Origin: Squalus acanthias
Lineage: Eukaryota
Assembly: GCA_030390025.1 (NCBI GenBank)
Contig: CM059449.1
Span: 14,942,001-15,006,000 of the forward strand
Direction: 5' to 3'
Length of the DNA stretch: 64,000 nt
Part shown: piece by piece, positions 1-64,000 of the stretch
How positions within the stretch are numbered: position 1 is the first letter of the stretch
How the letters are laid out: the number at the start of each line of letters is the position of its first letter
The notes under the pieces: generated by a model
Seen by the model: only the letters and a program-made list of their open reading frames with translations
The model's database searches: none
What the model was told of the DNA's origin: nothing
Position numbers and translations under genes: made by a program

Positions 1-665
1 AAGAAGGCCTTGAACAGGAACAGAGACTTTCTGCTCCAAATGTAAAATAGACTGCTACGGTTGTAAGATGTGAAGGCTGCCAGCTGCCTTCTAACAGATA
101 AGGAAAACAGACATTGAGAGTTCTGTAAAGACAAGCTATTGAACTGTGGAACCATTGCAAAAACAGGAACATCTTCTGACTTTGGGATGTAACCGGCCTT
201 GAGGCCCACTGACTGACTGACCACTGATAAGAAGAAGAGAAAACAACTACTGACTATTACTCACATAGTTTGGGACACGTATGCAGTGGGCGGGTTGCCA
301 AGTTTTAAGGTATAAAAGATGCTGTAAAAAGACATTCGGGGCTGCAGTCGGGGGCAACTTGGTCGGTTGCCAGTTAAAGTCATACGTCTAGTCATCGCCG
401 AACTGACCACTCGTGCTAGGCCATATGTAGTGTTGGCTTATTATCACTTGATCTTAAAGTCAGGGAATAAACCTGGGCATGCTTAGATATAATCATGAGT
501 ATTATATGCAACAGTTTTGCGTGAGCTTACTTGTAACCTCTTGCTGATTTTAAGTAAAGGAAGTTATTCTTGAATCCTTGGGTTTTGTGTTGTCTGTTCG
601 ACGGGTCTCAACTTTGGAAACTGTTTGACGGGTTAAAGGACAAGAGTGAATTTAAACGTCTTACA
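1..665 (+). mobile_element. Possible LTR (solo or ERV-type), truncated by the window start
   Basis: TATAAAA at 311-317, AATAAA at 466-471, then a T/G-rich U5-like stretch ending ...TTACA at 665. No partner LTR or PBS seen. Confidence 0.3.
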
Positions 666-741
666 CATCTGTTCCAGCAGGATGTACAAACAGCTGAAAG
701 CAGATTGCAGACTGGAGAATAGAGGAACCGTGTTAATATTA

Positions 742-1442
742 CTGGGGGTATATGTGCACAAATCGTTGAAGGCGGCAGGGCGGTTGAGAAAGCGGTTAAA
801 AAAGCATACGGGATCCTATAAATAGTGGCATAGAGTAAAAAAGCAAGGAAGTTATGATGAACCTGTATAAAACACTGGTTCGGCCTCAACTGGAGAATTG
901 TGTCCAATTCTGGGCACCGCACTTTAGGAAGGATGTGAAGGTCTTAGAGAGGCTGCAGAACAGATTTACGAGAATGATTCCAGGGATGAGGGACTTCAGT
1001 TACGTGGATAGACTAGAGAAGCTGCGGTTGTTCTCCTTAGAGCAGAGAAGGTTGAGAGGAGATTTGACAGAGGTGTTCAAAATCATGAGGGGTCTGGACA
1101 GAGTAGATAGAGAGAAACTGTTCCCATTGACGGAAGGGTCAAGAACTAGAGGACACAGATTTCAGGTGATTGGCAAAAGAACCAAAGGTGACATGAGGAA
1201 AACCTTTTTACATAGGGAGGGGTTATGATCTGGAATGCACTGCCTGAAAGGGTGGTGGAGGCAGACTCAATTGTGGCTTTCAAAAGGGAATTGTATAAGT
1301 ACCTGAAGGAAAAAAATTGCAGGGCTACGGGGAAAGGGCGGGGGAGTGGGACTAGCTGAAGTGCTCTTGCAGAGAGCCGGCACGGGCTCGACGGGCCGAA
1401 TGGCCTCCTTCTGTGCTGTAACCATTCCATGATTCCATGATT
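742..1442 (+). mobile_element. CR1 LINE 3' fragment (ORF2 C-terminus and tail)
   Basis: ORF 854-1228 'LYKTLVRPQLENCVQFWAP...[10 protein letters not shown]'; repeated ATTCCATG tail. Confidence 0.9.
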
Positions 1443-1831
1443 AGAGCCAGTAGTGGGAGAAGCTGGCTAGAAGCGGGCAATAATGAAAGAAAGAAATTAA
1501 ATATATTGGGAATTGAAACAAAAATAAAAAAAAAGGAACAGAATAAAAGCAGAAACTGGAAAGAGATTTGTCGCTTGCAGACTGTCTTAGTAGTACCGTC
1601 ACTGTGTTGAGGAACAGGTTCGAACTTTCGACAGTGTTTGAACCAATTGGAACCTGAACTCGGATTCGCTGTTTTGAATTGTCCTCATATTGGCAGGTAG
1701 CTATGAGATATTTGGCTAGTCCCAGGTTTGCGGTCTGTCAGCTCATCTTTAAGAGCAAGGCTTCAGCAGAGTTCACCGAAAAGTGCCTCAGCGTTGGTGT
1801 CACAGAAGAGACCAATCAGATCACAGAACCT

Positions 1832-2617
1832 GTATTACATTTTGGTAGGAAGAATAGGGAGGTCACTTGGAGGGTGCGAGTCTAGGTGGGGTAGAGGAAC
1901 AAAGGGATCTCGGAGTACAAATACACAAATCACTAAAAGTTGCGACACAGGTTAGCAAGGCCATAAAAAAGCAAACCAAGCACTAGGGTTTATTTCTAGA
2001 GGGTAGAATTGAAAGGTAGGGAAGTCATGCTAAACCTGTATCGAATCTTGGTTAGACCACACTTAGAGTACTGTGTACAGTTCTGGTTATTATAAAAAGG
2101 ATATAGAGGCACTGGAGAGGGTGCAGAGAAGATTTCCAAGGATGATACCAGGAATGCGAGGGTATACATATCAGGAAAGGATGAACAGGCTGGGTCTCTT
2201 TTCTCTTGAAAAAAGAAGGCTGAGGGGTGACCTAATAGAGGTCTATAGATTTATAAAAGGTTTTGATAGAGTGGATACAGAGAGAATGTTTCCATTTGTG
2301 GGGAAGAGCATAACTAGAGGCCATCAATATGAGATAGACACCAAGAAATCCAATAGGGAATTCAGAAGAAACTTCTTTACCCAAAGAGTGGTGAGAATGT
2401 GGAACTCGCTACCACAGGGAGTGGTTGAGGCGAATAGTATAGATGCATTTAAGGGGAGGCTAGACAAGCATATGAGGGAGAAGGGGATAGAGGGTTATGC
2501 TGATAGATTTAGATGAGAAAGATGGGAGGAGGCTCGAGTGGAGCATAAACGCCGGCATGGACTGGTTGGGCCGAATGGCCTGTTTCTGTGCCGTATATCC
2601 TATGTAATCCTATGTAA
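1832..2617 (+). mobile_element. CR1 LINE 3' fragment (second subfamily)
   Basis: ORF 2073-2516 '[10 protein letters not shown]...FFTQRVVRMWNSLP'; ATCCTATGTA tail repeated. Confidence 0.9.
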
Positions 2618-2994
2618 AAGCTAAAACTCTTTGTCAAGTTTACCCAATGGACCGATGGCATGCAGAAATGGGACTTCATTGTTAAGTTTAGCTGACGGAA
2701 CAATCTGATCCAGGAAATCGAAACATTTTTTTCTGTTAAAATGAACGGTAATTGTTAAAAAAAAAATTATCCGGAAGAATTAACGTGCCAAGTTTAAAAA
2801 AATATTCTATTGTTATGTTCAATGGTCGCAGATGATATTTCAGGCATTACTTTAATTTAACCGTATCACTGTTGGTTGTTTCTACTTCCATGTTATATAT
2901 TAATAAAATACGAATCACCGGAATCAAAAGAGACTGTAATGTCCAGAGTATGAATATGATTATTACCGCTAGAAAATTAATAATAAAACGCACA

Positions 2995-3182
2995 AAAAAA
3001 ACAGAAAACGGTGGAAGCACTCAGCAGGTCAGTCAGAATCCGTGGTGGGAGCAGGATACATCAGCCTTTCTGAAAAGTTAAATCGTGTTCGGTCCCCTCG
3101 CAGCTACTGAACCGACCTGTTGAGTGTTGCCAGCATTTTCAGTTTCTGTCACGGATCTCCAGCATCTGCATTTTTCTTTCTT
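2995..3182. repeat. Inverted pair of Penelope-tail-like fragments (imperfect hairpin)
   Basis: acagaaaacggtggaagcactcagcaggtcagtcag (~3001-3036) is roughly the reverse complement of ctgaaccgacctgttgagtgttgccagcattttcagt (~3107-3143). Both resemble 13990-14035. Confidence 0.5.
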
Positions 3183-3186
3183 TAGT

Positions 3187-3221
<35 letters not shown>

Positions 3222-3235
3222 CGGGGGAGCGGGGG
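3187..3235. repeat. Poly-G tract
   Basis: About 35 consecutive G followed by GC-rich G-runs. Confidence 0.9.
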
Positions 3236-3469
3236 CAGAACGTTTCCAGCCCAGACAGACAGACACGTGCGTGGAAAAGGAGAGAGAATAAGTGAGAGAG
3301 GCAGTGTAGCAAAGCCAGGGCTAAAAAAAGAGACGGCGACCAAATATATAAGCAACTTCTTCCATTGCATCACATCCTGGGCCGGAGTTATCTTCACACT
3401 GAGAGGCAGTGGTCATTTTGTCTGCGTCCTTCCTTTTGAACATCGAATTTACCCGGGTTGCAGGCAGAA

Positions 3470-6400
3470 ATGAATCCGAACATGACGATCTGGGCGGCGA
3501 TAATTGTATCTGGTAAGGTGTTTTAACTCGTTTTAATCTATGTTCAAGCCTATTGTCCACTATTAGATACCAGGAGGACTCCGTGCAATATAATCATGGG
3601 AAAGTTCACTCATTTTGGAAAATAGTATAAAAATGACAGCTGGAAATATCAGTGGAGGAACGCCAATGTGCTCTCCCGTTCGCCCATCACCCCCTGTGCT
3701 CGCTGACCGACATTGGCCCCCGGTTAAGCAACGCCTCGATTTTAAAATTCTCATCCTTGTTTTCAAATCCCTCCATGGCCTCGCTCCTCCCTATCTCTGT
3801 AATCTCCTTCAGCCCCGCAACCCTCCGAGATAACTGCAGTCTTCCAATTCTGTCCTCTTGAGCATCCCCGATTATAATCGCTCCACCATTGGCGGCCGTG
3901 CCTTCAGCTGTCTGGGCCCTAAGCTCTGGAATTCCCTGCCTTAACCTCTCCGCCTCTCTACCTCTCTTCCTTTAAGACGCTCCTTAAAACCTACCCCTTT
4001 GACCAAACTTTTGGTCACCTACCCTAATTTCTCCTTATGTGGCTGGGTGTCAAATTTTGTCTTCTAACACTCCTGTGAAGGGCCTTGTGACGTTTTATTA
4101 CATGAAAGGCGCTGTATAAATACAAGTTGGTGTTGTTGTTGCTGCTATTCCATTCCTGTCTGCTATATTTTAAATCGGTATTTTAATACATATACCACAA
4201 ACGGGTTAACGTCTCCTTTTAAAGTAGAGGACAGAGGGCAGGAACGCGGGGACGGCTTATCCCTAAAGTAGCCAACAGTAATTTTGGAGCTGTGTTATGT
4301 TTAATACCAGATCACATTCTATAACCGCTGTGCCGAAAGGATATTTCAGGATTTGTTTACCACCATTAGACCGACCCTAAGCGGCACTATTTTCATATTT
4401 ACAGACTGCAATGTTATAAAACAACGTGTCTGCTCCGCTCCGGCGTCATAACCGCCCGTGGAATGTATGCTCCGATATCCTTAAACCCTCAATACTAAAT
4501 ATCAGTAGCATCGTCACTTAAATTTATATGTTTCTCTATGCATTTCCATTTGAACCTAAATATTCACTAAACGGAGGGATGCTGGCTCTGGTTAGTCATT
4601 ATCAACATCACTCTCGGGCCAGGGACAGTAGGGTTCGAATGCAGAGTAAGGCTGTTTTGCCCTAAAGCTGACTTTGTAAAGTCACAACATTTAAAGTACC
4701 TAAATAGACTACAGTTCTAACAGCTACCCCATATTTACAACGTTACCTCTATACATTCTGGTATCCAGAGCATGTTAGGTAGCCCGTGTCTGTGTTATCA
4801 TAGAATCATAGAACCATAGAATGGTTACAGCACAGAAGGTGGACATTCGGCCCGTCGAGCCCGTGCCGGCTCACTCATAGAAACATAGAAAATATAGAAA
4901 CATAGAAAAATAGGGGCAGGAGTAGCCCATTCGGCCCTTCGAGCCTGCTCCGCCATTCAATATGATCATGGCTGATCCTCTATCTCAATACCATATTCCT
5001 GCTCTCTCCCAATACCCCTTGATGCCTTTTGTGTCTAGAAATCTATCTATCTCCTTCTTAAATATATTCAGTGACTTGGCCTCCACAGCCTTCTGTGGTA
5101 GAGAATTCCACAGGTTCACCACCTTCTGAGTGAAGACATTTCTCCCCATCTCAGTCCTAAATGTCCTACCCCGTATCCTGAGACTGTGATCCCTCGTTCG
5201 AGACCCCCCAGCCAGGGGAAACATCCTCCCTGCATCCAGTCTGTCTAGCCCTGTCAGAATTGTATACGTTTCAATGAGATTCCCCGTCATTCTTTAAAAC
5301 TCTAGTGAATACAGGCCTAGTCGACCCAATCTCTCCTCATACGACAGTCCTGCCATCCCAGGAGTCTGGTGAACCTTCGCTGCACTCCCTCTATGGCAAG
5401 TATATCCTTTCTTAGGTAAGTAGACCAAAACTGCACACAGTACTCCAGGTGTGGTCTCACCAAGGCCCTGTATAACTGTAGTAAGACATCCTTGCTCCTG
5501 TACTCAAATCCTCTTGCAATGAAGGCCAACATACCATTTGCCTTCCTAACTGCTTGCTGCACCTGCAAGTTTGCTTTCAATGACTGGTGTACAAGGACAG
5601 CCTGGAACCTTTGTACATCAACATTTCCCAATCTATCACCATTTAAATAATACTCTACTTTTCTGTTTTTCCTACCGAAGTAGATAACTTCACATTTATC
5701 CACGTTATACTGGATCTATCATGTATTTGCCCACTCACTCAACTTGTCTAAATCGACTTGAAGCCACTTTGCATCCTCCTCACAACTCACAATCCCACCT
5801 AATTTCGTGTTGTCAGCAAACTTGGAAATATTACATTTGGTTCCCTCATCCAAATCATTGATATATATTGTGAATATCTGGGGCCCAAGCACTGATCCCT
5901 GCGGTACCCCACTAGTCACCGCCTGCCACCCCGAAAAAGACCCATTTGTTCCTACTCTCTGTTTCCTGTCTGTTAACCAATTTTCAATCCATGCCAGTGT
6001 ATTACCCCCAATCCCATGTGCTTTAATTTTGCACACTAACCTCTTAAGTGGGGCTTTATCAAAGGACTTCTGAAAATCCAAATACACCACATCCACTGGT
6101 TCTCCCTCATCTATTCTATCAGTTACATCCTCAAAAAACTCCAGTAGGTTTGTTAAACACAATTTCCCTTTCATAATTTCATGTTGACTTTGTCTAATCC
6201 CGTTGATATTTTCTAAGTGTCCTGTTAATACATCCTTTATAATAAACTCTAGCATTTTCCCTACTATAGATGTTAGGCTAACCGGTCTGTAGTTCCCTGT
6301 TTTCTCTATCCCTCCTTTTTTAAATAGTGGGGTTACATTTGCCACCCTCCAATCTGCAGGAGCTGTTCCATAATCTATAGAATTTTGGAAGATGACAACC

Positions 6401-9400
6401 AATGCATCCACTATTTCCATGGCAACCTCTTTTAGTACTCTGGGATGCAGCTTATCAGGCCCTGGGGATTTATCAGCTTTCAGTCCCATTAATTTCTGCA
6501 GCACTATTTTTTTTAACTAAAACTAATTTCCTTTAATTCCTCCTTCTCACTAGACCCTTGGTTTCCTCGCATTTCTGGGAAGTTATTTGTGTCCTCTTCC
6601 GTGAAGACAGAACCAAAGTATCTGTTTAATTGCTCATCCATTTCCTTGTTCCCCATTATAAATTCTCCCGTTTCTGGCTGTAAGGGACAAAAGCAGCTCA
6701 GCTAGTCCCACTCCCCCGCCCTTTCCCCTTAGCCCTGCAATTTTTTTTCCTTCAGGCACTTATCCAATTCCCTTTTGAAAGCTTGATTGGCGCTCCATCC
6801 ACCACCTCAAACATTCACTCCCTCCACCACCGGCGTACTGTGGCTGCAGTGTGCACCATCTACAAGATGCACTGCAGCAACTCGCCAAGGCTTCTTCGGC
6901 AGTACCTCCCGAACCAACGTCCTCAGCAGCCCCATGGGAACAGCACCACCTCCAAGTTCCCCTCCAAGTTACACACCATCCTGACTTGGAAGTGTATCGC
7001 CATTCCTTCATTGTCGCTGGGTGAAAATCCTGTAACACCCTCCCTAACAGCACTGTGGCCGTATCTACACCACACGGACTGCAGGGGTTCAAGAAGGTGG
7101 CTCACCACCACCTTCGCAAGGGCAATTAGGGATGGGCAATAAATGCTGGCCTTGCCAGCAAAGCCCACATCCCATAAATGAATTAAAAAAAATCTGCCTC
7201 CACCATCCTTTCAGGCAGTACATTCCAGATCATAACAACTCGCTGCGTAAAAATGTTTTCCTCATGTCGCCTTTGGTTCTTCTGCCAATCAATTTAAATC
7301 TTTGTCCTCTGGTTCTCGACCCTTCCGCCAATGGGAACAGTTTCTATCTATCTACTCTGTCTAGACCCCTCATGATTTTGAAAAACTCTATCAAATCTCC
7401 TCTCAACCTTCTCTGCTCTAAGAAGAACAACCCCAGCTTCTCCAGTGTATTCACGTAACTGAAGTCCCTCATCCCTGGAACCATTCTTGTAAATCTGAAT
7501 TTAGAGTTCATTTGTCCTGGTAATTTATTAATTATTGTAAAGGTTTAGTGATGTCAATAACACACAGGGGCGGGTATGCCCCAGGGCCTGCGCCATCGGC
7601 CAGAACTTGCGTGCTATCAAACCAAATGGTGGTAAAACCAAAGATACTGAAATGGCAGAGGATTTGGAGGTTAATTGTCCACACCTACTGGCTGGGGTGG
7701 AACCCGATGCGGAATATTAATGGAATGTTTTTAGAACAATATTAAACAGGTGGAAGTCAGGTAAGTGCCCAAAGTCATAAAAAAGGGAGTGTGGTAAGAG
7801 AAAAACAAGATGGCTGCCTGGTCAAGTACAAAGGCAAATAAGACGTAAGTAAAAATGTGTTTTTGAATATAAATTAAAGGCACCTAATGCACAACAAGAC
7901 AAAGGCAGGTACCGGGACCAGGGTAGAAAAGCCATTAAAACAGCTAAACGATTAATGGAAAAGCGGATGGTGGACAACTGTAGTAGTCGTGGAAAATGTC
8001 ATTCATCTATGTGAAGAGTCAAAGGATCGTCAAAGACTATATTGGGCTTCTGAAAGATTCACAAGAACAGGTTAGAAAGGTCTCTCAGGGTCCGGCGGAG
8101 ATACTAAATTAATACTTTGCACCAGTCTTCACTCAGACACGGCTAAATGGCGTTGTTAGCAATAACGTTGTTAATATTGATACCGTTTTAGACTGCAATG
8201 GAACTGAATATCGGGCGCTGCATATAACGGGCGGCCGATCCGATACCGCCCGTTTTGCGCCACAATCTGAGATGGATTTCTCGGCCAATGAAACAGAATA
8301 TCAGGTGCTGATGGCCGATTTGATACCGCCCGCTTTGCGTTGCCGCCCAAGATGAATTTCTAGCAACGCGTTTCCCATATTTCTGTTTTTATTTCAGATT
8401 TTTATCATTGAAGGTTTTTTTTAAAGTCAGATATTTTCTATTTTATAGCAGGACAAACGTTTGGAAACATCACAGTGATCCAAAGCCCAGCCTCGATTAT
8501 TACAACTGAAGGCGAGACTGTGGTCCTAAACTGCACGTATAATGGGCCAACCGGGATAGCCGCATACAAATGGTATCGAAACATCCAAGGTGGGACTGAA
8601 GTGTCCAACAAAACATCACAGTACACAGGACGTGTGATTCTGGCGGATCAGGAGGCCTTCTTAGCAAGCAAAGACGCTTCACTACAAATAGCAGACACAA
8701 AGCTGTACGATTCAGGAACCTATTATTGCAAAGTGGAACACGTGGCATGTGGGGAAGCATATGGCCCGGGGACAAAACTTACTGTAACAAGTGAGTATCG
8801 CTCCCTAGTTTTGGCGAAACAATTTGTAAGTGTGAAAGTGACCCCGATCATAATGAAATGCATGATTACACCCAGGTCTTTTTAATTGGAAATAGCTTTG
8901 TGATTTTTAAATAGAAAAGAAAAAGAAAGACTTGCATTTATATAGCGCTTTCCACGACCACCGACGTCCAAAGCGCTTTACAGCCAATGAAGTACTTTTT
9001 TTTGAAGCGGAGTCACTGTTGTATTGTAGGAAACGCGGCAGCCAATTTGCGCACAGCAAGCTCCCACAAACAGCAATGTGATAATGATCAGGTAATCTGT
9101 TTTAGTGATGTTGATTGAGGGATAAATATTGGCCCAGGACACCAGGGAGAACGCCCCTGCTCTTCTTTGAAATAGTGCTATTGGATCTTCTATGTCCACC
9201 TGAGAGAGCAGACGGGGTCCTCGGTTTAACATCGCATCCGAAAGACGGTACCTCCGACAGTGCAGCGCTCCCTCAGTACTCCACTGAAGTGTCAGCCTAG
9301 ATTTTTGTGCTGAAGTCTCTGGAGTGAGAATATGAATCCACAATTTTCTGACTCAGAGGTGAGGGTGCTACCAACTGAGCCACTGGCTGACCTAAAATGC

Positions 9401-12400
9401 TAAAACTATTTGTTACACCAACACCTACAGTGCAGAAGCGTCCCAACATCGGACTGAGGAAGATGGAAGACGGGATGAATTAAGCAGTATTGAAGGACTA
9501 CTTCCAAGCTTGGGCTTTAACAGTCTGTCGATTGTAGGGGAAAATGGACTGGATGGAGTGAGCAGTTCCTCATTTGTAACGTCTTGCATAGGAATGAGGT
9601 GGATTAGGGCACTATGGATGGAGATTTGATTTCAACGCAGTTACACTGGAGGGAAGAGCCATAGCTGATAGGCAGACGTGCTTGGAGCTTAGAAGAAAGA
9701 AGGAGAAAGTTAATCACCATGGCAGTCGAGATAAATATAAAATAAAGTTGGAAAGTAGAGAGAGGTGTTAGAGGCCATTGTGGGGATGGGGTTGGTGAAG
9801 AATGGCGTATCTGACGACAAGCTTCTTGCATGTTAAATTGTTCATCTGCAGAAAGAAATGTGCCAGTAAAGCGGCGGACAGGGAACCGCAGAGGAAATCC
9901 ACATTAGTGATGATACCATGCAGACATGCGGCGCAGGGTCCGGATCACTTTGCAGATTGACAAGGGATTACCAAGAAAAAGGAATATTACAATTACCTTG
10001 AGTTAAAACATAGATCATGGGAACCGGTGAACTAGAGCAATGTTAGGAAGCAAACGAGAGTTAGAAAAAGCGCGAGACTTGCAAGCAGCGACAGTTAACT
10101 AAATAAGTACTTTATTGGCTTAGAGAAAGAACTGAGCTAAAAATAGCGTTTATATAACCTCATGACGTTGATCAGAAACGGCTCAAAGCGCCTCACGCCC
10201 GATGAGTTACTTAGAAGTGCAGTGGTTGCTGTGACGTAGGGACACCCTGCAGCCAATCTGCGCACAGCAAAAAAAAACCCCGAACTGCGATGAGATGGGA
10301 CTTTTGCCATTAGCTGAGGAAGGCTAGGAACCTCCTTCTAATCGAGCAGTGCTACAAACAGGCAGTGAATCAAGGCAATGCCCCTAGTGTAGGGCCTTCA
10401 TGTTCAATGTCTCATCCCAAGGATACCACCTGCGACAGTGCACCTCGCCTTGATTACCACATGCCAGTGTAAACCCACATAATATCCTTCCGTTCCGATG
10501 TTTTGGCCCAAACATTCATGACTCGGAGGCAAGCTGACAAATAGAACAACTGACAAATGGACAGCAATGCGATTTCTGGGGAATGAACAAAGAAAATAGC
10601 TCTTTCAAGTCTTCAAGTTAAATTAATTATACGAACTTCATTAACGTTTTTTCAAACAGTGCGAGTTCGATATTCACCAAATCACAGAAATGACAGAGAA
10701 GCATGGCTTGTAGAAGTACAAAGAATAATTATTTTTTTCAAATCTCCTCAGCTCGAGGATACGCCACGAGGAACTCGCGGATTCTTTGGTACATCAGAAC
10801 GTGGATAATCGTTGCACTCATCCTTACGGGGATCGTCCTCTCTCAGCGCATCTGCCCCATCAGAGGTACTGACATTGAAGTTAAATTTACAGCATTTCAC
10901 ATACATAAAAGATGAAATCATAGAATTGCACTTGCAATGCGCACATCCTCATTTTATATATAAGTATTGATTACAGAAGTAGATGCTTTCAGAATATCAA
11001 ACTATGCCTTAAATTCAGTTTAATCTTTTTTTTCTCTCTTTCTACTGTCAGTTCATTGCACATTTGGCCCACTTCCAGAGTCAAGGTTGGTAAATGGAAA
11101 CATTACCGATTTTAAGTGAAGTCTATTTCATCCCTCAAACACTTGCAAGTGATTAATTTATCTTCTTCTGGTTTTTCCCCCGGAAGGGTCGAGTCCATCT
11201 ACGAAGACATTGATTTTACTGGTGGGTGACCAATCCTCAGGTCAAGTTTGCTTCCTTTAGCTTTCGTTAAAGTTACTACATTTTGCTTCGTTACACCAGG
11301 AACGTCTCCTTGATTTATTGTTCCCTTCAATGTTTTTGTATCTGTTACTAAACGCTAATTATATACAGGAATAAGTTTGGAGTTGAGACACATTTTCGGG
11401 GAGGCGGCATTTCTCTGTATTTAATCCGCTGCATATCCGCCCTCTGAATAATTGATGGGTCATTGCAGAGTGTTACTTTTTGCCTACCTATTCTACACCT
11501 GGCATGACAATATTTATAGGAACGTAGGAACAGAATGAGGCCATTCAGCCCCCCAGCCCATTCTGCCATTCAATTAGATCGTGGCTTATCTGTATCATAA
11601 CCCCATTTACCCGCCTTGGTTCCGTAACCCTTAATACCCTTACCCAACAATAATCTATCAATCTCAGTACTGACGTTTTCAATTGACCCCCCAGTCTCAG
11701 CAGCTTTTTGGGGGAGAGAGTTCCAGATTTCCACTATCGTTTGTGTGAAGAAGTGCTTCCTGACATCACCCCTGAACGGCCTAGCTCTAATTTTAAGGTT
11801 ATGCCCCCTTGTTCTGGACTCCACCACCAGAGGGAATAGTTTATCTCTATCTATCCTATCAAATACTTTAATAATCTTAAACACCTCGATGAAATCACCC
11901 CTTATTCTTCTATATTCAAGGGAATAGAAGCCTAGTCTAAGCAACCTGTCCTCATAATTTAACCCTTTTTGCGCCGGTATTATTCTGGTCAATCTGCGCT
12001 GCTCCCCCTCCAAGGCCGATATATCCTTCCTGAGGTGCGGTGCCCAGATCTGAATACAGTTCTCCTGATGGGGTCTAACCACAGCTCTGTACAGCCCAGA
12101 TTTTGTGCTCCAGTCTCTGGGATGGGAATTAAACCCACAACCTCCTGACTCAGAGGCGAGAGGGCTACCAACTGAGCCTTGGCTGAGACTGTGAGCAGAG
12201 ATATAGGTCTTTATGTATTGTCGTATGAGGAGAGATTGGGTCGACTAGGCCTGTATTCACTAGAGTTTAAAAGAATGAGAGGGGACCTAATTGAAACGTA
12301 TAACATTCTGACAGGGCTAGACAGACTGGATGCAGGGAGGATGTTTCCCCTGGCTGGGGGTCTAGAACGAGGGGTCACCGTCTCAGGATATGGGGTAGGA

Positions 12401-12844
12401 CATTTAGGACTGAGATGAGGAGAAATTTCTTCACTCAGAGGGTGGTGAACCTGTGGAATTCTCTACCACAGAAGGCTGTGAATATATTTAAGAAGGAGAT
12501 AGATAGATTTCTAGACACAAAAGGCATCAAGGGGTGTGGGGAGAGAGCGGGAATATGGTACTGAGATAGAGGATCAGCCATGATCATATTGAATGGCGGA
12601 GCAGGCTCGAAGGGCCGAATGGCCTACTCCTGCTCCTATTTTTCTATGTTTCTCTGTGTTTCTTATAACTATTTATTGTTAATCAATATTAAACTTCCTC
12701 GAATCTGGAGACTGCGTCTGTGCCATTCAACTAATCAAAATCAGTCTTACTGAAATATTTTAACAATATATGTTCTAATGTACATATTTTTATTGAATTA
12801 GAAACAGGAGGAAGGTGGCAACTGTTCAGCATAGGAACTGTTGA
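3470..12844 (+). CDS. NCR3: NKp30/NCR3-family activating Ig receptor, gene 1 (5 coding exons, 191 aa predicted)
   Basis: Phase-consistent GT-AG exons: leader 3470-3512 ([14 protein letters not shown], donor G|GTAAG); V 8449-8790; TM 10752-10865; 11052-11085 ([11 protein letters not shown], donor AG|GTTGGTAAAT); 12802-12844 ([14 protein letters not shown]), then AATAAA at 12854-12859. The symbol denotes family membership, not proven orthology. The last two exons are less certain. Confidence 0.8.
3672..4146 (+). mobile_element. L2-type LINE 3' fragment
   Basis: '[29 protein letters not shown]' and an ...ataaatacaagtt(gtt)n-type tail. Confidence 0.8.
4797..7496 (-). mobile_element. Nested LINEs in gene 1 intron 1: a CR1 interrupted by a longer CR1 (4877-6690, -) and a Crack/L2-group LINE 3' end (6783-7191, +)
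   Basis: RT ORFs 5719-6504 ([15 protein letters not shown]), 5317-5703 and 4985-5290. Outer pieces 4797-4876, 6690-6783 and 7192-7496 match the 742-1442 subfamily. Confidence 0.85.
8449..8790 (+). CDS. NCR3: Gene 1 VJ-type Ig V-domain exon
   Basis: ...VVLNCTY...YKWYR...[15 protein letters not shown]...DASLQI...[27 protein letters not shown]. Canonical Cys/Trp/Cys and GxGT J-like strand. Aligns with human NKp30 motifs (GKEVRNGTPEFRGRL, CRVEVLGLGVGTGNGTRLVV, from memory). TAGCAG acceptor, GTGAGT donor at 8791. Confidence 0.93.
8915..9391 (-). mobile_element. tRNA-headed Deu-domain SINE (SacSINE1/AmnSINE-like)
   Basis: Head gtggctcagttggtagca; central ggatgcgatgttaaaccgagg...cccgtctgc; L2-like tail gcgctatataaatgcaagtc. 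Confidence 0.8.
10140..10540 (-). mobile_element. Highly degenerate Deu-SINE copy
   Basis: gcagccaatctgcgcacagcaa and other patches match 8915-9391. Confidence 0.5.
10752..10865 (+). CDS. Gene 1 stalk/TM exon with intramembrane Arg
   Basis: [38 protein letters not shown]; acceptor ctcctcag, donor G|GTACTG; phase 1-1. Confidence 0.85.
11515..12665. mobile_element. CR1 3' fragment (11515-12090 -), SINE head (~12092-12190 -) and CR1 3' fragment (12215-12665 +)
   Basis: ORFs 11570-12082 and 12179-12418 are CR1 ORF2 C-termini. Confidence 0.85.
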
Positions 12845-13329
12845 AGTCGAATTAATAAAAATAGAGGACACCTCCAGACAAACAGCCGCGTGGAACCAGT
12901 GTGCTCCCGACGTTACTGAAGGCAGCGCTTAGCAATTCTGCAAACTCTGCTGAATACAAAGTTGTGGCTGCAGATGTCCTCGTTCCCGGGCACCAATGGA
13001 GCCGCACAGGCAGCCAACCACTATTTGGAACGTCACTGATACACTGACAAAGCTTTTCTGTCCGTTGGGTCTCGTGATTTTCCGGTAAACCAGCCATTAG
13101 GTGGCAGAGGGCCATGTTAAATTCCGCCCCTATTTCCGACAAACACACAAAAGAATAACGGTTGTATGCGAATATTAGGGTAGGGAAGCTTATTGGTAAA
13201 TTCTGTTATTTTAAAGAGTCCATTATGTTTGCAAAGACAAGGGCCTAGAAATTCCTCTCGGATGGTGGCGCAGAACGGGCGGTATCAGATCGGCCACGCG
13301 GCACCTGATATTCAATTCCGTTGCAGTCA

Positions 13330-14040
13330 AGGGCCCCAAACACTCCTTCCAGGTGAAACATTGATTTACTTGCACTTCTTTCAAACTATTAAACTTTATT
13401 TGCTGCTCACAATGCAGTTTCCTCTACATTGGGGAGTCCAAACGCAGATTGGGTGATCACTTTGCAGAACACCTCTGTTCAGTCCGTAAGTGTGATCCCG
13501 AGCTTCTGGTCACCTGTCACTTTAATTCTCCGCTCCACTCCCCCTCTGACGTCTCTGTCCTCGGCTTCCTACACTATTCCAATGAAACTCAGTATAAGCT
13601 CAAGGAACAGCACCTCATCTTTCGATTAGGCACTTTACAGCCTTCTGGAATCAACAATGAGTTCAACAATTTCAGATCATAACCTCTGTCCCCATTTTTT
13701 CCGATGGCAGCAGTTGATGATTCTGCTATTCCCATTTACACCTATCCTAGAACCATATTTTGTTTCTTTACTCGTCCCATTACCATCTCCTTTCGCTTTG
13801 CACCATCATCCCTTTTGTCATTTAATCTCTCCTGCCCTCCACCCTATCACAGACCTTCCCTTTTGTTCTTTGCTCCCCTCTCCCCTTTCCCTGCCTCTGT
13901 CCGTGCTTAAAATCGATTACATCTCCAGCTTTTTCCAGTTCTGATGAAAGGTCATCGACCTGAAACGTTAACTCAGTTTCTCTCTTCACTGATGCTGCCT
14001 GACCTGCTGAGTATTTCCAGCATTTTCTGTTTTTATTTAA
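13330..14040 (+). mobile_element. Penelope-like element 3' portion (GIY-YIG endonuclease end plus tail)
   Basis: Frame reads CSQCSFLYIGESKRRLGDHFAEHLCSV...KLKEQHLIFRLGTLQPSGIN. Tail copies also at ~40700-40945 (-) and ~54852-55110 (-). Confidence 0.85.
13937..13973 (+). ncRNA. Minimal type I hammerhead ribozyme motif in the Penelope tail
   Basis: AGTT-CTGATGA-A-[AGGTC-ATC-GACCT]-GAA-ACGT-T-AACT: core boxes, 5-bp stem II, palindromic ACGT stem III, AGTT/AACT stem I. Confidence 0.65.
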
Positions 14041-14162
14041 CATTATATTTCATATCACATAATCTGATATTTAATTAGTATCAGGATAACATCCCTAAAG
14101 TCACAACGTATTTATATTTAATTGAGTATTGACGTATTTAGTTAATGCACATTTGATACCCT

Positions 14163-17100
14163 TGTGGCGGATCGCCACCTAAAACGGGCATAATCCACTC
14201 TTCCGTCTGTGGACAAATTTCCAGCCCCTTCCCTTTAAGGCAGAAGGGGGCGGGGCCTCAGGTTTTACCCAGAGAATTCTGGGAGTTTACCCAGAGAATT
14301 CTGGGAGCAGCTTTCTCAGACATTTTGTTTTGACATGCAGTGAATAAAAGCTTCCTGTTTTCCACATATGGATTCAGCCTCCATTCGTGTTTCGCGGCAG
14401 CCTCAACATTGGTGACCCCGACGCTCAGAACGTATTCCGAGCACTGCAATGGTGGACACGAACGCAGTTTCCGTGAAACTGCCGGAGTTTTGGGAAAACC
14501 AGCCCGAAGCCTGGTTTCTCCAAGCTGAATCTCGCTTCCGGCTGCGAAATATCACCACAGAGGGGACGAAGTACGACTACCTCGTCACATCACTCAGCAG
14601 CATCACAGTTTCCAAGGTTTGGACAACGCTGCAGAACCCACCAGAGGAAGGCAAGTACGCACATCTCAGAACAGCGCTCCTTAAAAAATTTACGGCCTCG
14701 GCATATCAGCGAAACTGCCACCTCCTCGACCTTCCAGGCCTCGGTGATGCCTCACCATCAGACCTCCTCTCCCACATGCTCTCCCTCACCGACGAGAGCC
14801 CACCCGGATCCCTCTTCCGCACGCTGTTCATCCGCCAGCTCCCTCTCAGCATCCGCCCAGCGATCGTGGCGTCCGGCCTCACGAACCTGGAAGCCCTGGC
14901 CGATGAGGCCGACAAGCTGCTGTCCGCTCACTCCAGCCGTGACATCACTCCGGACCTGGCAGCCAATGCCTGGGCGCGCCCCTCACCATCCAGCCCGCGG
15001 CCACAAGGGCCTGTCACCAGGCCCACGGGGCCTTCACACCCCACTAACCCGGGCCACTGTTACTACCATGCACGGTTCGGCGCCAGGGCACAACGGTGCA
15101 CACCTCCTTGCTCTTTCAAGTCCGCCCCCGTTCCAGCCCCCGCGATGGCTGTGGGCCACACGGGCTCCCTGCTGTTCGTCACGGATGACAAAACCGGCCG
15201 CCGGTTCCTGTGTGACACTAGGGCTCAGCACAGCATCATCCCCGCCTCCTCCCTCGAAATCCAAAAGGGCGAACGAGGACCGGCGCTGGCTGCTGCTAAC
15301 GGCTCGGAAATCTGGACGTATGGCACCCGGACAGTCACCCTCGACCTCGCTGGTCACCGCTACTGATGGGAGTTCATCACTGCCAAGGTGCTCTCCCCCC
15401 TCATCGGCGCAGATTTACTGTGTGCCCACGGCTTACTGGTAGACATCCCTCGTCACCGCCTCGTGGACATGAACACCATGTCCCCCATCCTGGGTGCCAT
15501 GGCCCCCCGTCAACCCGCCGACATGGCGTCACAGTGCCATGCCCGGGCCACGGATGACTACTCGGCACTCCTGGCCGAATTCCCAGCCCTTACCAATCCG
15601 ACCTTCTCCGCGGAGGCCGCCAAACACAGGGTGGAACACTTCATCCCCACCACAGGCCCCCCAGTGTACACCCACGCCCGCAGGCTGGACCCGGCCAAAC
15701 TGGAGATCGCGCGGACCGAATTTGCCACCATGGAACAGCTCGGCATCATCCGCCGCTCCAACAGTCCCTGGGCCTCCCCACTCCACATCGCCCCCAAACC
15801 AGGCGGGGGTTAGCGCCCCTGCGGGGATTACCGCCGCCTCAATGACGCCACCACCCCTGATTGGTACACCGTGCCGCACATTCAGGACTTCTCGACTAGA
15901 CTGGCCGGCCGCTCAGTCTTTTCCAAGGTCGACCTGGTGCGCGGCTACCACCAAGTCCCCGTCCACCCCGCAGACGTCCCCAAGACGGCCGTAATCACCC
16001 CTTCGGCCTGTTCGAGTTCCTGCAGATGCCCTTCGGCCTCAAAAACGCGGCCCAGGCATTCCAACGGCTCATGGACTCGGTCCTTCGGGACCTGAAGTTC
16101 CTGTTCGTCTAACTGGACGACATCCTGGTAGCCAGTTCCTCCAAGCAGGAACACCTTGAACACCTTCGCATCCTGTTCGGACGCCTCAGCGACCACGGGC
16201 TCATCCTCAGCCCAGCCAAATGCCAGTTCGGCCTGGACAAGATCGACTTCCTCGGCCACCACATCACTCATGCTGGGGCCATTCCCCTGCCCACCAAGGT
16301 GCAGGCCGTCCAACAATTTCCTCGCCCCACCACCATCAAAGGCCTCCAGGAGTTCCTCAGGATGGTGAATTTCTATAACCGCTTCATCCCCAAAGCGGAG
16401 TCCCTCATGAGGCCTCTGTATGAAGCCCTCCAGGGCAGGAGCGGCAAGATGGCGGTCGAATGGACGGCAGATGCGTCCGCCGCCTTCGATTCCACCAAGA
16501 CCGCGCTCGCCAACGCCACCCTGCTCGTGCACCCACGGCCCAATGCCAGGGTAGCGCTCACCACGGATGCCTCCGACCACGCGGTCGGCGCCGTGTATGA
16601 GCAGTGGGTCGACAGCGCCTGGCAACCACTTGCCTTCTTCAGCCGCCAACTACGCCCCCCCGGAGGTCAAGTACAGCACCTTCGACCGCGAGCTCCTCGC
16701 GCTGTTCCTGGCGGTCCGCCATTTCCGGTTTTTTGCTTGAGGGCCACCCCTTCACTGCGTTTGTCGACCACAAGCCCCTGACATTCGCAATGGCAAAGAC
16801 AACCCACCCCTGGTTCGCCAGGCAGCAGCGCCAGCTCGCGGCAGTGTCCGAATTCACCACGGACATCCAACACGTCTCCGGCCGAGACAATGTGGTAGCC
16901 GACTGCCTCTCCTGCCCCGCCATCCACGCCGCACACCTAGCAGTCGACTATGCTCAACTTGAAGCAGACCAGATCACCGACCCGGATCTGCTCTCCGCAC
17001 CCACCAACCTACCAGGGCTACGCCTGACCGACGTCGCCTGTGGCCCGACCGCAGTCACGGTCAAGTGCGATTTATCCCTATGTCAACCTCGGCCCGTCGT

Positions 17101-18527
17101 CCCAGCGTCCTGGCGCCGCCGGATATTCGACATTCTCCACAACCTCTCCCACCCCGGCGCCCGCGCATCCATCAAATTGGTAGCCAACCGCTTTGTCTGG
17201 CGCGGCCTTCGCAAGGATGTGCTTACTTGGGCCAACTCCTGCCTATCCTGTCAACGTGCCAAGGTACAGCAACACACGAAAGCACCCCTCGAGGAGTTTA
17301 CCGTCCCCTCGCGGAGATTCGACCACATCCACGTGGACATCGTCGGGCCCCTGCCGCCATCGCAAGGCCACACGCACTTGCTGACCATTGTTGACCGCAC
17401 CACACGCTGGCCTGAGGCAATTCCACTGACCTCTACCACCACCGCCGACATCGCCAGAGCCTTCGTCAGCACCTGGGTCGCACGGTTCGGCGTCCCCTCC
17501 GACATGACGTCGGACAGAGGTCCGCAATTTACCTCTGAACTCTGGACCGCCGTTGCACGCAATCTCGGGGTGACCATCCACCGCACCACAGCGTACCACC
17601 CCCAAGCCAACGGACTGTGTGAGCGGTTCCACAGATCCTTGAAGGCATCTCTTTGAGCCAGCCTCCAAGATGGTGCCTGGACTGACCGACTTCCGCGGGT
17701 CCTCCTTGGCCTGTGCACCGCGGTTAAAGAAGACCTCCACGCATCGGCAGCAGAGCTCGTGTACGGTCAGCCGCTGCGCGTACCCGGCGAGTTCCTGCCC
17801 ACCGCCACGACACCCTGGTCAGCCGACCAGAACGCCACAACTTCGCCTCACTGGCGCTGCAGTTCACCCCGGTGCCCATTGCCCGACACGGTGAATCCAT
17901 GTCACACGTCCCACTAAGCCTGCACCAGGCACGGTTTGTTTTCATCCGGCACGACGCCCACCGCGGACCCCTTCAACCCCCGTATGACGGGCCCTACAAG
18001 GTGCTACAGGCTGGGGACAAATTTTTCACCCTGCAAGTGGGCGACAGGACCGAAAAAGTGTCGGTGGACCGACTCAAGCCAGCACACTCGGAGCCCGGGG
18101 AGCAGGTCCCTGTAGCTCGTCCACCTCCACGCGGCCGACCTGCCCTCAAGCCGGTTCACCCGGCTGCTCCACGCCCGGCCGTCCCACGTCCACCGGCGTC
18201 CTACAAGAGCCGCTCCGGCCGGCCCATCAGACCGCCGCACCGTCTCGTCCACACCTCCTAAGCGGATTCTGGGGGGAGCTGTGTGGCGGATCGCCACCTA
18301 AAACGGGCATAATCCACTCTTCCATCTGTGGACAAATTTCCAGCCCCTTCCCTTTAAGGCAGAAGGGGGCGGGGCCTCAGGTTTTACCCAGAGAATTCTG
18401 GGAGTTTACCCAGTGAATTCTGGGAGCAGCTTTCTCAGACATTTTGTTTTGCCATGCAGTGAATAAAAGCTTCTTGTTTTCCACAAATGGATTCAGCCTC
18501 CATTCGTGTTTCGCGGCAGCCTCAACA
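14163..18527 (+). mobile_element. Full-length Ty3/Gypsy LTR retrotransposon, CsRn1/Kabuki/Boudicca lineage, copy A (inactivated)
   Basis: TG..CA 246-bp LTRs at 14163-14408 and 18282-18527 (5 mismatches by eye); TSD CCCT at 14159-62 and 18528-31; PBS TGGTGACCCCGACG at 14410 (tRNA-Trp); PPT at 18271-18281. gag has CYYHARFGARAQRCTPPC, followed by PR, RT, RH and IN (HHCC, DDE, GPY). Confidence 0.95.
14449..18261 (+). pseudogene. gag-pol of Gypsy copy A, disrupted
   Basis: Stops at 15364-66 and 15811-13, RT YLDD changed to *LDD, protease DTG changed to DTR, and several frameshifts. Confidence 0.9.
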
Positions 18528-19924
18528 CCCTAATATTAATGATGTAATTAAAAGTGGCCTTTCACTACTGGAACCTAGATTCAAACGCAACCCGCCTAAT
18601 GGCACGATCACCTCATCTATCACCTGGCTGTAAGCATTCTATGCAACATTTAGGTACCGGTGGTCAGGGGCCAGTAGCAGAAGTATGCCCAAAATCAGCA
18701 CACCATATTTTTTGTAACAATATAGAGCGGAATTGACACTGGTGGAACAAATCGATTAAAATATGTATGGGCTGGAAGATTTGTCATCATCTATATAAGG
18801 AGAGGTAAGAACACGACTTTCTACAGCGAGCAATGGAACTAAGTGACTGCATGTAAAATGTGAAAAGAATAAAATTAGGTTGCAGTGGGATCTCCCGGTC
18901 CATGTTCTTGTGCCGATAAGCTGTGCATAGACTTTGTAGTTAATAAGTAACATCTTCTTAATATTAAACCAATCTGTTGCATTTTATTCAATATACACGA
19001 TGTCATCCTGAAGTTGATATACGTTTGAAATGATGACCACCACACAGGCAATAGTCACATTTTTCCATTAAATTGGGGCTTCCCAAAATAATAGGGTCCC
19101 GCCCTCACCCGACGTGAGCATTGGTGCCCTTTTCACTAGAGGTCATCCGGTAGCCACCAGGAGTGTCAGATTTAGCATATTGCTCATTCCTCGTCCGGGG
19201 TTTCCAACATCAATTATAGTGACACTTGTTCATCCGGCACAGAGCGGGGCTCCAAACAGGGAATTTATAGCCCGGATGGCTCAATATATCTCGATCTTTG
19301 TCCAAAGGAAGATTCCAATAATTCCGGTCATTTCCAATGCGTTGTCAAAAGCGAGAAGACAGTCAGCACACTGAATGCTGCTCACGTGGTGGTTAAACCA
19401 TGACTTTCATGTGATTGTTATACAGTTCTTTTAAAGTCAATCGGCACTGCAAATTGTCACTCTGAAACAGACAATTGTCACTTAAATGCAAGCATAACAT
19501 TAATAGTCCGATATTGGCATTCTGTATTGGGTTTGTTTTCTGCGTCGCTGATCTGAAGGGTTTGAAGTAGAGGCTCAGCAGTGAACTACAGTCCGAAATA
19601 AAGCTTTGCCAACATGAAATTCCACAACAGATATTGTAGAGTCTTGCTCCAAGCATTTCCCTCCGTGATATTTAGAACACATTTCATTCGACTCCAAATA
19701 AACATAACAGAACTTCAATTAAAACAGAACGCTCTCTAAATATGATACTATTAGGCTGTCAGCGGTCTATGTTATTAAGCAGCAAATCGGACACCAACTT
19801 CCGGCGACCGCACAGGCGCAGTTAAAGCGGAAATTGGAAACTTGCTGTCCGAGTTTTCCTTCTCCGACTGTTTGCTATAACAGGGCCTCGCCGAGAGACT
19901 CGGCGTTCACGTACATTGTCGTAA

Positions 19925-22900
19925 AAAGCGATCTGGTTCAATAAATTCCTTTAGGCTCGAAGAGTGGTGTGGGAGGAAGGGGTTTCAGTTCATGGGGCAC
20001 TGGCACCGGTACTGGGGAAAGAGGGAGCTGTTCCGTTGGGACGGGCTCCACTCAAACCGGGCTGGGACCAGTGTCCCAGCGAACTGAATAACTAGGGCAG
20101 TAGACAGGGCTTTAAACTAATGAAGGGGGGGGGGGGGGGTTGTGGGAGGATTCAGGAAAGAGTACATTTAAAAGCAATGAGAGAAATGTCAAGGTTCTAG
20201 AGCAGAGTAGAGTTTTGGGTAAAAATAAGCAGAGTGGGTCAGGAAGGGGCAGAGAGTGACAAAGGTAATAAGGCATCAGTGACTAAGATGACATCAGGGA
20301 AAAAGAGAAATAAGTCAAAGGTGAAGGCACTATATCTGAATGCGCAAAGCATTTGCAACAAAATAGATGAATTAATAGCGCAGATAGAAATTAACAGGTT
20401 TGATCTGATAGCCATAATGGAGACGTAGTTTCGAAGTGGCCAAGGTTGGGAACTAAATATTCCAGGATACATAGCTTTTAGAAAGGATAGGCAAAACGGA
20501 AAAGGAGGAGGGGTAGCCCTGATATTAAAGGATGGGATAAAGACAGCAGAGAGAATGTATCTTAGCTCTGAAAATCAAGAAGTAGAATCAGTTTGGGTGG
20601 AGATAAACAACAACAAGGGGCAGAAAACATTGTTGGGAATTGTTTATAGGCCCCTAAACAATAGTTGTAATGTAGGGCAGAGTATAAATCAGGAAGTTAT
20701 AGGCACATGTAACAAGGGTAATACAGTAATCATGGGCGACTTTGATCTAAATATAGAGTGGGCAAACCAAATTTGCAGTAATAGTGTGGAGGACGATTTC
20801 ATGGAATGTATGCAAGATAGTTTTCTAGATCAGCATGTTAAGGAACCAACTAGGGAAGAGGCTATTTTAGGTCTAGAACTGTGCAACGAGCAAGGGTTAA
20901 TTAATAACCTTGTCGTAAAGGGGCCTTTAGGGAAGAGTGACCGTAATATGGTAGAATTTTATATTGAGTTTGAAAGTGACTTAGTTAAATCCGAAACTAG
21001 TGTCTTAAATCAAACAAAGCAAACTACATAGGTATGAGGGGCGAGTTGGCTAAGGTAGATTGGGAAACTACATTAAAATGTATGACTGTGGACGAGCAAT
21101 GGCTAGCATTTAAAGAATTAATACATAATTTACAACAGATATACATTCCTTTAAGGCACAAAAACCCCACAGGAAAAGTGGTCCAACCGTGGCTAACAAG
21201 AGAATTTAAAGATAGTATTAGATCAAAGGAAGAGGCTTATAATGCTGCCAAAAAGAATAGTATGCCTGAGGATTGGGAGAATTTTAGAATTCAGCAAAGG
21301 AGGACCAAGAAATTGATACAGAAAGGGAAAATATAATATGGGAGTAAACTAGCGAGAGACATAAAAACAGACTGTAAAAGCTTCCATAAGTAAGTAAAAG
21401 GAAAAGATTAGTGAAAGTAAATTGGGTCTCTTACAGGCTGAGACAGGAGAAATTATAATGGGGAATAAGGAAATGGCAGGGAAATTAAACAAATATAAGT
21501 GTCTGTCTTCATGGAAATAGACACAAACAATTTCCTGGAAATAGTGGAAAACCAAACGTCTAGCGAGAATGAGGAACTGAAAGATATTAGTATTAATAAA
21601 AATGTAGTACTGGAGAAATTAATGGGACTGAAAGCCACTAAATCCCTTGGACCTGATGGCCTACATTCTAGGGTTTTGAAAGAGTTGGCTATACAGGTAG
21701 TGGATGAATTGGTTGTCATTTTCTGAAATTCCATAGATTCTAGAACGGTTCCTGCGGATTGGAAGGTAGGAAATGTAACCACACTATTTAAGAAAGGTGG
21801 GAGAGAGAAAATAGGGAACTACAGACCAGTTAGCCTGACATCAGTAGTAGGGAAAATGCTAGAATCTATTATTAAAGACGTGGTAATAGGGCACTTAGAA
21901 AATAATAATAGGATTGGGCAGAGTCAACACGGATTTATGAAAGGAAAATCGTGTTTGAGAAATTTATTAGAGTTTTTTGAGGTTGTATCTAGCAGACTAG
22001 ATAAGGTGGGACCAGTGGACGTGGTGTATTTGGATTATCAGAAGGCATTCAAGAAGGTGCAACACAAGAGGTTATAAACAAAATTAGGGCTCATGGGATT
22101 GGCAGTAATATACAAGGATGGACTGAGAATTGGTTAACGGACAGAAAACAGAGAGTAGGAATAAACGGGTCATTTTCGGGTTCGCAAGCTGTAACTAGTG
22201 GGGTACCACAAGGATCAATGCTTGGGCCTCAGCTATTCACAATCTACATCAATGATTTGGATGAGGGTCCAAATGTAATATATCAAAGTTTGCTGATGAT
22301 ACAAAGCTGGGCGGGAATGTAAGTTATGAGGAGGATGCAAGGAAGCTTCAAGGGGATATAGACAGGTTAAATGAATGGGCAAGAACATGACAAATGGAAT
22401 ATAATGTGGAGAAATGTGAAGTTATCCACATAGTAGGAAAAACAGAAAAGCAGAGTATTTTTTAAATGGTGAGAGATTGGGAAATGTTGGTGTTCAGAGG
22501 GACCAGGATGTCCGTGTATACGAAAGTTAACATGCAGGTACAGCATGAAACTAAGAAAGCAAATGTCGGCCGTTATTACACGATGATTTGAGTATAAGAG
22601 TAAAGACCTCTTTCTGCAATTATATAGGGCCCTGGTGAGGCCAGACCTGGAGTATTGTGTACAGTTTTCGTCTCCTTAACTAAGGAAGGATATACTTGCC
22701 ATACAGGGAATGCAACGAAGGTTCACCAGACTCGTTCCTGGGTCGGGGGGATTGTCCTATGAGGACAGATTGAGTAGACTAGGCCTATATTCTCTGGAGT
22801 TTAGAAGAATGAGAGGTGATCTCATTGAAACATACAACATTCTTACAGGGCTTGACAGGGTAGAACGAGGGATGGATGTTTCCCCTGGCTGGGGAGTCTA

Positions 22901-23214
22901 GAACTAGGGGTCACAGTCTCAGAACATAAGGTCGGCCATTTAGGACTGAGATGAGGAGAAATTTCTTCACTCAGAGGGTGGTGAATCTTTGGAATTCTCT
23001 ACCCCCAGAGGACAGCGGAGGCTCAGTCGTTGAGTATATTCAAGACAGAGATCGATAGATTTTTGAATATCAAGGGTGTGAAGGGATATGGGTATAGTTC
23101 AGGAAAGTGGAGATGAGGTAGAAGATCAGCCATGATCGTATTGAATGGCGGAGTAGGCTGGAAGGGCCAAATGGCTTACTGCTGCTCCTATTTCTTATGT
23201 TCTTATGTTCTTAT
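19925..23214 (+). mobile_element. Long CR1 LINE (end of ORF1 esterase-like region and decayed APE-RT ORF2)
   Basis: RELFRWDGLH ORF1 motif near 20020; LYLNAQSI...IAIMET, IMGDF, QHGFMKGKSC; TTCTTATG-repeat tail. Confidence 0.92.
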
Positions 23215-23781
23215 GAAATCTGCCGTCCTTACCCGGTCTGGCCTACATGTGACTGCAGGCCCACAGCAATGTGGTTGACTCTTAACTGCCCCTCTGAAAT
23301 GGCCTAGCAAGCCACTCAGCTATATTCAAGAAGACGGCTCACCACCACCTTCTCGAGGGCAATTTGAGATGGGCAATAAATGGTGGCCTTGCCAGCGATG
23401 CCCACATCCCAGGAACGAATAAAAAAAAATACATGCAACGACGTGAAGCTGTGGTACTTACCCACTCCATCTCTCGTTTAAGGTTTCCAGTTCTAAGTAT
23501 TATTAATAATCAACAAATATCTCCAAATTGCATGATTAAATTGCATTTTGTGAAGCAAAGCACTCTGGTGGATTGCGGATTTGATGCAGCCGATTCTCGT
23601 TTCTTCATTTACCGGTTTCTGCCGGACGGTACCGATCGGAAATGCAGCGGGATTGGACCCTACGCACTTAACGTCGTTTCCCGGAGGCCAGAGTGATTAT
23701 CCAGTGGCAGGGAGCTCAGGATATGGATATGGCGCTGTCCTTAGATGGGCACAGAGGACTGGATTTATCGTGGGATGACTT

Positions 23782-26700
23782 CTAACAGTCCATGGGCATG
23801 ACATTGTTCCTGGGCGATAGGGCAAAATGGGCTCTAGTGGATGGAAAGCACATTTTACACCCCGCCGAATTTCCTATTCCATTTATGGCTGTTTCACTAT
23901 CGCCCATTCTGCGCTAGCGCTCATGCTCTCTTTGGCTTTCACCAGCCCTTTGTCCACATTTATGCTGTTTTTACACCGACTTTTATTTATTGGCACCGGG
24001 AGTTTGGCAATAAATATCTCAGAGCTGGCATCTGGGGGAAAGGTTGGAAATTGGTCTTCATTACGCCCATTTTCTGCGCGGAAAATGGGGGCAAAAATTA
24101 CCAGTTTCGCAGGACTATGCCCTGCGCCCCAACGACAGCTGAAATATGTCCAGAGCCATATTGGCCTCATGGTTTTTCCGGCGTCCTGGGTGGCCAACTT
24201 GAACAGGCGTTAGCTACCTTGAATATCTTTATACCCTTTTCTCCAATGTTTCCTTCGAAGTCACGGTGGATGATCAGGTCAACCCTCATAGAAATTCAAC
24301 CCCTAACTGTATAATGAATAGTTCGGAGGCAAGAAACAACGTGTTAAAATAACACTATTTAATTGAAATCGATTAGTAATTAACCTTAAAGTATTTCTCC
24401 ATCGAACGCTGGACAGGGAAGTAAGGAATATAACAAAGCTATAAGGCTCCTGAGCTATTGCAGAGATCTGTCTTCTGTGTCTTTGAGCTTACTTATTTTC
24501 AGAGAGGCCTACATAAGATGCTTTTGGAAAATATGGCATACGGTGCGGGGAGTCTATGCCATGGTGTACTCCTTTGTGTTGAGGATCCCGACCGCACGGT
24601 GTAAAGCTGTTTGCAATGTTTTCATTCATATTTAACATGATTGTTTTGACAGTAAAGTGAAATTCTACAACTAATGTTAATTTACTGCGTAGTCCCAAAT
24701 ATTTCCTTGGGAATGCAAGGAAAGTTTAGCAAGTTATCAAAGGCAAACATATTTACTTCAGAAACTGAAACATAACAACAACAACAACTTGTATTTAAAC
24801 AGCGCCTTTAACGTAGTAAAACGTCACAAGGCGCTTCACAGGAGCGATTATTAAACACAATTTGACTCCGAGCCACATAAGGAGATATTAGGACAGGTGA
24901 TCAAAAACTTGGTCGAAGAGGTAGGTTTTAAGGAGCGTCTTTAAGGAGGAAAGAGAGGTAGCGAGGTGGAGAGGTTTAGGGAGGGAATTCCAGAGCTTAG
25001 GGCCCAGGCAGCTGAAGGCACGGCCACCAATGGTTGAGCGATTGAAATCGGGGATACTCAAGAGGGCAGAATTAGAGGAGCGCAGATATCTTGGGGCTGG
25101 AGGAGATTACAGAGATAGGGAGGGGCGAGGCCATGGAGGGATTTGAAGACAAGGATGACTATTTAAAGAACACATTTTCAAATCTAAGACGGACCGAAGT
25201 AATTAAACAGCAGGATAACCAATGGTCCACACTGCAGCTATTTAAGGCAGCAGCTCACCAACATGAAAATATTAAAGAGTCTTCGTGCTAAAGGTCTATA
25301 ATGTAAGTGTCTTTGAATGTTTCGCAAATATGGAACTGCCAACTTGATCAAGTTGCCGCACTGAGACTTGTGTATTGCCAAGAATGACTTGCAGGGACGT
25401 GGTCTGGACGGAAGGTAATTTAACACGGCAGTGTTCGTATTACAGTGAGTTTTTGTATCGGAGTGAGTCTGTGCTTTCCATCCATCCGCCCAGCTTCACT
25501 GTGCCATCATTATCTTCTTCCTGCTGAAGTCAAAAGAAGTGAAGGCACATGCCGAATTAGTAAAACATAATTTGGGAAATCTCCGAACGGTTATTCATTA
25601 AGCAGTAGTTCCAGATTGGTGGAGAATAGAATTCACTTTAGTATCAGGAATAGGATTTTTGGCAAGTCAAGCTCTTCACTTTATGAAGGAAACATTGAAG
25701 ATTTTAAAACCTGTTCTAAATTCCGAGAGACTTGAAGTAAATGAGCAGAGGAAAATGTGCTATTCCAAACACAATCCTAAATTCTTCTGATCAATAACCA
25801 GTGTCTCTTCTTCCTCCTGTTTATTTTAATTTCACTCCAGATGTTTTGACTTAACGGGACTCTTGAAACTTCTATACGAACTGTTGCCAATGTTTTATCT
25901 TGAAATGCGTGATACAGTGGTTTTTTGACCACCAGTTAATGAGCAAAATGCTTGATTCGCTTTATTTTACTTGACTAAATGAGTATGACTCCCAATTGGG
26001 CATAGAAATAAGTAGTTATGTACAATTTAATCTTACTCAAGCGCGCTACATAGAGTAGAACAAGGCAGCACCTACTGGAACATAACATAGCTTAACATTG
26101 TTTTTCCTACGGACCAAGATGGGGAGGCTAATTGTTCATCGTACTGATCACTGTGAGGTGGATGGTGTTTATTTTACAAGGACACAAGCGTTATGCCATG
26201 TAAGACACGGTATATTATTCTGCTACTAAGGTAGGAAAGCATCTCCTTAAAGCCACACAATACTATTATTGCTAAGTAAACACAGACTCAGGTCAATCTG
26301 AAAATGTCCAACATCAAACAATTAAACTCCGATGGAAATGTAGTCAGTAGGAACAGCCGAGGTGCATGGGAGCAGCATCACCTCCAAGTTCCCCTCCAAG
26401 TCACACGCCATCCCAAATTGGACATATATCGTCTTTCCTTCAATGTCGCTGGGTCAAAAATCCTGGAACTCTCTACCTCACAGCATTTTGGGAGTACCTT
26501 CACCCCACGGACTGCAGTGACTCAAGGAGGGGGCCCACCCCAACTTCTCAAGGGCAACTAGGGATGAAATAGCGGCGCCCACTTCCCCAGAACGAATAAA
26601 ATAAAAGTTTGCATGCATCCCATGGGGAAACCTTATTTCTCCTGAATGCATTAAGTCGAAAGATGGCCCTGCGAGAAGACCGTAAGGAAATGGAAAATCA

Positions 26701-29700
26701 CTATTATCATAGGAAGTGGGCAGTCTGAGGTCGGCGTTACATACAGTGTTTGGGGGAAGAGAAAAAGGTCCCACATGGCTTGAATGTTAAATACTTCCAT
26801 TGCCTCCTTGATGAGGAAACAGATTCACCAAAATAAAATTTAAAAAGTTAATTTCAGTAGTAAAAGAGGTAGCTTGCAATCACATTTATTGTACATCACA
26901 ATCATAGTGTAAAAATCTGGTGCGTTTGTAACCACGTTATTCCGATTTCCAGTTCGAGTATTACCATGGTTTAGCCTTTCAGCAATAATACCAGATATTC
27001 ATCTTTGCTGCCACTATTATGACCTCAAATGAGATGTAAATGACGGAAACAATTATTTATTTTATGCAAATTTGTGCCAGATTAGAATGATTGAAACATA
27101 ACATATGGGCTCCACTGCTTTACCCGAAAATATTGCATTTTTTGATGGTTTTATGCGTGGATACTTGACAAAAGCAAGACATTACGCTGTCGGAGACGAG
27201 GATACCAGCTCTTTACATGTTTACCTGAAAATGTGCTCTTTGTTTTAGCTTTATATAAAAAGCGGGTTAGTTCTTCCACAAAAATAACAGAGAAATGAAT
27301 TTCAGAGCAAGTTATTACCATTTGTAGATTACTTGTCAACTGATGGATTTGGGTGTTGGTGACGATGGGGCATGGGCACCGTACACTTATTTCCCGTGAG
27401 GAGATATCGCATATGGACAGTTTACAGGGGGAGAAACACCCGTTCTGGTTTTCGGTACAATGCTGAATAGCAACATTTACAGCAGTTCACGATGCTCAAT
27501 GATAAACATGTATTAGAAAATGAAATAATGAAACACAGTGACAAATCTCATCACAAGGAAAATAGAAAGTGTGAGGATAAATAGGGCAATGGGAAAAAGA
27601 CCAGCATTTAATGAAGCATCATACCCTTACATGGGGAACAGTACCTTAACTGTACCGCAATTAATACAACAGTGAATTGGTAGAGTTTCCGACAGAAATG
27701 GGTTAAAGATTGCATAAATTATGGGCTGTACATAATGTTTGTGCTACGCTACATACCCTATTTTAAACATTCGATCGAGACCTTTGATCATGTAGTTCTG
27801 TACAACACGATTTAAGAGAAATATATCCTAGAATGTCCAAAACAATCTTGGGCTACAGAGTAAAAATCAAATAACAATTGATATCATATCGGCGTCAGCC
27901 ATGGCTCAGTTAGTAGCACTCTCGCTTCTGAGTGAGAAGATTGTGGGTTCATGTCCCACTCCAGAGACTTGAGCACAAAAATCTAGGCTGACACTCCAGT
28001 GTCCTACTGAGGGGGTGCTGCCTGTCGGAGGTGCCGTCTTTCGGATGAGATGTTAAACCGAGGCCCCGTCTGCTCTCTCAGGTGGCGGTAAAAGATCCCA
28101 TGGCACTATTGCGAAGAAGAGCAGGGGAGTTATCCCCGGTGTCCTGGCCAATATTGATCCCTCAATCAACATCACTAAAGCAGATAATCTGGTCATTATC
28201 ACATTGCTGCTTGTGGGAGCTTGCTGTGCAGAAATTGGCTGCTGCGTTTCTTACATTACAACAGTGACTCCACTTCATAAGTTCTTCATTGGTTGTAAAG
28301 CGCTTTGGATGTCCGGTGGTCGTGAAATGCGCTATATAAATGCAAGTCTTTTTTGTAGTTTAGACTGGTTTATAAACCTTTGGATCATTTATTTCTGCTA
28401 ATTTGTCACTGTCCTTCAATTATATAACTGACTATTGCAGGATTCTCAAAGAATTCCCATGCGGGAAACACGACTGTGTTATCTGTTGCGTCCGTAGCAG
28501 TTTAATTAAATAACTCTGAACTGCAGGTTACAAACACTAGGGGAGAATTTTTGCTGGGGTATCTCCCGCCGTAACGTCGGCAGAAGTCGGCAGAAATCCC
28601 AGGCGACCCGGCAGAAACTATCAAGCGGTGTCAATCCAGCTCTGCTTCATTTTTTTTTAATTGCGGTATTTCAAAATTGTTAATATCACCCTTCTGAGAC
28701 TCGGAAAGTGTATTAGTCCTGCTGTCATGTGTTAAGTAGTAATTAATTATGGTAGCACTTAATTGGACTTTGCAAGAACTGATGAATATAAATATCCCTC
28801 AACACAAAGATGCAGTATTGCGTTTACGGCCTTCTTTAAGAATGGCCAAATTAATTATTTGGAAATGTGCTATGGAGCTCAAAGTAGACTCAGTTTTCAG
28901 ACACACAATAAGTTAGTTACCGCACGATACAATCCTACAATTTTTCCCTTGTAAGTGGAATCGCCTAGAATTTCCGCGGAGGTGCAGAGAAATCTTGGGA
29001 AAGCAGCGATAGTGTACAGCGAAAGCTCAAACTGAAACTGCTTTACAGTCAGCAGTTTTCAGTAAAATAACAGATAACAAATAAAGTATACATATCAGGA
29101 AAGGATGAGCAGGCTGGGTCTCTTTTCTCTTGAAAACAAAAAGGCTGAGGGCTGAACTAACAGAGGTCTTTAAAATTATGAAAGGTTTTGATCGAGTGGG
29201 TACAGAGAGAATGTTTCCACTTGTTGGAAAGAGCAAAACGAGAGGACATCAATATGAGATAGTCACCAAGAAATCCAATAGGGAATTCAGAAGAAACTTC
29301 TTCAGCCAGAGAGTGGTGAAAATGTGGAACTCGCTACCACAGGGAGTGGCTGAGGCGAATAGTACAGATGCATTTAAGGGGAGGCTAGAGAAGCATATGA
29401 GGGAAAAGGGTATAGAGGTTTATGCTGATAGATTTAGATGAGGAAAGACGGGAGGAGGCTCGAGTGGAGCATAAATGCCGGCATGGACTGGTTGGGCCGA
29501 ATGACCTGTTTCTGTGCCTTATGTCCTATTTAACTGGATGCTTTGGAGGAATTATCTTCCCCTGTGTTTCCTTGGACATCCTGAGCAGTTTGCAAACCCA
29601 TATCATCTCAATTTATGTGTTTTGAGAGTAGGTGTTCTCCTCTCCCGGCTTTAGAAACACTTAACGTTGGGGGAGAGGGAGCGAGCCTTTATCAAACGTG

Positions 29701-32700
29701 CTCGCAGCTCAGTCTTGAACTAAGACTGTTACAGAGCCAGACTTAAAGAAGCCAGACATTGTCTGTGCGGTTCTGCTTGGCTGGAAACCAAGTGCAGCTA
29801 CTGGTATCCTCAGTGTGACTGCATTCTACATTCGTTAAACAATAAACTTTTCTTTTTCTTCATTCACGGGATGTGGGCATCGCTGGCAAGGCCCGCATTT
29901 ATTGCCCATCCATAATTGCCCTTGAGTGGCTTTCCAGGCCATTTCAGAGGGCAGTTAAGAGTCAACCACATTGCTCTGGGTCTGGAGTCAAATATAGGCC
30001 AGACCGGGTAAGCGCAGCAGATTTCCTTCCCTAAAGGACATCAGTGAACCAGATGGTTTTTTACGACAATCCGGTAGTTACATGCTCACCATTACTGATG
30101 CTGGCTTTTTATTCCAGATTTATTTAACTGAATTCAAATTCCCCAGCTGCCGTGGTGGGATTTAAACTCTTGTCCTCGGATAATTAGTCCAGGCCTCTGG
30201 ATTACCAGTCCAGTAACATTACCACTATGCTACCGTTCGCTCATTTTATGGAACCAGAGTGTAACCGTTGTGCTAAATAATTATAAAATAGTTTTACATG
30301 CGTCCCAAACAGTAAATAATACATGTATTGACATTCACTACCAGTACCTCTTCTGACGGAAGCAGATAGCGACGATGATTCCAAAAACGACCAGTAAAGC
30401 TATCACTGCAGCACGGACACACCATAGTGTCCGGACGTCGCTGAAGAAGCTTGTAGTCTCTTCGTTGCTCGTTATCTTAAATTCCGTTTCGGCACCTATG
30501 GAATAACAGGTCTAAAAAATCTCCATATCGCTTTCTGGACCAAGGCAACGAGTAAGGCAAGGGGGCTGAGACGCCTTCCGGGCTGGATGTTCGTCTTCAC
30601 CAGCCTGGGCGGTAAACTGGCAGGGCACACCTCTCGCACTTTAAATAACCCGTCTACTTTTCATTCAATTAATTACCGCCCAGGCGGTAAAAGCGAAAAT
30701 CTGTCCCATTTATTTTATTACCACAGGTCACTTTTTCACAAGAGTACTCAAATATGAAGACTTCTTTCTTGGTGCCTTGTTTATTGTCCCACTCTTTGCA
30801 GTTTCCTCTTCCCTTCACCCCTTCCCGCTGTCTCTCACGAACACTACCCATACATCAGAGATAGACAGAAACATCTGCGCCAGTACCTGTTCAGATTAAC
30901 AACGGACAAAGTAAAGGCAATTGCACAACTTCATATCAGTCACCTATGGTGGAAAATAAACAACCTTATGTTTGCAGATGATGTGATCTACGCATCGAGC
31001 GAGATTATTGGGTGCAATTCTGGCACTACACTTTAGAAGTTGCGCCAGGGTCTTGGAGCGGATGCAGAGGAGATTTATTAGAAATGTACCAGGAATTAGG
31101 CTATTTCGGTTATCAGGAGAGACTTGAGAAGCTGGGATTAGATCAGAGCAGATAAGGTTCTGGGTAGATTTAATAGAGGTGTTCAAAATTATTTAAAGGT
31201 TTTGATAGAAAAGATAGGGAGGATCTATTTCCAATGGCAGGAGGGTTGGTAACCAGAGGACACAGATTTAAGGTAATTGACAAAAAAGCCAGGCATGAGA
31301 TTGGGAGCATTTTTTGTTATGATGTGGAATGCACTGAGTGAAAGGGCGATGGAAGCAGATTCAATAGTAACTTTCAAAAGGGAGTTTGATAAATACTTAA
31401 AAATAAAGCTTTGGGCTGTTTATAATAACCAGGCTAAGACTCGTGCTCAGCAATCTCACCAACAACGCGGTCAGGGTTCGCAGGTTAATGCCGCCAAGAG
31501 AAGCTTCTAGACTATAAATGTTCAGTATCAAACTTACCCCGTTTCACGGTCACTGTTGTCCCGGGTCCGTCTGCTGCAGCGAATCCCACGAGCTGCACTT
31601 TGCAGAAATAGAACCCGGTATCTTCCGGTTTCAGCTGGATTATTCTAATGGACGCGTCTCTCCTCTGTCTGAAATCCTCTTCACTTGCACCGAACACCCT
31701 GCCTCTGTATTCCGCTGTATTGTTGGAAACTTCATTTCCCTGTTTGGTGCCTCGGTGCCACGTGTAGCTGCCGATTCCTGTGGGACCCTCATATCTGCAG
31801 AGCAGGTCCGCTGTCTGTCCCGCGGTTTTGGTGAGTGATAGCGGGCTCTGAATTACGGTGATGTTTCCAACAGTAACTGCTGTAGATGGGTGAAGTCAAT
31901 ACAATACACAGTGGGGTGAGATCTTTTGCCCTGGAAAGTACTGCTTCCTATATTAGGCATGAATGCTCAGCCTTTAAAGGAGTCCTTAACCCTTTAAAAA
32001 TTATCAGTATTGTTACAGTTGAGCGAGGCGTGCGCGCCGCCACTCTGCCGAATGGCAATTTTCAGGATACATTGTTCAAATATATTCAGAAAAAAATCGG
32101 ATATTAATGCAGTGACATTGACTGTATATAGCCCGTGTTGTTAGTTGGTGCAATAAAACATAGCACTAAAGGGAGTTAAAAAAGCCTGTGACGAGAAAAT
32201 GTCCCTCAACCCATCAAAGATCAACACTAACTCCCACCACGGCATTTAATTGTATTTTGAGTAGCCCTAATATTTACCTCAATTGCTCGCTGTATACATT
32301 CCTCCAAGTTTTAGACAAACACGTTGTTCTTGCTTTTAGTTTAAAATGTCATTTTTCGCTAATTTCCATTGATGGATCTGATTCTACTTTCATGGCTTCG
32401 AAGGAATAATTGGGGCGCACTTTATCTATACCATTTATGATGGAGTTCTCCCCCCCCCCCCCCCACCCCCGCGCCCCGCCGCTCCCGGCACTTAACTGCC
32501 TTATTTAAGATTGAAACACTTACGCTTCGCTTATCTTTTCTCACGTCTCATCTCTTTACACTTCGGAAGGGTTTTGCTGCTCCTCTATGCACTCTTTCCA
32601 GTCCAGATATATTTTTGTGTCATCGATAGGAAAGCTGAAGTTCGGATTCTAAGAATGGTTGACCCGTGCATTTAGAAGCTTAGCTCAGTTCTCTGACACT

Positions 32701-33287
32701 ATCATGTCTTTATATTCTAACACACTGTGAGCGCTTTTTAAAAAACTGCTTCGTTACATCCTTTATATATCGGCTGTTAATCATCTTATTATCACGTCAG
32801 AACTAAGAAATAAAAGGATTGGGAATAAATTATATTAGGAAATTGCTCGGATCTGTATTATTTCAAAATGTTGATTCAATTCCTTGCAATTTTGGGCCAT
32901 TGACTTAAGATGGGCTCCAGGTTTGATTGTCGGCGGGGGTTGCTAAACAATACTGGATCAGTGATCATTGCGCGTGTATGTATTTGAAATCGGCACATTT
33001 CTCAGTCACGTCAACCATTTCAAGTTTGGAAAGATGTCCTTTCGGTACCATTGATTTTTTTTTAATGCTCAACGCCCTATTTATTTATCCGCGTGCGCAT
33101 CATAAATATCTAAGAGTACTTGAATTTAACAAATGAAACAATATAAGAATGCGCTACAAGAGGAGGTTGCTATCTTTCCGGTTTGTACTCTCATCTTGCA
33201 ATTGGAAACCGACATAACATAAAATAGTTCCTTACCGGCGATCATGGCCGTTACCCAGATTGTTCCAATAACATGGCTAAAGTTCAT
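23782..33287 (-). CDS. NCR3: NKp30/NCR3-family activating Ig receptor, gene 2 (227 aa predicted with the cassette exon)
   Basis: Leader 33287-33236 (MNFSHVIGTIWVTAMIA); V 31879-31538; TM 30495-30348; probable phase 2-2 exon 24606-24493 (FTPCGRDPQHKGVHHGIDSPHRMPYFPKASYVGLSEN); terminal 23809-23782 (KNNVMPMDC*), whose stop context ACTGTTAGAAGTC resembles gene 1 ACTGTTGAAGTC. Family-level symbol. Confidence 0.78.
24775..25165 (-). mobile_element. L2-type LINE 3' fragment
   Basis: Reverse complement of the 3672-4146 family, with a (caa)n tail. Confidence 0.8.
26345..26600 (+). mobile_element. Degenerate Crack/L2-group LINE 3' fragment
   Basis: Matches the 6783-7191 family. Confidence 0.7.
27895..28352 (+). 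mobile_element. Full-length Deu-domain SINE
   Basis: Same family as 8915-9391; A/B-box-like tRNA head. Confidence 0.82.
29085..29530 (+). mobile_element. CR1 3' fragment
   Basis: ORF 29130-29441; same subfamily as 1832-2617. Confidence 0.88.
29850..30240 (-). mobile_element. Second tRNA-headed SINE family, with a tail shared with the Crack-like LINE
   Basis: Head ggtagcatagtggtaatgttactggactgg; tail caagggcaattatggatgggcaataaatgc. Other copies at 43193-47966, 61085-61772 and 23215-23430. Confidence 0.7.
30348..30495 (-). CDS. Gene 2 stalk/TM exon with intramembrane Arg
   Basis: GAETEFKITSNEETTSFFSDVR-TLWCVRAAVIALLVVFGIIVAICF-RQK; same GTACTG donor as gene 1, but phase 1-2. Confidence 0.87.
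31538..31879 (-). CDS. NCR3: Gene 2 VJ-type Ig V-domain exon
   Basis: [114 protein letters not shown]. Same 342-nt length as the gene 1 exon, about half identical by hand alignment. CAGCAG acceptor, GTAAGT donor. Confidence 0.93.
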
Positions 33288-33394
33288 GGTGTCGGCACAG
33301 TTCTGGGCATGAAGTCAGTTGAGGAACAGCAGTTCAGGATCAGAGAAAAGTAACAATCGAATTCTACTTGTGGAGACGCGCATGATACAGTATG

Positions 33395-33420
33395 TGACGT
33401 AACGGACCCAATCGCCCAAT
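33395..33420 (-). promoter_or_regulatory. Candidate gene 2 promoter elements (CRE-like site and two CCAAT boxes)
   Basis: TGACGTAA at 33395-33402 and CCAAT at 33408-12 and 33416-20, about 110-130 nt upstream of the ATG. Confidence 0.35.
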
Positions 33421-33967
33421 TAACATTCTCTGTTTTCATTTCTTCCCGCCTCTGCAGGGACATAGATGCCAGAATACCAGGCACAAGCTGTGGTTTCGAA
33501 TCCACTTCAGTTGTACTTCAGTGTCCTTTAGTATACCTCGGTACCATGATAACTGAAATTAACTGCGCGGAGAACTTGCAAAATCAAATTCTTTCAAACT
33601 CTTCCGCAGAAAAGGAATGCGTGGAAGACACTTCTGGCTTAAAGCTGCTAAACCAGATGTCTGGCCGACCTATTAATGAAGAGACTGCGCATTCGGAGAT
33701 AAATCAGAACAGGTCAGGCGTGATAGATATAGAGACAGCAATGAAGAATGCGGGGTTTATCGCGAACTGTTGACTAAGTATTGTTTTATTAAAATGCGGA
33801 GGAAAAGATAAAGAACTTCAGATTTTTATTTCACGGCCTTGCTTTCAGGCAGATCTCCAAAGTAATCTTTTCACTCGGCACGTTGTATAGGATTGGAAAA
33901 AAATACAAAAGAACACAGCTGCCGCACCGAATCTTTGGTGGACTGCATATTACTGTCAGGATGATAG

Positions 33968-35228
33968 GAACATAGAAACAAAGAAACATAGGAGCAGGAG
34001 TAGGCCATTCGGCCCTTCGAGCCTGCTCCGCCATTCAATATGATCATGGCTGATCCTTTATCTCAATACCATATTCCCGCTCTCTCCCCATACCCCTTGA
34101 TGCCTTTTGTTTCTAGAAATCTATCTATCTCCTTCTTAAATATATTCAGAGACTTGGCATCCACAGCTTTCTGTGGTAGAGAATTCCACAGGTTCACCAC
34201 CCTCTGAGTGAAGAAATGTCTCCTCATCTCAGTCCTAAATGTCCTACCCCTATCCGGAGACTGTGACCCCTCATTCAAGACCCCCAGCCAGGGGAAACAT
34301 CCTCCCTGCATCCAGTCTGTCTAGCCCTGTCAGAATTTTATACGTTTCAATGAGACCCCCTCTCATTCTTCTAAACTGAAGTGAATACAGGCCTAGTCGA
34401 CACAATCTCTCCTCATACGACAGTCCTGCCACCCCAGGAATTAGTCTGGTGAACCTTCGCTGCACTCCCTCTATGGCAAGTATATCCTTTCTTAGGCAAG
34501 GAGACCAAAAATGCACACAGTACTCCAGGTGTGATCTCACCAAGGCCCTGTATAACTGTAGTAAGACATCCTTGCTCCTGTACTCAATTCCTCTTGTAAT
34601 GAAGACCAGCATACCATTTGCCTTCCTAACTGCTTGCTGCACCTGCATGTTTGCTTTCAGTGACCATTTAAATAATACTCTGCCTTTCTGTTTTTCCTAC
34701 CGAAGTGGATAACTTCACATTTATCCTCGTTATAATGCATCTGCCATGTATTTGTTCACTCACTGAACTTGTCTAAAACTCCTTGAAGCCTCTTTGCATC
34801 CTCCTCACAACTCACAATCCCACCTAGTTTCGTGTCGTCAGCAAACTTGGAAATATTACATTTGGTTCCCTCATCCAAATCATTGATATATATTGTGAAT
34901 TACTGGGGCCCAAGCACTTATCCCTGCGGTACCCCACTAGTCACCGCCTGCCACCCCGAAAAAGACCCATTTATTCCTACTCTCTGTTTCCTGTCTGTTA
35001 ACCAATTTTCAATCCATGTCAGTATATTACGCCCAATCCCATGTGCTTTAATTTTGCACACTAATCTCTTATGTGGGACTTTATCAAAGGCCTTCTGAAA
35101 ATCCAAATACACCACATCAACTGGTTCTCCCTTATCTCGTCTACCAGTTACATCCTCAAAAAACTCCAGTAGGTTTGTTAAACACGATTTTCCTTTCATA
35201 AATCCATGTTGACTTTGTCTAATCCCGA
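33968..35228 (-). mobile_element. CR1 LINE RT/3' fragment
   Basis: ORFs 34918-35199, 34271-34648 and 34063-34311. Confidence 0.9.
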
Positions 35229-36194
35229 TTGGGGATTAGATGGTAATCTCTTTATCACAATGACAAGTGTCTGCACCAGAAGGGAGGAAGAATACAGCAT
35301 TTAATAAATATATGCTACCGCAGGTCTGTCTAATTGCACTATCTTAACACAACCGTGGTACCTCTTGGCAACTGAGGTCCATTTCAATCAATTTAGTTTT
35401 CGAAACGCGCAGATTGTGTGTCATGCTACTGGTTGAACACCCAACAAATGCTTCCGAAAAGTACTCCTTCAGTATGTAAAGCAAACTGAGACTGCTCAAT
35501 CGAATTTCGTACACGAATTTGCAACCATGAAGCAGAGGAAACCTCCATAGAAATAGAGTGGGAAATGTTGACGACAAATTGTGAAACGATGAGCGAGGTG
35601 CAGCAGGGTCCGCTCAAAAGCTGAGACCCGGGCTGAATTGTAACCAGCGTTGACAGGACGGAAATCTTCCTTTTTTAAATGGGCGAGTTTAGCAAAATAC
35701 TCGTGCAAACTCCCAATCACTATTCAACAGAATAGTTTGAATTGAAATTGCAGAGACTGTGATGCCGAACCACACACTTACAAATGCACATTTATAAATG
35801 GAGGCGTATAAAAAAAATATTCCAACATATGCGTCAGAAGTAATATAAAAGAGCAACTTGCAGTTTCCGTCGATCTCAGCTGAAGTTACGGTGAAATTTC
35901 GGCCGCGTTAGAAATATTGAGCTAATATTTTGCAACTGTTTGCGATAGATTTGATCAAAATAAAGCACATTATTGTCTGCTATTTTCCTCTTACGCGCAA
36001 GATTTTAGAACTCGTTGCAACTGGCCCACGGGAGAAAATATATGGGCTTGTATGACAAATGGCTTGCGTTATACCTACGGGTTGGAGGTGAAATCATTTT
36101 CAACTGTATTGCAGTATGGGCAACGCTGCATTCAAGGACATTTTAGCCGCTGGCTCTATGTGTCCGACTCTTCTGTGTCTGTGCTCTACATCTA

Positions 36195-36270
36195 CATGTA
36201 CTATGTATATTTATATATATATGTGTGTGTACATTTATCTATATGTGTGTGTGCGTGTGTGTGTGTGCGT
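36195..36270. repeat. (TA)n/(TG)n microsatellite
   Basis: Directly visible. Confidence 0.85.
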
Positions 36271-36353
36271 GAATTCGCAAATCGTCCGTTTCTATATCAA
36301 ATAGAATTACACATGGTAACTTCTATTCCGCTTCTGCCTTTATATCTTGACAG

Positions 36354-36550
36354 GATCACTGCTGGAAGCACCACTACAGTTCAAAACTCACCCTTCACAG
36401 CCGCAACTGAAGGGCATACTCCAGCCTTTAGGGGTCGGAAGATGCAAATGGCGCGAATGCATTAAAAACATAAGATACAGGACATGGCGGACGGATGTTA
36501 CGCGAAGTACAGAGGATTTAATCAGAAATGTTGATGTTTTGCTTAGTTAA
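36354..36550 (+). pseudogene. Probable decayed NCR3-family V exon
   Basis: Pyrimidine-tract acceptor ...tatcttgacag. One frame gives TAGSTTTVQNSPFTAATEGHT (cf. [21 protein letters not shown]); another gives GVGRCKW and STEDLIRNVDVLL (cf. GIGSYTW and SEEDFRQRRDASI). Frameshifted and cut by a LINE at 36550. Confidence 0.45.
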
Positions 36551-36876
36551 GGCTTTTTCGGCAGCACCTCCCAAACCCGCGACCTCTTCCACCTAGAAGG
36601 ACAAGGGCAGCAGGCGCATGGGAACACCACCACCTCCAAGTTCTTCTCCAAGTCACACACCATCCTGACTTAGATGTATATCGGCCGTTTCTTCATTGTC
36701 GCTGGGTCAAAATCCTGGACCTCCCTCCCTAACAGCACTGTGGGAGTACCTTCACCACACGGGCTGCAGCGGTTCAAGAAGGCGGCTCACCACCACCTTC
36801 TCAAGGGCAATTAGGAATGGCCAATAAATGCTGGCATTGCCAGCGACGCGCACATCCCATGAATGAATTAAAAATA
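36550..36876 (+). mobile_element. Crack/L2-group LINE 3' fragment
   Basis: Same family as 6783-7191. Confidence 0.8.
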
Positions 36877-37347
36877 AGTATGTGGCTGATTCTCCTGTTG
36901 CTGCGCATGGGACTATTGAAACCCCTGAGCGCAGCGAATGCAGCAACATCGGACAGGATGCGGTTCGGGGCGTCTGCTGCTGTCCGCCCGATTTTCCTGC
37001 ATTGGCTGCGCCTAGGAGATTCAAGAGTCCAGGCACAGGAACGGGGAAAGCCTGCCCCTTAAACTTTTATGCGTTCACTCTCATTTCCACCGAATCGCTC
37101 CACAATTCCAACTGCTGGTTTATGTCCAAATGAATTAGTTGTTTTCTTCTTTTATATGCCTGGTTCATTTTTAAACCATTCGATAAAGTTTTGGATGCTT
37201 TCATACTGTACAACCTGCCTGAGAGTGGCAGCGACACAATATGGGTGCAGGCAGTTAGAATCTTGTCTATACCATTTGGCTCCAAGTCGAATTCACCTCA
37301 CCAAAAGTGAGCTCAGAACTGCATACTTATGGGCCCAGGTAAAAGAC

Positions 37348-39153
37348 TAAAATAAAGACTTGCATTTATAGAGCGCCTTTCACGACCACCCGACGTCCCA
37401 AAGTGCTTTACAGCCAATGAAGTACGTAAGAACATAAGAACATAAGAAATGGGAGCAGGATAAGGCCATTCGGCCCTTCGAGCCTGCTCCGCCATTCAAT
37501 GAGATCATGGCTGATCTTCTGCCTCAACTCCATTCACCGGCCCTATCGCCATATCCCTTGATGCCCTTACTAGTCAGAAATCTATCGACTTCTGTTTTGA
37601 ATATACCCAATGACTGAGCCTCCACAGCCCTCTGGGGTAGAGAATTCCAAAGATTCACCACCCTCTGTGTGAAGAAATTTCTTCTCATCTCAGTCCTGAA
37701 TGGCCTACCCTTTATCTTGAGGCTATGGCCCCTGGTTCTAGACTCCCCAGCTAAGGGAAACATTCTCCCAGCATCCATCCTATCAAGCCCTGTAATAATT
37801 TTGTATGCTTCAATCAGATCCCCTCTCATTCTTCTGAATTCAAGAGAATACAGGCCTAGTTTACTCAATCTCTTCTCATACGACAGTCCCGCCATCCCAG
37901 GAATCAATCTCGTGAACCTTCGTTGCCCTCCCTCTATGACAAGTATATCCTTCCTTAGGTAAGGAGACCAAAATTGTACACAGTACTCCAGGTGTGGTCT
38001 CACCAAGGTCCTATATAATTGGATTAAGAATTCTTTACTCCTGTACTCAAATCCTCTTGTAATGAAGGCCAGCATACTATTTGCCTTCCTAATGGCTTGC
38101 TGCACCTGCACATTCACTTTCAGTGACTCATGTACAAGGACACCCATATCCTTTGAGCATCTGCATTCCCCAATCTTTCACCATTTAGGAAATACTCTGC
38201 CTTTCTGTTTTTACTAGCAAATTGGATAACTTCACATTTAACCACATTATATTCCATCTGCCATGTTCTCGCCCACTCACTGGGCCTGTCGAGATCCCCT
38301 TGAAGCCTCTTCACATCCTCTTCGCAACTGACACTGCCACCTAGCTTTGTATCATCAGCAAATTTGGAAATGTTACATTTAGTTCCCTCATCCAAATCAT
38401 TGATATAGATTGTGAATAGCTGGGGCCCAAGCACCGATCCTTGCAGTATCCCACTAGTCACAGCCTGCCATCCTGAAAAAGACCCGTTTATCCCTACTCT
38501 TTGTTTTCTGTCTGTTAACCAATTCTCAATCCATGCTAGTATATTACCCCCAATTCTATGTGCCCTAATCTTGTGTGGGACCTTATCGAAGTCTTTCTGA
38601 AAATCCAGATACACCACATATACCGGTTCCCCTTTGTCTACTCCAACAATTACATCCTCAAAGAACTCCAATAGGTTTGCCAAACAGGATTTCCCTTTCA
38701 TAAATCCATGTTGACTCTGCCCAATCTTACTATTAGTTTCTAAGTGCCCAGTTATTGAATCCTTTATAATTTTTTGAAGTGTAGTCACTGTTGTAATGTG
38801 GGAAATGCGCCAGCCAATTTGCACACAGCAAGCTCCCTCAAAAAGCAATGTGATAATGACCAGATAATCTGTTTTAGTGATGTTGATTTGAGATATAAAT
38901 ATTGGCCAGGACACTGGGGAGAACTCCCCCCTGCTCTTCTTCAAAATAGTGCCATGGGATCTTTTAAGCCCACCTGAGAGAGCAGACTGGACCTCGGTTT
39001 AACGTCTAACCCGAAAGACGGCACCTCCAACAGTGCAGCACTCCCTCAGTACTACACTGGAGTGTCAGCCTAGATTTTTGTGCTCAAGTGTCTGGAGTGG
39101 CACTTGAATCCAAAACCTTCTGACTGAGGCGAGGGTGCTACCCACAGAGCTGG
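37348..39153 (-). mobile_element. Deu-SINE split by a CR1 insertion (37426-38770)
   Basis: SINE tail at 37348-37425 and body at 38770-39153; CR1 ORFs 37524-38147 and 38120-38770 (FADD). Confidence 0.87.
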
Positions 39154-39789
39154 CACACATTTGACGACTGTCCTCGATATACTTTGAACCAGGGCCAAAG
39201 AAATGACCTTGGTGAATACCCGCGGGTGTTCTCCCGATCGTCCGCAGTAATTTCCTCTTACATTCTCATAAGAAACAGAAGCAGGGGTTGGCCATTCGGG
39301 CTCAAAGTACTAATGAACAACAGAATAGATTAGATTGAGTTTATAATGTAACATATGATTTTTTCTGAGAGTGTAAGAACCAACATAATTAACAGGAGGA
39401 AAGACAGTTCGGGGATAATTGAAAGTATGGAGAATGAAGAGACGAGCAGCTGAGCGACTAAGGAGCAGAATGTAATGAACTTGGGGGTGGATCAGACTGT
39501 GGCCCGAGTAACTCACAGGCATGAATCGAAGTCTGCCAGGAGTTGGTGTCTTATGGGTATAACTATGCGAACTCCATTGTGCTCTGTTACTTCGGCGAAT
39601 GCGGTTCATTCCCTATTGATTGCCTGGGCCAGCAGAGGTCTCCCGGATCTTTCTTTATGATCTGTTACGAGTGGGTTGCATCGCTTTAGTATATCGCTGC
39701 ATACGTACTTTCCTGTAGGTTATGTGGACTTTGGACTTAAATAAAGTGATACAAAAATATATAATGTGTTGAGATACCTTGAACACTTT

Positions 39790-40595
39790 TTAAATTCGTT
39801 TTTAAGAGACGTGGGCGTCGCTGGCAAGGCCAGCATTTATTGCTCATCCCTAATTGCCCTTGAAGGTAGTGGTGAGACGCCTTCTTGAACCACTGCAGTC
39901 CGTGTGGTGAAGGTACTCCCACAGTGCTGTTAGGGAGGGAGTTCCAGGATTTTGACCCAGCGACGATCAAGGATGGGGTGTGACTTGGAGGGGAACTTGG
40001 AGGTTCCCATGCGCCTGCTGCCCTTGTCCTAGGTGGAAGAGGTCGTGAGTTTGGGAGGTGCTGCTGAAGAAGCCTTGGCGAGTTGCTGCAGCGCATCTTG
40101 TAGATGGTACAGACTGCAGCCACGGTACACCGGTGGTGGAGGGAGTGAATGTTTAAGGTGGTGGATGGGGAGCCAATCAAGCGGGCTGCTTTGTCCTGGA
40201 TGGTGTCGAGCTTCTTGAGTGTTGTTGGAGCTGCACTCATCCAGGCAAGTGGAGAGTATTCCATCACACTCCTGACTTGTGCCTTGTAGATGGTGGAAAG
40301 GCTTTGGGGAGTCAGGAGGTGAGACACTCGCCGCAGAATACCTAGCGTCTGACCTGATCTTTTTGCCACCGTATTTAGGTGGCTGGTCCAGTTAAGTTTC
40401 TGGTCAATGGTGACCCCCAGGATGTTGATGGTGGCTGATTCGGCGATGGTAATGCCATTGAATGTCAAGGGGCGGTGGTTAGACGATCGCTTGTTGGAGA
40501 TTGTCATTGCCTGGCACTTGTGTGGCGCGAATGTTACCTGCCACTTATCAGCGCAAGCCTGAACGTCGTCCACCGGGTCTTGTTGCATGCGGGCA
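39790..40595 (-). mobile_element. Crack/L2-group LINE (RT C-terminus and tail)
   Basis: ORF 39737-40621 'WQVTFAPHKCQAM...ILGVTIDQKLNW...IYKAQVRSVMEY'. Confidence 0.85.
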
Positions 40596-42619
40596 CGGAC
40601 ATACCGGCTGAACACACGCACTCAGGCCAAACACTTACCAAACTGTTTCCTAAAGAAATCAAGTGGCATTAAGATAATAATGAAACAGCGACCGCACTGG
40701 AACAAAAACGCAAAAACAAAGCGCTGCGGATTGTTAGAAATCTGAAATAAAACAGGAAATGGTGTGGAAACGCTCAGCGGGTCAGGCAGCATCTGTGGAG
40801 AGAGAGAAGGAGAAACAGAGTTAATGTTTCAGGTCGATGAGCTTTCATTAGAACTGGTTGATTTTCGAGCTGAATAGCATATAAGCAAGTACAGAGCCAG
40901 GGAAATTTAAAAAAATGGTGAAATGTCTGTGATAGGGTGGCGGGCACCCAGTGGAGGGCACCAAGTGTACTAGATTGGGACTTGTGAGATTCATGACAAT
41001 ATATGATTGACCACGACTTTCAACGCCAGCAACTGCATGACCATTCTTTTCGTTGGAGCCTCATCACGAGACATATTACTGGCTACACCGCCGATGATGC
41101 TATCTGATGGACTGCACTGATACATTTTTGACTGTGCCAAGATGTCTCCTTCATTTTGGTTACATGCTGGAATGAATGAACTGATTTATTCGAAATGCAC
41201 CCTTTCGGTTTAGTGTACGTTGCCTGAATTTGAACCTGTAAATATATGCCTTTCCTGGAAGGGACGGAACGCTGCTTTAAAGGCATATCTCCTATTGGAG
41301 ATGGTAAATAGATTCTGCAATGAGATTCGAATGATCACCTGGCGTTTCTTAACATGCACACCGAAAAAGACAACAGCAGCGCCGCATAAATAGAATCTAC
41401 AACAAAAACACCTGAACATTCTGCAAATAGACAGCAGGTCAGTCAGCATCTGTGGAGAGAGAATATGGGTGAACATTTCGAGCGGGAGCGTTCTTCAGAA
41501 TTGAAAAAATGAGAGGGGTTGGAAAAATAGTTGCCGATACCTCAATACGCGGAGGCTAATGGGTTGGATGATCTGTTAGCTGCTCCAAACAAGAATAGGG
41601 GATTGTTAGATGCTACAAAGCATTGAAATGTTAGAAGCACGCAAACATTGCCTCAAGGGGAAAAAACACAAAATAGGCCGTCATTAAAGATCCAGTCCTG
41701 TCCCTCCAGAGCTGTGTTCCGACTAGAAGTCAACCCGCCACTTCAGAACTCTCACAGCAACATTAGCTTGTATCTGCATAGCACCTTCAATGTAAAAAAA
41801 ATAGTCCCAAGGTGCTTCATAATGGTACAAGGAAAGATCCACGCCAAGCCTGAGAAGGAGTTCTTAGAAATGACCAAACGCTTGATGAAAGTGGCGGGTT
41901 TTAAGGAAAGTCTAAAAGGAGAAGATGGTGGAAAGGCGGAGGGGTTTGGGGAAGAGGTTCCAGAGAATGAGGCCTGTATGGCTGAAAGCACAGCCAATGA
42001 TGGTGATGTAGAGGGGGGAAACACAAGGTGGGAATCAGAGAAACCGAGGTCTAGGGCTGGGGGGGCTTTGTACGGATGGAGGCGCTTCGAGGCCATGCAG
42101 GACTAGCATGTGTGTTTTTCCAACATTTCACTTTTCATTTTAGGCCCACATCTGCCGGAAGTCTCTCTTTTTTGTAAGTTCCTCCATTTTCTAATTACCT
42201 AATGGCCCGTTGGTTTGTTTCTTTCATAACTTCCTGACTGAGATGCTCTTACAATCGCCTGACAATCTCCTACTTTTCTATTCAGCAGGATTGTCATTCC
42301 ATTAACTTGCTCTGGAGCATCTGTCGTTTCCTCTTCTCCCTTTTGCTGATTCTATTAAGATGATTAGTTATCTTTTATCTCGGTTCTGCAGAAGAGTTCG
42401 GTACGAAATGTTCATCTCTCTTTTTATTTCTACAGATGTTGACTGCCCTGCTGTGCACTTTCAACATTTCCTGTTTATGTTTCGCAATAGCAGCACTCCT
42501 CTGTAAGGAAGTGTAGCACTTGGATTCAAGTCAAGAATGATCGTCCTGCAGCTCGTTAAAAATCGATGTGCTTGACATAATCAGGACCATCCCTCCTCCT
42601 TCGCAAACATAGGCTTCTT

Positions 42620-42970
42620 ATAATCATAGACGTTTATGGCACAGAAGGAGGCCATTCGGCCCATCGCGTCCGTGCTATCCAGCCTAATCCCACTTTCCAA
42701 CTCTTGGTCCGTAGCCTTGTAGGTTACAGCACTTCTAGTGCATATCCAAATACTTTTTAAATGCGATTAAGTTTTCTGCCTCTACCACCCTTTCAGGCAG
42801 CGAGTTCCAGATCCCCACCACCCTCTGGTTGAATACGTTTTCCTCAACTCCCCTCTAATCCTTCTACCAATTACTTTAAATCTATGCCCCCTGGTTCTTG
42901 ACCTCTTCGCTAAGGGAAACAGGTCCTTCCTATCCCTCTATCTAGGCCCCTCATAATTTTATGCACCTTG
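42620..42970 (-). mobile_element. CR1 3' fragment
   Basis: Reverse-complement match to CR1 tails. Confidence 0.75.
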
Positions 42971-43343
42971 ATGAAGAGAATGTTAATCAATTACTTGGAA
43001 AGAATTACAGTCTTGCAGCGATATTACATTAAAAGATGTCATCGATATAGACTTCAATGTAGGGGGCATTATTAAGAAGTTTGCAGATGATACAAAAATT
43101 GGCCGTTTGGTTGATAATGAGGATGAAAGCTGTAGAATGCAGGAATATATCAATGGAGTGGTCAGCTGGGCAGAAAAGTGGCAAATGGAATTAGGGGTAC
43201 AGTAGCATAGTGGTTATGTTACTGGCCTAGTAATTCAGGGGCCTGGACTAATGATTTGGAGACTATGAGTTCAAATCACCACCACTGCAGCTGGAGAATT
43301 TAAATTCAATTACTTAAATAAATCTGCAATAAAAAGCTAGTAT

Positions 43344-46300
43344 TGTTGTGGCTGCCGCGAAACACAAATTAAGGCCGAGTCCATGTGTGGAACACAAAGC
43401 TTTTAATTACATCTGCCTGGTAAAATGGCTGCTAACCAACTGAACTGAAAACTCTGAGGCCACGCCCACTCCTTTTCTCCTGCCTTAAAGGCAGCATGCC
43501 TTAAAGGCAAGGTGCCCGATTTATTGTCCACGGATGGAAAAGTGGATTGCGCCCGTTTAAGTGGCGATCCGCCACACAGCTCCCCCCAGAACCCGCTTAG
43601 GAGGTGTGGACGAGATGGTGCGGCCGTCTGATGGGCCGGCCGGAGCGGCTGTTGTAGGACGCCGGTGGACTTGGAACGGCCGGGCGTGGAGCAGCCGGGT
43701 GAACTGGCTTGAGGGCAGGTCGGCTGCGTGGTGGTGGACGAGCTACAGGGACCTGCTCACTGGGCTCCGACTGTGCTGGCTTGAGTTGGTCAACCGGCAC
43801 ATTTTCGGTCCTGTCGCCCACTTGCAGGGTGAAAAATTTGTCCCCAGCCTTTAGCACCTTGTAGGGCCAGTTGTACGGGGTTTGAAGGGGTCCGCGGTGG
43901 GCGTCGTGCCGGACGAAAATGAACCGTGCCTGGTGCAGGCTTAGTGGGACGTGTGAGGTGGATTCGCTCTTTGGGCAATGGGCACCGGGGCAAACTGTAG
44001 CGTCGGTGAGGCGAAGTCGTGGCGTTGCTGGTCGGCTGACCAGGGTGTCGTGGCGGTGGGCAAGAACTCGCCGGGTATGCGCAGCGGCTGACCGTACATG
44101 AGCTCTGCTGCCGATGTGTGGATGTCTTCTTTAACCGCGGTGCGCAGGCCGAGGAGGACCCATGGAAGTCGGTCAGTCCAGGCACCGTCCTGGAGACTGG
44201 CTCGAAGAGATGCCTTCAAGGATCTGTGGAACCGCTCACACAGTCCGTTGGCTTGGGGGTGGTACGCTGTGGTGCGGTGAATGGTCAACCAGAGTTTGCG
44301 TGCGACGGCGGTCCAGAGTTCACAGGTAAATTGCGGACGTCTGTCCGACGTCATGTCGGAGGGGACGCCGAACCGTGTGACCCAGGTGCTGACGAAGGCT
44401 CTGGCGATGTCGGCGGTGGTGGTAAAGGTCAGTGGAATTAACTCAGGCCAGCGTGTGGTGCGGTCAACGATCGTCAGCAAGTGCGTGTGGCCTTGCGACG
44501 GCGGCAGGGGACCGACGATGTCCACGTGGATGTGGTCGAATCTCCGCGAAGGGATGGTAAACTCCTCGAGGGGTGCTTTAGTGTGTTGCTGCACCTTGGC
44601 CCATTGGCAGGCTAGGCAGGAGTTGGCCCAATACGCACATCCTTGCGAAGGCCGCGCCAGACAAAGCAGTTGGCTACCAATTTGATGGATGCGCGGGCGC
44701 CGGGGTGGGAGAGGTTGTGGAGAATCTCGAATACCCGGCGGCACCAGGATGCTGGGACGACGGGCCGAGGTTGACATTGGGATAGGTTGCACTTGACATT
44801 GACTGCGGTCGGGCCACAGGCGACGTCGGCCAGGCGTAGCCCTGGTAGGTTGGTAGGTGCGGAGAGCAGATCAGGTTCGGTGATCTGGTCTGCTGCGAGT
44901 TGAGCGTAGTCGACTGCTAGGTGTGCGGCGTGGATGGCGGGGCGGGAGAGGCAGTCGGCTACCACATTGTCTCGGCCGGGGACGTGTTGGATGTCCGTGG
45001 TGAACTCGGACACTGCCGCGAGCTGGCGCTGCTGCCTGGCGGACCAGGGGTCGGTTGTCTTTGCCATTGCGAATGTCAGGGGCTTGTGGTCGACAAACGC
45101 CGTGAAGGGGTGGCCCTCCAGCAAAAAACGAAAATGGCGGACCGCCAGGAACAGCGCGAGGAGCTCACGGTCGAAGGTGCTGTACTTGACCTCCGGGGGG
45201 CGTAGTTGGTGGCTGGAGAAGGCAAGTGGCTGCCTGGCGCCGTCGACCCAGTGCTCATACATGGCGCCGACCGCGTGGTCGGGGGTGTCCGTGGTGAGTG
45301 CTACCCTGGCATTGGGCCGTGGGTGCGCGAGCAGGGTGGCGTTGGCGAGCGTGGTCTTGGTGGAGTCGAAGGCGGCTGACACATCTGCCGTTCATTCGAC
45401 TGCCATCTTGCCGCTCCTGCCCCGGAGGGCTTCATACAGGGGCCTCATGAGGGACGCCGCTTTGGGGATTAAGCGGTTGTAGAAATTCACCATCCCGAGG
45501 AACTCCTGGAAGCCTTTGATGGTGGTGCGGCGGGGAAATTGTTGGATGGCCTGCACCTTCGTGGGCAGGGGAATGGCCCCAGCATGGGTGATGTGGTGGC
45601 CGAGGAAGTCGATCTTGTCCAGGCCGAACTGGCATTTGGCTGGGCTGAGGATGAGCCCATGGTTGCTGAGGCGCCCGAACAGGATGCGAAGGTGTTCGAG
45701 GTGTTCCTGCTTGGAGGAACTGGCTACCAGGATGTCGTCCAGGTAGACGGACAGGGACTTCAGGTCCTGAAGGACCGAGTCCATGAGCCGTTGGAATGCC
45801 TGGGCCACGTTTTTGAGGCCGAAGGGCATCCGCAGGAAATCGAAAAGGCCGAAAGGGGTGATTACGGCCGTCTTGGGGACGTCCGTGGGGTGGACGGGGA
45901 CTTGGTGGTAGCGGCGCACCAGGTCGACCTTGGAAAAGACTGAGCGGCCGGCCAGTCTAGCCGAGAAGTCCTGGATGTGCGGCACGGGGTACCGATCATG
46001 GGTGGTGGCGTCACTGAGGCAGTGGTAATCCCTGCAGGGGCACCAACCCCCGCCTGGTTTGGGCGCGATGTGGAGTGGGGAGGCCCAGGGACTGTTGGAG
46101 TGGCGGATGATGCCGAGCTGTTCCATGGTGGCAAACTCAGTCCGCGCGATCTCCAGTTTGGCCGGGTCCAGCCTGCGGGCGTGGACATACACTGGGGGGC
46201 CTGTGGTGGGGATGAAGTGTTCCTCCCCGTGTTTGGTGGCCTCCGCGGAGAAGGTCGGATTGGTAAGGGCTGGGAATTCGGCCAGGAGTGCCGTGTAGTC

Positions 46301-47680
46301 ATCCGTGGCCTGGGCGTGGCACTGTGACGCCATGTCGGTGGGTTGACGGGGGGCCATGGCGCCCAGGATGGGGGACATGGTGTTCATGTCCACGAGGCGG
46401 TGTCGAGGGATGTCTACCAGTAGGCCGTGGGCGCACAGGAAATCCGCGCCGATGAGAGGGGAGAGCACCTTGGCAGTGATGAACTCCCATCGGTAGCGGT
46501 GACCAGCGAGGTCGAGGGTGACTGTGCGGGTGCCGTGCGTCCGGATGTCTGAGCCGTTAGCAGCAGCCAGCGCCGGTCCTCGTTTGCCCTTTTGGATGTC
46601 GAGGGAGGAGGCCGGGATGATGTTGTGCTGAGCTCCAGTGTCGCACAGGAACCGACGGCCGGTTTTGTCATCCATGACGTACAGCAGGGGGCCCGCGTGG
46701 CCCACGGCCATCGTGGGGGCTGGTACGGGGGCAGACTTGAAAGAGCAGGGAGGTGTGCAACATTGTGCCCTGGCGCCGAACCGTGCATGGTAGTAAAAGT
46801 GGCCCGGGTTAGTGGGGCGCGAAGGCCCCGTGAGCCCGGTGGCTGGGCCTTGTGGCCACGTGGTGGCCGGTGAGGGGCACGCCCAGGCAGTAGCTGCCAG
46901 GTCCGGAGTGACGTCGCGGCTGGAGTGAGCGGACAGCAGCTTGTCGACCTCATTGGCCAGGGCTTCCAGGTCCGTGAGGCCGGACACCACAATCGCTGGG
47001 CAGATGCTGAGAGGTAGCTGGCGGATGAACAGCGTGCGGAAGAGGGATCCGGGTGGGGTCTCGTCGGTGAGGGAGAGCATGTGGGAGAGGAGGTCTGACA
47101 GTGAGGCATCACCAAGGCCTGGAAGGTCGAGGAGGTGGTAGTTTCGCTGGTATGTCGAGGCCGTAAATTTTTTAAGGAGCGCAGCCTTTAGATGTGCATA
47201 CTTGTCCCCCTCTGGTGGGTTCTGCAGCACTGTCCAGACCTTCGTAACTGTGGAGCTACCGAGTGATGTGACGAGGTAGTCGTACTTCGTCCCATCTGTG
47301 GTGATTTGTTGCAGCCGGAATCGGGACTCAGCTTGGAGAAACCAGGCTTCGGGCTGGTTTTCCCAAAACTCTGGCAGTTTCACGGAAACTGCATTTGTGT
47401 CCGCCATTGCAGTGCTCGGAATACGTTCTGAGCGTCGGGGTCACCAATGTTGTGGTTGCCGCGAAACACGAATTAAGGCCGAGTCCATGTGTGGAACACA
47501 AAGCTTTTAATTACATCTGCCTGGTAAAATGGCTGCTAACCAACTGATCTGAAAACTCTGAGGCCACACTCACTCCTTTTCTCCTGCCTTAAAGGCAGCA
47601 TGCCTTAAAGGCAAGGTGCCCGATTTATTGTCCATGGACGGAAAAGTGGATTGCGCCCGTTTAGGTGGCGATCCAACACA
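43344..47680 (-). mobile_element. Full-length CsRn1-lineage Gypsy element, copy B (inactivated)
   Basis: 233-bp LTRs at 47448-47680 and 43344-43576 (about 10 mismatches); TSD GTAT at 43340-43 and 47681-84; tRNA-Trp PBS at 47433-47446; PPT at 43577-43587. Confidence 0.95.
43597..47407 (-). pseudogene. gag-pol of Gypsy copy B
   Basis: Single gag-PR-RT frame of 671 aa (DTG, YLDD) ends at a TGG-to-TGA stop at 45392-94; later frameshifts in IN. Confidence 0.9.
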
Positions 47681-50329
47681 GTATCAGTAATGATAACCAT
47701 GAAACTATCAGTTTGTCGTAAAAACCCATCTGGATCACTAATGTCCTTTAGGGAAAGAAATCTGCCGTCCTTGCCTAGTCTGGCCTATATCTGACTCCAG
47801 ACCCACATAAATGTGGTAGGCTCTTAACTGCCCTCTGAAATGGCCTAGCAAGCCAATTATTCAAAAAGGCAACTCACCAACACCTTCTCAAAGGCAATTG
47901 GGGGATGGACAACAAATGCTGGCCTTCCCAGCATAGTCCACATCCTGTGAATAAATAAGAAAAAATCTGGAGAAGTGTGACGCAATTGGGGAGGGCTAAT
48001 AAGGCAAAGGAATACACATTAAATGGTAGGTTACTCAGAAGCACAGAGGGACCTTGGAGTGTATGCCCACAGATCCCTGAAGGTAGCAGGACAGGTACAT
48101 AAGATGGTTAAGAAGGTATGCGGGATGCTTTCCTTTATTACCTGAGGCATAGAATATAAGAGCAGGGAGGTTATGCTTGAACTGTATAAAGCGCTAGTTA
48201 GGCCGCAGCTAGAGTACTGTGTGCCGTTCTGGTCACCATATTACAGGAAAGATGTGACTGCAGTAGAGAGCGTACAGAGGAGATTTACTAGGATGTTGCC
48301 AGGACTACAGAATTTTAGCTATGAGGAAAGATTGGATAGGCTGGGATTGTTTTCTTTGGAACAGAGGAGGCTGAGCGGAGACTTGATTGAGGTGCATAAA
48401 ATTATGAGGAGCCTAGATAGAGTGGATAGAGAGGGTCTAATTCCCCTAGCAGTGAGGTCAATAACCAGGGGACATCGATTTAAAATAATTGGTAGAAAGA
48501 TTAGAGGGGAGTTGAGGAGAACTTTTTTTCACCCAGAGGGTGGTGGAGGTCTGGAACTCAATGCCTGAGAGGGTGGAGGAGGCAGAGACCCTCATCACAT
48601 TTAAATAGTACTTGGGTATACACTTGAAGTGCTGTAACCTACAAGGCTACGGACCAAGAGCAGGAAAGTGGGATTAGGCTGGTGAGTTCTTTTTAAGCCA
48701 GCACAGACATAATGGGCCGAATGTCCCCCTTCTGTGCCGTAAAATTCTCTGATTCTAAAAGACTGAAATCCTCGCTCTATATTATCAATTTCTCTTGCTT
48801 GTCATTTTATTGGAGTCCTTGAAGTTTTTTTTAAAGTAAAAAGGTTAACATCTTCCTGAAAAGACATATACAATGGTTGCATGTGAAGGTGGTAAGTTTC
48901 CTTATATTTTATTTGTAAATTTAAGGCCCAGGCGTAACGTCTGAATTTTAGGCAGTTGCGATGGATTTTGGTCTGTTGGTATCTTTCTTCCACGTTATGA
49001 TGCTAACTAAAAGGAGGACGGAGCTGACCACAGACTGGGATGGAGTTCACTCAGGCTTTCCTTAGCAACGTGCAGTGTCGACTCAAGTTGACGAATGGTT
49101 CTCATTGCTTAAATTAAGTGACTGCAATTAAGAAACAGCACCACACATTTTTGCAACCTAACACTTTTCTAACACATTGGATTCCAGTTATAGGTTTTGA
49201 ACGAGGCTCAGTGTCTTTCATAGATTCGGCCTTTGACTCAAGTGCTTTGTTGCAGAGTTTCGTTGTTAGTGTGTATCCGGCTGAACACATGGAGCTACGT
49301 GCAGAATAGCACACTCGGCATGAACTTTAGTAACCTGCAGATGAGCCACATTCTGCACAGAAAACAAGTCAGTGAAAAAAGAGCAACAATTCTCTCTGTA
49401 AATATTAAACGTCTGGAAAAGCAAACGCGGCCAACAGAAAAAAAGAGCTTGATTTTGGTCATTTCGATTAGATTGATACAGGAAATTTAGGGGGCAAGAG
49501 ACATCTCATGAAGCTATTTACATAATTGACCCCCTGCCATCCCGCTGAAGGAGCTGAGTCACGGGTTGCCTATTGTTCCACAGGTGGTAACCCTTAGTGG
49601 CCATCTTCATCTGTGAGCCCGGACAATGATCGACGGAAGCTATTCAACTAAGGAGGGCTTCCCCTGCCGAATATTGTGCATCTGTCAATGTCAGCAGATG
49701 ACAGGTTGGGCCCGGTGGTTAATTCTGGCTCAGGTATCCCATTACTTAGGCTGTAACACAGTTACTTTGGTTCTGAACCTTTACTCCCATGAGTCAACAT
49801 GGAGGCATTTTGACTTAGAAGCCCTCACCTTACTTCCCGCACGATGGAGGATAGTCACTGGTTAGTCATTGGTCAACTGGTAAGGCTGGGACCACCCCCC
49901 CCCCGCGCTTCAAGGATAATGTAACCCATAACGGCCCAACGCCGCCTAGTTTAATATGTATTAGTATCTTTCCGTTTGGGTAGATAGTTCATATCATCAG
50001 ACCGGAATTTAGGCTGTTCATCACAAAAAAAACTGTTTATACTGTTGTTTGTGTTAATGCAAAGTGAAAATCAACGCATATGTAGTAATATAACTCTGAA
50101 GTTTCCCAGGACATTAACATCCTGATGTGTGAGGCTCCACATAGGAAGCCGTCTCTGACTGCTTGGAGTTCTCAAAGTGCGCATTATAAATGTAACTTCA
50201 AGAATGAAAAGTGGTGCATTTATATAGTGATTTTCAGTATTCCTGAAATGCCCTCGTCTCCTGCTCTTGTCCAAATAGAGCCAGGGCACATTTTACCTCC
50301 AGGTGAGAGGGTAGAAGATGTCTTGTATA

Positions 50330-51125
50330 GCTAAAGCAAAATATCCTCCCCTCTATATTCTAGTGCTCTAGATATAAAGGATAACTTTCCATTAGCCTTT
50401 TTGATTTTTTTTTGTACCTGGTTACTACATTTTAGTGATCTGTGTACATGGACCGCTAAACACTTTGGACCTCCGCTGTTCCTAGCTTTTCACCGTTTTG
50501 AAAACATTTGTATCTGTCCTGTATTGAACCAAAATGGATGACCTCACACTTACCTGCGTTGAAATCGAACAGCCACAGCTTTGCCCACTCACTTAATCTA
50601 TCAAAGACTCTTTGTAATTTTATGCTCCCATCTACACTACTTACTACACCACCTATCTTTACATCTTTGGAAAATTGGATATATGGCTCTCTGTTGTGCT
50701 ATCTAAGTCATTAATAAATATAGTGAATAGAAGAGGCCCCCGCGCAGATCCTTGTGGGACAATACTAGTTAATTCCTTGCAATTCGAGTATATACCCATT
50801 ATCCCTACTCTCTGTCTTCCACCGTCTAACCAATCTCGTAACCAGGTCAATAATTTGCCTTCAATTCCATGAGCTATACCTTTAGCCAACAGCTTCTTAT
50901 GCGTAACCTTATCGAATGCTTTCATGAGGTCCATATAAACCACATGCATAGACAATCCCCTGTCGACTACTTTAGTTAATTCCTCAAAAAATTCAATTCG
51001 GTTCGTTAGAGATGACCTACCCTTTACAATTCCATGTTGGCGCTCTCTAATCAACTCAAATTTCTCCCAGTGCTCACTCATGCTGTCCTTATATATAGAT
51101 TCTAATAACTTCCCCACAACAACGT
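50330..51125 (-). mobile_element. Degenerate CR1 RT fragment
   Basis: ORF 50659-51150 'KAFDKV...VPQGS'. Confidence 0.8.
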
Positions 51126-52311
51126 TGCTTGATTTTCCTGCTGGGGGCATCCAAAAACCAGACTGACAATTCTACCAGTCGGTCTTTATTACAGTGGGAG
51201 GTCAGTGCTGTTTCTGATCTATTAATGGTTTGCAGTCATGTTTTATTCAACACCATGGATTTCCTTGGCATATTCAACAGATTGAATAGGGCCCAAATCA
51301 ATAATATCTTACGATTAATGGGATGCTATCTGTGATAGTAAGACACGGTGTGCAATCTGTGATCAAGATACTATTTTCTAGCAAGAAGATTGATCATATT
51401 ATGTTTTATTAATTAATTGAATCATCATTGAAACTTTTAACAAACTGTTATTTACAGATTTAATGCTTAAACAACTTTGCCAGAGACATCTTTGCAAACA
51501 CCCCGAAACAGATTTGATGGATTAGATAGTTTGCAGGAGTCATGTGAAATAGCACAATCTTTACACTTTCCTCGTGTGGAGCTGTTTATACCGAATTCCT
51601 CATTGCAGTCCCTTCCAAATGCAGGTCCCATATTTTATGTTGTTTTCTTCTTCACTGTTGCATATGGTTAAAGTGTATTTTCATTCTGTTTATGTAAAAG
51701 TAATAAAACAAATTACAAACTTCACCATGGAACGAAATGAAGGAAAATTTGTGAAAAATCAGAAGATCAACGCATCTATTAAAGTTGAATGAAACACAGC
51801 TGGCAAAATTCTTACCAAACATTAGACATGATTACACAAGAGCTTGAAAGTTAATATAAGGGACCGATTCTCCTATGCACTATGCTGAACGAAATTGTAT
51901 TTATACAGAATCGGTTTACTCTTTTGTTACACATAATGCTCCCCAGGTGTTATGTTATAATTCAAACGCTTAAAGCACTTCTATCAAATTTATGTGCCTG
52001 CTACTTAAGGGAGGCACAGGACCTTGAGCGTAAATGGATTAAAACATCTCTCTTAGAGAGATTTCATACCGAATGGTTTTAAGTGTTGATACTTCAATAA
52101 CGACGTACAATTTCTAGGCTTATAACTTAGAAATATAGGTAAGGTTTACATTTTCTCTTTATTAAAGCAAAGGAAAGCATAAAGCCAACGATTAATTCAG
52201 AAATCAGAATCCATCCGGAGCAGCACATGATTTTTTCTGGTCACCCAATCACAGGACAAATATTATTGCCTTTGAGAAAGTTAACAGGGGCAAACAAGAA
52301 ATATGGAGGGT

Positions 52312-52497
52312 GGGATTGAAATTTGACATGGGCAGGGACGGAAAACAGGCGGTTTTGCATGGGTCCCCTGTTATACGCTGCGCCCGATATTCAGCGCCAT
52401 TGACTTCAATGGAATTGATTATCAGTGGTATGGTATAACGGCCAGCATATGCGATTCCACCTGTTTTGCGGCTTCGCCAATGATCAATTTCAACCCC
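52312..52497. mobile_element. Palindromic MITE-like non-autonomous DNA element
   Basis: gggattgaaattt...aatttcaaccc termini and central CCATTGACTTCAATGG; related pieces at ~8190-8365 and ~13240-13330. Confidence 0.55.
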
Positions 52498-52509
52498 CCC
52501 CCCCCGCCA

Positions 52510-54755
52510 AGGTGACCGAGTTCAGAGTTGAGACAGAAAAAGGAGGCTTATGACAAACGTAAGGTTCATAATACAGTCGAGAAGCAAGATGGATACAAGT
52601 AGTACAGAGGAAATCTATAAAAGGGAATAAGAGGGGCAAATAAAGAGTATGAGAATAGATGAGCGGCGAACATAAAGGGAACCCAAAAGTCTTTTATAAA
52701 CATATAAATAGTAAAAGGGTAGTCAACGGAAGGATGGGGCCGATTAGGGACCAAAAATGTAATATTCGCCATCAATATACGAAAGGCACCAAGAAATCCA
52801 ATAGGGAATTCAGAAGAAGCTTCTTTACCCAGAGAATGGTGAGAATGTGGAACTCGCTACCACAGGGAGTGGTTGAAGCGAATAGTATAGATGCATTTAA
52901 GGGGAGGCTGGACAAACATGAGGGAGAGGCGAATAGAGGGTTATGCTGATAGATTTAGATGAGGAAAGATGGGAGGAGGCTCGAGTGGATCATAAACACC
53001 GGCATGGACTGCTTGGGCCGAAAGCCCTGTTTCTGTGCCATATATCCTATGTAATCCTATGTAATTCTTGCTCCGACAGAGGCATGGCTCAGGTACTAAA
53101 TGAGTACTTTGCATCTGTCTTCACTAGAGAAGAGGATGCTGCCAATGTAACTGTAACGGAGGAGGTAGTGGCGATATATTTAGGATACAAATATTTTATG
53201 AGGAGTTAGGCAGTCCTCAAAATAGAAAGCTTACCCTGTCCAGATGGGATGCATCTTAGGTTACAGAGGAAAGTATGGGCGGAATTTACAGAGGCTTTGG
53301 CCACAATCTTCCAATCCTCCTTAGAAATGGGGGTGGTGCCAGAGGACTGGAGGATTGCAAATGTTACACCCTTGTTTAAAAAATGGTAGAGGAATAAATC
53401 CGGCAACTACTGGCCAGTCAGCCGAATGTCGGCTGCGGGGAAACTTTGAGAGACAATAATCCGGGACAAAATTTACTGGCATTTGGAAAAGTGTGGGCTC
53501 ATAAATGAAAGTCAGCACGGTATTGTTGAAGAAAAATCGTGCTTTGCTAACTGGATTGCAATCTTTGATGAAGTAATGGAGAGGGTTGATGAGGGTAGTG
53601 TGGTTGATGTTGTGTATATGGACTTCCAAAGTCGTTTGACAAAGTCTCACATAATAGACTTGTAAGCAAAATTAAAGACCATGGGATTAAAGGGACAGTG
53701 GCAATGAAATTGGCTAAGGGACAGCAAGCAGAGGGTAGTGGTGAACGGTGGTTTTTCAGACTGGAGGGAGGTATACAGTGGTGCTCCCCAGCGGTCAGTA
53801 TTGGGAACCCTGCTTTTGATATATTTTCATGACCTGAACTTGGGTATACAGGGCATCATTTCAAAGGTTGCAGATGACACAAAACTCGGAAATGAAGTAA
53901 AGAATGAGCAGGAAACTTCAGGAGGACATAGACAGAGTGGTGAAATGGGCGGACACAAGGCAGATGAAATTTAACGCAGAGAAGCGTGAAGTGATACATT
54001 TTGGTAGGAAGGACGAGGAGAGGCAATATAAACTAAATGATAACATTTTAAAGGGAGTGCAGGAACAGAAAGACCTGGGGTTGTATGTACATAAATCTTT
54101 GAAGGTGGCGGAACAAGTTGAGAAGGGTGTTAACAAGTCTTATGGAATCGTTGGCTTTATTAAAAGAGGCAAAGATTACAAAAGCAAGGAAGTTATGCTG
54201 AACCTTTATAAAACACTGGTTATGGCTCAGCTAGAGTGTTGTGTTCAATTCTGGGCACCACACTTTAAGAAGGATGTCAAGACCTGAGAGAGGGTGCAGA
54301 AGAGATTTACTAGAATGGTACCATTGAGTGACTTCAGTTATGTGGACAGACTGGAGAAGCTGGGCTTGTTCTCTTTAGAGCAGAGAATGTCAAGAGAAGA
54401 TTTGATAAAGGTGTTTAAGATCATGAAGGGTTTTGATAGAGTAAATAAGGATAAATTGTTTCCAGTGGCAGAAGGGTCGTTAACCAGAGGACACATATTT
54501 TAGTTGATTGGCAAAAGAACCAGAGGTGACATGAGGAAACCTTTTTTCACCGCAAGTTGTTGTGCTCTGGAATGCACTGTCTGAAAGGCAGTAACCTTCA
54601 AAAGAGAATTGGATAAACACTTGAAGGGGAAAAATACAGGACTATGGGGAACGAGCGGGGCAGTGGGACTAATTGGATAGCTCTATCAAAGAGCCGGCAC
54701 AGGTACAATGGGTCGAATGGCCTTCTGTGCTGTGTCATTCTATGATTCGGTGATT
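52510..54755 (+). mobile_element. Degenerate CR1 ORF2 with a nested CR1 tail (~52785-53065)
   Basis: ORFs 53483-54503 are RT pieces. Confidence 0.85.
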
Positions 54756-54851
54756 TCTTTTTTTAAGGATAAACGCTCCCCCATGCCTCAAAGGCGTGAG
54801 TCCATTGAGTAGAGGAGCTGCACAGAACAAGCAAGCAACACTTTAGTTGAC

Positions 54852-55110
54852 ATAAAAACAGAAAACTGCTGGAAATACTCAGCAGGTCAGCCAGCATCTG
54901 TGGAGAGAGAAACAGAGTTAACGTTTCAGGTCGATGACCCTTCGTCAGAAATGGAAAAAGCTGCTGGAGATCGAGCAGGTTTTTAAATAAGTGCAGGGGC
55001 AGGGAAAGGGGGGAGGGGAAGAAAGAACAAAAGGGAAGGTCTGTGAGAGGATGGAAGGCAGGAGAGATTAAGAGAGATTAAGAGATGGTGCAAGGCAAAA
55101 GGAGAGTAGT
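54852..55110 (-). mobile_element. Penelope tail with hammerhead motif (54916-54952)
   Basis: Minus strand CTGACGA-A-GGGTC-ATC-GACCT-GAAACGTT-AACT. Confidence 0.75.
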
Positions 55111-56117
55111 AGAGTTCGGCAAGTGTTGGGGAGAGGTGGTTCAGCGCCACTGGGTTAGGGATGGAGCTTTAGCTAGATTTCGCGTACACATTGGATCTTC
55201 ATCGACCATGTAATAGAAATGGCATGCGGGTGCTGATTACAGGATCGGCTTGTTAAATTCACGGTCGATGTTCACATATGTACAATGGCCACTTGGCCGA
55301 GTTACTGGAGGTCGGCCATCACTCATTGAGCGGTATGCAAATCAGAAGAGTCTTCAGGAAAAGGGAAACAGTTCAGGAACAAACTGAATAATATGTTATC
55401 AAGGAAAGTTATAGAGTTTGGCCATGTTTTTCTTAGGAGGAGAGGAGATTTCAAGAGAATGGCGCTCATGTTTGCGAGATTATGAAGCGGATTGGCCATG
55501 CTCGTCCCTTTGCTAGAGGTGGTCTCACACCTGGTTGCCTCAGTACAATTGTATTCTGACTGACAGCTTGGTCCCCAAGCTCCACTGCTGCTGTCACATC
55601 CAAGGGTACCGCGAACTGTTTTGCTTAGGTGAGACTGCCGTACTGTAAGACCACTGTTAAATGCGCTTCCAGAGAGATAGTGGATTAAGCGATTGGATGA
55701 GAAGGCTTTTAGCTGGCTTGGTCCTCAGTTCTGTAATTCCCTCCCTAAGCCTCTCTACCTCGCTATTTCTCCTTTAAGACGCTCCTTAAAGCCTACCTCT
55801 GTCTTAATATGTGGCTTGGTGTCAAATTTTGATGGATAATCGCTCCTGTGAAGCGGTTTGGGACGTTTTACTATATTAAAGGCGCTATATAAATGCAAGT
55901 AGTTGTTGTTAGGTTGGATTTGTCTCACAATAGGGGACAGTGGCTCGGTTTGCCTAATGGACTTCCCTTTTTCCAAAAATGTATAAGCTTTTATAGTGAG
56001 TTCAAAAGTAGCGTTTATCACTCTGAGGAACTTTTCGTTTTTACCTGACATGGGGGTTTGTGCAGAAACAATAAATACATTCTATGTCTGAATTTCAGTA
56101 ACTGTTAGTTTACATAC

Positions 56118-59100
56118 CACACCGTTAAAATCTACGGAGCCAACCATATCTATAATATCTGAAAACAAAGAGAACATTTGGAAGTGAACAATTGGCTGTG
56201 GGGCGTGGTTACATGCCGGTTCTAGGAAGCAACCTTTCAGGAAATCGAAAATATGGCTCGGGACGAAGAGTAAAATTATCGCACAAAATTTAATGGCAGC
56301 ATGAAAACATTCACTGTGCATAATGTTTATAGCCACACGCATGTAGACTGGTTACACAGCAAATCCGACCGTTAATATAGCGAACAGGAAAAGTACCTTA
56401 TTTTTTCATTCGAAAGGAGACATAAGAACCTGAGAAGATAAGAAATAGGAGCAGGAGTCGGCCATTTGGCCCTTCGAGCCTGCTCCGCCATTCAATAAGA
56501 TCATGGCTGATCTTCTACCGCATCTCCACTTTCCTGCACTATCCCCATATCCCTTGATTCCCTTAATATTCAAAAATCTATCGATCTCTGCCTTGAATAT
56601 ACTCAACGACTGAGCCTCCACAGCCCTCTGGGGTAGAGAATTCCAAAGATTCACCACCCTCTGAGTGAAGAAATTTCTCCTCAACTCAGTATTAAATGGC
56701 TGACCCCTTATTCTGAGACTGTGACCACTGGTTCTAGACTCCCCAGCCAGGGGAAACATCCTCCCTGCATCTACCCTGTCAAGCCCCGTAAGAATTTGTA
56801 TGTTTCGATGAGATCACCTCTCATTCTTCTCAACTCTAGAAAATATAGGCCTAGTCTACTCAATCTGTCCTCATAGGGCAATCCCCCCATCCCAGGGACC
56901 AGTCTGGTGAACCTTCGTTGCACTCCCTCTATGGCGAGTATATCCTTGAGTATTGCGTGCAGTTTTGGTCGCCTTATCTGAGGAAGGATGTTCTTGCCGT
57001 GGAGGGAGTGCAGCGAGGATTCACCAGACTGATACCTGGGATGGCAGGAATGACATATGAAGAGAGATTGGGACGATTGGGCTTGTATTCTCGAGAGTTT
57101 AGAAGAATGAGAGGGGATCTCATTGAAACTTATAAAATTCTAAAAGGGCTAGACAGACTAGATGCAGGAAGGATGTTCCCGATGGCGGGGGAGTCCAGAA
57201 CCAGGGGTCAGAGTCTAAGGATAAGGGGTAATCCATTTTGGACTGAGATGAGGAGGAATTTCTTCACCCAGAGAGTGGTGAACCTCTGGAATTCTCTACC
57301 ACAGAAGGCAGTTGAGGCCAATTCATTAAATATATTCAAGAAGGAGTTAGATATATTTCTTAAGGCTAAAGGGATCAAGGGATATGGGGAGAAAGCAGGG
57401 ACAGGGTACTGAATTTGGATGATCAGCCATGATCGCATTGAATGGCGGAGCAGGCTCGAGGGGCCGAATGGCCTACTCCTGCTCCTATCTTCTATGTTTC
57501 TATGTCTATGTTTCTATCCTTCCTTAGGTAAGGAGACCAAAACTGTACATAATACTCCAGGTGTGGTCTCACCAGGGCCCAATATAATTGCTGTAAGACG
57601 TCTTTACTCTTGTACTCAAATCCTCTTGTAATAAAGGCCAACCTACCATTTGCTTTCCCAATTGCTTGCTGGACCTGCTAGTTAACTTTCAGTGATTCTC
57701 ATACCAGAGACGGTACAAGAATAGAAGTACACTCTAATATATGCGAGTTTTTTTCACATTAATTATAGCCATAGGGTTATTGTTACTTATATTAAGGGAA
57801 TGGCCTTTATCGCGGTTTAATGCTAGCCGGAGTAATGAATGTCGCATAAATGAAAGGCTAATATAGACAATAGTAGCTTGTAAGTAAGACACTGTAACAA
57901 TCCTTACCATGCGGGGGGATGTCGGCATAGACCTCTTCATCACTGAACCACAAAGGGAGGAAGAAGCAAATCGTTACATGTTTAAAACACGCGGTACGTG
58001 TCACATGAAAATAAAGGCAGCAAAATGTCACAGTGATATCTACGCACCATTGCAAAGGTGGATCGAATTCTGTGGAAAGACAAAGAACAAACAAAGAATA
58101 TCTGTTATATCTGAGAACGTATTTAGCACAACTGCATTCTTAACTACGTCTCGGTTTTTATCATTTGTCAATAATAATTAATAAATGTTTATCTACGGGC
58201 AGTGGGAGTGGGAAGGGTGCACTGCAGTCGGCTCCCATTTCATGGTGCGAGCCAGTCTCATTGCAACGCTAACTGCCGGGTGAGGGTGCCCTTTATCCCT
58301 GTCTAGAAGGGCAATGTGTAAAGATAGTTTAGGACATCCAGCATCTAGCGGGCGTGGTTGAACTGAATATAATGAAGCATTAAACGGATGATGTGTAGCT
58401 GCCCCAACAAATCAAAAGCGCTGTCATACTGATCCAATAAAAGGTATTCTTTAGAGATTTTGGCTAAAGTATAGCGTTAGTACGGTGCTGTACCTGAATG
58501 GCACTCCAGCAGTGCTCGCTGCTGATACCGTGGGTAATTTTAACCTAAGGCCGGGCGGGATCGGGCGGAAGTCCGGTTTTACATATTACCCTCCACTGAC
58601 TTCACTGGAGAGTAAAATCGAGCTGTGTGTAATGCTGGCGTTGCACCCGGTCTCTTAAATTTCCCGACGTCCGTGTTCGGTTAAAATTGCCCCGTGTCCA
58701 ACAACACAAGGTGAAGAATATTACATCTCCAACAAGCGAGAATCTAACCACCGCCCCTTGACGTTCAATGGCATTACCAGCGCCGAATCCCCCACCATCA
58801 ACATCCTGGGGGTTCAGCATTGACAAGAAACTTAACTGGACCAGCTATATAAATACTGTGGCTACAAGAGCAGGTCAGAGGTTGGGTATTCTGTGACGAG
58901 TATCTCATCGCCTGACTCCCCAAAGCCTTTCCACTATCTGTAAGGCACAAGTCAGGAGTGTGATGGAATACTCTCCACTTGCCTGGATGAGTGCAGCCCC
59001 AGCAACACTCAAGAAGCTCGACACCATCCAAGACAAATTAGCCTGCTTGATTGGCACCCCATCCCCATCTTAAACATTCACTCCCTCCACCACTGGCGTA

Positions 59101-62100
59101 CCGTGGCTGCAGTGTGCACCATCTACAAGATGCACTGCAGCAACTCGCCAAGGATTCTTCGGCAACACTTCCCAAACCCGTGACCTTTTCCACCTAGAAG
59201 GACAAGGGCAACAGGCGCATGGGAACACCATCACCTGCAAGTTCCCCTCCAAGTCACACACCATCCTGACTTGGAAATATAACGCCGTTCCTTCATCGTC
59301 CCTGGGTCAAAATCCAGGAACTCCCTTCCTAAAGCACTGTGGGAGTAACATTCATCACACGGACTGCAGCGGTTCAAGAAGGCGGCTCGCCACCACCTTC
59401 TCAAGGGCAATTAGGGATGGGCAATAAATGCTGGTTTTGCCATGTACGCCCACATCCCAAGAACAAATATTTTAAAATATTAGCAAACAGCAAGCTACTG
59501 AGTTTGTTCCTTGGCAATTCGCACAAGTATAATACCGAAGCCTCGTTGAATCTTGTTAAATGATTCTTTAATCGGTGGTGCTCACCATCCACGTTAGATT
59601 CATCATAGATCGGCTCATTCCTTCGGGAGAACAAACAAAGAAGAGAAAATGAGTGTTACTGCAGAGTTACAGAGCAATTAGAATAAAAGATGCAGGAAAC
59701 GTTAACTCTGAGATTTACCGACCTTCCAAGTGGTGGAGGAACATCTGCAAAAGTAAAAGTTCACCATGAAAGCTTTGTAACGTTAATGCAATCCGTCTGA
59801 AAACAGTTCGACTACAAGAAACTGTTTCCACTGGCGGGAGGGTCGGTAACCAGAGGACACAGATTTAAGATCATTGGCAAAAGTGCGAGAGGGGAGTTAA
59901 GGAGAATTTTTTATGCAGTGAGTTGTTATGGTACGGAAAGCACGACCTGAAAAGATGGTGGAAGCAGATCCCCCGCCCCCCAGATGTTTTCTCCCGATCC
60001 CCCCTTTCCCCCAGGCTCCCGCCCGATGTTCTCTCCCTTCTCCTCTGATGCTCCGGTTCCGATATTCTCTCCCTGTCCCCCCGTCCGCAACCCCCACCCA
60101 AGGCTCCTGCCCCGATCTTCTCTCCCTCACCTCCTCGATGCTCCGGCCCCGATGCTTCCCTCCCTCCCTCCTGCCCAATCCTCCTCCGGCCCCCGACAAC
60201 CCAACCTCACCTCCGGCCCGCACCTGATCCCTCCCCACCTCACAGCTCCCAGCCAGCCTCTCCACCCTGCACCCAACCAGGCTCCCGATTAAAAATCCGG
60301 CCATGGTAGCACCCAATCACCAGCCCGAGTCAGACCAGTTAGTTCGGCATATCTCACGGATCCAACCATGGGATCTCTCTGGCACTGGTGACTCAGGAGT
60401 ACACCAGGCAGTGCATCTAGGCTCTGAAGCAACCGGTCCATTGAGGAGCAGGTTAACTGCTCTGCAGGTGCGCCACTCACCAGCTGGATTAATTTCATCA
60501 TAGGCGGAACCAGCGATGTCCATCCAGGGTCTGGGAAAGAGAAAAACAAACAATCACATAGCTGAAACAAAAATCCAGCTGATTAAAAAAATGCTTCACC
60601 CTCATAACCACCAACCAACCTTTGTGCTTGCGGAGCTAACTCTGTGGGAATAAAAGTCGAAAATTAAGGTCTATCCTTTGATGCAAACAAGACATTTGAT
60701 ACAGTGAAATGAGATTAAAATTATATGTGCCTCTTATGTCCATCCAGCAATAATAATCAGCGAAACTACTGAAGTCCTTTACCAACAATAATTGCTAATT
60801 TGAACTTTTTTTTTAAAGGACTATTTAAAAAATCGACCAGTTATATACATATAACTAATACTTACCATTAGAAAGAATGTTACTGCAAGGCGCAATATTG
60901 CTTTGGGATCAAAACGGAAAAGGGAAAAAGATGTCAGTGGATTGAATATCTAAATGCACATCAATTAAATAGAGATATAAAGAGAAGAGTGATCTGCACT
61001 TCAATATTCACTGACCGTTGTAACCGTGCAGGTTCGAGACCTGCGGGAATAAAAGGTGATGGAGAAAGTGTTACAACTTTACTACGGGCGGACGGTAGCA
61101 TCGTGGTTATAAGAACATAAGAAATAGGAGCAGGAGTAGGCCATTCGGCCCTTCAAGCCTGCTCCGCCATTCAGTAAGATCATGGCTGATCTTCTCCCTC
61201 ATCTCCATCTCCCAGCACTATCCACATATCCCTTGATTCCCTTAGAATCCAAAAATCTATCGATCTCTGTCTTGAATATACTCAATGACTGAGCCTCCAC
61301 AGCCCTCTGGGGTAGAGAATTCCAAGATTCACCACCCTCTGAGTGAAGAAATTTCTCCTCACCGCAGGCCTAAATGGCTGACCCCTTATTCTGAGACTGT
61401 AACCCTTAGCTCTAGACTCGCCAGCCAGGGGGAAACATCCCTCAGCATCGACCCTGTTATGTTACTAGACTAGTAATCCAGAGGCCTGGGCTAATGATCC
61501 GAATACATGGGCTCAAATCCCAGCACTGGCAGCTGGGGAATTTAAATTCAAATAATTAAATAAATCTGGAATAAAAAGCTATTATCAGTAATGGTGACCA
61601 TGAAACTACCGGATTGTCATAAAAATCCATCTGGTTCACTAATGTCTGGCCTATATGAGCCATAGCAATGTGGTTGACTCTGAAATGGCCTAGCAAGCCA
61701 CCACCAAGGTGGCTCACCACCACCTCCTCGAGGGCAATTAGGGATGGGCAATGAATGAATAAAAAATAAATAAACTTTCCTTATTTGAAAGAACAGCATC
61801 CCCAACCACAATCCGGTCAAGATCAGCTGACGGTTTCAACTGAACGAGACCAGTATCGTTTATGTAATAAACCGACTCAATCCCTAACCATCTGAAAATG
61901 TCTGGTATTAAATATAATCATTTAATATCATTTTCTGTGCCTGAACTACAAGCAGCCCACGAATGTAAAAATAAGAGCCTAAAAATTGCCATTAATAACT
62001 TTTACTGAGGGACACCTGCCGCATTATGGAATGTGGAATAGTTCGGATTATACTTTAACAATGTAAATTGAACAATTTGTTCATCCATTAGTAATGCGGA

Positions 62101-62848
62101 AAGATAAATATCACACTAACCCACCAAAGGTACATTTCCCACTGGCATTTCATAGCCTATTCAAGCAAAACGTGTTCAGAGTGGTAAAACCGAGCGATTT
62201 GAACGAGTCACTTACGATCTAAAGGGATGCCTTCATAAAATCGATTATTCATTCTAAATCTCAAAGAAAAAAGGCGCATTATCGAACAGTACACACATGT
62301 TATATACGTCAATTTTGGAAAAAAGTTTTTTGTGGGTAGGGGGGGTGGAGATTTACCAACCTCTGAAATTGTAGGCGGCGAACTGTAGGAATCAAAAGTA
62401 ACAATAAAAGTAACAATTTGAATATAAACATCACTAAAAAGAACCAAGATTATCTGGCCATTATCACATTGTTGTTTGTGGGATCTTGCAGTGCGCAAAT
62501 TGGCTACCGCGTTTCCTGCATCACAACAGTGACTACACTTCAAAAAAGCACTTCATTGACTGTAAAGCGTTCTGAGGGCGTGAAAGGCGCTGTGTGAATG
62601 CAAGACTTTCTTTACAACAACATCAAAGGCGAACCAAATGTCACTGGCGTTTGAATGCATGCATCTACTTTATGGTTATATTCGGAAGCGCAATATTGCT
62701 CTTTCAAATAGTTACCTTTTGTCAGACCATAACCTGCGGAGAACAGGAGGAAAGCGACTAAAACTCCGGCAGCGGTGTACAACAAGCTGTTGCTTAGCGA
62801 CGATTCGCTGGTTGGCTCTGTGGTCGGTTGTACTGGGAGCCGGCCGAG
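56118..62848 (-). CDS. Gene 3 (partial): type I membrane receptor, uncharged TM and multi-tyrosine tail encoded by micro-exon pairs; probable NCR3-family paralog
   Basis: TM 62848(or 62832)-62716 (...SLLYTAAGVLVAFLLFSAGYGLTK), then 62382-62361, 62253-62216, 61040-61016, 60900-60866, 60641-60620, 60530-60481, 59744-59723, 59620-59586, 58069-58048, 57942-57908 and probably 56158-56118. All are GT-AG and splice into one open frame. Ectodomain lies outside the window; 3' end unresolved. Confidence 0.8.
56421..57700 (-). mobile_element. CR1 3' fragment with an opposite-strand CR1 nested at 56946-57515
   Basis: ORFs 56406-56759 (-) and 56918-57412 (+). Confidence 0.87.
58532..58692. mobile_element. 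PIF/Harbinger-like MITE
   Basis: 14-bp TIRs GGGTAATTTTAACC / GGTTAAAATTGCCC (1 mismatch); CGT on both flanks (3-bp TSD candidate). Confidence 0.6.
58722..59478 (+). mobile_element. Crack/L2-group LINE 3' fragment
   Basis: Same family as 39790-40595. Confidence 0.85.
59970..60300. repeat. C-rich low-complexity tract with ccgat-containing imperfect repeats
   Basis: Directly visible; lies in a gene 3 intron. Confidence 0.6.
61085..61772 (+). mobile_element. tRNA-headed SINE split by a CR1 tail (61110-61455, -)
   Basis: SINE reads gtggttat|gttatgttactagac with GTTAT duplicated at the junction. Confidence 0.75.
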
Positions 62849-63194
62849 CTGAAGACAAAATAAGAGATTAGTTTCACCCAGAACATCACTTACTGACTCC
62901 CGCTCTCCACTGCTGGTGAATGTACAGCGTGCCCCGACACCAGCCAATAGGTAATGCTATTTCAATGGGTGATGAGAACTACAGGTGCAGCGGTGCTGAT
63001 TTTTTCCATCTCCCCTCCATTTGCTAATTGGGCTTGTGATATTTGTTATTTATATTTTTGAATTTAACAGCTAATGCTTTTTTTCAAATTGATACAAAAT
63101 CAATTGTTATCGAAAATATATCGTGACAAAACACCTAACGATTATAATCTCGTCATTGAATTATCTGTTCTCAATATTCTATGGAAGAGGGGTT

Positions 63195-63930
63195 GGTTGT
63201 GTATGTACAGAGGGACCTGGGTGTCCTTGTACACCAGTCACTGAAAGCAAACATGCAGGTGCAGCAAGCAGTTAGGAAGGCAAATGGTATGTTGGCCTTC
63301 ATTGCAAGTGGATTTGAGTACATGAGCAAGGATGTCTTACTACAGTTATACAGGGCCCTGGTGAGACCACACCTGGAGTACTCTGTGCAGTTTTGATCTC
63401 CTTACCTAAGAAAGGATATACTTGCCACAGAGGGAGTGCAGTGAAGGTTCACCAGACTGATTCCTGGGATGGCAGGACTGTCGTATGAGCAGAGATTGGG
63501 TCGACTAGGCCTGTATTCAGTAGAGTTTAGAAGAATGAGAGGGGATCTCATTGAAACGTATACACTTCTGACAGGGCTAGACAGACTGGATGCAGGGAGG
63601 ATGTTTCCCCTTGCTGGGGGCTCTAGAACGAGGGGTCACAGTCTCAGGATACGGAGTAGGACATTTAGGACTGAGACGAGGAGAAATTTCTTCACTCAGA
63701 GGGTGGTGAACCTGTGGAATTCTTTACTACAGAAGGCTGTGGAGGCCAAGTCACTGAATATATTTAAGAAGTAGATAGATTTCTAGACACAAAAGGCATC
63801 TAGGGGTATGGGGAGAGAGCGGAAATATTGTATTGAGATAGAGGATCAGCCATGATCATATTGAATGGCGGAGCAGGCTCAAAGGGCCTAGTGTCCTACT
63901 CCTGCTCCTATTTTTCTATGTTTCTATGTG
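63195..63930 (+). mobile_element. CR1 3' fragment
   Basis: ORFs 63181-63396 and 63469-63774; TTTCTATG-repeat tail. Confidence 0.9.
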
Positions 63931-64000
63931 TCAGAGTGTATGCACATGTGTTCAGGTAGGCGTGTTAGAGAGACAGAGAGAGAGGTGGGAGGTGAGAGAG

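Follow-up and report, generated by a model that had tools for sequence, protein, structure and literature searches.

A spiny dogfish NKp30/NCR3-like cluster in which a predicted activating receptor probably shares its V exon with ITIM-tailed neighbours through gene conversion

The window and its genes

The window, by which we mean the whole 64,000-nucleotide stretch analysed, comprises positions 14,942,001-15,006,000 of contig C26 (CM059449.1) in the 3.7 Gb genome of the spiny dogfish, Squalus acanthias. Much of it consists of repeat sequence, as judged by eye, and the closest named relatives of its genes are shark proteins. All gene models described below are predictions, spliced by coordinate from the splice consensus and from homology. 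Each of the three genes has an unsplit VJ-type immunoglobulin (Ig) V exon with the Cys-Trp-Cys pattern and a GxGT end, and an arginine is found in the transmembrane (TM) segments of genes 1 and 2, but not in that of gene 3.

Gene 1 lies on the plus strand. Its leader exon (3470..3512), which ends in a phase 1 donor, is followed by an unsplit VJ exon (8449..8790), whose best PDB match is human NKp30, and by a stalk/TM exon (10752..10915) encoding LWYIRT, with the Arg codon at 10796. The TM donor after 10865 is weak (score -0.2), and read-through leads to a stop at 10913-10915 and a predicted product of 182 residues with no tyrosine in its tail. Alternatively, splicing would add a 34-nt tail mini-exon (11052..11085; phase 1 to 2) and a tyrosine exon (11187..11229) encoding the ITIM-consensus motif SIYEDI, which ends either at a donor after 11221 or, by read-through, at a stop at 11227-11229; the product predicted by way of these two small exons has 191 residues, with SIYEDI near its end. 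As modelled, gene 1 has an ITIM-like exon pair that may or may not be used, and is hence more than a plain activating receptor. Depending on splicing, it would be either a plain Arg receptor or one that also has an ITIM-like motif. Gene 1 had no close orthologue in a 39-row tree, and none of 195 candidates proved to be a full-length relative in a search over 198 aa, which is weak evidence.

Gene 2, on the minus strand, is a complete three-exon model of 183 residues. It comprises a 52-nt leader exon of the activating-type class (33236..33287), a VJ exon (31538..31879), which is the sole part that it has in common with its ITIM-tailed neighbours (~95% identity), and a combined stalk/TM/last exon (30338..30495) encoding LWCVRA, with the Arg codon at 30415. 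A stop codon follows after a short tail, and there are poly-A-like signals ~210 nt downstream. The original prediction, which had noticed the NKp30-like V exons and the membrane arginines of genes 1 and 2, treated both genes as activating. Both observations hold, and gene 2 is still predicted to be activating; gene 1, with its optional ITIM-like exons, fits that description only in part. The tyrosine module of gene 1 (11052-11085 and 11187-11221) had been missed, as had two lesions in gene 3.

Gene 3 is also on the minus strand and begins outside the window. The minus-strand V exon and leader that it was expected to have beyond position 64000 were found at locus L031, with the leader at window-equivalent positions 67740-67698, 3.7 kb past the window end, and the VJ exon at 65542-65201, 1.2 kb past it. 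Within the window, the uncharged TM exon (62716..62848, with its in-frame start at 62832) is followed by 12 small tail exons: ten that form five two-exon modules, then one of 41 nt, and the last exon. Module 1 (62216..62382; exons 62382-62361 and 62253-62216) encodes RFYEGI. Module 2 (60866..61040; 61040-61016 and 60900-60866) lacks a tyrosine, as it does in horn shark. Module 3 (60481..60641; 60641-60620 and 60530-60481) encodes the ITIM-consensus motif SAYDEI, and modules 4 (59586..59744; 59744-59723 and 59620-59586) and 5 (57908..58069; 58069-58048 and 57942-57908) encode PIYDES and EVYADI, respectively. The 41-nt exon (56118..56158; phase 1 to 0) matches ITIM-tailed genes in size and phase, and in the last exon (51635..51685) a stop codon at 51670-51668 removes a final YATV.

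That stop, which precedes the final tyrosine, is one of two lesions in the window copy of gene 3, the other being an extra strong AG acceptor at 62848, 16 nt upstream of the in-frame acceptor. As use of 62848 would put the transcript out of frame, we rejected it as a productive acceptor. A duplicate of gene 3 has neither lesion, and gives a whole model of 299 residues with five tail tyrosines and YATV retained. The window copy is thus probably crippled and the duplicate whole, judging from the two sequences; the lesions may represent paralogue damage, a null allele, or sequence errors. In three contig sets that are possibly RNA-derived, coverage of gene 3 extended little beyond repeats, which is evidence neither way. 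Hydrophobic stretches in repeats were considered as TM exons and rejected.

The tail of gene 3 has a counterpart in horn shark, where RefSeq records XP_067865363/4 carry it; 187 of 300 residues are identical to isoform X4, the end of which matches the gene 3 exon at 51685. A different last exon is commoner in horn shark (isoforms X1-X3); we rejected it as the end of gene 3, as its weak matches in the dogfish sequence hold stops and lie in repeat-like sequence. We defined a module as an exon of 22-34 nt (phase 1 to 2) with a second exon of 35-50 nt (phase 2 to 1) no more than 200 nt downstream. By this definition there are six modules in the window (seven with acceptor variants), five in gene 3 and one in gene 1, compared to 0.15 on average and never more than one in 60 shuffled windows. 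Since the count is far above that of the shuffles and the same tail occurs in horn shark, the gene 3 tail is not due to chance, and the long tyrosine tail behind an uncharged TM segment that had originally been proposed is upheld. The gene 1 module is homologous to module 4 of gene 3, their alignment surpassing 300 of 300 shuffles; alignments with the other five modules were not clearly significant (12, 168, 14, 119, and 36 of 300). One such two-exon module is also borne by the ITIM-tailed neighbour genes. Gene 3 is a member of an older multi-tyrosine subfamily with an orthologue in horn shark.

The relic, for which no coordinates had been given, was identified as a decayed V exon with several indels at ~36354..36550 on the plus strand (nhmmer E 0.0064), with an alignment score of 86 against a maximum of 55 in 500 shuffles. 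It is nearest to the gene 3 subfamily.

Membership of the NCR3/NKp30 family

Human NKp30 supplied the top four PDB sequences for the V domain of each of genes 1, 2, and 3, as well as for that of subfamily L4, and in the sequence search it outranked TCR, Ig, SIRP, pIgR, and all other PDB chains; in a profile search only two four-domain diabodies were placed above it. The structure model of gene 3 (pLDDT 93) contains the extra NKp30-type helix, at residues 68-74, and NKp30 occupied ranks 1-4 in Foldseek and ranks 1-3 by Z score (Z 16.7-17.4, rmsd 1.9-2.8, 107-113 aligned residues; next best Z 14.8). The model of gene 2 was poor (pLDDT 69). An SRCR- or CD300-type ectodomain for gene 3 was accordingly rejected, its V domain being of the NKp30 type by both sequence and fold. 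In the 39-row tree, which held no human, CD28, or CD300 rows and whose TCR/Ig outgroup was our own reading of genome stretches, gene 2 grouped with nurse shark NCR3 (QTT61898) at 100/99, and gene 3 with the horn shark gene and one paralogue of its own at 94/80; separation of the family was strong from TCR/Ig (99/99) and weak from SIRP (70/42).

A large cluster in an MHC class III-type position

Exon structure, family, and position show that the window lies within a large shark NCR3/NKp30 cluster. We counted 72 NKp30-like V exons, 62 open and 10 broken, in the 1.275 Mb of contig examined, and, of 109 matches to the gene 1 V domain, the best 70 fall between 13.47 and 17.14 Mb of this contig (150 of 724 candidates were scored). 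At least 10 divergent subfamilies are present, several of which have orthologues in other sharks. The window itself recurs ~455 kb away, at 15.399-15.460 Mb, with 97-99% identity, and many of the cluster copies occur as near-identical pairs, which may be due to haplotype duplication in the assembly and so inflate the counts. In databases, we found that shark genes of this kind are either missed or misnamed.

Inside the cluster lie an AIF1 family match at 14.13 Mb and a BAT2_N (PRRC2-type) match at 14.21 Mb, both identified to family level (AIF1 or AIF1L; PRRC2A or PRRC2B). In white shark, NCR3 genes adjoin AIF1 and PRRC2A (listed in the supplement of PMC10751288). Since the cluster surrounds AIF1- and PRRC2-type genes, its position is of the MHC class III type. 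Matches to the class I alpha-2 domain occur at 30.7-38.4 Mb of the same contig, the best class I matches and both class II alpha matches sit on other contigs, and a profile search for MHC_II_beta gave no match anywhere in the genome. According to PMC10751288, the MHC is the sole map position of elasmobranch class Ib genes.

Gene 2 and its ITIM-tailed neighbours

The V domains of genes 1, 2, and 3 are only 46-51% identical to one another, so the three genes do not form a classical receptor pair. The situation is different within the gene 2 subfamily, which comprises 27 V exons with 85-100% protein identity to gene 2. Downstream of these are Arg TM exons in five cases, neutral TM exons in 20 (17 loci), and neither in two. 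All five Arg genes gave complete models. A complete two-ITIM model was obtained for eight of the 17 neutral-TM loci and the other nine are incomplete; among the eight, six have a leader of their own and the other two rely on an L4 leader and V exon lying upstream. We also found 17 two-ITIM last exons (LQYATL, VLYASV), 15 of which have both motifs in frame. As predicted from these models, the real opposing partners of gene 2 are the 17 neighbouring neutral-TM loci, most with an ITIM tail, just outside the window. The proposed set of activating and adaptor-independent receptors thus fits the cluster rather than genes 1-3; the subfamilies of genes 2 and 3 each have orthologues of their own in other sharks.

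When gene 2 was compared with three inhibitory genes, the DNA that could be aligned was limited in all three to 354-359 nt, at 93-95.5% identity. The shared tract (31536-31894; 359 nt, ~95%) comprises the V exon and ~15 nt of the acceptor, and no alignment was found between the introns, leaders, or TM exons. In contrast, leader, introns, and TM exon all align between gene 2 and a fellow Arg gene, with leader and TM exons 97.5-98% alike in the one Arg gene compared. In all five Arg and all five ITIM genes compared, the flanks become class-specific at the exon borders and stay so beyond them. Identity at third codon positions is 93-96% between the two classes, and the gene 2 V exon is closer to that of one ITIM gene (97.6%) than to those of three distant Arg genes (95.0-95.6%).

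The two leader classes are also found in other sharks, that of gene 2 in bamboo shark (GCC38509) and the second in records from horn, nurse, and cat shark. The bamboo shark V domain with the gene-2-type leader groups by species, with a bamboo shark ITIM gene, and a constraint joining it with the spiny dogfish Arg genes was rejected (p-AU 1e-4); this is a single cross-species pair, and GCC38509, which lacks a TM segment, is assigned to the activating class by its leader. The restriction of similarity to the V exon, together with the grouping of the bamboo shark pair by species, suggests V-exon gene conversion, and it is likely that the V exon has been copied in this way between gene 2 and its ITIM neighbours. 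A single clade of the five Arg-gene V exons was not rejected (p-AU 0.46), which means that the pattern could also stem from one or two ancient exchanges.

Proposed function

We consider it probable that the cluster contains, in gene 2, an activating receptor whose V domain is kept ~95% identical to those of inhibitory ITIM-tailed neighbours by conversion. The membrane arginine of gene 2 would pair with the aspartates of a CD3zeta or FcRgamma dimer, leading to an ITAM signal, and the ITIM neighbours would recruit SHP-1/2 through their two ITIMs. Activation of gene 2 by this route is suggested by human NKp30, the arginine of which couples to CD3zeta/FcRgamma (PMC6514059), and by two exons in the genome that encode zeta-family adaptors with the TM Cys and Asp. 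If gene 2 and its ITIM neighbours bind the same ligand, the cell would weigh opposing signals, and conversion would keep the specificities of the opposing receptors matched. Gene 3 would act without an adaptor, docking SH2 proteins on its five tyrosines and most likely dampening the signal, although the direction is uncertain; only two of the five are similar to inhibitory motifs, and in one of these the similarity is loose.

With regard to the ligand, of the 11 residues of NKp30 that contact B7-H6 (Table II of PMC3135353), identical residues are present at four positions in gene 1, five in gene 2, and three in gene 3, the last as judged from the alignment. Residues 66-73 of the gene 2 subfamily hold five of its 13 most variable positions and include the equivalents of Ser82 and Leu86, which is suggestive of variability at the ligand surface. 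No signal of positive selection was detected in 22 gene-2-type V exons (pN/pS 0.66, interval 0.41-1.05).

Alternative explanations

The original prediction attributed the receptor set to birth and death. Turnover of genes in the cluster is supported, but the shared V exon looks more like a product of gene conversion than of such turnover alone. In its plain form, this explanation holds that the Arg genes arose once or twice by shuffling of the V exon of an inhibitory gene onto another scaffold, with neither continuing conversion nor functional pairing. It would accommodate the possible single clade of the five Arg V exons, and exon shuffling is indeed common here, as V exons of two subfamilies are found on one ITIM scaffold and gene 3 tails follow L4 exons. 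It does not readily account for a gene 2 V exon that is nearer to an ITIM gene than to distant Arg genes, or for the presence of both leader classes in other sharks while the V domains of the bamboo shark pair cluster by species, and we consider it unlikely. A reading in which the cluster is mostly in decay or a product of false duplication, with a working repertoire as small as the few genes annotated in other sharks, seems to us somewhat less improbable, and still rather unlikely. In its favour are the 10 broken V exons among the 72, the nine incomplete neutral-TM loci among the 17, a leader and V exon in frame in only three of ten plus-strand L4 copies, and the NCR3 rows for white shark (five) and sawfish (three) in the supplement of PMC10751288; against it are the 62 open V exons, the five complete Arg genes out of five, the ten or more divergent subfamilies, several of them with orthologues in other sharks, and the inaccuracy of database annotation for such genes.

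The direction of signalling through the tyrosine tails was considered separately. The tail of gene 3 and the extra exon of gene 1 could be activating or serve as scaffolds, their acidic tyrosine motifs binding the SH2 domains of Src- or Syk-family kinases rather than phosphatases. The tails of CD6 and WC1 offer a parallel for acidic tyrosine motifs that bind kinase SH2 domains, and the Src SH2 domain prefers acidic YxxI. Three of the five gene 3 motifs (YEGI, YDES, and YADI) are without the hydrophobic residue or Ser at -2 that defines an ITIM. However, SAYDEI matches the ITIM consensus, the TM segment is uncharged, and the module, the 41-nt exon, and the phase-0 last exon are common to gene 3 and the two-ITIM genes, which leaves an activating tail a doubtful but not negligible prospect.

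The mammalian KIR and Ly49 families are not known to have clear shark orthologues. For the balance between activation and inhibition of killer cells in sharks, a paired NKp30 family in the MHC would provide named candidate receptors, adaptors, and tail motifs. More speculatively, shark NKp30 might be the equivalent of KIR and Ly49: the MHC would encode dozens of on/off receptors, with tails derived from a mobile two-exon tyrosine module, and conversion of their binding exons between opposing partners would have recurred from a time before the shark orders diverged, as the receptors tracked a rapidly changing ligand, either self or mimicked by pathogens. Human NKp30 would then be the one activating member of such a system to have survived. 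We offer this tentatively, with the chances against it.

Comparison with known systems

An expanded, MHC-linked NCR3 family in sharks has reportedly been the subject of work by Kinlein et al. in 2021 and by Flajnik in 2012. The cluster resembles the shark NCR3 family, as represented by nurse shark QTT61898, QTT61901, and QTT61904, in its unsplit VJ domain, MHC linkage, and divergent subtypes, and the nurse shark proteins on deposit already cover a Lys-TM form as well as forms with a neutral TM segment and a tyrosine tail. It differs in number, with 72 V exons here compared to eight deposited nurse shark genes, going by the accession range in PMC12227049. The family and its MHC linkage have been published and both types of tail were already in public records, so that what is gained is scale, pairing, and the conversion signal. 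We found no mention of V-exon-limited sharing between Arg and ITIM genes, a modular tail, pairing, or conversion in shark NCR3 in the literature searched, the scope of which did not include the likeliest sources (Kinlein 2021, Flajnik 2012, Ohta 2015 and 2019, Memmer 2016). The horn shark NCR3-like records (XP_067865360-69) contain the orthologue of gene 3, which corresponds exon by exon in the tail, and include a TM-less isoform; they lack the out-of-frame acceptor and last-exon stop of the window copy.

KIR2DL4 combines a charged TM residue with an ITIM-like tail, as is predicted for spliced gene 1. The same combination is present in NKp44 (PMC6514059). Unlike these receptors, gene 1, which is unrelated to either, has its motif on optional exons. 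Human NKp30 (PDB 3NOI, 3PV6) is similar in its fold, VJ exon, membrane arginine (genes 1 and 2), and MHC class III-type neighbourhood, but is a single activating gene with a tail that, according to the same source (PMC6514059), has no signalling motifs. ITIM-like tails are also found on NCR3-like records from lungfish and newt, so inhibitory relatives of NKp30 are not unique to sharks.

A parallel to the sharing of V exons is that of NKG2A/C, Ly49, and PIR, where a 'merohomogenization' of ligand domains, limited to the ligand-binding exon, has been described (PMC3210942). In those receptors, as here, opposing tails are carried on near-identical binding exons, the likeness ends at the exon borders, and sequences group by species. 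The dogfish genes differ in belonging to another protein family, in lying inside the MHC, and in coming from a cartilaginous fish, and a common ligand is so far an expectation for them; if conversion is indeed responsible, the homogenisation of ligand-binding exons in paired receptors would extend to cartilaginous fish.

Putative paired and composite genes in the NCR3/NKp30 cluster

The last exons of the ITIM genes, which are predicted inhibitory receptors with a neutral transmembrane (TM) segment and a gene-2-type V domain, mostly have a close neighbour. Thirteen of the 17 lie tail to tail with a Lys-TM exon of the L4 V-exon subfamily, at a distance of no more than 6.5 kb, at 15.02-15.68 Mb and 17.04-17.05 Mb of contig CM059449.1 (contig coordinates are used unless the window is named). 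This arrangement would represent a repeated cassette of predicted activating and inhibitory receptors. Its L4 side is mostly decayed, with leader and V in frame in three of ten plus-strand copies.

Four inhibitory genes (15084668-15091252, 15225597-15232180, 15756068-15762981, and 17132092-17139008) seemingly splice an L4 leader and V onto the gene-2-type V, and thus appear to encode two-domain receptors whose V domains are drawn from two subfamilies. At two further loci (15587639-15605680 and 15673084-15691490), the tail exons of gene 3, from module 2 (a two-exon tail unit) onward, stand downstream of L4 V and TM exons and share their orientation. These rearranged chimeras have a stop in the leader and are probably dead.

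L4-type V exons also occur on neutral TM exons, at 13472656 and 13630939, where they are 77% identical to one Lys-TM L4 copy; the neutral-TM and Lys-TM forms may be another, more ancient pair. The contig stretches examined near these two positions yielded no ITIM exon.

Retroelements within the window

Two related LTR retroelements of ~4.35 kb each, at window positions 14163-18527 (plus strand) and 43344-47680 (minus strand), have LTR identities of 98% and 96%, respectively, and look Ty3/Gypsy-like when judged by eye. The former is missing from the 97-99% identical duplicate of the window, and therefore either inserted recently or differs between alleles. A run of ~35 G lies at window 3187-3221, upstream of the gene 1 leader.

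Four-V genes and records from other sharks

Two genes carry four V exons each (14770387-14777742 and 14886524-14899400). The latter combines a neutral TM with two ITIM-like motifs in its last exon, and is matched by horn shark records. Among other shark NCR3-like records, catshark XP_038671257 apparently represents two adjacent NCR3-like genes merged by annotation, and several others are named SIRP-, turtle- or pIgR-like.

What the first reader, a model, noticed from the sequence alone, without database searches (positions are those of the whole stretch)
57908..62382. Receptor signalling tail built from five tandem micro-exon pairs (a modular phosphotyrosine cassette array)
Seen: after an uncharged TM, ten tiny minus-strand exons alternate strictly. 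A-type exons are 22, 25, 22, 22 and 22 nt (phase 1 to 2). B-type exons are 38, 35, 50, 35 and 35 nt (phase 2 to 1). The A-B introns are all 89-115 nt (107, 115, 89, 102, 105), while inter-pair introns vary from 224 to 1516 nt and most carry TEs. The spliced tail reads VRRLQFQR-MNNRFYEGIPLD / RLEPARLQR-NIAPCSNILSN / ELAPQAQR-PWMDIAGSAYDEINPA / DVPPPLGR-NEPIYDESNVD / EFDPPLQC-DEEVYADIPPH. Established: ITAM tyrosines are about 10-12 aa apart, so this ~19-24 aa periodicity is not an ITAM. pYDE-type sites are Nck-SH2 ligands, pYExI resembles Src-family SH2 sites, and SAYDEI fits the permissive ITIM consensus. Inference: a two-exon unit duplicated five times. Any A can join any downstream B in frame, so splicing could combinatorially set the number and type of docking sites. 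I know of no such tail in NKp30-family receptors, and the ORF track misses it.
Basis: partly seen in the sequence, partly recalled or inferred. Interest (0 to 1): 0.88.

Follow-up and report, generated by a model that had tools for sequence, protein, structure and literature searches.

The report
Five-unit micro-exon tyrosine tail
A shark-type immune receptor gene appears to encode its inner signalling tail from ten tiny exons made by copying one two-exon tyrosine unit five times, an unusual gene layout whose use in RNA is still unproven.

Summary
After a transmembrane (TM) exon at 62848-62716 (minus strand) lie ten micro-exons with exactly the stated sizes, phases, AG/GT borders and intron lengths. 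One such pair is common by chance. The five pairs, however, are far more alike than chance pairs in exon A, exon B, acceptor tracts and intron starts, while intron interiors are near background. They are therefore old tandem copies of one two-exon unit that stayed open and splice-competent.

A neighbouring plus-strand gene has a V domain that best matches NKp30 structures. It carries a single copy of the same unit, with the same donor motif and SIYEDI.

DNA contigs of related organisms, about 95% identical, cover all eleven exons collinearly.

No RNA run was available, so splicing, the 3' end and pair-skipping are untested. The ectodomain of this gene lies outside the window.

The tail is not an ITAM, and only one unit fits the ITIM consensus. 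The closest precedents are the PECAM-1 multi-exon tail and the chicken BG 21-nt exon tails.

First-stage notes report similar 22/35-nt ladders elsewhere in this genome; these notes are unchecked.

Verdict: a new variant of a known kind.

The parts
62716..62848 (-). TM exon, 133 nt, phase 0 to 1. It encodes an S/T/P-rich stalk, an uncharged hydrophobic segment and then a Lys. An alternative acceptor at 62832 would give a phase 1-1 exon.
   Evidence: read by eye for the alternative acceptor
62361..62382 (-). A1, 22 nt, phase 1 to 2; donor AG|GTTGGTAAAT
62216..62253 (-). B1, 38 nt, phase 2 to 1; carries FYEGI
61016..61040 (-). A2, 25 nt
60866..60900 (-). B2, 35 nt; Cys in place of Tyr (CSNI)
60620..60641 (-). 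A3, 22 nt
60481..60530 (-). B3, 50 nt; SAYDEI, the only unit that fits the ITIM consensus
59723..59744 (-). A4, 22 nt; donor AG|GTCGGTAAAT
59586..59620 (-). B4, 35 nt; IYDES (Ser at +3)
58048..58069 (-). A5, 22 nt
57908..57942 (-). B5, 35 nt; DEEVYADI. Its GTAAGG donor may or may not be used. Read-through adds 16 residues and then a stop.
57816..57821 (-). ATTAAA, a candidate poly(A) signal if B5 is the last exon (inference only)
8475..8789 (+). Comparator: V exon of the neighbouring NKp30-like gene
10752..10865 (+). Comparator: TM exon of that gene, 114 nt, phase 1-1. It ends in G, as the TM exon of the finding does.
11052..11085 (+). Comparator: A-like exon, 34 nt. It starts with TT and has the donor AG|GTTGGTAAAT.
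11187..11221 (+). Comparator: B-like exon, 35 nt, SIYEDI, 101 nt after the A-like exon

Best explanation
These are the real cytoplasmic exons of a single-pass receptor gene in a cluster of NKp30-like V-domain genes of a cartilaginous fish. The ancestral tail had one unit made of two micro-exons: an A exon (about 22 nt, ...P..LQR) and a B exon (about 35 nt, ....Y..I...), separated by an intron of about 100 nt. In this gene the unit was tandemly duplicated to five copies, giving about 102 residues with four tyrosines 19-24 residues apart, three of them in YxxI. The tail most likely works as an unstructured docking strip. After receptor engagement a Src-type kinase would phosphorylate the tyrosines, which sit among acidic residues. 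SH2 proteins would then bind them. One site (SAYDEI) is ITIM-like, so at least part of the output would be inhibitory, and the uncharged TM argues against pairing with an ITAM adaptor.

Shown here: the exon anatomy, the homology of the units, the single-unit relative next door, and the presence of the array in related organisms.

Inferred: transcription, the exact splicing, phosphorylation, the binding partners and the sign of the signal.
For: - All 11 exons have AG/GT borders and one continuous frame.
- The units are alike in exons, acceptor tracts and the first 14 intron bases (0.45-0.57 identity; at most 1 of 5000 random sets of chance pairs reaches these values). Intron interiors are at 0.28-0.30 (alignment). 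The copies are therefore old, yet all ten micro-exons stayed open and splice-competent.
- Tyr/Cys sits at a fixed position, the 7th codon from the end of B, in 5 of 5 units.
- The plus-strand neighbour has a V exon whose best solved relatives are NKp30/NCR3 (four of the top five hits, E 6.5e-13 to 9.8e-13). It also has a TM exon ending in G, an A-like exon starting with TT and carrying the identical donor AGGTTGGTAAAT, a 101-nt intron and a 35-nt B exon with SIYEDI. That donor motif occurs 3 times in the window, always at A-type exons, against 0.54 expected.
- The exons are single copy, not transposon-derived (table 2).
- Contigs of related organisms cover all 11 exons collinearly at roughly 93-95% identity (table 8). 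In pair 5 the listed differences leave Tyr, Ile, PPLQ and the splice dinucleotides unchanged.
Against: - There is no RNA evidence at all. No listed run is on record as RNA. The two runs guessed to be RNA cover only repeats, apart from depths of 1.77 and 1.45 in two bins of X4.
- The TM exon alone found no relative among 1.84 billion representatives. The neighbour's V exon found none in the 5.8-billion-protein search. No annotated model therefore supports the splicing.
- Between species, the pair-5 exons carry more listed differences (6 in 57 nt, 5 of them changing the residue) than the surrounding DNA (25 in 729 nt; Fisher p 0.02). That gives no sign of purifying selection there. Only 31 of 40 differences were listed, and the places of the indels are unknown.
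- B2 has lost its Tyr and B4 its +3 Ile.
- The ectodomain and the start of the gene are outside the window. Just upstream of the TM exon lies only a short J-strand-like open piece without a V body.
- The 3' end is unknown.
- Ten consecutive exons of 50 nt or less are hard to splice: the abstract of PMC4317164 says 94% of mammalian coding exons exceed 51 nt (listing).
Confidence: 0.55

Rival explanations
1. The array is real but no longer used. Gene X would be a decapitated or silent member of a birth-and-death receptor cluster, and the tail exons are drifting.
For: - There is no V body upstream within the window, only stops and a transposon.
- B2 has lost Tyr and B4 has lost Ile.
- Pair 5 changes faster than its introns between related organisms.
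- No RNA holder was found.
Against: - All 20 splice dinucleotides of the ten micro-exons and all ten frames are intact, although the copies have diverged to about 45% identity.
- Only 1.1 kb lies upstream in the window, so the absence of a V exon there says little.
- The relatives keep the whole array collinear.
Confidence: 0.2
2. One reading: the pairs are cassettes, and regulated skipping sets the number and kind of docking sites per isoform.
For: - Every pair is a multiple of 3 nt, and all A exons are phase 1-2 while all B exons are phase 2-1.
- PECAM-1 tails are alternatively spliced in this way (passages read in PMC2132561).
- The A5-B5 intron is open in frame.
Against: - There are no transcript data.
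- Frame compatibility follows automatically from duplication of an in-frame unit, so it is not evidence of use.
- All acceptor tracts look equally strong.
Confidence: 0.15
3. The YxxI motifs serve sorting (YxxPhi signals for clathrin adaptors) rather than SH2 docking.
For: YEGI, YDEI and YADI all fit YxxPhi (the motif rule is recalled from knowledge, not from a call).
Against: - Five repeated units are not needed for sorting.
- The neighbour's SIYEDI and this gene's SAYDEI fit the ITIM consensus quoted in PMC3022915.
- The acidic context of the tyrosines resembles kinase substrates (recalled from knowledge).
Confidence: 0.08
4. Chance alignment of splice-like sites in non-coding DNA.
For: Single open pairs are common: 188 in the window and a mean of 146 in simulations.
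Against: The mutual similarity of the five units, their order, the fixed Tyr position, the strong tracts and the homologous unit in the neighbouring gene.
Confidence: 0.02

Closest known systems
PECAM-1 (CD31) cytoplasmic domain, exons 10-16
   Same: The tail of an Ig-superfamily receptor is split over many short exons. Isoforms arise by skipping tail exons. One 19-residue exon (exon 14) carries a functional tyrosine. (Abstract and passages of PMC2132561 read.) A 22+35-nt unit here also encodes 19 residues.
   Different: In what I read, the PECAM-1 exons are not described as tandem copies of one unit, and each motif sits in one exon. Here a two-exon unit is repeated five times, with all exons 50 nt or less. 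No homology was tested.
Chicken BG genes (butyrophilin relatives in the MHC)
   Same: These genes have a single V-like domain, a TM exon, and then a tail encoded by a long array of tandemly repeated micro-exons: 13 to 36 exons of 21 or 24 nt. They form an expanding and contracting multigene family. (Passages of PMC4046983 read.)
   Different: BG has one exon type that encodes heptads of a coiled coil. Its ITIMs arise only from retained introns. Here two exon types alternate strictly, the unit is 57-72 nt, it is proline- and tyrosine-bearing, and there is no heptad pattern.
Classical ITAM modules (CD3, CD79, FcR gamma, TCR zeta)
   Same: A tyrosine module is encoded by two exons. An added exon created a second ITAM in Xenopus laevis FcR gamma. 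(Passages of PMC4536121 read.) B1's YEGI..LD and the neighbour's YEDI resemble the two halves of the CD79 ITAM; the CD79 motifs are recalled, not taken from a call.
   Different: The ITAM exon border splits the first tyrosine module and the two tyrosines are about 11 residues apart. Here YxxI lies wholly inside exon B and the tyrosines are 19-24 residues apart.
FcR-like, XFL and NILT inhibitory tails
   Same: The TM is uncharged, the tail exons are separate from the TM exon, and there are one to five tail exons with one to several YxxL/I/V motifs. They sit in paired-receptor clusters with charged-TM partners. (Passages of PMC2413239 and PMC3022915 read.)
   Different: No alternating micro-exon pairs are described there. 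NILT ITIM exons are said to be in phase 0, whereas the B exons here start in phase 2.

Membership tests
Classical ITAM | Two YxxL/I motifs separated by about 7 residues | tested here: not met
   Successive Tyr/Cys positions are 20, 24, 19 and 19 residues apart. The consensus is quoted in PMC4536121.
Classical ITAM | [quoted passage not shown] | tested here: not met
   YxxI occupies codons -7 to -4 of exon B, so it lies wholly inside one exon. The rule is read in PMC4536121.
ITIM-bearing inhibitory receptor | (S/I/V/L)xYxx(I/V/L) in the tail | tested here: inconclusive
   One of 5 units fits (B3, SAYDEI). B1 and B5 have YxxI without the -2 residue, B4 has Ser at +3, and B2 has no Tyr. The neighbour's unit fits (SIYEDI).
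ITIM-bearing inhibitory receptor | ITIM exon in phase 0 (as stated in PMC3022915) | tested here: not met
   All B exons start in phase 2 and end in phase 1. The passage was read.
ITIM-bearing inhibitory receptor | Uncharged TM and a long tail | tested here: met
   There is no charged residue in the 21-residue hydrophobic segment, and the tail is about 102 residues.
NKp30 (NCR3) family | V domain with a joined J-like strand, related to NKp30 | not testable with these tools
   The ectodomain exon of this gene is not in the window. The neighbours at 8475-8789 (+) and 31856-31545 (-) meet it.
NKp30 (NCR3) family | Arg in the TM for pairing with an ITAM adaptor (recalled for human NKp30) | tested here: not met
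   The TM is uncharged. The minus-strand neighbour has Arg in its TM-like exon candidate.
NKp30-like cluster of this genome (local family) | TM exon ending in G, an A exon starting with TT and ending AG|GTYGGTAAAT, an intron of about 100 nt, and a 35-nt B exon with Y..I | tested here: met
Chicken BG-type tail | Array of 21/24-nt exons encoding heptads | tested here: not met
   The exon sizes are 22/25 and 35/38/50 nt in alternation. The BG rule was read.
PECAM-1-type alternatively spliced tail | Isoforms that lack single tail exons | not testable with these tools
   No RNA run was available.

The most novel reading that the evidence does not exclude
The 22-nt/35-nt exon pair is a mobile building block of cartilaginous-fish immune receptors. 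It is present once in some NKp30-like genes and five times here, and according to unchecked first-stage notes it occurs in other ladders of the same genome. Its copy number is changed by unequal crossing-over. Its inclusion per transcript is set by splicing of pairs that are each recognised as one unit of 160-190 nt across the short inner intron. Receptors would thus tune the number and kind of phosphotyrosine sites both over evolution and from cell to cell.
Probability: 0.2. Interest if true: 0.7.

Novelty: new variant of a known kind. Interest (0 to 1): 0.5.

Why it matters
If the array is transcribed as predicted, about 100 residues of signalling tail are hidden in ten exons of 22-50 nt, which ORF-based and many gene-model methods miss. 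Receptors of such clusters would then be wrongly classed as tail-less or activating. The array also gives a clean case of how tyrosine-motif tails grow by duplication of a phase-balanced exon unit, in the oldest vertebrate lineage with NKp30-like genes. It offers a testable system for micro-exon recognition outside the nervous system. It does not change known signalling principles.

Tried and rejected
- Expression. The look-up of sequencing runs listed 8 runs, none on record as RNA. Read laying on 4 of those 8 (X1, X4, X6, X7) showed that X1 and X4 lie only on repeats. The exceptions are depths of 1.77 (bin 58048-58221) and 1.45 (bin 60658-60831) in X4, which no listed piece explains. X6 and X7 are DNA of relatives. 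No joint in the listed rows matches a predicted splice, and all listed joints lie in repeats; 1563 joints were not shown.
- Protein relatives. The TM exon alone (44 aa) against 1.84 billion representatives gave 0 hits at E up to 0.001. The neighbour's V exon in the word-indexed search gave 3 candidates, none scoring. Pfam on the open frame through the TM exon matched 0 families.
- DNA homology. blastn between the neighbour gene and this gene found only a shared SINE-like repeat and the 12-nt donor.
- Other copies in the window. The refined A pattern gave one extra minus-strand hit at 25287. On inspection it has no TM or B exon nearby and was rejected. Three plus-strand hits lie in transposon ORFs.
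- Next exon after B5. The candidates at 56158 (41 nt) and 55351 have no relative elsewhere in the window. The 3' end is left open.
- V-exon remnant upstream. The J-like piece at 62956-62894 was considered as a V-exon remnant. There is no V body upstream, and the 45-nt gap to the TM exon is too short for a usual intron. This is unresolved.
- Literature. Six searches found no paper that describes a tail of alternating micro-exon pairs. In one search, 2 papers held 3 of the 4 terms, and neither held 'ITIM'. PMC4594805 is not held. Subscription papers on shark and Xenopus NKp30 could not be seen, and supplements were not opened, so 'not in print' holds for this library only.
Full report
What is there

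On the minus strand a 133-nt exon (62848-62716) encodes an S/T/P-rich stalk, a 21-residue uncharged hydrophobic segment and a Lys. Ten micro-exons follow it. All 11 exons have AG before and GT after. The ten exons sum to 306 nt, or 102 codons. Tyr (Cys in B2) is always the 7th codon from the end of B, and Ile stands at +3 in 4 of 5 units (Ser in B4).

Is it more than chance?

A single open 'AG-22/25-GT, 80-125 nt, AG-35/38/50-GT' pair is common. There are 188 in the window on both strands, against a mean of 146 in 20 Markov simulations. The case therefore rests on other features.

- The five pairs are mutually similar. Mean pairwise identity is 0.455 in exon A, 0.508 in intron bases 3-14, 0.451 in exon B and 0.572 in the A acceptor tract. 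Chance pairs give about 0.25, and 0, 0, 1 and 0 of 5000 random sets of five chance pairs reach the observed values.
- Intron interiors are at 0.28-0.30. This is an ungapped measure. The MAFFT alignment also shows little identity there.
- None of the 182 chance pairs has both pyrimidine tracts at or above 0.72. Four of the 5 real pairs do, and the fifth has 0.67.
- A pattern for A exons (AG, 22 or 25 nt, GTnnGT, a pyrimidine tract, open frame) finds the five A exons plus one other place on the minus strand, and three transposon places on the plus strand.

The units are therefore old tandem copies of one two-exon unit. Their exons and splice signals were kept while their introns randomised.

Repeats and copy number

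In two deep DNA runs the bins that hold exons and A-B introns have depth 16-39. Parts of three of the four inter-pair introns, and of the TM-A1 intron, reach 10^3 to 10^7 (table 2).

Family context

- The window holds a plus-strand V exon (8475-8789). It matches Pfam V-set at E 3.9e-14. Its best solved relatives are NKp30/NCR3, with four of the top five hits at E 6.5e-13 to 9.8e-13.
- That gene continues with a TM exon (10752-10865) that ends in G. Next comes an A-like exon (11052-11085, 34 nt) that starts with TT and ends at the donor AGGTTGGTAAAT. A 101-nt intron follows, and then a 35-nt B exon (11187-11221) encoding SIYEDI.
- The same donor motif, with one degenerate position and up to one mismatch, occurs three times in the window: at this exon, at A1 and at A4. 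The expectation is 0.54, and 2 of 100 shuffles reach 3.
- In both genes the TM/A junction codon is GTT (Val) and the A/B junction codon starts with AG (Arg).
- The neighbour therefore carries the unit once and the gene of the finding carries it five times. At the DNA level the two genes share nothing else except a SINE-like repeat, so the relation is old.
- A second NKp30-like V exon lies on the minus strand (31856-31545; 50% identity, E 5e-31). A TM-like exon candidate with an Arg in its hydrophobic stretch follows it. The cluster thus looks like a set of paired receptors.
- The ectodomain of the gene of the finding is not in the window. Upstream of the TM exon there is only a 63-nt open piece (62956-62894) with a J-strand-like GxGxxxTxT, then stops, and then a transposon. 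Its membership in the NKp30 family therefore rests on the shared TM-A-B architecture alone.

Expression

This is the weak point. Of the 4 runs laid (4 of the 8 listed), the two guessed to be RNA lie only on repeats. No listed joint corresponds to a predicted junction. Splicing, the 3' end and any pair-skipping are untested. B5 has a good donor (GTAAGG), but the next exon is unknown. The candidates at 56158 (41 nt) and 55351 have no support. Alternatively B5 is the last exon: read-through adds 16 residues and a stop, and an ATTAAA lies at 57821.

In practice only the TM exon (44 aa) is long enough for a protein search. It found nothing among 1.84 billion representatives. The neighbour's V exon found nothing in the word-indexed search. 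No annotated protein therefore confirms the junctions.

Relatives

Contigs of two related organisms (coded C and D) cover all eleven exons collinearly at roughly 93-95% identity (table 8). The five-pair array is thus older than that split. Differences were listed in full enough detail only for 57700-58485, where 31 of 40 were shown.

- The pair-5 exons carry 6 differences in 57 nt. Five change the residue (His to Gln, Ala to Thr, Asp to Ser through two adjacent changes, Phe to Ile) and one is silent.
- The other 729 nt carry 25 differences (Fisher p 0.02).
- Tyr, the +3 Ile, PPLQ and the splice dinucleotides are unchanged in the listed rows.

This shows no purifying selection on pair 5 as a whole. 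It fits either fast evolution of an immune gene or relaxed constraint.

How it most likely works

The tail is proline- and acid-rich and has no domain match. It is most simply read as an unstructured strip with four tyrosines: YEGI, YDEI, YDES and YADI. It is not an ITAM. The spacing is 19-24 residues rather than about 11, and the exon border does not split the first tyrosine module, which is the rule for classical ITAMs (passage in PMC4536121). Only B3 (SAYDEI) fits the ITIM consensus quoted in PMC3022915. The B exons are not in phase 0, as that paper says ITIM exons are. With an uncharged TM, the likeliest mode is direct recruitment of SH2 proteins after phosphorylation, at least partly inhibitory.

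Comparison with known systems

- PECAM-1 has a tail encoded by exons 10-16, alternatively spliced, with a 19-residue Tyr exon (abstract and passages of PMC2132561).
- Chicken BG genes have a V-like domain, a TM exon and 13-36 tandem exons of 21 or 24 nt (passages of PMC4046983).
- Xenopus FcR-like tails use one to five exons with one to three YxxL/I/V motifs (passages of PMC2413239).
- Xenopus laevis FcR gamma gained a second ITAM through an extra exon.

None of these shows two micro-exon types in strict alternation as a repeated unit. The six literature searches found no such description in the held library. Papers of subscription journals and supplements were not seen. Ten consecutive exons of 50 nt or less are unusual in themselves: the abstract of PMC4317164, seen in the listing, says that 94% of mammalian coding exons exceed 51 nt.

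Earlier notes of this scan

First-stage notes, unchecked, report ladders of 22-nt and about 35-nt micro-exons at two other places of the same sequence piece, and an 11-micro-exon tail at a third. If these are true, the unit is a family-wide building block. I could not read those places.

Verdict

The function as a phosphotyrosine docking tail is plausible but inferred. Combinatorial splicing is only arithmetically possible. This is a new variant of a known kind, of moderate interest, and it mainly awaits transcript data.

Noticed in passing
window 31545-31856 (-) and about 30495 downward (-): A second NKp30-like V exon (50% identical to the plus-strand one, E 5e-31). About 1 kb downstream lies a TM-like exon candidate with an Arg inside the hydrophobic stretch and a short basic tail. 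It is a possible activating partner in a paired-receptor cluster. It has no A-type donor motif.
   Followed up: partly
window 62894-62956 (-): A 63-nt open piece with a J-strand-like GxGxxxTxT. It ends at a GTAAGT donor in phase 0, only 45 nt before the TM exon, and the frame stays open through the gap. There is no V body upstream. It may be a relic of a V exon or part of a longer stalk exon.
   Followed up: partly
window 57943-58047 (-): The A5-B5 intron (105 nt) is open in frame, so its retention would add 35 residues without breaking the tail. The other four A read-throughs stop within 19-29 codons.
   Followed up: no
window 56118-56158 (-): A 41-nt open exon candidate with a strong acceptor and a GTATGT donor lies in phase after B5. 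A first-stage note on another locus of this genome mentions 41-nt micro-exons. No relative of it is in this window.
   Followed up: partly
window about 14400-18300 (+) and about 43500-47400 (-): Two inverted, GC-rich (0.58-0.62) copies of a retroelement with long gag/pol-like ORFs of up to 671 aa. The copy near 45392-47407 is the more intact.
   Followed up: no
window 11222-11230 (+): In the plus-strand NKp30-like gene, read-through of the B-exon donor reaches a stop after two codons. Its coding region may therefore end there, with a single SIYEDI unit.
   Followed up: no
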